A DNA stretch of 29,621 nucleotides from a candidate division WOR-3 bacterium (GCA_965649115.1 CBFGJN010000019.1:1-29621); one strand, 5' to 3'. Positions 1 to 29,621 are shown, numbered from the stretch's first letter. Notes: generated by a model from the letters alone, not told the origin. Numbers and translations: made by a program.

Positions 1-116
1 TTTAGGCTTTGGGGGGCTTTGCCCCCCATTAGACCCCCCATTAAATCTATAACTTCTTTAAAATTTTTATAAACTATTGATAATCAAGGACTTATCATTA
101 TTTATTGGACAAAGCA
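1..116 (-). mobile_element. MITE-like repeat copy, reverse orientation, cut by window start
   Basis: GGGGGGC-TTT-GCCCCCC hairpin (11-27), paired motif TAAACTATTGATAATCAAGGACTTA, and terminal GGACAAAGCA at 107-116. Reverse complement aligns with the left half of copy 5755-5959. Confidence 0.85.
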
Positions 117-119
117 TGG

Positions 120-884
120 TTAAAAAAATTTTTCTAAAATTTCTATCTTATCAACTACTTTTTCAAGATTAATATCTTGATTATTATACTTATTTAAAAT
201 AAAACCAGAAAAATTTAAATTTAGACTTTCAAGAAATGATTTCAAATTTAAGGATAAATCTATTATTAATTTGTTTGGATTTATAACGATATAGTAATTA
301 GCACTTCTAAAAAATTCTTCAACTTCAAGAGCAATTATTTCTTTTTCTTTTAGTTTTTCATAACTTTTAAGTTTTCTACTTGCCCAATTTTCGGAAATAT
401 TTTTCCAATTTTCATAAATTTTTAAAATAATTTCTAAATTTTTTCTTAAATTGAAAAGCGTTTTCAAAAACGAAATAAATTGATAAGATGGTGGTGTATC
501 TATTATAAAAACTTCAAAATTTTTTGGAATTTTATAAATTCCATATATTATAGCAGTATTTACCGCGATACTTGAATCTAAAATAAATTTTGAATATTTT
601 TCAAATTCTTCAAAAGCTCTTTTACTTAAAAATTCACTTATATTTTCTTTAATATCATTTATATAGTTTTTTGAAATTGATTTTGCATCAACTTCAATAG
701 TGTATAAATTTTCCTTAATTTCAGTTATACTATTGCCTATGTTTTTATTGAAAATTAATGAAAGGGAATGGTCTTGATCTATTGAAATTAATAGAATTTT
801 TTTAATTTTTGATAATTTTTCAGCATATATTTTAGAGACAGTGCTTTTACCAACTCCACCTTTACCACAAAAAACAATTTTCAT
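120..884 (-). CDS. ArsA/GET3-family (SIMIBI) ATPase, single domain, divergent
   Basis: Deviant Walker A GKGGVGKST; ISIDQDHSL resembling ArsA STDPAHSL; IIDTPPS resembling DTAPTG. Confidence 0.75.
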   Translation of the reverse strand: MKIVFCGKGGVGKSTVSKIYAEKLSKIKKILLISIDQDHSLSLIFNKNIGNSITEIKENLYTIEVDAKSISKNYINDIKENISEFLSKRAFEEFEKYSKFILDSSIAVNTAIIYGIYKIPKNFEVFIIDTPPSYQFISFLKTLFNLRKNLEIILKIYENWKNISENWASRKLKSYEKLKEKEIIALEVEEFFRSANYYIVINPNKLIIDLSLNLKSFLESLNLNFSGFILNKYNNQDINLEKVVDKIEILEKFF

Positions 885-1264
885 TCTTTAAAATTTATTT
901 CTATTGGTAAATTTCTGGATTTCCAATCTTCAAAACTTCCCTTATAATGTTTTACATTATATCCAAGAGCTTTTAAAATTTGATAAGCTTTTTGTGAGAG
1001 AATACCTTTCTGGCAATAAACAACAATAGTATCATCCTTTGAGATTTTAATTCTACCACTTTTTATTTCATCTCTTAATCTATCTAAGGGGATATTATAT
1101 TTCGTATTTGGTATATGTCCTTTATTAAATTCTTCGTTATTTCTAACATCAATTAAAATAATTTTTGGATTGTTTTCATTTTTTAAAATATAATTTGCAT
1201 CAACAATGTCTTGACTTTCCGAACAACCAATTAATATAATAAAAAATAAAATTCTTTTTAGCAC
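881..1264 (-). CDS. Rhodanese-domain lipoprotein
   Basis: Lipobox LIGC; LIDVR..EEFNKGHIP; active-site loop VYCQKGILS; GSFEDW. GTG start. Confidence 0.85.
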   Translation of the reverse strand: MLKRILFFIILIGCSESQDIVDANYILKNENNPKIILIDVRNNEEFNKGHIPNTKYNIPLDRLRDEIKSGRIKISKDDTIVVYCQKGILSQKAYQILKALGYNVKHYKGSFEDWKSRNLPIEINFKE

Positions 1265-1271
1265 TGATGAA

Positions 1272-1277
1272 ATTTTA
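1272..1277 (-). promoter_or_regulatory. Putative -10 box TAAAAT, 7 nt before the rhodanese GTG
   Basis: Minus strand reads GTCCTT-TAAAAT-TTCATCA-GTG; same motif and spacing recur at many genes. Confidence 0.65.
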
Positions 1278-1283
1278 AAGGAC

Positions 1284-1337
1284 TACTTTGTCCAAAATAT
1301 GAGCATTTACAAGCCAAAGGCTTAATTGGACAAAACA
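1284..1337 (+). mobile_element. MITE-like copy 1 of tandem array (54 bp, heavily deleted)
   Basis: TACTTTGTCC...AAGCCAAAGGCTT...GGACAAAACA, followed by AATAATAGA. Confidence 0.75.
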
Positions 1338-1346
1338 AATAATAGA

Positions 1347-1488
1347 TGCTTTGTCCAGTAAATAACTTATGAAAAATTTTCTGACCCAAGGCATAAAAAT
1401 GGGGTATTTATAAAGCTCCGCCTTATTTCATAGTGTGGGTGGGAAAAGTAAAGAAATAATGATATTTTCAGAATTACTGGACAAAGCA
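1347..1488 (+). mobile_element. MITE-like copy 2 of tandem array (142 bp)
   Basis: TGCTTTGTCCAGTAA...AATTACTGGACAAAGCA, followed by AATAATATA. Confidence 0.85.
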
Positions 1489-1497
1489 AATAATATA

Positions 1498-1674
1498 TGC
1501 TTTGTCTAATAATTATTGCTAAGCGATTGATAATCAATTACTTATAAAATTTTCAAGAAAATTATTGATTTTTAGGGGGGTTTTTGGGGGCTCCGCCCCC
1601 CAAAGCAAAAAATGGGTATTTTAAAGCCGAAGGCTTTTGAAAAATAAATAATTCCAGAATTTTTGGACACAGCA
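1498..1674 (+). mobile_element. MITE-like copy 3 of tandem array (177 bp)
   Basis: TGCTTTGTCT...GGACACAGCA, both hairpins present, flanked on both sides by AATAATATA. Confidence 0.85.
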
Positions 1675-1683
1675 AATAATATA

Positions 1684-1888
1684 TGCTTTGTCCAGTAATT
1701 ATTGTCAATCACCTGATAATCAATAACTTATAAAATTTTTAGGGAAATTATTGATTTTATGGGGGGATTAAGGGGGGCGTTAGCCCCCCATAACCGAAAA
1801 ATGGGTATTTATAAGGCGAAGCCTTATTCATAGGGTGGGTGGAGAAAATATAGAAATAATCATATTTTTAGAATTACTAGACAAAACA
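1684..1888 (+). mobile_element. MITE-like copy 4 of tandem array (205 bp, full length)
   Basis: TGCTTTGTCCAGTAATT...AATTACTAGACAAAACA with a perfect 9-bp flanking direct repeat AATAATATA (1675-1683 and 1889-1897). Confidence 0.9.
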
Positions 1889-1910
1889 AATAATATAAAA
1901 ATTTGTGCTT

Positions 1911-1916
1911 TAAAAT
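1911..1916 (+). promoter_or_regulatory. Putative -10 box TAAAAT of the lipoprotein operon
   Basis: TGCTT-TAAAAT-TTTC, followed by a short leader with GGAGG before ATG 1942. Confidence 0.65.
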
Positions 1917-1941
1917 TTTCATACTAACGGAGGTAAAAAGT

Positions 1942-2262
1942 ATGAGAAAGTTAATAACAACAACCGTGATGATGCTTTCAATGTTGGGTTGCCAACAGAT
2001 AAAGCCTGAGGAGATAACGAAACCCCTAAATGATAAGATATCTGCTATTGAAGAAAAGATAAAGAATATAGAATCTTGGATAGATGAACAGAAAAAAGCT
2101 GCTGAAAATGCTCCAAAGACTACTGAGGAAATGTCAAAAGCTATTGCTGAATTGAAAAAATCGGTTGAACAATTGAAAAGTGAGCTTTCAAATATAAGTG
2201 GTAGATTATCAAAAGTTGAACAAGCTCAAAAGGTAATGAGTACACCTGGAAAGCAAAAATAA
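1942..2262 (+). CDS. Small coiled-coil lipoprotein
   Basis: Start moved to ATG 1942 (GGAGG upstream); MRK + hydrophobic stretch + MLGC lipobox; heptad-rich remainder. Confidence 0.75.
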   Translation: MRKLITTTVMMLSMLGCQQIKPEEITKPLNDKISAIEEKIKNIESWIDEQKKAAENAPKTTEEMSKAIAELKKSVEQLKSELSNISGRLSKVEQAQKVMSTPGKQK

Positions 2263-2275
2263 AGGAGGAAAGAAT

Positions 2276-3070
2276 ATGAGAAAATTATATATAACCTTAA
2301 CCGCTCTTTCGCTTTTGATATGGGCATGTTCAAAGGAAGATACAACTCCGCCATCTGCTCCACAAAATCTAACAGGAACAGCAGTAAATAATGGTCAAGA
2401 TTTAAAGCTTACTTGGGATGCACCGATAGAGGGAAAACCTAGTAGCTATGATGTTTTATGCGATGGAACAACCGTTGCCTCCGGACTCCCTGATACAACT
2501 ACTACATATACAATTAATGGTGCTCAAAATGTTTGTAAGCAGGTTCAGGTTGTTGCGGTTAGTGGTTCAGGTCAAAGTGCGGCAACACTAGATCTTACAC
2601 CTGCTCAAAGTACTGTTAAACTTTACCGTTCTGATGTTGCTAGCCAACCATCTTGGGCAAAAGTGGTTTTCGGGGCAAATGTTAGTGTAAGTGCTATTTT
2701 TACAAATCAAGTTGATTGTTCAGCAGCAAACACTGGGTATTTTATTTATGCAGTGCCTAATACTTTGAAAGATGTGAGTGCTACACAAAATCCAGGATGC
2801 CAGGCTAAGTACGAGTTTGCCTTCTCACAAGCAGCGACAGGAAATTTAGCTCCTTCTGCTGGAAATTATAATACGGCGAGAGATATATCTGATGGTGCTA
2901 CTTACTTCTATTGGGCTGATAATACAAGTGTAGGATATGGTCAAATTGATGCTAATGATTACTTTGGAAAAGTTGTTGTTTCACTTGGCTCAGATAATAA
3001 TGGTGCTTTTGCTAATCTAACTATATATACTCAAAATAAAGTTCCTGGTCTTCGCTGGGTAAAACAATAA
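2276..3070 (+). CDS. Lipoprotein with N-terminal fibronectin type III-like domain
   Basis: AGGAGG SD; lipobox IWAC; DTTPPSAPQNL..LTWDAP..SYDV FN3 pattern. Confidence 0.75.
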   Translation: MRKLYITLTALSLLIWACSKEDTTPPSAPQNLTGTAVNNGQDLKLTWDAPIEGKPSSYDVLCDGTTVASGLPDTTTTYTINGAQNVCKQVQVVAVSGSGQSAATLDLTPAQSTVKLYRSDVASQPSWAKVVFGANVSVSAIFTNQVDCSAANTGYFIYAVPNTLKDVSATQNPGCQAKYEFAFSQAATGNLAPSAGNYNTARDISDGATYFYWADNTSVGYGQIDANDYFGKVVVSLGSDNNGAFANLTIYTQNKVPGLRWVKQ

Positions 3071-3079
3071 CATTTTTTT

Positions 3080-3096
3080 AGCCCCCGTGTGGGGCT
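3080..3096 (+). terminator. Putative terminator hairpin
   Basis: AGCCCC-CGTGT-GGGGCT 9 nt after the stop; weak U tract. Confidence 0.55.
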
Positions 3097-3102
3097 CTTA
3101 AT

Positions 3103-3657
3103 TTGGAAAACTATTTAAAATCTGTAAATGATTTAAAAAATTTAACAAATTGGCTTGAAGAAATAAAAGAATATTTATTTACTCTAATTTCTGATTTAAA
3201 ACAATCTATTTCAATTGGAAAAAAAATTCTTATTTGTGGGAATGGTGGAAGTTCTGCTGAAAGTTCTCACTTTTCATCTGAACTTGTTTGGAAATTTAAA
3301 AATTTAAGAAAGCCGATTTTTGCAATAAATCTTGTTTCAGATATGTCTTTAATAACAGCAATTGCTAACGATTCTTCATTTGATTATATATTTTCAAGAC
3401 AAGTAGAAGCATTTGGTAATGAGGGCGATTTTTTATTTGCTTTTTCAACATCTGGAAAATCAAAAAATGTTAATTTAGCAGTTAAGAAGGCTTATGAAAA
3501 GAAAATGAAAATTGTTTATATGACAGGAAAAAATTCATTTGAAGTTGAACATTTATGTAATTATGTCTTTAAAGTTCCTTCAAACGATACACCAAGAATT
3601 CAAGAAATTCATTTATTTTTGATCCATTCAATATGTAATGAACTTGAAGAAATATGA
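3103..3657 (+). CDS. gmhA: Phosphoheptose isomerase (SIS domain)
   Basis: ICGNGGSSAESSH, TAIAND..FDYIFSRQVEA, STSGKSKNV, TPRIQEIH. Confidence 0.92.
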   Translation: MENYLKSVNDLKNLTNWLEEIKEYLFTLISDLKQSISIGKKILICGNGGSSAESSHFSSELVWKFKNLRKPIFAINLVSDMSLITAIANDSSFDYIFSRQVEAFGNEGDFLFAFSTSGKSKNVNLAVKKAYEKKMKIVYMTGKNSFEVEHLCNYVFKVPSNDTPRIQEIHLFLIHSICNELEEI

Positions 3658-4166
3658 AGAAGAAAAATATAAAAATTGAAGGAGAAAAGAAAAAATTTAA
3701 CTTTAAAATAAATTTTAGAATAAAATTGAATTACAGAAGAATTTTATATATTCTTGGAGTTATTTTAATTGTTATTTTAATTATTGGATTTTCAATATCA
3801 ACTTATATTTCCATTTCAAGAAGACAATTAGAAACATTAAAAAGAGATTTATTTCCAAAAATAAAAATTGAAATTTACAATGGTTCGGGATACGATGGTA
3901 TTGCAAGGAAATTGACTTGGTATTTAAGAGATAATAATTTTGATGTTGTTTATTATGGTAATGCTTCTGAAACAATAGAAAAAACTATAATTGTTGATAG
4001 GGTTGATAGTTCTATGAAATATGCAAAAATTTTAAAGAATTTTTTAGGTGGAGGAATTGTAAAGTTTGAGCCTGACCCTGATAAATTAACAACAATAACA
4101 ATTCTCATTGGTAGAGATTTCTATAAAATTTTTCCAAAAATTAAAAATTATGATAAAGTTTTTTGA
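3654..4166 (+). CDS. Membrane-anchored LytR C-terminal domain protein
   Basis: One TM helix, then IEIYNGSGYDGIA...GNA...ITILIGRDF. Confidence 0.8.
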   Translation: MKKKNIKIEGEKKKFNFKINFRIKLNYRRILYILGVILIVILIIGFSISTYISISRRQLETLKRDLFPKIKIEIYNGSGYDGIARKLTWYLRDNNFDVVYYGNASETIEKTIIVDRVDSSMKYAKILKNFLGGGIVKFEPDPDKLTTITILIGRDFYKIFPKIKNYDKVF

Positions 4167-4569
4167 AATAGTAGCAACGGGTTTTTATATTGGAAAATTA
4201 AAAAAATTTGGTCCAACAATTTCAATAATATTCGCTATACCTTTTCTATTTTTAAAAGAAAAAATTTTCTTTTTCTTAATAATTTTATTAATCTCAATCA
4301 TTGGTTCATATCTAATGGTAAAAAAAACAAATCAAAAAGACCCACAAGAAGTTGTAATTGATGAGATATTAGGTTTCTTTTTCATTTTTCTTTTTTTGGA
4401 TTTTAATTTGAAAAATTTTTTTATTGCTTTTATTTTTTTTAGGATTTTTGATTTCTTAAAACTATTCCCTATAAATTTTCTTGAAGAAATTCCATATTTT
4501 GGGATTATATTAGATGATTTAATGGCAGGTGCTTACTCGCTTTTAACCATTAAACTTATAGTAAGTTGA
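4150..4569 (+). CDS. pgpA: Phosphatidylglycerophosphatase A
   Basis: ATGFYIG, KDPQEVVIDE, FRIFDFLKLFPI, GIILDDLMAG; ATG 4150 preferred as start. Confidence 0.88.
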   Translation: MIKFFEIVATGFYIGKLKKFGPTISIIFAIPFLFLKEKIFFFLIILLISIIGSYLMVKKTNQKDPQEVVIDEILGFFFIFLFLDFNLKNFFIAFIFFRIFDFLKLFPINFLEEIPYFGIILDDLMAGAYSLLTIKLIVS

Positions 4570-5180
4570 AAAAACTCCTTCAAAAGGACTTTTTAATTTT
4601 ATTTCGTTCTATTGGTTTTTTAATATCTTACATTTCTAATAATTTCATAATGATTTTAATTTTTTCCATTGCTTTATCTTCTCAAACAATTGAAATAATA
4701 AATGGTATTTTTTGGTCAGTATTTTTTTTAAATAGTATTCTAATTGCTTCTAAAATTGTTGAGGAGGAATTTTTGGAAGAGAGTTTTTTTGTTTTAATTA
4801 CTTACTTTTCAGTTGAAAAAATAATTATTTCAAAAATTATAATTGTGTCGTTTTATCTTATTTTTTTTGGCATATTGAATGTTTTTTTTATTTTTTTTAT
4901 TTTTAGTAAATTGATAATTAACCTTAACTTAATTGTTTTCTTATTAATCTCAAGTTTTTCAATAAGTGCTATTTCAATAATGTTAAATTTAATGCTTCAT
5001 AAAGTTCAATCAAAACATTTATTAAGTTATTTACTTTATATCCCTTTATCAATTCCAATTTTTTTGTCATCTTTAAATGGTTCTTTGGAATTCAAAATTG
5101 ATTGGATTTTTCTTTCACTTATTTGTTTATTTTTATATAATTCATTTGTTTTGTTTTATAGCGAGAAGTTTTTGTTTTAG
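4566..5180 (+). CDS. ccmB: CcmB-like ABC exporter permease
   Basis: Multi-TM protein; KDFLILFR at N-terminus, GIFW, LLYIPLSIPIF resembling CcmB LLPLxxP. Confidence 0.6.
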   Translation: MKKLLQKDFLILFRSIGFLISYISNNFIMILIFSIALSSQTIEIINGIFWSVFFLNSILIASKIVEEEFLEESFFVLITYFSVEKIIISKIIIVSFYLIFFGILNVFFIFFIFSKLIINLNLIVFLLISSFSISAISIMLNLMLHKVQSKHLLSYLLYIPLSIPIFLSSLNGSLEFKIDWIFLSLICLFLYNSFVLFYSEKFLF

Positions 5181-5206
5181 TGAAACTAAACAAATTGCCC
5201 TCCGTT

Positions 5207-5225
5207 AGAATTATTGAACAATGCA
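5207..5225 (+). repeat. Isolated right end of the MITE-like element
   Basis: AGAATTATTGAACAATGCA matches 5941-5959 (AGAATTATTGGACAATGCA) at 18 of 19 positions. Confidence 0.7.
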
Positions 5226-5260
5226 ACAAACATAATTTATTATGCTTTAAACTTTCAATT

Positions 5261-5740
5261 ATGATAACACTAATTTTAATTTCCCAAATAACAAGAGAAG
5301 AATTTTTAGAATTTAAAAAATATGTTGAAGTTCAATTTACAAAAACAGAAGAAAAATTTAAAGCTATTGAAACACAAATTCAAACTTCAAACCAAAAAAT
5401 AGAAGATTTAGATAAGAAGCTAACTCAAAGGATAGAAGATTTAGATAAGAAGTTAAACAAAAGAATAGATGACTTAACAACATATCTTTGGATATTTATG
5501 GGGTTTATTACGATCTTAATAGGATTTACAATTGGGTTTGGTTTAAAACCTGTTGAAGAGAAAAAAGCTGATAAGGAATTAGTAATTAAACTTGAACAAA
5601 AAATTCAAAGTTTAGAAGATGAAAACAAAAAATTAAAAAACCAAAATCAAGCTTTAATTTTTATTCTTGAAAAATTTATCAATGGAGCAAGCAAAGAAGA
5701 AATTAAAGCAGAAATTGAATTGATTAAGAGAATGTCATAA
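5261..5740 (+). CDS. Coiled-coil membrane protein with 11-aa repeats (Bdr/DUF1640-like architecture)
   Basis: ATG 5261 is 7 nt after TAAACT; the ORF-track extension runs through a repeat end. IEDLDKKLTQR repeats, one TM helix, C-terminal coiled coil. Confidence 0.65.
   Translation: MITLILISQITREEFLEFKKYVEVQFTKTEEKFKAIETQIQTSNQKIEDLDKKLTQRIEDLDKKLNKRIDDLTTYLWIFMGFITILIGFTIGFGLKPVEEKKADKELVIKLEQKIQSLEDENKKLKNQNQALIFILEKFINGASKEEIKAEIELIKRMS
5399..5476 (+). repeat. 33-bp coding tandem repeat (about 2.4 copies)
   Basis: ATAGAAGATTTAGATAAGAAG at 5399 and 5432; partial third copy at 5465. Confidence 0.85.
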
Positions 5741-5754
5741 TTTTTATGCCTTAT

Positions 5755-5959
5755 TGCTTTGTCTAATAAATAATGTTAAGACCTTGATAATCAATAACTT
5801 ATAAAGATTTTAAGGAAATTATTGATTTTATCGGGGGTTTTAAGGGGGGCTCCGCCCCCCATAGCCGAAAAGTGGGAATTTTGAAGGCGAAGCCTTGGAT
5901 ATAGGGTGGGTGGGGAAAATATAGAAATGATTATATTTCCAGAATTATTGGACAATGCA
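5755..5959 (+). mobile_element. MITE-like element, full length (205 bp)
   Basis: TGCTTTGTCTAATAA...TTATTGGACAATGCA, colinear with 1684-1888; no matching flanking duplication. Confidence 0.9.
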
Positions 5960-5994
5960 AAAATAAATAAAACTTATCCTTTAAAATTTAAACC

Positions 5995-6651
5995 TTGAAG
6001 GAAATAAATAATGAAATCCATGCAATTGATGTTATACAAAGTATCCAAACAACAAAAACACCTCTTACAATTATCATTATTTCAGGAGGAAATAAATTTG
6101 AAAAAATGGCTAAAATTTATGTAAATGATAGAAAAATTTATCATGCGGAATATGAAAGTTATGTAGGAATTGAAGCCCTAAAAAGAATTATAAAATTGCC
6201 TATAAAACGTGTTTATATTATCAAAACAAACAATTTAATAAAGGAAAAAACAATTGATCTTAAAGTTGATGAAGCCCTCTTGAATTTAACATTTCAAAGT
6301 TCAAATCTACCCGCTTTAACAACATTTGTAGATGCCAATTCTATCGTAAATGAATTACAAAAAATTGGTTCAATAATATGTATTTTGTATTATTTTGAAA
6401 GTGATAAATCGGAAATTATTGAAATTGAATATATTGATAATGCCTTTTCAAGCAAAAAAATAGAAATAGCAGATAGAATTTCAGAATTTATTAAAAAATT
6501 TGGGAAGTTTATAGAACAAAATGAAACACTTATTCTTGAAAGAGAAATTGTATATATTTTTCATAAAACAATAAGTACTTATCTTGTTATTGTTGCGAAG
6601 AACGACATTCAAATTGATATTGTTAGAGTTATCCTAAAAAAAATAATATAG
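5995..6651 (+). CDS. DUF4388 (PATAN-like) domain protein, possible C-terminal roadblock-like domain
   Basis: IDVIQSI...KIYVNDRKIYHAEY..YVGIEALKRI pattern. Confidence 0.6.
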   Translation: MKEINNEIHAIDVIQSIQTTKTPLTIIIISGGNKFEKMAKIYVNDRKIYHAEYESYVGIEALKRIIKLPIKRVYIIKTNNLIKEKTIDLKVDEALLNLTFQSSNLPALTTFVDANSIVNELQKIGSIICILYYFESDKSEIIEIEYIDNAFSSKKIEIADRISEFIKKFGKFIEQNETLILEREIVYIFHKTISTYLVIVAKNDIQIDIVRVILKKII

Positions 6652-6668
6652 GGGCAAAAAGCCCCTAT
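6648..6668. terminator. Hairpin between convergent genes, probable bidirectional terminator
   Basis: ATAGGGGC-AAAAA-GCCCCTAT; both TAG stop codons are part of the stem. Confidence 0.7.
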
Positions 6669-7126
6669 TCTTTTAATTCAATCTGAATTTCTTTACCTTT
6701 CTGCTTTTCTGATTTTGGAATAACTAATTTCAAAACACCATTCTTGAATTGTGCAGAAATTTTATCTATTTCAACATCTGTTGGTAATGAGATTTCAGTA
6801 TGGAATTTTCCATACCATATTGATTGATAATGAATTTGTGTTCTTTCCTTTCTTTCATAATGCTCTTTCTTTTCACCAGTAATCGTAAGAACATTATCTT
6901 TTACATGAACCTTTACATCTTCTTTATTTACACCTGGAAGTTCAACAATAACTTCATATCTATCATCTTCCTCAATCATATCTACATTAGGAGACCATAC
7001 GATTGACTTTTTATCCTCCAAGCTTGTGATAGCTTCAGAGAAGGATCTTTCAAACTCCCTAAGTAGTGAAAATGGTCTCTCAAAGATCTCATCAATTATT
7101 GACCTTCTAACTGGTAACCTTCTCAT
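6665..7126 (-). CDS. Hsp20/alpha-crystallin small heat shock protein
   Basis: WSPNVDMIE..VELPGV.KEDVKV..LTITGEK..YGKF...A.FKNGVLKLVIPK; AGGAGGTG SD. Confidence 0.95.
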   Translation of the reverse strand: MRRLPVRRSIIDEIFERPFSLLREFERSFSEAITSLEDKKSIVWSPNVDMIEEDDRYEVIVELPGVNKEDVKVHVKDNVLTITGEKKEHYERKERTQIHYQSIWYGKFHTEISLPTDVEIDKISAQFKNGVLKLVIPKSEKQKGKEIQIELKE

Positions 7127-7254
7127 AGTCTCACCTCCTTTTTAAGGGTTTTATTATATAGGATGAAAATTTTAAAGTTAGTTAACAGTTTATGAAACCT
7201 TTAAAAAATTTTTTTAATTTTTTGTGCTTTATAATATTAGGACTTTATTTTACT

Positions 7255-7276
7255 AAAAGGGGCAAGAAGCCCTTTA
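7255..7276 (-). terminator. Putative intrinsic terminator
   Basis: Minus strand TAAAGGGC-TTCTT-GCCCCTTTT at the stop of the beta-barrel gene. Confidence 0.6.
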
Positions 7277-8116
7277 ATAGGAAACATTTAAACCAGCTGT
7301 AATACCAAGCCTTGTAACTGGTGAATTTTTACCCATTAATGAAAACCCGTAATAACCATATTCATCAGCTACTCCTAGCTTTGCCCAAACAGAAATTGGA
7401 CCAGTTTTGTATTTTAGATATGGCATAATTGAAAAATTAGAAGAAGAAGAGTTAGGAACACTATTACCTCCAACCTTTGCTTCTGTTTTTAATCTATAAA
7501 TAAGATCAAGCCCTAAACTTATTGAAGCAACTTCAGAAAGCCCAAATTTATAGCCTCCACCTACAGCAAAACTTAACTGATCACCTTGATCATATTTTAT
7601 ATTATTTTCTTCACTTTCAAGTGTCAAAGCATAACTAAAATTAGCATGAAAATCTCCTAAACCCGCCATAAATGGAACATTAGTTCCAAGACCAACCAAA
7701 ACTGCATTTTGCCTGTCTGAATTTTCTATCTTATTTATATCAGCCTTAGGTCCTAAATCAATTTGAAAACCAACAAAACCATTAAAGAATAAATATGAAC
7801 CTCCAAATAAGAGGTTCAAGTACTGGGGAGAAAATCCAGAACTAACTGAATTACCAACCTTTGGTGATAACTGATGTTGTGAAAAATTAAAGTCTAATCC
7901 AGCATAAACCTTTGGACCAACTTCAGGTGAAAGAATATAATACTTAGCATTCAAACCAAGATTTAAAACAGAAGCAGTACCATTTAGGTCCTGAGCTTTA
8001 CCAGCGGTGTCGTATTGCTGAGTTGTAGAGCCGTATCCAAGTCTTAGACCACCAGAGAACTTTTCAGCATATGCAACACCAATCAAGAACATCATCGTTG
8101 TTATGAATATTCTCAT
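7274..8116 (-). CDS. Outer-membrane beta-barrel protein
   Basis: Classical signal peptide (..GVAYA), alternating Gly/aromatic beta strands, C-terminal aromatic residue (AGLNVSY), AGGAGGT SD. Confidence 0.75.
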   Translation of the reverse strand: MRIFITTMMFLIGVAYAEKFSGGLRLGYGSTTQQYDTAGKAQDLNGTASVLNLGLNAKYYILSPEVGPKVYAGLDFNFSQHQLSPKVGNSVSSGFSPQYLNLLFGGSYLFFNGFVGFQIDLGPKADINKIENSDRQNAVLVGLGTNVPFMAGLGDFHANFSYALTLESEENNIKYDQGDQLSFAVGGGYKFGLSEVASISLGLDLIYRLKTEAKVGGNSVPNSSSSNFSIMPYLKYKTGPISVWAKLGVADEYGYYGFSLMGKNSPVTRLGITAGLNVSY

Positions 8117-8177
8117 AATTTTTACCTCCTTTTGTAGAGGCTTAAAAGTTTAAGGCATGCTTTATAAATTCACATCC

Positions 8178-8219
8178 TGGGGTTTAATAGAGGGCTGAGC
8201 CCCCATAGGATAAAATGGG
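8178..8219 (+). repeat. Decayed internal fragment of the MITE-like element, interrupted by a younger copy
   Basis: GGGGTTTAATAGAGGGCTGAGCCCCCATAGGATAAAATGGG continues as TATTTAT after 8390, matching the element core. Confidence 0.7.
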
Positions 8220-8382
8220 TGCTTTGTCCAATAATTATTGTTAAATCCTTGATTATCAATAACTTATAAAAGCTTTGAGGAAATTATAGATTTAAACGGG
8301 TATTTATAAGCCGAAGGCTTTTATTTAGGGCGGGTGGGAAAATAAAGAAAAATAAATAATTCTAGAATTTTTGGACAAAGCA
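8220..8382 (+). mobile_element. MITE-like element (163 bp) with 8-bp target duplication
   Basis: Perfect TGCTTTGTCCAA/TTGGACAAAGCA ends; AAAATGGG at 8212-8219 and 8383-8390; first hairpin deleted. Confidence 0.92.
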
Positions 8383-8419
8383 AAAATGGGTATTTATTTG
8401 CTTTAAAATTTTCAAACTT

Positions 8420-8491
8420 CGGGGCATAGCGCAGTGGTAGCGCGCTGCCTTGGGGTGGCAGAGGTCCCGGGTTCAAGTCCCGGTGCCCCGA
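8420..8491 (+). tRNA. tRNA-Pro(GGG), CCA not encoded
   Basis: Acceptor CGGGGCA/TGCCCCG+A; anticodon arm CTGCC-TTGGGGT-GGCAG; T arm CCGGG-TTCAAGT-CCCGG. Confidence 0.96.
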
Positions 8492-8494
8492 TAT

Positions 8495-11173
8495 ATGAAA
8501 GAAAACTTTATAAGTGAAATTAAAGTAAACAACAAATCTTATAAATTTTATGACTTAAAAAATGTCAAAAACATAGAAACATTACCATTTTCAATAAGGA
8601 TACTTCTTGAAAACATTATAAGAAATTACGATGGATTTTTAGTAAATGAAGAACATTTAAGTACAATTTTAAATTACAATGCAAAATCACTACCCGATAA
8701 AGAAATTCCATATATGCCTGTTAGAATTCTAATGCAAGACTTCACAGGTGTTCCAGCAATAGTAGATTTGGCAAGTATGAGAGATGCCTGTAAAAAATTC
8801 AATAAAAATCCAGAGATTATAAATCCAGCTATTCCAATTGATTTAGTAATAGACCATTCTGTAATCGTAGAAGCATTTGGAACAGTTTATGCATTTGAAA
8901 AAAATGTTGAACTTGAATATAAACAAAATGAAGAAAGATACAAATTCTTAAAGTGGGCACAAAAAGCATTTAAGAATTTTAGAGTTGTTCCTCCAGGACT
9001 TGGAATATGCCACCAAGTTAATCTTGAATATCTTTCAAAAGTTGTGTGGAAGAAAGATGAATTTTTATTTCCTGACACATTACTTGGAACCGATTCTCAT
9101 ACTCCTATGGTAAATGGACTCGGTGTAGTAGGATGGGGAGTGGGCGGTATTGAAGCAGAAGCAGTAATGCTTGGACAACCATTATATATGAGGATACCAG
9201 AAGTAATTGGTTTAAAATTAATTGGAGAGTTAAAAGAAGGTTCAACAGCTACCGATTTAGTTTTAACAATTGCTGAAATTTTAAGAAAATATGGTGTTGT
9301 TGATAAATTTGTTGAAGTTTTCGGACCAGGACTAAATAATTTAACAGTTCCAGATAGAGCAACAATTTCAAATATGTCTCCTGAATTCGGCTGTACAATA
9401 ACCTATTTCCCAATAGATGAGCAAACAATAAATTATTTGAAAGCAACGGGTAGAGATGAAGAGCTAATTAGAATTGTTGAAAAATATGCAAAAGAAAATT
9501 TACTTTGGAGAGAAAATGAAGAAGAAATAATTTACACTGATATAATAGAACTTGATTTAAGTAAAGTTGAACCAAGTATAGCAGGACCTAAAAGACCCCA
9601 TGACAGAATACCTTTAAAAAATGTAAAAGAATTCTTCAAATTTGATGAAAGTGATAACTTTTCAAATGAAGGAGGAAATGTTGGTGTAATCACAAAGAAA
9701 AAAAGTGCTAAAATAAAATATGGTTCAATTGAATTTGAATTAAAAGATGGTTATATTGTAATAGCAGCTATCACAAGTTGTACAAACACATCTAATCCAA
9801 GTGTAATGATAGGAGCAGGTTTATTAGCTAAAAAAGCTGTTGAATACGGCTTAAATAGAAAACCTTGGGTTAAAACCTCCTTAGCTCCAGGTTCAAGAGT
9901 TGTCACTAGATACTTAGAAAAAGCTGGTCTTCTACCTTATCTTGAAGCACTTGGTTTTCATGTTGTAGGTTATGGTTGTACTACTTGCATAGGTAATTCC
10001 GGTTCATTACCTCCCGCTATCGCTAATGCTATTATTGAAAATAATTTGAATGTTGCTGCTGTCCTTTCAGGAAATAGAAATTTTGAGGCAAGAATTCATC
10101 CGCTTGTAAAAATGAATTTCCTAATGTCTCCTATACTTGTAGTTGCTTATTCAATTATTGGGAGAATTGATATTGATATTTTAAATGAACCTATTGAATA
10201 TGATAATTTAGGAAATCCAATATATTTAAAGGATATATGGCCTTCTCAAAAAGAAATAGCGGAAAAAATAATTGAAGTTCTTGATCCAAAAGATTTTATT
10301 GAAAACTATAAAAATATATTTGAAGGAGATGAAAGATGGAAAAAATTAAATGTTGAAATTTCAGAATTGTATAAATGGGATGAAAAATCAACATACATTA
10401 AAAAAGCACCCTATTTTGATAATATGAAAATTGAAATTGAAGAACCAAAGGATATATTAAATGCAAGAGTATTAGTAATGCTTGGAGATTCAATAACAAC
10501 TGACCACATTTCACCAGCAGGTTCCATTCATCCAAAATCACCAGCAGGAGAGTATCTTATATCAAAAGGTGTTGAACCAAAAGATTTTAATTCTTATGGT
10601 TCCAGAAGAGGTAATCATGAAGTAATGGTAAGAGGAACATTTGCTAATGTTAGGCTAAAAAATAAACTTGTTAATAAGGAAGGTTGGTGGACAATTTACA
10701 TTCCTGAAAAAAAAGAAATGACAATATATGAAGCAAGTTTAAAGTATAAAGAAAATAACATTCCATTAATTGTTTTAGCAGGAAAAGAATATGGAAGTGG
10801 CTCTTCAAGAGATTGGGCAGCAAAAGGTCCCTATTTACTTGGAATAAAAGCAGTTATAGCAGAAAGTTTTGAAAGAATACATAGAAGTAATTTAGTAGGT
10901 ATGGGTATCTTACCATTACAATTCAAGGAAGGGGAAAATTATAAAGTTCTTGGATTAGATGGATTTGAAACTTATAATGTACTTGGAATTAGTGAGGGTT
11001 TAAAACCAAGAAAAATTTTAAAAGTTCAAGCAATAAAAGAAGATGGAAGAATTATAGAATTTGAAGTAATTTGTAGGCTTGACAATTATGTTGAAATTGA
11101 ATATTATAAAAATGGTGGAATTCTCCAATATGTTTTAAGAAAATTTTTAAAAGATGAAAGTGTTCAAAGTTAA
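8495..11173 (+). CDS. acnA: Aconitate hydratase A
   Basis: MQDFTGVP, DLVIDHS, GTDSHT, AAITSCTNTSNP, GYGCTTCIGNSG, GSGSSRDWAAKG; the ORF-track start at 8450 lies within the tRNA. Confidence 0.97.
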   Translation: MKENFISEIKVNNKSYKFYDLKNVKNIETLPFSIRILLENIIRNYDGFLVNEEHLSTILNYNAKSLPDKEIPYMPVRILMQDFTGVPAIVDLASMRDACKKFNKNPEIINPAIPIDLVIDHSVIVEAFGTVYAFEKNVELEYKQNEERYKFLKWAQKAFKNFRVVPPGLGICHQVNLEYLSKVVWKKDEFLFPDTLLGTDSHTPMVNGLGVVGWGVGGIEAEAVMLGQPLYMRIPEVIGLKLIGELKEGSTATDLVLTIAEILRKYGVVDKFVEVFGPGLNNLTVPDRATISNMSPEFGCTITYFPIDEQTINYLKATGRDEELIRIVEKYAKENLLWRENEEEIIYTDIIELDLSKVEPSIAGPKRPHDRIPLKNVKEFFKFDESDNFSNEGGNVGVITKKKSAKIKYGSIEFELKDGYIVIAAITSCTNTSNPSVMIGAGLLAKKAVEYGLNRKPWVKTSLAPGSRVVTRYLEKAGLLPYLEALGFHVVGYGCTTCIGNSGSLPPAIANAIIENNLNVAAVLSGNRNFEARIHPLVKMNFLMSPILVVAYSIIGRIDIDILNEPIEYDNLGNPIYLKDIWPSQKEIAEKIIEVLDPKDFIENYKNIFEGDERWKKLNVEISELYKWDEKSTYIKKAPYFDNMKIEIEEPKDILNARVLVMLGDSITTDHISPAGSIHPKSPAGEYLISKGVEPKDFNSYGSRRGNHEVMVRGTFANVRLKNKLVNKEGWWTIYIPEKKEMTIYEASLKYKENNIPLIVLAGKEYGSGSSRDWAAKGPYLLGIKAVIAESFERIHRSNLVGMGILPLQFKEGENYKVLGLDGFETYNVLGISEGLKPRKILKVQAIKEDGRIIEFEVICRLDNYVEIEYYKNGGILQYVLRKFLKDESVQS

Positions 11174-11405
11174 GGTTTTAGTTAGTTTAAAAGAAAATTT
11201 ATTTGATCCACAAGGCAAAGTTTTAGAAGATATTTTAAATGAAAGAAATTTTAATGCAAAAAATGTTAGAGTTGGGAAACTAATAACCTTTGAAATTAAA
11301 GCAAATAGTAAAGATGAAATAGAAAAAACAATAAAAGAAAAATTTTCAAATTTATTCGCAAATCCAATTATAGAAAAATATGAATTGGAAATTGAGGAAA
11401 TTTAA
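11154..11405 (+). CDS. purS: Phosphoribosylformylglycinamidine synthase subunit PurS
   Basis: LK..LFDPQG, VRVGK, FANPIIEKY. Confidence 0.9.
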   Translation: MKVFKVKVLVSLKENLFDPQGKVLEDILNERNFNAKNVRVGKLITFEIKANSKDEIEKTIKEKFSNLFANPIIEKYELEIEEI

Positions 11406-11412
11406 TATCAAG

Positions 11413-11475
11413 TTGCTTCGCCTTAAAAGTATAAGAAGTGGGTGGGCAAAAAATAAATAGTCAATAACTTATTAA
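11413..11475 (+). repeat. Decayed MITE fragments
   Basis: GCTTCGCCTT, GTGGGTGGG and TAGTCAATAACTTA pieces of the element without termini. Confidence 0.55.
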
Positions 11476-11497
11476 AACAATGAAATCATTTATTTTT

Positions 11498-11570
11498 TGC
11501 TTTGTCCAATAAATGATTCATAAATGTAATTAGAGCCAAAGGCTTATTATCAGTGTGATTAGACACAGCA
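11498..11570 (+). mobile_element. Short MITE-like copy (73 bp)
   Basis: TGCTTTGTCC...AGCCAAAGGCT...AGACACAGCA; flanks TTATTTTT and TTATATTT match at 7 of 8. Confidence 0.8.
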
Positions 11571-11578
11571 TTATATTT

Positions 11579-11710
11579 TGCTTTGTCTAGTAAATAGTGT
11601 TAAGTTCTTGATAGTCAATAACTTATAAAAATTCATTCAAAACTCTTGATTTAACGGGGGGCAAAGCCCCCATAGCCGAAAAATGGGCATTTTTAAGCCG
11701 AAGGCTTATT
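11579..11710 (+). mobile_element. MITE-like copy lacking right end
   Basis: TGCTTTGTCTAGTAA, paired motif and both hairpins; starts 8 bp after the previous copy. Confidence 0.8.
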
Positions 11711-11748
11711 AAATAATCTTTCAATTTATCCTTTAAAATTTTCAAACT

Positions 11749-12075
11749 TTGAAACAAAAAGTTCTTGTAATAGGACCTGCCGAATTCAAAAGTGGATTTT
11801 CGCTTGTAGGAGTAGATTATATAACACCATCTGAACCAAATGAAATAAAGAAAATTATAAAAAAACTATACGAAGAGAAGAATTATGGACTTGTAATTAT
11901 TGAAGATGATTACGAAAAGTTTTTTGACCATAGAACAAAAATAATTGTTTATGAAAGTACTAATCCGCTATTCTTTTTACTAAGTTTTGACCCTAAGCAT
12001 AGAGTTTCTGTGGAAGAGCAAATAAGTGAAATTATAAGGATGTCTCTTGGTGTTCAAATGAAAATAAAGTCATGA
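11749..12075 (+). CDS. V/A-type ATP synthase subunit F
   Basis: VLVIG....SGFSLVGV, YGLVII, P, IIRMSLGV; about 108 aa. Confidence 0.8.
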   Translation: MKQKVLVIGPAEFKSGFSLVGVDYITPSEPNEIKKIIKKLYEEKNYGLVIIEDDYEKFFDHRTKIIVYESTNPLFFLLSFDPKHRVSVEEQISEIIRMSLGVQMKIKS

Positions 12076-13379
12076 TAAGAGCTGTTGATATAATAAGAAA
12101 GAAAAGAGATGGTGAAAAGCTTGGAAAAAAGGAAATAGAATTTATTGTAAAGGGTGCTTTAACTGGTGACGTTCCTGATTATCAATTATCTGCTTTGCTT
12201 ATGGCTATATATTTTAGAGGAATGGATTTAAATGAAACAACAGCATTAACAGAAGCTATGATGAAAAGTGGAGAAGTTCTTGAATGGAGTTTTCTTAAAA
12301 AACCAACAGTTGATAAGCACTCAACAGGAGGTGTTGGTGATAAGGTATCAATAGCTCTTGCTCCTCTTGTCGCTTCAACAAATTTAGTTTGTGTTCCTAT
12401 GATTTCAGGAAGGGCATTGGGTCACACAGGTGGAACCTTAGATAAACTTGAATCTATAAAAGGTTATAGGACGAATTTATCAGTTGAAGAGTTTAGAGAA
12501 ATTGTGAAGAACGTAGGATGTTCAATAATAGGTCAAACTGAAAAACTTGTTCCAGCAGATAAGAAATTGTACGCTTTAAGAGATGCTACAAGTACAATTG
12601 AAAGTGTTCCTTTAATTGCATCAAGCATATTAAGTAAAAAATTAGCTGAGGGGGTTAATGCTATTGTTCTTGATGTTAAGGTTGGTTCTGGTGCATTTAT
12701 GCCAAGAGTAAAGGAGGCAAAAGAATTAGCAATGTTAATGGTAGAAATTGGAAAAAAGATGAATAAAAAGATAATAGCTTTAATTACAAATATGGATCAA
12801 CCACTTGGAAAAGCAGTAGGTAATGCCTTAGAAGTAAGAGAAGCTATTGATATATTAAAAGGAAATGGGCCAACTGATGCTACTGAATTAACACTTAGAC
12901 TTGGAAGTTATATGTTATATGCTGTTGATGCTGTTAAAAGTCCAGAAGAAGGTTATAAAAAACTTAAAAATAATTTATATAATGGTGATGGATTAAGAAG
13001 ATTAAGAAGAATGGTTGAGGCACACGGTGGTGATTGGAATTATATTTTATCCGATGACTTCATAAGAACGAGGTATGTATATCATATAACTGCATCAACA
13101 AACGGATATATTTCTCAGCTTGAAACATATAAAATTGGTATTGCTTCTCAGATATTAGGAGCGGGAAGAAATAAAATGGATGACACAATAGATCATAAAG
13201 TAGGAATTATAGTAAATAAGAAAGTTGGCGATAAAGTAGATGAAGGTGATATTATATTTGAAGTAAGAGCGAATGATGAAAATAGATTAAATCAAGCTGT
13301 TGAAATTTTAGAAAATTCCTATAAAATTGTAAAAAGAAAAACTCAACCATTACCTCTAATATATGAAATTATTGAATGA
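12072..13379 (+). CDS. pdp: Pyrimidine-nucleoside (thymidine) phosphorylase
   Basis: DKHSTGGVGDK, SGRALGHTGGTLDKLESI, SSILSKKLAEG, DVKVGSGAF. Confidence 0.95.
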   Translation: MIRAVDIIRKKRDGEKLGKKEIEFIVKGALTGDVPDYQLSALLMAIYFRGMDLNETTALTEAMMKSGEVLEWSFLKKPTVDKHSTGGVGDKVSIALAPLVASTNLVCVPMISGRALGHTGGTLDKLESIKGYRTNLSVEEFREIVKNVGCSIIGQTEKLVPADKKLYALRDATSTIESVPLIASSILSKKLAEGVNAIVLDVKVGSGAFMPRVKEAKELAMLMVEIGKKMNKKIIALITNMDQPLGKAVGNALEVREAIDILKGNGPTDATELTLRLGSYMLYAVDAVKSPEEGYKKLKNNLYNGDGLRRLRRMVEAHGGDWNYILSDDFIRTRYVYHITASTNGYISQLETYKIGIASQILGAGRNKMDDTIDHKVGIIVNKKVGDKVDEGDIIFEVRANDENRLNQAVEILENSYKIVKRKTQPLPLIYEIIE

Positions 13380-14340
13380 AGAAGAAATTCTTAACATAGC
13401 AAAAAGAACAATAGATATTGAGCTTGAAACATTATTTGAATTAAAGGAAAGTTTAGATAATTCATTTATAAAAGCTATTGAAATTCTTTATAATTGTAAA
13501 GGAAAAGTTATATTTACAGGAATTGGAAAATCAGGACATATAGCAAGAAAAATCTCATCAACATTTTCAAGCACAGGAACCCCCTCTATATTTTTACATC
13601 CCGCAGAAGCAATTCACGGAGACTTAGGAATTATTGATAAAGAAGATGTTTTAGTTATTATTTCAAATAGTGGTGAAACTGAAGAAATTATAAATATAAT
13701 TCCATATTTAAAGTTCTTAAATATTCCAATAATTTGTATAACTGGGAATGTTAATTCAACAATTGCACAAAAAAGTGATGTAGTAATAGATATAAAAATC
13801 AAAAGGGAAGCTTGCCCATTTAATCTTGCCCCAACCTCCTCAACAACTGCAATTTTAGTTTTAGGTGATGCTCTTGCTATAACTTTAATGGAACTTAAAG
13901 GTTTCACGAAGGAACAATTTGCTAAGCTACATCCTGGTGGATTAATAGGAAAACGATTAAAAAAAGTTATGGATATTATGCACTCGGGAGATAAAATTCC
14001 AATTGTTTATGAAGATATGACTATGAAAGAAGCAATAATAGAAATAACAAGTAAAGGCTTTGGAGCAACTGCTGTATTAGACAGAAATCAAAATTTAATA
14101 GGTATTATTACTGATGGTGATTTAAGAAGGTACATTGAAAAAGGAAATGATTTAAATAATGGAAGTGTTAGGAATGCTATGACTAGAAATCCCAAAACAA
14201 TAAAATATAATGAAACAGTAGCGGATGCATTAAATCTAATGGAAAAATATAAAATAACAGTTTTACTTGTTTTAGATGAAAATAACAAACTTATAGGTAT
14301 CTTACATTTACACGATATTTTAAGAGAAGGTATTTTATAA
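13363..14340 (+). CDS. kdsD: KpsF/GutQ arabinose-5-phosphate isomerase (SIS + 2 CBS)
   Basis: TGIGKSGHI, HPAEAIHGDLG, EACPFNLAPTSST, HPGG, GIITDGDLRR. Confidence 0.93.
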   Translation: MKLLNEEEILNIAKRTIDIELETLFELKESLDNSFIKAIEILYNCKGKVIFTGIGKSGHIARKISSTFSSTGTPSIFLHPAEAIHGDLGIIDKEDVLVIISNSGETEEIINIIPYLKFLNIPIICITGNVNSTIAQKSDVVIDIKIKREACPFNLAPTSSTTAILVLGDALAITLMELKGFTKEQFAKLHPGGLIGKRLKKVMDIMHSGDKIPIVYEDMTMKEAIIEITSKGFGATAVLDRNQNLIGIITDGDLRRYIEKGNDLNNGSVRNAMTRNPKTIKYNETVADALNLMEKYKITVLLVLDENNKLIGILHLHDILREGIL

Positions 14341-14342
14341 AA

Positions 14343-14425
14343 GTTGAGGTCCAGAAATAAGCCTTTGGCTTAAAAATACCCCTTTTTGGCTTTCAATTAC
14401 TTAACATTATTTATTGGACAAAGCA
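14343..14425 (-). mobile_element. Short reverse MITE-like copy between convergent genes
   Basis: AAGCCTTTGGCTT hairpin, AAATACCC, TTATTGGACAAAGCA ending at 14425; the other end is degenerate (GTCCAG). Confidence 0.75.
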
Positions 14426-14438
14426 TTGCTAACGCTCA

Positions 14439-15302
14439 CTACAAAACTTCTACCAAAACAAAACCCTTATTATATTCAACAATTCTAATTTTATAAACTG
14501 AACTATCAGGAAGTTTTAAATAGTAAATTAAGTTTTTACTAACAAAAGTATGAACACTTAAATTATAATCACTCCACCATTCATCTCCAATTATAGAATT
14601 ATAGTAATCTGTTTTAAAACTATCATTATCTTCATTTTCACTTTTCAATCTGAAAATATCTATGCCTGATGGTAAAGTTTCCTTAACATAAATATCAATT
14701 GTATCCTTTCCAACTTTAACAGGAAACTTTCCTATTCCCCATATATTTAATTTAATATCATTTTGACCATTTATATAAACATCCCATGTTGAATCCCTAT
14801 AATAAGTGCTACTTTTATATTTCAAATTTTCTAAATCAATGTAAGAACTAATTGGAAATGAGAAATTTATACTATCATTAACAATTGTTTTAACACTATC
14901 AGAAAATGAAATAAATTTAACTTTTACAAATTTTTTATTTCTTGTCTTAAAAATATATATGCTATCCAAGTAAATTTTATCTATTGCTCTAATGTACTCA
15001 TCATTTTTATAATTTATTCCGTCTAAACTTGCTTTTACATTTTCATTTAATAAAATTGTTGGATTTGGAACACTTCCGAGAATAAAACCATCTCCTAAAT
15101 CAAAATCAACTTCAAGATTAGTTGCAATAAATTTTAAGTGCCATTCTTCATTTGGATTAATTGTCCATTTTTTTGTCTTTACATTAAAATAGTATTCTTG
15201 ATATTTTAAATCATAATTCCCAACATTATTAAATTCACTTTGTTTTTTAGAACATGATATTAAAATAATGATGGGGACTAAAAGTCCCCAAAATTTATTC
15301 AT
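14439..15302 (-). CDS. HmuY-like lipoprotein (two repeats)
   Basis: Lipobox LISC; YYFN..WHLKF; IYIFKTR..FVKVKF; WDVY; WW.DYN..H..SK..IYYLK....YKIRIVEY. Confidence 0.65.
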   Translation of the reverse strand: MNKFWGLLVPIIILISCSKKQSEFNNVGNYDLKYQEYYFNVKTKKWTINPNEEWHLKFIATNLEVDFDLGDGFILGSVPNPTILLNENVKASLDGINYKNDEYIRAIDKIYLDSIYIFKTRNKKFVKVKFISFSDSVKTIVNDSINFSFPISSYIDLENLKYKSSTYYRDSTWDVYINGQNDIKLNIWGIGKFPVKVGKDTIDIYVKETLPSGIDIFRLKSENEDNDSFKTDYYNSIIGDEWWSDYNLSVHTFVSKNLIYYLKLPDSSVYKIRIVEYNKGFVLVEVL

Positions 15303-15943
15303 TGTGCTTTTATAGCTTTTATAAGTTTATCATCTTCGCTTGAAGGACTTGGATAGTTGGAATTTCCTTTTAATCTTACAAATATAACATCTTTATTTAT
15401 GCTCCAAACCATTGATATAAGCAAAATTCCTTCTGGAGGTGTTACACCTTGATGAAAATAAGTGTAATCTTGCTTAACTTTTGTAACTACAAATGTTCCC
15501 GCAGGGACATTTTCTTGAACATTAACGGAATCAACTAGTGTTTTTACAGTAATTTTTATTTGAAGATTTGGAGATATAATTGTACTATCAGTCCAACTAT
15601 CTCCTGAATTTACATTAGCCCTAATTAATCTTGAAATTATATAATAAACTTGATTTTGAAAATTAAGAGGAATTGATATAATTATTGAATCAGAAGCATT
15701 TATATAAAAGATGTTTGAATTTTGAGTAGTATCAAGAAGTGGATAAAATTTTATATTGTTTATTGTAGTTTCAGGTCTTACTACAAGTTTAAATGTATCA
15801 GTTGTATTGTTTCTTTGCCTTTGGAATAACCAGCTATCACCGACTTTTACTGAGTATTGAGGATTCGGAGATGGACTTGTTGAACTGCTTTTACTACAAG
15901 CTATAATTGATAATGTTAGAATTATAAGGGTTATCTTCCTCAT
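15299..15943 (-). CDS. Lipoprotein of unknown function
   Basis: MRKI + hydrophobic stretch + IIAC; VGDSW and VPAGTF motifs; ATG 15943 is 7 nt after TAAAAT. Confidence 0.7.
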   Translation of the reverse strand: MRKITLIILTLSIIACSKSSSTSPSPNPQYSVKVGDSWLFQRQRNNTTDTFKLVVRPETTINNIKFYPLLDTTQNSNIFYINASDSIIISIPLNFQNQVYYIISRLIRANVNSGDSWTDSTIISPNLQIKITVKTLVDSVNVQENVPAGTFVVTKVKQDYTYFHQGVTPPEGILLISMVWSINKDVIFVRLKGNSNYPSPSSEDDKLIKAIKAQ

Positions 15944-15970
15944 AGTCAAAATTTTAAAGTTAAAAAAAAT

Positions 15971-17407
15971 TCAATTTTTAAAATTTTTTTCAAAAATTAC
16001 AGTAAATGTTCTTCCTGTAAAATATGGAAGGTTTACAGAAGAGGTTTTATCTAATAAATCGTTAATTTTAAAAGTTATAAGTTTTGATTTCATCTCTAAA
16101 TCAAGTGAGTACAAATTAGGAATAAGTTGAGTTTTCCCTTTTGACCAAAATTCAACTTCAAAATTTTTATAATTCAATTTCAAGTTAAATTTATAGGGTG
16201 GAATATCTATTGGCGTTTTTCCAATAAAAAATGATAATCCTATTATAAATTCATTAAAATAAAAATTTTTTTCAAAGCTAATACTATAAATCTCAATGTC
16301 TTGGAGGTTTTCATAAGTCCATAAAATTAAATTGTTTTGATAGCCTAAGTTATAAAAGCCAATGTAATTAAAAACTTTATTATAATTTAAAAGAAAGTTC
16401 CAAAAATTAAAGTTAATCCCAAATAATTTTTCATTCTTTAATTTACTATTACCAATAACCATATAACCCATTTCAGGATAATAAAATTTCATAAACAATT
16501 CTTTTGCTGATGGATAGCGTGATATTAAGAACAATTTTAAATTTTTGTACTCTAAATTGAAACTTGGTTGAAGGTTTTCAAAATTTAACTTAATTAGAAA
16601 TTTTTTGTAAAATTCAATAGAGAATAAAAATCTAAAAAAATTAACATCAAAAGCGATGTTGTTTCCTTTCAAATAATCATTATAAAATCCATAATTTATC
16701 TTAAAATAATAGTTTTTTTTAATGTTTTTATATTCGTTCTGAAACTTCAAGAAAAACTCTTCATTAAAATTTATATCTTCATTCCTAAAATTGTAAAAGT
16801 GTTTGTAAATTTGAATGTTAAAATTATGAAAACTTAAAATTGTTCTAAAATCAGAAAAAATTTCATCAAATAGCGTTGTTTTTTGATTGTAAATATAAGA
16901 AAAAGAAAAATTATCAAAAGCAAAACTATTGTAAAAGCAATAATTTTTAATATAACTATAAATATCCTTAGATATTGAAAAATTAAATTTTGACTTTTTA
17001 TTCCCATAGGATAAATCAGAAAAATAGCTACCATTTGATTTTAAAAAAATTTTAAAATTATTTTCTTCTGTTGTTTTTAAATAAACATTAAACCCATCAA
17101 ATTTAATATCCTTAATTGAATTTATAGGAATTGTTAAAATATCTATTGCTTCAAATTTTCTTCCTATTATTTCATTTCCATCAATATAGACATTTGTAAA
17201 TTTTGATGGAATTCCTAAAATTGATATACTTAAACCTGATGGATTAAATTCAATATCACTTATTGTTGATTTTAATAGTAAATTATCCATATTAGGATTT
17301 TTGATTTCATAAATATGATTTTCTATTTTTTTTGAAATAACAACTTGTTCATTTAATTTATATTCCTTTATTGTATCCTTTTCTAAATTTAGAAAAATGT
17401 TCAGCAT
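15971..17407 (-). CDS. Reduced TonB-dependent receptor-like outer-membrane protein
   Basis: Plug-like ISILG..SKFTNVYIDG, RYPSAKELF..GNSKLKNEK, INDLLDK..GRTF near C-terminus. Alternative start GTG 17446. Confidence 0.65.
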   Translation of the reverse strand: MLNIFLNLEKDTIKEYKLNEQVVISKKIENHIYEIKNPNMDNLLLKSTISDIEFNPSGLSISILGIPSKFTNVYIDGNEIIGRKFEAIDILTIPINSIKDIKFDGFNVYLKTTEENNFKIFLKSNGSYFSDLSYGNKKSKFNFSISKDIYSYIKNYCFYNSFAFDNFSFSYIYNQKTTLFDEIFSDFRTILSFHNFNIQIYKHFYNFRNEDINFNEEFFLKFQNEYKNIKKNYYFKINYGFYNDYLKGNNIAFDVNFFRFLFSIEFYKKFLIKLNFENLQPSFNLEYKNLKLFLISRYPSAKELFMKFYYPEMGYMVIGNSKLKNEKLFGINFNFWNFLLNYNKVFNYIGFYNLGYQNNLILWTYENLQDIEIYSISFEKNFYFNEFIIGLSFFIGKTPIDIPPYKFNLKLNYKNFEVEFWSKGKTQLIPNLYSLDLEMKSKLITFKINDLLDKTSSVNLPYFTGRTFTVIFEKNFKN

Positions 17408-17464
17408 TTTGAAAATTTTAAAGTTTAGGAATATTATTATCAACACTTTAAAATTTCAAATGTT

Positions 17465-18172
17465 ATGAAAGTTATAGCAGGAAACTGGAAAATGAATTTA
17501 ATACTAAGTGAGGCAATAGATTTAGCTATATCTATTAAAACTTCCAATAGAAATGAAATTATTTTATTTCCTCCAAGTATTTACGCATTAAAAATTAAGG
17601 AATTATTGAGTGATAAAAATATAAAAGTTGGTGTTCAGAATGTATTTTATGAGGAATTTGGTGCTTTTACAGGAGAAATATCTGCTCCTATGGTAAAAAG
17701 TTGTAATTTAGATTATGTTTTAATTGGTCATAGCGAAAGAAGAAAATTTTTTTATGAAACAGATGAAATTATAAATAAGAAAATTAAAAAAGCTTTAAGC
17801 TTTAATTTAAATGTGATTTTATGTGTTGGTGAAACACTATCCGAAAGAGAAAGTAGAAAACATTTTGAAGTAGTTAAAAAGCAAGTTTTGAGTGCTATTG
17901 AAGGAATTGATAATTTTGAAAATTTAAAAATTGCATATGAACCTGTTTGGGCTATCGGAACGGGAATAAATGCAAAACCTGAAGATGCTAATGAGATGCA
18001 TCATTTTATAAAAGAAATTATAAATTTATATGTTTTATATGGGGGAAGTGTAAATGAAAATAATGCTTATAGCTTATTATCTCAAAATTACATTGATGGA
18101 CTTCTTATTGGAAATGCAAGTCTAAAAAAAGAATCATTTAACAAAATTATTGAAATTGCTGAGCTTTTTTAA
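17465..18172 (+). CDS. tpiA: Triosephosphate isomerase
   Basis: IAGNWKMN, GAFTGEIS, IGHSERR, IAYEPVWAIGTG, LYGGSV. Confidence 0.97.
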   Translation: MKVIAGNWKMNLILSEAIDLAISIKTSNRNEIILFPPSIYALKIKELLSDKNIKVGVQNVFYEEFGAFTGEISAPMVKSCNLDYVLIGHSERRKFFYETDEIINKKIKKALSFNLNVILCVGETLSERESRKHFEVVKKQVLSAIEGIDNFENLKIAYEPVWAIGTGINAKPEDANEMHHFIKEIINLYVLYGGSVNENNAYSLLSQNYIDGLLIGNASLKKESFNKIIEIAELF

Positions 18173-19298
18173 GGGCTTTATAAACATTAACCAATCCACA
18201 ACCTGTTTTTTCATCAAATCCTAGTAAATTAACATCTTCTGCTGTTGAGCATAAAATGTCTCTTACTTGATTAAAGTTTAAATTAGGATTTATTGATAAA
18301 ATCAAGCCAATTACACCTGATATGAAAGGTGTTGCCATTGAAGTTCCCGTCAAACAGGCATAACCTTTTAATACTTCATTCATTCCACAACTATTTGTAG
18401 CTTGTAAATTTGAATTAATTGTGGAAATTATCCACACACCAGGTGCCATAATATCAAGCTCTTTACCCCAAGAACTAAAACTTGCTTTTTGGCTCGTGGT
18501 ATCCCAAGCACCAACAGCTATAACACTATCATAAGCTGCGGGATAATTAACAAGTCCTCCATCGTTACCTGCAGCAGCAACAACAATTTTATTGTATTTA
18601 ATAGCAGTATCAATTGCTTCCTTAATAGTATTAGAACCAACTAGGCTACCAAGACTTAAATTTAAAACTTTAACATTTGGATTTTTTGAAGCCATAATAA
18701 TAGCACTTGAAACATCATAATCAGAGCAATTTCCAATAGTATCACAAGCTCTATAAGAATATAGTCTGAAATTACCAATACCAGCAATTCCAATAAAATT
18801 ATCCATGGTTGCTGAAATTATACCTGCAACATGTGTCCCGTGTATTTCTGTTGTTATATTCTTGTTGGGTAATGGGTCATTATCATTATCTATAAAGTCA
18901 TATCCTTTATTTAAAGGATCAAATTGTGCAATTAAATCAGGATGCTGATAATCAACGCCTTGGTCTATAATAGCAATTCCAATAGTTTGTGAACCTTTCG
19001 TAATATCCCAAGCTTTATCTAAATATGTTATATAAGCATTCCATTGATATTTTCTGAAAAGTGAATCATTCGGAATAAATGTTATTTTATAATTTACAGC
19101 ATTTTGAATGTAAAGAATGCTTGAATTCTTTTCAATTTTATTTATATCTTTTGTTTTTATTACAACTGCATTTAGACCATAAATTTCTTTCTTTACAATG
19201 TTTCTATGTTTTTTTACAAAAGTCTCTTTTGAAAAACTATCTTTAAATCTAACAATAAACTCATCTTCTATAATTTGATTTAAAATTAAGAACATCAT
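18147..19298 (-). CDS. S8 subtilisin/thermitase-like serine protease with propeptide
   Basis: Triad IAIIDQG / HGTHVAGII / GTSMATP, and AAAGND; 26-bp convergent overlap with tpiA. Confidence 0.93.
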   Translation of the reverse strand: MMFLILNQIIEDEFIVRFKDSFSKETFVKKHRNIVKKEIYGLNAVVIKTKDINKIEKNSSILYIQNAVNYKITFIPNDSLFRKYQWNAYITYLDKAWDITKGSQTIGIAIIDQGVDYQHPDLIAQFDPLNKGYDFIDNDNDPLPNKNITTEIHGTHVAGIISATMDNFIGIAGIGNFRLYSYRACDTIGNCSDYDVSSAIIMASKNPNVKVLNLSLGSLVGSNTIKEAIDTAIKYNKIVVAAAGNDGGLVNYPAAYDSVIAVGAWDTTSQKASFSSWGKELDIMAPGVWIISTINSNLQATNSCGMNEVLKGYACLTGTSMATPFISGVIGLILSINPNLNFNQVRDILCSTAEDVNLLGFDEKTGCGLVNVYKALKKAQQFQ

Positions 19299-19675
19299 AT
19301 CTTTTTAGTCCTTATAAAAACTTTTTGTTTTGTGCTTGAATTTAAAATTACTGCATAGTACTTTCCTGATTTTACAATAGGTTGCTTTAAATCTATTTCT
19401 CTAAGGTTATCATAACTTACAATAAATTGAGCATTTTCATTATTTTTCCACTTATTAAAATTATCTTCATCAGCAATAAAAAATTTTTGTATATTAGTTT
19501 CAGTAGCATAAAATCCAAAATCGATTGTATCTCCTTCATTTAAATATCCACCATTTGAAAAATAACTATTTGGATTTAATGTAATAGCACCAAAAAATTT
19601 ATTATATTCTTCACTTGGGGCTCCAATTTTTTGACAACTTATTAAAACAAAAAGAAGGAAAATAAATAATATCAA
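19295..19675 (-). CDS. Small lipoprotein of unknown function
   Basis: Hydrophobic N-terminus + LISC; stop overlaps the protease ATG (ATGA). Confidence 0.7.
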   Translation of the reverse strand: MILFIFLLFVLISCQKIGAPSEEYNKFFGAITLNPNSYFSNGGYLNEGDTIDFGFYATETNIQKFFIADEDNFNKWKNNENAQFIVSYDNLREIDLKQPIVKSGKYYAVILNSSTKQKVFIRTKKI

Positions 19676-19703
19676 TTTTTAAAATTTTAAAGCATAGATT
19701 ATT

Positions 19704-19816
19704 ATAATGATGTTAAGAGAGGTTTTAATGGGGGACGAATTTATAAGCCTAAGGCCTATTTTTAGGGTGGGGGAAATATAGTAAAATAAATAATTTCAGA
19801 ATTCCTAGACACAGCA
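19704..19816 (+). mobile_element. MITE-like copy, left end decayed
   Basis: AGCCTAAGGC hairpin, TAGGGTGGGGG, CAGAATTCCTAGACACAGCA ending at 19816. Confidence 0.8.
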
Positions 19817-19851
19817 AAATAATTTTCTAATAATCCTATAAAATTTTATGC

Positions 19852-22104
19852 TTGTTAATAATTCTTTTGTCTGAGATTGTAGGAAAAGTAGAAGTTTCTG
19901 GTTTGAAATATAATACAAAAATTAATTTTTTGAGTGCTATTAATTTAAGGGAAGGTTCTTTTGTCCAAATGCCATTTTTTAGGAATTATTTATTTAATGC
20001 TTATTTAAGTGGCTTTTTAGACACATTTGAAGTTTACGGTAAATTTAGAAATGACACAATTGATTTATTATTTAAAGTTTCTGATTATCCAATTATAAAT
20101 GGATTTAAATGGGAAATTAAAAAACCTTCAAAAGATATTGAAGATTCAATAGCTATATACAAGGGCAGATTTTCAAGTGATTATATGAAATTTAAGATAA
20201 AATCAGAAATTGAAAAATTTTTTATTCAAAAAGGTTATGTTAATCCTAATATCCAAATTAAAGAACAATTTTTAGATAACAAACGAGTTAATTTAATAAT
20301 TAGTGGAAAGGTTGGTGATAAATTTAGAATTTCAAAAATAATTTTTTACGGAAATAAGACATTTTCAAGTAAGTTGCTTAAAAATCTAATGTCAAATAAG
20401 GAAATTAATTTTTTTAGAAAAATTTTAAGAGGTGGCTATTTTTCAGAAATTAAATTTCAAAAGGATTTAAAAACAATTGAAACATTATATAAAGATAATG
20501 GTTTTGCTGATTTTAAAATTGATTCGTTTAAACTTGATTATGAAGGAAATATGGTAAAAATAAAAATTTATTTAAATGAAGGCAAAAGGTACTATTTTGG
20601 AAATGTTAATTTTATTGGTAATGAAAAGTTTAGCAATAGCATGCTTGAAAATGTTATAACAATTAAAAAACCATTAAATTTAATTTCATCAGTGAAATAT
20701 AAACTTGGTTATGGAGTTAATTATGATCCGAAATTATATTCAAGATTTAAAGTTATTGAAAGTTTAAACAATTTAAGTGGTCTTTATGCAGATAGTGGTT
20801 ATATATATTCTCAAATTGAGCCTATCGAAGAAAAGAGAGATAGCTTTATTGATATTACATTTAAAATTAAGGAAAATTGGAAAGTTAAAGTAAGGCTCAT
20901 TAATATCTATGGTAATACAAAAACTTGGGATGAGATTATAAGAAGAGAAATATATGTTTTCCCTGGAGATTATTTTAATAGAAGTGCATTAATGTTATCT
21001 TATAGAAATCTTTACTATTTAAATTATTTTTCAAACATTAATGTTAATTTTAAGCCTGTTATTGAAGATTCTTCACTTGTAGATTTAGAAATTCATGTTG
21101 AGGAAAAACCAACAGGTCAAATTGGTGCAGGGGCAAGTTATAGTCAATTAGATGGATTATTTTTTAATGTCAATTTACAACAGCCTAATTTTCTTGGAAG
21201 AGGATGGACAGTTAGCTTTTTAGCTGAATATGGAGCTAGAAGACAAAATTATCAAATATCATTTACTGAACCTTGGTTTGGAGGAAAGCCAATTTTAGTG
21301 GGAATAAATATATATAGTCTCAATAGATATTTATTTACATTTAGTCAAAGAAATACAGGAATTTCTTTAAGTTATGGGAGAAGGTTATGGAATATCTTTT
21401 CAAGAATTAAATTTGATTACACATTTGAATATATTACAGTTTATGATATTAGTCCCTTATATTCAGGAACACAATTTTATGATTTCTGGACAAGTAGAAA
21501 TCGTGTTCTTTCAAGTTCATTAACAACAACATTTAGTTATGATATAAGAGATAGAATTTTTAATCCTTCAAAAGGTTATTTATTTAGTTTTCCTTGGACA
21601 TTAAATGGTGGTCCTATTGGTGGTGATTTACATTTTATAAAGTTTATTCCTGAATTTCAAGTTATTATTCCAAATTATAAGGATAAACTTGTATCATTTT
21701 TTAGGATAAATTGGGGTTCAATACTTTCAATACTTTCAAAGCAAGAATTACCTCCTTATGAATATTTTGCTCTTGGCGATGTAGGACCGCTTGGACTTAG
21801 AGGGTACGATTTTAGGTCTATTGGAACAAAAGTTGGAAATAGTGTTCTTGGTGGAAGGCACTTTTTTAGATTTACTTTTGAGGAAAGAATAAGACCTACT
21901 GACCAGTTTTATATATCATTATTCTATGAAACGGGTAATAGTTGGTGGGCCATAAAAACAATTGATTTCAATAATTTATATTCTTCTATTGGAGTTGGTT
22001 TTAGGGTTGAAGTTCCTATTGTTGGAATTATGGGTTTTGACTTTGCTTATAGTTTAAATTATAAACAATTTAAAACACACTTTAATTTAGGACCTTATTA
22101 CTAA
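19852..22104 (+). CDS. bamA: Outer membrane protein assembly factor BamA
   Basis: POTRA repeats (GNTKT.DEIIRRE), EEKPTG, NFLGRG, FTEPW, LRGYD, IGVGFR...IVG. Confidence 0.93.
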   Translation: MLIILLSEIVGKVEVSGLKYNTKINFLSAINLREGSFVQMPFFRNYLFNAYLSGFLDTFEVYGKFRNDTIDLLFKVSDYPIINGFKWEIKKPSKDIEDSIAIYKGRFSSDYMKFKIKSEIEKFFIQKGYVNPNIQIKEQFLDNKRVNLIISGKVGDKFRISKIIFYGNKTFSSKLLKNLMSNKEINFFRKILRGGYFSEIKFQKDLKTIETLYKDNGFADFKIDSFKLDYEGNMVKIKIYLNEGKRYYFGNVNFIGNEKFSNSMLENVITIKKPLNLISSVKYKLGYGVNYDPKLYSRFKVIESLNNLSGLYADSGYIYSQIEPIEEKRDSFIDITFKIKENWKVKVRLINIYGNTKTWDEIIRREIYVFPGDYFNRSALMLSYRNLYYLNYFSNINVNFKPVIEDSSLVDLEIHVEEKPTGQIGAGASYSQLDGLFFNVNLQQPNFLGRGWTVSFLAEYGARRQNYQISFTEPWFGGKPILVGINIYSLNRYLFTFSQRNTGISLSYGRRLWNIFSRIKFDYTFEYITVYDISPLYSGTQFYDFWTSRNRVLSSSLTTTFSYDIRDRIFNPSKGYLFSFPWTLNGGPIGGDLHFIKFIPEFQVIIPNYKDKLVSFFRINWGSILSILSKQELPPYEYFALGDVGPLGLRGYDFRSIGTKVGNSVLGGRHFFRFTFEERIRPTDQFYISLFYETGNSWWAIKTIDFNNLYSSIGVGFRVEVPIVGIMGFDFAYSLNYKQFKTHFNLGPYY

Positions 22105-22105
22105 T

Positions 22106-23587
22106 ATGATTATAGCAATTGATGGACCAGCAGGTTCAGGAAAGAGTGTTATTGCTAAAAAATTAAGTTCAATTTTAAATTTGAAATATGTTGAAACTGG
22201 TGCTTTATATAGGGCAATAGCATATTATATTTTAAAAAATAATATCCAAAACTATGAAAATTTCTCATTCTTGAAAGATTTGAAAATTGATCAAAAATTT
22301 ATAAATGGAAATGCAAGAACATTTTTAAATAATGAAGATATTACGGATTTAATAAGAAATGAAGAGGTTGGTAATTTAGCTTCAATTATATCAAAATATA
22401 AGGAAGTTAGAAGTTTTTTGATTGATTTACAAAGAAAATTAGCAAAAGATGGAGCTATTGTTGAAGGTAGAGATATTGGAACGGTGGTTTTTCCTTATGC
22501 TGATTATAAATTTTTTATAACTGCAAGTATTGAAGAGAGAGCAAAAAGAAGATATGAGCAATTGAAAGATAGTGGTGCTTCTTATGAGGAAGTCTTAGAA
22601 AATATAAAATTAAGGGATAAATTTGATATTGAGAGAGAAATTTCTCCTCTTAAAATATCAAGGGAAGCTTTTGTTATTGATACTACTGATTTAAGTGAAG
22701 ATGAAGTTATTAGTAAAATTTTGGAAATTATTAATAAGAAATTGAAAATTGGAACAATTATTTCAAGAGAGGGTCAAAAATTGGTAGTGTTTTCAAATAA
22801 TAAAGTTTTTAGAGCATTCCCAAGAGGTAAAGTTATTAAAAAATATCAAAAAATATATGTTGGAGATATTGTTATTGGAAAGCTTGAAAATGAAATTTTT
22901 ATAATTGAAGATATTAAAGAAAGAAGAAATGTTATTTTAAGACCACCCATTGCAAATGTTTCAAAAGTTATATTATTATTTACAATTGTTGAGCCTGAAT
23001 TTTCTTCTATTCAACTTGATAAATTATTATGTGCTTATGAGTCTCTTGGCATTGATATTATTATTGCTTTCAATAAAATTGAGATTACTCCAAAGGAAGA
23101 ATTAGAAAAAATAGAAAATATATATAAATCTTGTGGATATGATGTTATTGGAATTAGTGTTAAGCAAAGGATTAATTTTGATAAGTTGTTAAGTAAAATT
23201 AAGGGAGATTTGGTTGTTCTTGCAGGTCCAAGTGGTGTTGGTAAAAGTTCATTAATAAAAGAATTAACAGGTATGGATATAAGAATTGGTGAATTGAGTA
23301 TTAAAACGAAGAGAGGAACTCAAACAACGACCGAAGTTAAATTATATGCTATTGATAATGAAACATTTATTGCAGATACACCTGGATTTTCAAAAATTGA
23401 TTTAAAATTAATTATGAAAAAGGAAGATGTTAGGAATTATTTTAGAGAATTTAGAAATTATAAATGTGCATTTAGTAATTGCTTACATGTTAAGGAGGAA
23501 GGTTGTTCTGTTAAATTAGCGCTTTCAAATGGTGAAATAAGTAAAGAAAGGTATGATAATTATTTAAAAATTTTAAGTGAGTTTTAA
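22106..23587 (+). CDS. cmk-rsgA: Fusion of cytidylate kinase (Cmk) and ribosome small-subunit GTPase RsgA
   Basis: IAIDGPAGSGKS and EGRDIGTVVFP, then RPPIANV, NKIE, GPSGVGKSS, GTQTTT, DTPGF, CAFSNCLHVKEEGC in one ORF. Confidence 0.9.
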   Translation: MIIAIDGPAGSGKSVIAKKLSSILNLKYVETGALYRAIAYYILKNNIQNYENFSFLKDLKIDQKFINGNARTFLNNEDITDLIRNEEVGNLASIISKYKEVRSFLIDLQRKLAKDGAIVEGRDIGTVVFPYADYKFFITASIEERAKRRYEQLKDSGASYEEVLENIKLRDKFDIEREISPLKISREAFVIDTTDLSEDEVISKILEIINKKLKIGTIISREGQKLVVFSNNKVFRAFPRGKVIKKYQKIYVGDIVIGKLENEIFIIEDIKERRNVILRPPIANVSKVILLFTIVEPEFSSIQLDKLLCAYESLGIDIIIAFNKIEITPKEELEKIENIYKSCGYDVIGISVKQRINFDKLLSKIKGDLVVLAGPSGVGKSSLIKELTGMDIRIGELSIKTKRGTQTTTEVKLYAIDNETFIADTPGFSKIDLKLIMKKEDVRNYFREFRNYKCAFSNCLHVKEEGCSVKLALSNGEISKERYDNYLKILSEF

Positions 23588-25641
23588 TTTATTTTTCTGC
23601 TGTGTCCAATTGGGGATCTAATGGGAGCGTAGTTTTTAAGTTGATTAGACGGAATATATAGCAAACTCAAAAATTCAATCAAGTCCTTTTCTTCGCTATA
23701 CTTAATATAATCTCCTGGGTTTTTACCTTTCACAGAAGTTTTAACTGTTTGAAACTTTAAGGCGGTTCTCTGCAAAATTTTCAAAAGTCCATCTTGAACA
23801 TTGAAAATTTCTTCCAGTCGTTCTATGTCTTCGGGTAATGGAATAGAACCACCAAAATCTTTTCTAAACCAATGCCCGACAGTATGATGATACTCCATCG
23901 GGAATTTGCTTATTACTTCCTGAATGCTCATTCCTTTTGATTTTCTAAGCAATGTTAAATACTGTGCGACAACAGGCTGGTCTATCCTGTAAAGGCGTAT
24001 CTTTGTAAAATACTCCCCAAGCATAATTTTCCTTGCCCCAGGAGAAGCTCCCCAGTTTATCCTTTTCAATTCAGAAAATTTACTATTTGTTCGGGCTTTT
24101 TTGATTTTAAATTCTCTGTCATTTGTAACTTTCCCGACAAAACAACTGTTATTTTCTAAACTTTCAAAAGCAAATAAAACTTCATCGGGTTCTTCTACAA
24201 TTGGAATTGTATCTAAACTTATCCATAATTTTTGTCCGCAAGATAAACAATAATTATCTCCAATAGGGTCATAAGGTTCTGTTAGTTCAAACTTGCATTT
24301 TGGACAAAGGAATTTTAATCCTTCCATCAAAATTTCATCATTTCTTGGATGAATAACAAACTCAAAAGTTGCCACTTTATCCCATTGCACAACTACAATT
24401 TTTGGAAAACCATCATTATATCTTTTTAGAACTTCTACTATGTGTCCTTCTATTGGTTTTTTCCCTGTTATATCTTTTACTGTTTTGCCAACAAACTCTT
24501 CATCCTCCCATTTTCTTTTTTCTTCCATTTTTGGCTGAACCCTTACTCTGTCCAGATAGAATTTATATGCCACTCTTGTGCTGTCTTTTGCGAACATAAA
24601 AACTGGATACCAAATTTTGCTATCAGCAATAACAAGCATATTTCTTAAAACATAGCCATATTGGTAGATTGTGTGTGAGTAATAAAGTGAATTTAAATCC
24701 CATTTTTTAACGCCGAAAAAGTAAAGGGCATCTTCTCTATGAAAATTTTTAAATTCATCTGTTGTAATTCCTTTTAATGCAGATAAGAAATCATCTGAAT
24801 TTTGGGCGATATAAACCTCACCATTTCTATCTCTCAATATAGGATTAGGTGTTATATTTTCGGGTAGATTATCCTCCACAACAGGTTCATATTCATAATT
24901 AACTTCTCCAACTTCAATAACTTTTTCTATCTTTGTCCTTGATTTTATTATTTCTACGAATTCCTTTCCTTTTTCTATTAAAACCGAATAAATTTCTTTT
25001 CCAAAGATATTATTTCTCAGTTTATTTACAACCACAGCGGTAGTTCCAGTTCCAGCAAAAGGGTCAAGAATTAAATCACCGTCTTTCAATTCCACACGCC
25101 TTAATAATTCTTCCACTAAATTTTCGGGATATATTGCAGTGTGCTTGTATGGTGTTTGTTGTAAAGGAATTTCAATTACCTTTGGTTGATTATCCCCGCA
25201 ATAGATACTATTTTCGCTTTTCGTTAATACTAAAATCGGCTCATAAGTATTGGCAAATCTATCTTTAACTGATGAAGGCAAATGATTGGGCTTATACCAT
25301 ATAATTATATCTTTCAAGTGCCAACCATTTTTTACAAGGTGATATGCTAATCTATAAGGAATTTGTAAAAGATGGGATTTTCCATATTTGTTTAGATATT
25401 TATCTCCGATGTTAAGAAAGAAAACGCCCGAGGAGTTTAATTTTTGGTAAAGTTTGTTAAATATCTTTACAAGCTTGCCGATATATTCCTCGGGCGATTT
25501 TTCCTGTCCAATTTGTCCTTCAAAGCCGTAATCTCTTTGTCTCCAATACGGTGGCGAAGTTACAACAACCGAAATAGAATTATCTTCAAGATAGTTAAGA
25601 CCTGCATAAACATCTCCGAAAAGCAAAATATCGTGTTTCAT
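23584..25641 (-). CDS. Large beta-class N4-cytosine (or N6-adenine) DNA methyltransferase, 685 aa
   Basis: TSPPY precedes DPFAGTGTT; C-terminal extension with CPKC..CLSC, an HTH-like segment and GKNPGD; ATG 25641 lies 4 nt after the endonuclease stop. Confidence 0.88.
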   Translation of the reverse strand: MKHDILLFGDVYAGLNYLEDNSISVVVTSPPYWRQRDYGFEGQIGQEKSPEEYIGKLVKIFNKLYQKLNSSGVFFLNIGDKYLNKYGKSHLLQIPYRLAYHLVKNGWHLKDIIIWYKPNHLPSSVKDRFANTYEPILVLTKSENSIYCGDNQPKVIEIPLQQTPYKHTAIYPENLVEELLRRVELKDGDLILDPFAGTGTTAVVVNKLRNNIFGKEIYSVLIEKGKEFVEIIKSRTKIEKVIEVGEVNYEYEPVVEDNLPENITPNPILRDRNGEVYIAQNSDDFLSALKGITTDEFKNFHREDALYFFGVKKWDLNSLYYSHTIYQYGYVLRNMLVIADSKIWYPVFMFAKDSTRVAYKFYLDRVRVQPKMEEKRKWEDEEFVGKTVKDITGKKPIEGHIVEVLKRYNDGFPKIVVVQWDKVATFEFVIHPRNDEILMEGLKFLCPKCKFELTEPYDPIGDNYCLSCGQKLWISLDTIPIVEEPDEVLFAFESLENNSCFVGKVTNDREFKIKKARTNSKFSELKRINWGASPGARKIMLGEYFTKIRLYRIDQPVVAQYLTLLRKSKGMSIQEVISKFPMEYHHTVGHWFRKDFGGSIPLPEDIERLEEIFNVQDGLLKILQRTALKFQTVKTSVKGKNPGDYIKYSEEKDLIEFLSLLYIPSNQLKNYAPIRSPIGHSRKIN
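23598..23632 (+). repeat. Internally deleted MITE end inside the MTase 3' end
   Basis: TGCTGTGTCCAAT then TGGGGATCTAATGGGAGC, matching TGGGGGGTCTAATGGGGGGC of the copy at 1-116. Confidence 0.7.
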
Positions 25642-25645
25642 ACTT

Positions 25646-26362
25646 CTACCCATACAGGTATCTTGTATTCTTTTTCTGATATTCCAACCAGCTCTTTTTG
25701 TGAATAATTTTTGAAAGCAAAAGAAATCTTGGTTCTTCTTTGAAAGCATACCTTATACTGTTCTTAGTTTTGCCAGCATTAAGTATTTTATCCCCATATA
25801 TGTTATACAATTCTCCGTTGGGCATACAAATTAAAAGGATGCTATATATGGTTTGAGACGCATGCTTATGTAAGACATAAATAAAATATGTAAGAGTCGG
25901 CTTTAGATACCTGGCACTACCTTTCTTGAAAGTTTTAGAATAAAATGTTGGTAAATTTGGAGATAAACCATATTTTGAGAGAGGATATGAGGTTTGATTT
26001 GGTTGAATAGCTATCTTCCCTTTATAATCTCCCCAATTGGATTCAGAAACAGTTTTAACATCTATGTGTATGAATGCATCAAAAGATTCGTACATCATAT
26101 CTGAACCAATGGGAGAGGAGTTTGGGTTTTTCATGCCTTTTGAAAAAATGTAATGAAATATTCTTTCTGCTCCAGTCTCCAAATCTGATGCAAGATTGCT
26201 TTTGGTTGAAATAAACTGCTGATACCAGTCATTTTTTATTTCCAGCCTGGAATTCAAACCTTCTATTATTTCTTGGAGGTTATCTAAAAAATAATATCTT
26301 ATCCTTTCAAAATGTACAAATTCCAGGTTTTCTATTTCTTTATTTGTTAATTTTCTTATCAT
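25646..26362 (-). CDS. Type II restriction endonuclease, BglI/SfiI/MwoI-like PD-(D/E)xK
   Basis: ETGAE, PIGSD, IDVKTV, PNQTS, LPT.Y, PNG and GK in the order recalled for BglI; adjacent to the MTase. Confidence 0.7.
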   Translation of the reverse strand: MIRKLTNKEIENLEFVHFERIRYYFLDNLQEIIEGLNSRLEIKNDWYQQFISTKSNLASDLETGAERIFHYIFSKGMKNPNSSPIGSDMMYESFDAFIHIDVKTVSESNWGDYKGKIAIQPNQTSYPLSKYGLSPNLPTFYSKTFKKGSARYLKPTLTYFIYVLHKHASQTIYSILLICMPNGELYNIYGDKILNAGKTKNSIRYAFKEEPRFLLLSKIIHKKSWLEYQKKNTRYLYG

Positions 26363-26399
26363 TTACAAAATTTTAAAGTTCAATAACACTATTTTCATT

Positions 26400-26445
26400 T
26401 GCTATGGAAGGTGTAGCCCCCTAACAATAATTACTGGACAAAGCA
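26400..26445 (-). repeat. Internally deleted MITE left end, reverse orientation
   Basis: Reverse complement reads TGCTTTGTCCAGTAATTATTGTTAGGGGGCTACACCTTCCATAGCA. Confidence 0.8.
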
Positions 26446-26450
26446 ATACT

Positions 26451-26525
26451 TATGATTATTTCTTATTTTTCCGCACAACCTAAAAATAAATCTTCGCTTT
26501 ATAAATCCCCCACCTTTTTCGGCAG
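26451..26525 (-). repeat. Decayed MITE right-half fragment, reverse orientation
   Basis: TATGATTATTTC..TTTTCCGCACAACC..CTTCGCTTTATAAAT..TTTTTCGG aligns with the reverse complement of 1793-1865. Confidence 0.7.
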
Positions 26526-26568
26526 AGGCGATAGTTTCTTTAATAAACCCTCTATAAAATTAAAATAC

Positions 26569-26898
26569 CTAAATTTCAATTTCACCATGGTAAATGATAC
26601 TTTCATTTTCAATTATAATAACTTCAATTTTGTAATTTTCAATTTGAAACTTTGAGATATAGAAGTTTATACAATTTTCAAGTTTTTCAAGTTTTTTTAA
26701 GGTTATTGTTTTAGATGGTTCAATTTTATTTAAGCTCCTTACTTCAATAAATACTATTTGATTATCTTTTTTGGCAATTATGTCAATTTCTCCATATTTT
26801 CCACAATGAAAATTTCTTTGTATTATTTCATAACCTTTATTTTTTAAGTACTCACAAGCAATATCTTCTAATTTAAAACCCTTTCTCCTTTTATTCAA
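26569..26898 (-). CDS. yraN: YraN/UPF0102 family protein
   Basis: G..LEDIA.EYL..KGYEII.RNF...GEIDIIA...VFIEVR. Confidence 0.9.
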   Translation of the reverse strand: MNKRRKGFKLEDIACEYLKNKGYEIIQRNFHCGKYGEIDIIAKKDNQIVFIEVRSLNKIEPSKTITLKKLEKLENCINFYISKFQIENYKIEVIIIENESIIYHGEIEI

Positions 26899-28237
26899 AT
26901 GGTATTTCTTCTATATCTTCACTTATTTGCTCTTCTTGTGCTATTTGTGAAAATCTGAAATATTCGCTTTCAAAAAATAAATTATTTTCTCCAATAGGTC
27001 CATTTCTATTTTTAGCAACATTAATTCCAATAATTCTTTCTGCTTCCTTTAATCTATATAGTAATATAACAATATCTGCATCTTGTTCTATGCTACCACT
27101 TTCTCTTAAATCTGATAATTGAGGTTTTTTGTCCGCTCTTTCTTCTGCTTTTCTTGATAATTGACTTAAAACAACAATTGGTATGTTTATTTCTTTTGCA
27201 AAACTTTTTAAATTCCTTGTTATAAATGCTATTTCTTGTTGTCTGCTTTCTCTTCTTTTTCTTTCGTGTGGTTCAAGCTCAATTAGTTGTAAGTAATCAA
27301 TTGTTATAAGTTTAACTTTTTGTTCTCTGACTATTCTTCTTGCTTTTGCTTTTATTTCAAGCAGTGATACTGCATTATCATCTATCCAAATTGGAGCTGA
27401 ACGAAGTTTTCCTATCGCTTCAATAATTTTTGGTAAATCATCTCTTGTTAGCATTCCCGTTCTAATTCTCATATTATTTACATAGGATTGCATTGACACA
27501 AATCTTTGGGCTAATTCATTAGAACTCATTTCAAGTGAAAATATAGCAGTAGGAATTTTAAGTTCAACACTTAAATATCTATGTATAAATAGTGCAAATG
27601 AAGTTTTTCCTACGCTTGGTCTTGAAGCAATAATTATTAAGTTTCCAGGTAAAAAACCTCCCGTTAGGTTATCCAAAAACGGTATTCCAGTAGGAATTCC
27701 AATTACTTTACTTTTTACTTCATACCTTTGGATAATTTCTTCTTTTTGATTTTCTACAATTTCTGAAATATGAATGAAATCTTTTCTTATGCCTCTATCT
27801 CTTATTTCAAGAATTCTAGCTTCTGCAAAGTCCAATAAATCATCTGCTCTTCTTTCTTCTTTTTGTGCTTCATTTAATATAATTTGAGATGTTTCTATGA
27901 TTTTTCTATAAATACTTTTTTCAATAACGATATTTATATGTTCTTCTAATAGTTCAGGGGTTGAATAGAATTTTTCCATAATTTCAATAAGGTAATCAAC
28001 ACCACCAATTTTTTCAAGTGTTTTGTTTCTTTCAAGTTCATTTATAACAATTGCATAATCAATAATTTCTTTATTATTGTTTAAATAAAGTTCTTTTATT
28101 ACTTTAAAAATTTCCTTATTCTTTTCACTTACAAAATCATCAATAGAAAGTTTTTCTACAACTCTCGGAATACATTCAGAAGGATATAATAACATAAGAG
28201 CGATAATCGTATTTTCTGATTCAAGTGCTTTTGGCAT
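26891..28237 (-). CDS. dnaB: Replicative DNA helicase
   Basis: IASRPSVGKT, FSLEMS, IDYLQL, LSQLSR, SDLRESGSIEQDAD, AKNRNGP. Confidence 0.97.
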   Translation of the reverse strand: MPKALESENTIIALMLLYPSECIPRVVEKLSIDDFVSEKNKEIFKVIKELYLNNNKEIIDYAIVINELERNKTLEKIGGVDYLIEIMEKFYSTPELLEEHINIVIEKSIYRKIIETSQIILNEAQKEERRADDLLDFAEARILEIRDRGIRKDFIHISEIVENQKEEIIQRYEVKSKVIGIPTGIPFLDNLTGGFLPGNLIIIASRPSVGKTSFALFIHRYLSVELKIPTAIFSLEMSSNELAQRFVSMQSYVNNMRIRTGMLTRDDLPKIIEAIGKLRSAPIWIDDNAVSLLEIKAKARRIVREQKVKLITIDYLQLIELEPHERKRRESRQQEIAFITRNLKSFAKEINIPIVVLSQLSRKAEERADKKPQLSDLRESGSIEQDADIVILLYRLKEAERIIGINVAKNRNGPIGENNLFFESEYFRFSQIAQEEQISEDIEEIPFE

Positions 28238-28318
28238 AATTTAAATTTTAAATCTTAAATTTCTTTATATAATCTGCTAATTTATGAGATTGCTTAAAAT
28301 AAATTTTTTATATTTGTG

Positions 28319-29498
28319 TTAAGTTTTTTTCTTGATTAAAATATAAAAACTTGGAATAATGTACAAAACTAAAATAAAAGTAAAGAAAATCCCACCTATC
28401 ATTGGAGCTACAATTCTTTTTAGAATATCTGCACCAAGTGAAAATTCAAACATAATTGGCATTAATGAAAAAAATGCAGTTAATGTAGTAATTGTAATAG
28501 GTCTTATTCTTCTAACAACTGCCCAATGAATTGCATTATATTTATCATTGAATTTTTCAAAGCCTAAATCCAAAAATTTTATTTTAACAACGATAATTTC
28601 AACACTAATACCAAGAAGTGCTATAATTCCAACCCAAACTGCAACTGACAAGTTATAATTTAAAATTTTTAAGATAAGAAATGAGCCAAAAAGTGGAAAT
28701 GGTAAAAGAAATAAAACAAATAAGCTTTTCAAAACACTATTAAAATTAAGATAAAGCAAAAAGAAAATGATTAAAATTGTTATAGGAATAATGAAGTTTA
28801 ATGAACTTTGAAATCTTTTAATATCTTCATATTGACCTGAAAATTCATAAAAATAGCCGTTTTCAAACTTAATGAAGCTATCTATCAAATTTTTTGCTTT
28901 TTGAATATATTTCAAATAATCTTCATAAGTATCAAGATAAATATAACTTGTTATAAAGCCATTTTCATTTCTTATCATATCAAAACCTCTTCTAATTTCA
29001 ATATCACAAATTTCTTTCAATAAAACAAAACCTGAATTTGTTTTAATTGGCATATTCTTTAAAAAATCTATTTCTCTAAAATCTCTTAAAATTCTCATTC
29101 TAATTGGGTATCTTTCCCTTCCTTCAATACTATAAGTAATTGGACTTCCACCAATTGCAAAATTTATAATTTCCATAATTTCACTAACACTTATACCATA
29201 TTGTGATAACTTAATTCTATTTGGAATAATGTAAATATAATAACTATTTGAATTTCTTTCTGCATAAACATATTTTGTTTCTTTCATTGATTTTAAAATT
29301 TTTTCAATTTCTATTGCTAAACTTTCAGTTTTAAATGGTTCATTACCATAAACTTTAATACCAATTGGTGTTCTTATACCTGTTTTTAACATGTCTATTC
29401 TTGTCCTTATAGGCATTCCAAATGTATTAACAAACCCTTCTATTTTTAATTTATTGCTTAAATCATTTATTACTTCATAAATTTTATTTGGATCTTTT
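28319..29498 (-). pseudogene. cusA: C-terminal part of a CusA/CzcA heavy-metal RND permease, cut by a MITE copy
   Basis: PIRTRIDML.TGIRTPIGIKV, EGRERYPI, SVAVWVG.IAL.G, R.RP; frame stays open up into the repeat and stops at 29516-29518; only about 390 aa of a ~1000-aa family. Confidence 0.75.
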
Positions 29499-29621
29499 TG
29501 CCTTGTCCAATAATTCTAAAATTATTTATTTTACTATATTTTCCCACCCACCCTATAATTAAGCCTTCGGCTTATAAATACCCGTTTTTTGCCTTTGGGG
29601 GGCGAAGCCCCCCCTAATAAT
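29499..29621 (-). mobile_element. MITE-like copy, reverse orientation, cut by window end
   Basis: TGCCTTGTCCAATAATTCT, CCCACCCACCC, AAGCCTTCGGCTT, GGGGGGCGAAGCCCCCC. Confidence 0.88.

Follow-up and report, generated by a model that had tools for sequence, protein, structure and literature searches.

Several mobile elements choose their sites by a landmark of the host. TnGBS elements insert 15-17 bp upstream of sigmaA promoters (PMC3942029), and the IS1202-family elements ISAjo2, ISAba71 and ISAba32 lie 5 bp from XerC-binding dif/pdif sites in one orientation, the same site having been taken on independent occasions (PMC10132070). Duplications of 9 bp accompany all 9 of the 9 IS903-group elements, 1050-1054 bp long, in the table rows available to us (PMC3281130), and likewise ISAba12 and MITEAba12, whose terminal repeat is GGCTTTGTTGCACAAA (PMC6382973, Table 2); MITEAba12 is a short non-coding derivative that is moved in trans and occupies varied AT-rich sites (PMC6382973). 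Integrative elements form head-to-tail arrays by repeated integration at a regenerated attachment site (PMC5704250, PMC13651849).

The array described here lies in a window of 29,621 nucleotides, a whole contig of the genome of a candidate division WOR-3 bacterium, and consists of four units of a miniature element (MITE) in front of a putative promoter. With the ISAba12/MITEAba12 pair it has in common the 9-bp duplication, which is also the duplication length of the IS903 group (PMC3281130, PMC6382973), and GCTTTGT at positions 2-8 of the terminal repeat TGCTTTGTCCAGTAAT; the element end matches the ISAba12 repeat at 9 of 16 positions (PMC6382973). The element here differs from MITEAba12 in its fixed offset from a promoter motif, its one orientation and its stacks, and the word 'tandem' is absent from the paper on MITEAba12 (PMC6382973). 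Like TnGBS and the Mutator-like DDE insertion sequences, the element keeps a constant small spacing in front of promoters, which here separates it from a -10-like motif by 19 or 11 nt; however, TnGBS elements have a transposase of another superfamily and are large and autonomous rather than MITEs. The match in promoter offset shows a similar way of working, not membership. In PMC3942029, 'tandem' occurs in the reference list only and 'MITE' is absent. The IS1202-family elements resemble ours in their fixed distance from a protein-binding site, their one orientation and the repeated use of a site, but they have an XerC/XerD target, a 5-bp duplication and the form of autonomous 1.5-kb insertion sequences, and 'tandem' is again absent from the paper (PMC10132070). 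Integrative elements are kilobases long and depend on site-specific recombinases, whereas here cutting and duplication of a DDE type would rebuild the site (PMC5704250, PMC13651849). Our literature search found no paper on MITE stacks at promoters, and no MITE family combining an IS903-like duplication, a promoter offset exact to a single base and stacking.

The array and its element family

The original prediction described four head-to-tail copies, each followed by a 9-mer, and reading of the sequence confirmed them to the base at 1284-1897. The features of the region are as follows; the units and 9-mers were read from the sequence.

881-1264, minus strand: rhodanese-domain gene, left neighbour of the stack (ORF; Pfam PF00581, E 9e-21)
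1270-1280, minus strand: putative promoter motif of the rhodanese gene, reading CTTTAAAATTT on the minus strand, with C before it
1284-1337, plus strand: U1, 54-bp MITE remnant, the most distal unit, with degenerate ends (TACTTTGTCC ... TTGGACAAAACA)
1338-1346, no strand: 9-mer AATAATAGA, the sole spacer with a mismatch
1347-1488, plus strand: U2, 142 bp
1489-1497, no strand: 9-mer AATAATATA after U2
1498-1674, plus strand: U3, 177 bp
1675-1683, no strand: 9-mer AATAATATA after U3
1684-1888, plus strand: U4, full-length 205-bp unit, nearest the promoter
1889-1897, no strand: target 9-mer AATAATATA, promoter-side copy
1898-1907, no strand: 10-nt linker from target 9-mer to motif, which sets the element end 19 nt from the motif
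1908-1918, plus strand: putative promoter motif CTTTAAAATTT of the downstream gene, with -10-like TAAAAT at 1911-1916
1929-1933, plus strand: GGAGG, between the motif and the ATG at 1942
1942-2262, plus strand: small coiled-coil gene served by this putative promoter (ORF; no Pfam family above cut-off)
2276-3070: fibronectin type III protein gene, next after the coiled-coil gene

All four units have one internal orientation (direct repeats; nhmmer strand +). They start with TGCTTTGTCC, except for TACTTTGTCC in U1 and TGCTTTGTCT in U3, and end in variants of GGACAAAGCA; their terminal inverted repeats make every junction palindromic. U1 retains the central hairpin module, and only model columns 111-146 align in it. 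The copies had been said to differ internally, in their hairpins too, and pairwise identity is indeed 77% for U3 vs U4, 82% for U2 vs U4 and 71% for U2 vs U3, while the small hairpin reads GCCGAAGGC in U3 (1626-1634), as in a unit of the related genome G002, and GGCGAAGCC in U4 (1813-1821), a stem pair swapped among copies. The two statements about the distal end also held: AATAATAGA, the most distal 9-mer, is the sole mutated one, differing at one base from the three identical copies of AATAATATA, and the leftmost flank lacks the 9-mer, since the 9 nt left of U1, TTAAAGGAC, agree with it at 2 of 9 positions. The motif of the rhodanese gene at 1270-1280 lies 3 nt from U1 and 5 nt before the GTG start of that gene.

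The array contains a single ORF (1367-1537, minus strand, 56 aa), which crosses a unit boundary. No Rfam match was found in 1100-2100 at E up to 1, the terminator scan gave no terminator-like site in the array, and a sigma-70-type promoter scan gave 4 sites vs a shuffle mean of 5.7, no excess. The product of the gene at 1942-2262 appears to begin with a lipoprotein-like signal, as read from MRKLITTTVMMLSMLGC.

In the genome, which has 1,848,020 bases in 99 contigs at 27.6% G+C, an nhmmer profile made from U4 gave 726 matches covering 97,029 of the 1,848,020 bases (5.3%), and the four units used as blastn queries gave 1761 matches. The element is about 205 bp long, with terminal inverted repeats (TGCTTTGTCCAGTAAT / ATTACTGGACAAAGCA; its ends are also given as TGCTTTGTCC...GGACAAAGCA); 119 of the 230 both-ended chained matches measure 200-206 bp, 322 units are delimited by both ends, and the end core, at up to 2 mismatches, occurs 968 times vs 143 in the shuffled genome. 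Matching flanking 9-mers (0 or 1 mismatch) border 63 of 223 single units vs 1 of 5000 random 9-mer pairs. Where units abut, a spacer of variable sequence separates them, 9 nt long at 87 junctions and 8 nt at 9, the end cores being 11 nt (87) or 10 nt (9) apart, since a terminal A and a terminal T enclose the 9 or 8 variable nt; within the range of 0 to 60 nt, every other spacing was seen twice at most. Junctions consisting of an element end, 9 nt and an element start number 141 genome-wide vs 0 in the shuffled genome, well in excess of chance, and the orientation is the same throughout in 41 of 47 arrays. With terminal inverted repeats, a duplication of fixed length and variable sequence, small size, many copies and no coding capacity, the units belong to a non-coding MITE with a 9-bp target duplication.

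The flanks of single units fall into a bimodal distribution, in which 63 of 223 match and the unmatched ones look random rather than slightly decayed, suggesting frequent exchange of flanks through recombination between copies. Furthermore, a MITE match covers or adjoins 83 of 198 contig ends. The window itself has MITE copies at both contig ends (1-116 and 29501-29617), and the repeats therefore break the assembly. Another copy in the window (8220-8382), 18 nt ahead of the motif that precedes a tRNA gene, was inserted into what is left of a further copy and has the duplication AAAATGGG(T). The gene at G000:C23:581-1460, which an LDAGCGVG motif suggests to be of the class I SAM-methyltransferase type, has paralogues at C21:8973-9695 and C46:10370-10783, one of the three copies having an internal stop codon. 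The C23 gene is located between a 24-nt fragment of a MITE left end and a MITE right end, which may reflect capture of cargo or just neighbouring insertions. A scan for the junction pattern in contigs beyond this genome gave 4 loci only, in Paenibacillus and Xenorhabdus; these were rejected as related stacks, being single palindromic matches that probably arose by chance.

The four units are independent insertions

The head-to-tail orientation shared by the units and the three identical 9-mers would also be expected if one unit with its 9-mer had been duplicated locally in tandem and the copies had then diverged. However, the units are only as alike as random members of the family: identities between array mates of 71-82% occupy ranks 12 to 283 of about 320, which is ordinary, and genome-wide the median identity of adjacent units is 76.4% (40 pairs) vs 76.6% for all pairs. 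U2, U3 and U4 each have closer relatives on other contigs. The nearest relative of U4, C7:11380-11584, is 98% identical over 203 columns; those of U3 are 90-92% identical, the closest at 92% over 163 columns; and that of U2 is 85% identical over 130 columns. U3 is without model columns 145-169, a subfamily deletion common to 13 of 323 units and hence present at 12 other loci. Of the two internal deletions of U2, columns 15-38 are missing in U2 only, and columns 63-103 are missing in 1 other unit as well.

The original prediction had proposed a tree of the copies as its check, expecting that array units would not be each other's nearest relatives, and this is what was found. The nearest relative was an array mate for 0 of 91 stacked units genome-wide. 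In a FastTree phylogeny of 213 of 323 units, chosen because they fill 130 or more of the 205 model columns, U2, U3 and U4 fell into separate starred, well-supported clades, and in an IQ-TREE quick tree of 52 rows (U2-U4, the seven nearest relatives of each and 30 random units) the placement of U2-U4 in one clade lowered the log-likelihood by 50 and was rejected by the AU test (p-AU 0.0197). U1 was too short and was left out of the trees. Identities, nearest relatives, trees and AU test thus refute local tandem duplication, to which we give almost no credence, and show that the four units are independent insertions.

Offset from the promoter motif and build-up of the stack

The motif CTTTAAAATTT, at up to 1 mismatch, occurs 2185 times in the genome vs 474 times in the shuffled genome. 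The distance from motif start to the start of a same-strand ORF is 10-20 nt in 391 instances and 20-30 nt in 80, and the motif is also present ahead of tRNA genes, as at 8391-8401 of the window, where a further instance was noted at 5978-5988. From its position alone, we infer that CTTTAAAATTT functions as a promoter, a -10-like element followed by very short leaders. It is probably the chief promoter element used by this bacterium, and the 391 instances so close to an ORF start imply leaders that are very short or absent. In three congeners, G001, G003 and G004, the orthologue of the gene downstream of the array has the motif with no MITE upstream, so the motif belongs to the host and not to the element.

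The last 9-mer of the array ends 10 nt before CTTTAAAATTT. Across the 2185 motif instances, the element 3' end is found 19 nt before the motif in 145 cases, 18 nt in 45, 20 nt in 6 and 17 nt in 4, giving 196 of 2185 at 18-20 nt, in support of the promoter-defined site that had been predicted for this locus. In a second register, the 3' end lies at 11 nt (31), 12 nt (16), 10 nt (9) or 13 nt (5), which makes 61 instances at 10-13 nt. Both registers together account for 257 motif instances with an element upstream, in one orientation, and 1909 instances are without an element end nearby; no preferred offset from the motif was seen for the element 5' end. Matching duplications were present in 45 of 79 cases at offset 19, 13 of 23 at offset 11 and 17 of 31 at 11-12. 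Offset and orientation are thus fixed across the family, at a short distance upstream of promoters. The registers of 19 nt (145) and 11-12 nt (47) are a step of 7-8 nt apart, and copies 98% identical occur in different registers, U4 at 19 and its C7 twin at 12; the latter, C7:11380-11584, is promoter-proximal in its surroundings and has a perfect 9-bp duplication, GAATTAAAT.

The compactness of the genome, in which crude ORF calls cover 87% of the sequence so that most positions would be harmful, raises the question of survivorship: insertion might be random in AT-rich DNA, with only the harmless copies upstream of promoters persisting. Selection of this kind cannot give a register of a single base (145 at 19 nt vs 6 at 20 and 4 at 17), nor can it give one orientation, and we regard survivorship as very unlikely.

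Stacks at offsets 18-20 consist of one unit at 139 sites, two at 44, three at 12 and four at 1, this last being the array in the window, the tallest in that register; in the other register, heights of one to four units occur at 40, 18, 2 and 1 sites. Within the array, the promoter-side 9-mer and the two nearest spacers are identical and the most distal spacer is off by one base. The 9-mer is therefore re-used within the stack, standing between the units and beside the promoter as foreseen for a target re-duplicated at each insertion, and the identity of the promoter-side spacers is the pattern expected for build-up in place. In six other stacks, too, all 9-mers are within one mismatch of the promoter-side copy.

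Considering these results, we think it likely that four copies of a non-autonomous DDE transposon, each inserted independently and anchored to the promoter, make up the stack, and propose the following scenario for its growth. The transposase would cut a 9-bp target whose end is separated by 10 nt from the host motif CTTTAAAATTT downstream of it, with the 3' end of the element always toward the promoter. A 9-bp staggered cut would leave one 9-mer, the 10-nt linker and the motif intact on the promoter side. Because the 9-mer and everything downstream stay intact, the recognised site would be rebuilt at each insertion and could be hit again, each new copy re-duplicating the 9-mer and displacing the earlier copies away from the promoter. 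Recognition may be of the motif as DNA or of some protein that occupies it.

Insertion sequences of the IS30 or IS911 type are targeted to inverted repeats, and by analogy new copies here might be drawn to the 9 nt beside the end of a resident copy, the promoter being irrelevant. We initially favoured this explanation: the 141 exact 9-nt junctions vs 0 in the shuffled genome accord with it, about half of the units have the end of another unit 9 nt before their 5' end, and the motif in the 11-nt register is often TG CTTTAAAATTT, which resembles the element start TGCTTTGTCC. However, 139 of the 196 sites at 18-20 nt hold one unit, so no resident copy is needed to set the offset; at least 96 of the 141 junctions are in stacks that end at the motif; and the motif follows the units at the 3' end of stacks (57 of 93) and single units (76 of 152) equally often. 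Orthologous promoters were, moreover, occupied independently in two species, as set out below. On the motif offsets and single-unit sites, attraction by resident ends was set aside, and we now consider it unlikely.

Composites of the element do exist, and a stack might have arrived ready-made, moved whole on its outermost ends. A dimer with the inner spacer AGAGTTAG(T) is found at two loci, G000:C1:59266-59683 with the duplication ATTTTTTTG and G000:C3:37424-37815 with the duplication TAATTTTTT; since it has its own 9-bp duplication at each, dimers can move as a composite. A composite would carry the spacers of its donor site, though, and the inner spacers of the array equal the 9-mer on the promoter side, which makes arrival of the whole stack highly improbable. 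At another locus (G000:C15, near 20644 on the plus strand or 17191 in minus-strand coordinates), a three-unit stack of 147, 304 and 204 bp appears, from the motifs at both of its ends, to stand between two diverging promoters.

The scenario of repeated insertion beside the promoter also bears on G002, the closest genome compared (the genes on the left are 85% identical over 1139 nt). The orthologous promoter there has a stack of its own at the same 19-nt offset, made up of a 181-bp unit, AAAATTTTA, a 204-bp unit preceded directly by a 34-bp end fragment, AAAATTTTA, 10 nt and the motif. The two copies of AAAATTTTA are identical and differ from AATAATATA at 3 of 9 positions, and orthology of the G002 units with U3 or U4 is unsupported, their ranks being 45-179 among 237-271 copies. 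With different 9-mers and units that show no specific relationship, the stacks must have arisen at this one promoter separately in each lineage, after their divergence. This supports a hot spot; as the two stacks share no distal units, the comparison bears on the hot spot and not on the order of arrival. In G002, the upstream neighbour is a different gene; the rhodanese gene has another location, where it and a further gene face each other promoter to promoter, no MITE intervening. This break in gene order between the genome studied (G000) and G002 identifies the distal edge of the stack as a point of rearrangement, in keeping with the missing left 9-mer of U1 and with the exchange of flanks by recombination.

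Among public samples, the shortness of the Logan contigs from X4, X5, X6 and X7 and the abundance of the repeat meant that none spanned the array; no allele without a unit was seen among these short contigs, which do not address the order of arrival. The joints listed there have short sides of 21-36 nt, and other copies are their probable source. Contigs from X4, X5 and X7, starting at 964, 1270 and 1307, show 0 differences from the array as far as 1537, just inside U3, the X7 contig beginning inside U1, and one X4 contig links U4 to the gene (1861-2139).

Order of arrival and the moving transposase

The original prediction viewed the array as a chronological stack with length and integrity rising toward the promoter. 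In the window, the rise in length holds (54, 142, 177 and 205 bp), although the shortness of U3 is due to its subfamily deletion. As a rule for the family it fails: stacks with the longer unit next to the promoter number 22, and those in which the second unit is longer likewise 22 (17 vs 20 in another count), and length was thus discarded as a marker of age.

The direction of growth was assessed over all same-orientation arrays of the genome. In 28 of them vs 8, apart from 1 tie, the unit on the promoter side had the closer relative elsewhere (p 0.0012). Cleaner data sets gave polarity tests of borderline significance (p about 0.05): the result was 19 vs 8 (p 0.052) when both units were 130-215 bp long, and 17 vs 8 (p 0.11) when 120 shared columns were required. 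Flanking 9-mers matched in 74 of 149, 15 of 47, 4 of 9 and 0 of 2 units by rank from the promoter, so that even in the first rank only half match, and within stacks they matched for the proximal unit only in 16 and for the second unit only in 6 (p 0.052). That the newest copy is the one nearest the promoter is therefore moderately supported.

In the window, the terminal branches measure 0.11-0.15 for U2, 0.008-0.012 for U4 and 0 for U3. Because U2 has a long branch and private deletions and U1 is a remnant, while U3 and U4 have short branches, U1 and U2 are taken to be older than U3 and U4; the terminal branch of U3 being 0, U3 and U4 cannot be ordered. The chronological stack thus has moderate support as to its direction, with U1 and U2 before U3 and U4 as the part resolved at this locus. 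The comparison with CRISPR that accompanied it holds as an analogy and no further, the sole likeness being the idea of additions at one end beside a fixed landmark. Here the 9-mer is constant and the inserted element variable, and the array has no cas genes, spacer acquisition or immunity function.

In their ends and duplication length, the elements look as if they were moved by an IS5/IS903-like transposase; ends of the type GGCTTTGT are presumably the IS903-group repeat. In this genome, searched as an assembly that is 94.5% complete, the profiles PF01609, PF00872, PF13737, PF13586, PF05598, PF13359, NF033580 and NF033581 gave 0 matches. A DDE_Tnp_1-type transposase of an IS5/IS903-group parent (PF01609, NF033580, NF033581) was accordingly not found, nor was a Mutator-like one (PF00872), and a search of 5 genomes of the genus with PF01609 gave 0 matches in each. 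Among 127 pairs of ends 800-2000 bp apart, none had the matching duplication of an autonomous partner, and DDE_Tnp_1 loci of related genera had no ends like those of the MITE. A screen of multi-copy ORFs for the transposase found the methyltransferase-like gene instead. With an assembly 94.5% complete and 83 of 198 contig ends at MITE matches, the autonomous partner may be unassembled.

A further reading, possible though in our judgement slightly doubtful, would make each promoter a strictly ordered ledger of transposition, in which an IS903-like transposase reads the promoter, as a DNA motif or as bound RNA polymerase, and inserts the element 19 (sometimes 11) nt upstream, one way round, with the newest copy nearest the promoter. 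If so, the enzyme would represent a second, unrelated family of promoter-homing DDE transposases, and the stacks would record successive waves of MITE subfamilies and could be used as relative clocks and strain barcodes; a strict order of arrival would, in the same way, give a relative time-scale for waves of transposons and a basis for strain typing. Transposon targeting that is precise to a single base is rare, and is useful both for understanding the choice of targets and as a source of tools. In this small genome of a thermophile, a MITE family that makes up 5.3% of the sequence keeps one offset and one orientation per register at 257 motif instances, its copies stack because the site is regenerated by each insertion, and the family marks candidate promoters in an uncultured lineage.

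Follow-up and report, generated by a model that had tools for sequence, protein, structure and literature searches.

A MITE family and its IS903-type parent that very probably home on promoters in a candidate division WOR-3 bacterium

In the accessible part of PMC3942029, promoter-targeted transposition in prokaryotes is treated as an 'atypical specificity' whose mechanism goes only as far as a proposed contact with RNA polymerase; the elements concerned, TnGBS, ISLre2 and the ISKra4 lineage, insert such that 15-17 bp separate the end of the inverted repeat (IR) from the downstream -35 of sigma-A promoters. Base-exact targeting of promoters is so far documented for this one superfamily, which is unrelated to IS5/IS903. 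The target of IS903 itself has been given as a weak palindrome, WTTYA-N9-TRAAW (PMC2577343, Table 1), and that of MITEAba12, in the accessible text of PMC6382973, as AT-rich DNA; a literature search, in which few subscription journals were covered, found no title or abstract on promoter homing by an IS5-family element. In this work a repeat family was analyzed in a 29,621-nt stretch of DNA from a candidate division WOR-3 bacterium (the window; GCA_965649115.1, CBFGJN010000019.1) and throughout the 1.85-Mb genome to which it belongs. The family very probably represents a promoter-homing IS of the IS903 type together with MITEs derived from it, the target being picked via a word of the host promoters.

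The repeat has the features of a MITE, i.e., it is short (consensus 205-210 nt, roughly 205 nt) and non-coding, is present in many copies, produces a 9-bp target duplication, and carries TIRs (TGCTTTGTCC.../...GGACAnAGCA) in common with an autonomous element, whose left and right ends are matched by the left and right arms of the MITE, respectively. HMM searching identified 782 matches genome-wide, which make up 5.3% of the genome; the right end was reached in 460 of these, the left end in 321, and both in 207. Exact 9-nt duplications flanked 95 of 194 full copies, and a stricter pass found such duplications at 99 full copies. The copies present in the window are listed in Table 1; apart from tRNA, no Rfam family was found there.

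Table 1. Copies and remnants of the MITE family in the window, with the promoter or repeat that adjoins them.
Position	Strand	Feature	Evidence
2..116	-	MITE left arm, cut by contig start; outer left-TIR end at 116	nhmmer model 1-116, E=6e-28
1291..1337	+	first-copy remnant of four-copy stack; right TIR ends 1337, then 9-mer AATAATAGA (1338-1346)	sequence, repeat families D8/D9
1347..1488	+	second stack copy, internal deletion, then AATAATATA (1489-1497)	sequence; nhmmer 1385-1490, model 105-208
1498..1674	+	third stack copy, then AATAATATA (1675-1683)	nhmmer 1498-1676, model 1-208, E=4.5e-41
1684..1888	+	fourth stack copy, full-length, promoter-nearest; then AATAATATA (1889-1897), 13 nt, TAAAAT 1911-1916	nhmmer E=7e-56
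5207..5225	+	isolated right-TIR remnant; 22-nt gap, TAAACT 5248-5253	sequence
5755..5959	+	full MITE copy; 22-nt gap, TAAAAT 5982-5987, TTG start 5995 (7 nt after hexamer)	nhmmer E=4e-58
8219..8382	+	MITE copy without G-rich hairpin, inside older remnant (8150-8218)	sequence, nhmmer
11579..11709	+	left arm and core, right arm lost; promoter TAAAAT 11734-11739, TTG start 11749	nhmmer model 1-145
14349..14425	-	left-arm remnant without right end	sequence, nhmmer
19737..19816	+	right-arm remnant; 22-nt gap, TAAAAT 19839-19844, BamA-like gene TTG start 19852	nhmmer model 123-208
23598..23612	-	right-end-type TIR tip TGCTGTGTCC, 22 nt from minus-strand TAAAAT (23575-23570)	sequence, tip forms
26422..26445	-	left-TIR remnant (orphan TIR) upstream of minus-strand promoter: TAAAAT 26375-26370, ATG 26362	sequence
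29499..29617	-	right arm at contig end; right end at 29499 without promoter at standard distance	nhmmer model 87-208, E=2e-31

The original prediction was that right ends sit at a fixed distance upstream of -10 boxes. At the five sites on which it was based, where the right TIR ends at 1888, 5225, 5959, 8382 and 19816 and the hexamer starts at 1911, 5248, 5982, 8404 and 19839, the gaps are indeed 22, 22, 22, 21 and 22 nt, always in the same orientation and with unrelated intervening sequences. The first of these sites closes a stack in which three flanking 9-mers are identical, and the gene behind it starts at ATG 1942, preceded by GGAGG. At the second site ATG 5262 is likely to be where the ORF listed from 5180 really begins; the ortholog of this promoter in the related genome G002 bears a copy at 14 nt (pair L037_+_14709). 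The copy ending at 8382 is flanked by an 8-bp duplication, AAAATGGG (8211-8218 and 8383-8390), and is followed by TAAAAT (8404-8409) and a tRNA-Pro gene (8419-8492). As had been noted, this 8-bp duplication and the 9-bp duplication at 1888 each leave 13 nt before the hexamer; extended to a rule, the idea that 8-bp duplications explain 21-nt gaps stands for six gap-21 copies and fails for the other five with an exact duplication, which is of 9 bp, while in the gap-22 class exact duplications are of 8 bp in one copy and of 9 bp in 34. The end at 23598 lies at the proposed 22 nt from a minus-strand TAAAAT and overlaps the 3' end of ORF 23584-25749; it had been taken for an apparent left end, but its tip is typical of right ends, so that the minus strand probably carries a right end here. 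The copy at 29499 had been set aside as an exception and is a real one, with TAAAAT at 12 nt and no gene start behind it, and the position called ambiguous, 14343, belongs to a decayed copy that has lost its right arm.

Genome-wide, the first TAAAAT after right ends (n = 468) was found at offset 22 in 122 cases, at offset 21 in 42 and at offsets 12-16 in 60, where 1.4 per offset would be expected; left ends (n = 310) showed no peak, their largest count being 11 at offset 27. When any TAAAAT at 21-22 nt was counted, the figures were 177/468 for right ends and 4/310 for left ends (Fisher p = 1.8e-40), which bears out both the sharp peak and the fixed orientation that had been proposed; since the MITE copies have passed through selection, their promoter share overstates the raw specificity. 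A PWM trained on element-free promoters only and applied to the 356 right ends without another copy after them detected a strong motif in 261 (180 at 21-22 nt and 64 at 12-16 nt), compared to 33/310 left ends, where it was scattered, and 108/3000 random sites, where it was flat; in about 100 of the 356, neither distance yielded a strong motif. The spacing between hexamer and start is variable in the gap-22 class (6 to 14 nt), which identifies the hexamer as the ruler. The TAAAAT word is probably a real -10 element, to judge from where it stands, ahead of start codons and tRNA genes, and from its conservation in relatives. No -35 signal was found in the element-free promoters of this genome. 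About half of the strongest promoters are preceded by a MITE.

The elements with which the repeat had been compared are Mutator-like. Judged from its ends and its predicted protein, the parent of the MITE is instead an IS of the IS5 family, IS903 type, with one 300-aa DDE transposase (P0002); no Mutator-like transposase was detected with NF033529 in the genome, nor any match to PF00872, of which one 58-position fragment occurs in G003. Twenty-six contig ends represent the collapsed IS (16 right ends, all identical, and 10 left ends), only the ends of which are assembled, the interior being missing from this assembly. The left end encodes the first 49-56 residues of P0002 and the right end its last 13, with an N-terminal identity of 47/49 (96%) in one variant; because the interior is unassembled, the link to P0002 rests on these 49-56 N-terminal and 13 C-terminal residues. 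P0002 scores 245.5 bits against NF033579 (cut-off 140; model positions 2-288 of 289) and contains PF13737 and PF01609, with no domain beyond these two IS5-type Pfam domains. The IS ends, TGCTTTGTCCAATAA and TGCCTTGTCCAATAA, agree with the GGCTTTGTTG-type IR at 8 of the first 10 bases, the first base being T and not G, and the TIR tips of parent and MITE read TGCYTTGTCC. Proteins 43-45% identical carry the NCBI name ISHysp1 family, and relatives at 34-48% identity end in TGCTGTGTCGA or TGCTTTGTTGCA. The length between the ends, which for the IS studied here includes the unassembled interior, is 922 bp in the degenerate relative L025 and 989-1022 bp in more distant ones; one ORF within about 1-1.1 kb would be expected of an IS903-group element. 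A 9-bp duplication pairs seven of the ten IS left flanks with a right flank, one pair requiring a 1-nt shift.

The same distances recur in relatives. In G002 (391 kb) the distance is 21-22 nt for 21 of the 45 right ends and 14 nt for six, and the left ends (n = 32) give no peak; of seven IS copies on metagenome contigs, 61-88% identical, five have their right end at 21-22 nt and one at 14 nt. In archaeal relatives at 34-40% identity (34 copies in six genomes) no shared word was seen in the right flank, by eye only.

We propose that the MITE family was derived from, and is moved by, the IS903-type IS5-family element, the transposition complex of which would pick its target by the stereotyped host promoter word (T/A)nCTTTAAAATTT. 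In the main mode a staggered 9-bp cut would end 13 nt upstream of TAAAAT, reaching from about -34 to -26 when the hexamer is numbered -12 to -7, and the right end (IRR) would always be turned toward the promoter, the right TIR ending 22 nt (sometimes 21 nt) from the hexamer. That the target overlaps the -35 region, as had been suggested, holds by position and not for a -35 element, since the host promoters show no such signal. In the minor mode the 9-bp target would directly adjoin the word TGCTTT, provided either by a promoter that begins with it (gap 14) or by the TIR tip of a resident copy. A promoter would survive such insertions because its -10 word and the sequence up to -26 remain untouched, and the same 9 bp could be targeted again to build head-to-tail stacks such as that at 1291-1888. 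The order of insertion within stacks, in a small and mixed sample, was downstream newer in eight pairs, upstream newer in four, ambiguous in eight and fitting neither in ten.

It could be argued that the 22 nt and the -10 box are the true right end of the element, which would then be a Correia-like mobile promoter; similar words follow some of the right ends (families D15 and D18), and occupied sites all look alike from CTTT onwards. This reading is scarcely credible given that the target duplication directly follows the TIR and precedes the motif, that the spacers are unrelated to each other, and that 372 of 603 leaderless-type promoters possess the motif and bear no element. Moreover, the BamA-like promoter (motif and TTG start) and the aconitase promoter (motif) are kept without the element in G001, G003 and G004, and in the compared pairs four of 23 promoters occupied in G002 were read as empty in G000; logos of solo empty sites show no conservation within or upstream of the duplication. 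A promoter inside the element boundaries is refuted by the duplication position and the empty sites, and the promoters existed before the insertions. Random or AT-biased insertion, with purifying selection leaving those copies that lie harmlessly upstream of promoters, would be compatible with the age of the MITE copies (identity about 80%), with the weak palindrome published for IS903 and with IS903 and ISAba13 insertions that, in the accessible part of bioRxiv 10.1101/2024.02.16.580519, display just a regional bias to H-NS-bound AT-rich DNA. Such an origin is nevertheless very improbable, as the peak is 1-bp-sharp and of one orientation, beyond what selection among intergenic sites would produce, the same 9 bp are targeted repeatedly, and no palindromic flank was seen around insertions when the flanks of target sites were checked. 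The IS copies, which are young because they are identical, also weigh against it; 11 of their 16 right ends lie 21-22 nt from TAAAAT, three adjoin a TIR tip after 9 nt and two lie elsewhere, and none of the ten left ends is found at either distance. That young copies keep to the same rule of distance and orientation indicates target choice and not survival bias. In one pair the IS has cut into the tip of a resident MITE sitting only 12 nt from the hexamer, which makes the promoter the ruler instead of the resident copy.

How a homing element of this kind would find the word is a closer question. The transposase may, as had been suggested, be tethered to the promoter-bound RNA polymerase holoenzyme, through sigma or another subunit, instead of reading DNA, an explanation that we regard as possible though short of probable. 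A transcription signal sets the target, which falls within the stretch that polymerase would cover; hexamers that deviate but remain -10-like (TATAAT, TAAACT, TATACT) serve at an unchanged distance, and the authors of PMC3942029, in its accessible part, propose such a contact for TnGBS. In addition, promoters with exactly the same 11-mer hardly differ between occupied and empty sites; this likeness leaves emptiness unaccounted for and does not separate DNA reading from polymerase docking. A tether is harder to reconcile with the effect of a TG at -17/-16. Standing two bases before CTTT, this TG completes the TIR-tip word TGCTTT and moves insertions by 8 bp to the 14-nt register: gap 14 and gap 21-22 were found at 15 and 21 promoters with this TG, and at 13 and 128 without it (odds ratio 7, p = 1.7e-5). 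Insertions of young IS copies 9 bp from resident TIR tips, where no promoter lies at the standard distance, point to DNA reading as well, and the transposase is a protein of only 300 aa with the two IS5-type domains alone. The choice of register by a TG that mimics the TIR tip favors direct reading of DNA, and we give roughly an even chance to the transposase reading DNA itself rather than docking on promoter-bound polymerase. A fuller version, which we hold only tentatively, is that an IS5/IS903-type transposase evolved base-exact, oriented homing independently of the Mutator-like elements by recognizing the universal extended -10 word of the host through the same surface that it uses on its own ends, after which the MITE swarm became standard promoter-upstream DNA, serving, for instance, as a read-through insulator or as an AT-rich upstream stretch.

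With an unrelated and much simpler second enzyme that behaves alike, the targeting question would become testable, as a 300-aa protein, a pair of short ends and a target word of 11 bases would suffice to distinguish DNA reading from docking in vitro. The family indicates that the copies of a mobile element can number in the hundreds in a genome of 1.85 Mb while genes suffer little damage, and that the upstream DNA is reshaped at about a third to a half of the promoters; it would also mark promoters in an uncultured lineage. An integrase that lands in one orientation upstream of promoters could also serve as a tool.

Among known systems, Ty3, which targets RNA polymerase III start sites (as cited in the accessible part of PMC3942029), likewise takes a site of transcription initiation, almost to the base, as a mark for safe landing; it is, however, a eukaryotic retroelement whose integrase binds TFIIIB/TFIIIC, whereas a protein contact of this kind is only hypothetical here. 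With the IS903 group, including ISAba12 and its MITEAba12 (PMC6382973), the element shares a DDE transposase of ~300 aa with PF13737 and PF01609, a duplication of 9 bp (sometimes 8 bp) and MITE derivatives with the IRs of the parent, the IR tips being GGCTTTGTTG in that group and TGCTTTGTCC here. In contrast to the palindromic, AT-rich or H-NS-bound targets published for the group, the site described here is promoter-anchored, oriented and base-exact. IS30-type elements insert beside their own inverted repeats. The ISAba32 subgroup inserts at XerCD sites, according to the accessible part of bioRxiv 10.1101/2022.12.17.520857. The minor mode resembles both in setting the duplication against a resident TIR tip or its promoter mimic; unlike in these systems, abutting is the minor mode only; in the main mode the -10 word, at 13 nt, sets the distance. 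Closest in behavior are TnGBS, ISLre2 and ISKra4 (p-MULT 3 and 4), which, as the accessible part of PMC3942029 has it, also insert at a fixed distance upstream of housekeeping promoters and spare genes, with the right IR adjoining the promoter, usually in one orientation there, and with direct repeats of 8-9 bp. Their transposases are Mutator-like, whereas the one here is of the unrelated IS5/IS903 type. The geometry differs as well, as had been predicted: the 9-bp duplication ends 13 nt before the -10, and 22 (or 21) nt separate the IR end from the -10 hexamer, in host promoters that show no -35 signal, whereas those elements are placed relative to the -35, at 15-17 bp on its upstream side. 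Also unlike those elements, the present one is accompanied by a swarm of hundreds of MITEs and has a second register beside TGCTTT.

The original prediction, which took the element for a promoter-targeted MITE (a repeat of about 205 nt with terminal inverted repeats, TIRs), is supported by a distance peak across the genome, by young copies of the parent insertion sequence (IS) and by the position of the promoter outside the element. In the window the right TIR ends at 1888, 5225, 5959, 8382 and 19816 are separated from a putative -10 hexamer by 22, 22, 22, 21 and 22 nt, with all the predicted coordinates correct, so that the fixed distance from right end to hexamer (the gap) is confirmed; the hexamer is TAAAAT except at 5248, where it is TAAACT. 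The copy ending at 1888 closes a head-to-tail stack of four (1291-1888) whose members are spaced by one 9-mer, AATAATATA, once AATAATAGA; the 9-mer occurs again behind the final copy, and 13 nt then lead to the hexamer. The copy ending at 8382 has an 8-bp duplication, again with 13 nt remaining before the hexamer. The suggestion that an 8-bp duplication explains the 21-nt gap held for only part of the copies, as six gap-21 copies have 8 bp and five have 9 bp; at gap 22 exact duplications are of 9 bp in 34 of 35 cases. The promoter-proximal cut is the steadier of the two cuts. Two reading frames of the window adjoin other element ends (see table); by eye, the product of the longer looks methyltransferase-like and that of the shorter resembles the C-terminal portion of a large membrane transporter, a putative gene which the element at 29499 may have split.

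Reading frames of the window adjoining element ends
Feature	Position in window	Strand	Relation to element
ORF, 721 aa	23584-25749	-	final codons and stop come from TIR fragment 23598-23612
ORF, 365 aa	28319-29416	-	MITE right end 29499 just upstream

The genome under study (G000; 1,848,020 bases, 99 contigs, 27.6% G+C, the window being one entire contig) was searched with a profile HMM trained on 73 full copies (consensus 210 nt), which gave 782 matches genome-wide, or 5.3% of the genome; the right end is reached in 460, the left end in 321 and both in 207. The termini read TGCTTTGTCCAGTAATT (left) and AATTACTAGACAnAGCA (right). An exact 9-nt duplication lies directly outside the TIRs in 95 of 194 full copies, while 68 have none of at least 4 nt, and a stricter second pass found exact 9-bp duplications in 99 copies. 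An Rfam search returned no family for the repeat which, given its TIR ends, duplications and copy number, is therefore a MITE. Because the assembly breaks at these repeats, copy numbers are lower bounds; both ends of the window (1-116 and 29499-29621) lie within MITE copies and 26 other contig ends within the IS. The MITE at window 5755-5959 folds as RNA at -64.8 kcal/mol (z=-4.3), far better than shuffled sequence, with a G6/C6 hairpin and an AAGCC/GGCTT hairpin, structures that might terminate read-through from the gene upstream. Two-copy dimers on contigs C1 and C3 (C4 is similar) share a common inner spacer, ACTAACTCT in C1 and CTAACTCT in C3; the outer flanks of the whole dimer are identical 9-mers in C1 and similar 9-mers in C3, and the dimers look as if they had moved as units.

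Collecting all TIR ends against controls gave a sharp peak at 21-22 nt at right ends only. Beyond 468 right ends the nearest TAAAAT falls at offset 22 in 122 cases, offset 21 in 42 and offsets 12-16 in 60 (31 of these at 14); the outward flanks of 310 left ends show no distance peak. If every TAAAAT at 21-22 is counted and not only the first, there are 177/468 right ends against 4/310 left ends (p=1.8e-40), chance being 1.4 per offset. Another copy follows 112 of the 468, its left TIR coming after 8-9 nt, which marks a stack. A promoter weight matrix (PWM) trained only on element-free promoters, run with a 45-nt reach on the 356 right ends without a following copy, found a strong motif in 261, with 180 at 21-22 and 64 at 12-16, against 33/310 left ends (scattered) and 108/3000 random sites (flat). 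Many of the remaining right ends carry TATAAT or TAAACT at the same distance.

Candidate host promoters were defined as TT+T[AT]AA[AC]T with an ORF start (at least 80 codons) 4-14 nt downstream (n=603). When starts are allowed 4-45 nt after the hexamer (1015 sites) the modal distance is 7 nt, and start codons mostly lie 6-10 nt after it (for instance window 5982-5997, 19839-19854 and 26375-26360), with TTG as the start in 130 of the 603 genes; with so short a distance most mRNAs would be leaderless or nearly so. At the element-free sites only tta..CTTTAAAATTTtaAa is conserved, with nothing conserved around -35. The same word precedes 31 of 45 tRNA genes, the hexamer ending 7-11 nt (17 genes) or 14-16 nt (12 genes) before the 5' end, so that tRNA promoters form two distance classes and the word belongs to transcription and not to translation. 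One such promoter with its tRNA-Pro gene occupies window 8404-8492 and ends 2 nt before the ATG (8495) of an aconitase gene, as translated; before this gene and a BamA-like gene the word is retained in four relatives. We infer that the TAAAAT word is the -10 promoter element.

That the 22 nt and the -10 box might belong to the element itself is ruled out by the position of the duplication, which sits between TIR and word, by the unrelated spacers between them and by the existence of element-free promoters. Of the 603 promoters, 372 are free of the element; a right end stands at 21-22 in 149, at 12-16 in 61 and at another distance in 21. The exact 11-mer CTTTAAAATTT beside a start codon, present in 380 copies, is occupied at 21-22 in 130 and at 12-16 in 46. 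For 15 solo copies the empty site was reconstructed, and no conservation was found upstream of or inside the duplication. Comparison with four relatives (G001-G004) points the same way: the element is many-copy in G000 and G002, few-copy in G003, not found in G001 and a weak partial match only in G004, and at the BamA-like promoter G001, G003 and G004 lack it, whereas G000 and G002 carry right ends at 22 and 14 nt respectively, two independent events. Automatic labelling of orthologous promoter pairs (22 occupied vs 2 empty) proved too lenient; judged by eye, 23 of 24 pairs were valid with G002 occupied, and 15 of these have in G000 a right-type end at 13-23 nt, in many cases from a different subfamily or in a different register; one has a left end, inverted, at 14 nt, three have remnants only, and four have an empty site with intact promoter. 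The promoter lies outside the element. The TIR as the source of a -35 box was rejected, since the distance between TAGACA and the hexamer would be 27 nt for main-class copies and 19 nt for gap-14 copies.

Family searches of G000 for ISLre2, rve, Transposase_mut, DDE_Tnp_1 and DDE_Tnp_1_2 gave no match, because the IS has collapsed and its interior is not assembled. TIR pairs 0.7-15 kb apart all enclosed host genes (from their translations, a putative methyltransferase paralogue, FemAB-like gene, alanine racemase and dihydroorotate dehydrogenase), the multi-copy ORFs of G000 include no transposase, and DDE_Tnp_1 matches in a sister genus were unrelated by tblastn to the protein P0002 described below. 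The autonomous parent carrying the same TIRs was located at contig ends: 16 finish in one identical sequence of 101-126 nt starting TGCCTTGTCCAATAATTC (right end of the IS) and 10 in another starting TGCTTTGTCCAATAAATA (left end), and the left and right arms of the MITE match the respective ends. The left end includes a promoter word of its own and the beginning of an ORF, whose 49 residues match P0002 (300 aa) at 96% identity, and the right end encodes the final 13 residues of the same protein. P0002 scores 245 bits with NF033579 (cut-off 140), contains PF13737 and PF01609 and is, judged by these models, an IS5-family transposase; the IR tips resemble those printed for IS903-group elements (PMC6382973). 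The transposase gene in the left end (e.g., C50:14008-14223) lies behind GGATTTAAAATTTTGGAATG, a copy of the host promoter word whose hexamer is 6 nt from the ATG, and the MITE retains a decayed word, AACTTATAAAAATTTT, at about positions 43-58. A SAM-methyltransferase-like gene occurs in three diverged copies in G000 (C21:8972-, C23:599- and C46), one of them split, each with its own promoter word and MITE pieces upstream.

The 16 identical IS right ends include 11 at 21-22 nt from TAAAAT, three that abut a TIR tip after 9 nt and two elsewhere; none of the 10 left ends lies at either distance. Since identical copies have had no time for sorting by selection, the pattern reflects target choice, and promoter targeting by this MITE/IS family is supported. 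For seven of the 10 left flanks there is a right flank with the same 9 bp, so that the empty site can be reconstructed from each pair. One of these pairs places the IS beside a resident MITE at the standard site. Another shows that it cut into the tip of a MITE just 12 nt away from the hexamer, which means that the promoter sets the distance. Two IS insertions lie against MITE left TIRs, one of them inside the 9-bp spacer of a stack. IS relatives on metagenome contigs (61-88% identity) follow the rule at 6/7 right ends, and in G002 (391 kb) 21/45 right ends are at 21-22 and 6/45 at 14.

The minor register at gap 14 bears on the mechanism. TG is present at -17/-16 in 15/28 of these sites vs 13% of element-free promoters (p=1.4e-6); TG promoters divide into 15 at gap 14 and 21 at gap 21-22, the others into 13 and 128 (odds ratio 7, p=1.7e-5). 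TG makes the promoter start with TGCTTT, which is the TIR tip, and the gap-14 duplication lies directly against TGCTTT, exactly as duplications in stacks lie against the left TIR of the following copy; a TIR tip is also abutted by 8/25 solo MITE copies without a standard promoter and by 3/16 young IS copies. An origin of this class solely by deletion from stacks was rejected, as the site of a gap-14 copy in G002 is empty in G000 (TGCTTTAAAAT; pair L036_-_11197) and a 14-nt gap is also seen in one metagenome copy of the IS. The shift of register by 8 bp with a TG dinucleotide is the best available hint, though not proof, that the transposase reads the DNA itself. The sigma-guided insertion originally proposed is somewhat disfavoured, since a polymerase-based ruler gives no reason for such a shift.

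A contig search with P0002 as single protein found nothing, and one with a transposase alignment found only relatives at 34-48% identity. Those at 34-40% (34 copies in six archaeal genomes) resemble the present IS in their ends and in duplications of 8-9 bp; no common flank word was seen among them, as judged by eye only, and the promoter specificity may thus be of recent origin. Targets published for IS903-type elements comprise a weak palindrome (PMC2577343, Table 1), AT-rich DNA (PMC6382973) and H-NS-bound regions (bioRxiv 10.1101/2024.02.16.580519); a palindromic target of the IS903 kind was looked for at the insertion sites and not seen. According to PMC3942029, insertions of TnGBS, ISLre2 and some ISKra4 elements, all Mutator-like, lie 15-17 bp upstream of the -35 box with the right IR proximal and repeats of 8-9 bp, and its authors propose polymerase contact for TnGBS. 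The behaviour of the present element is the same, but its enzyme family, ruler and scale differ.
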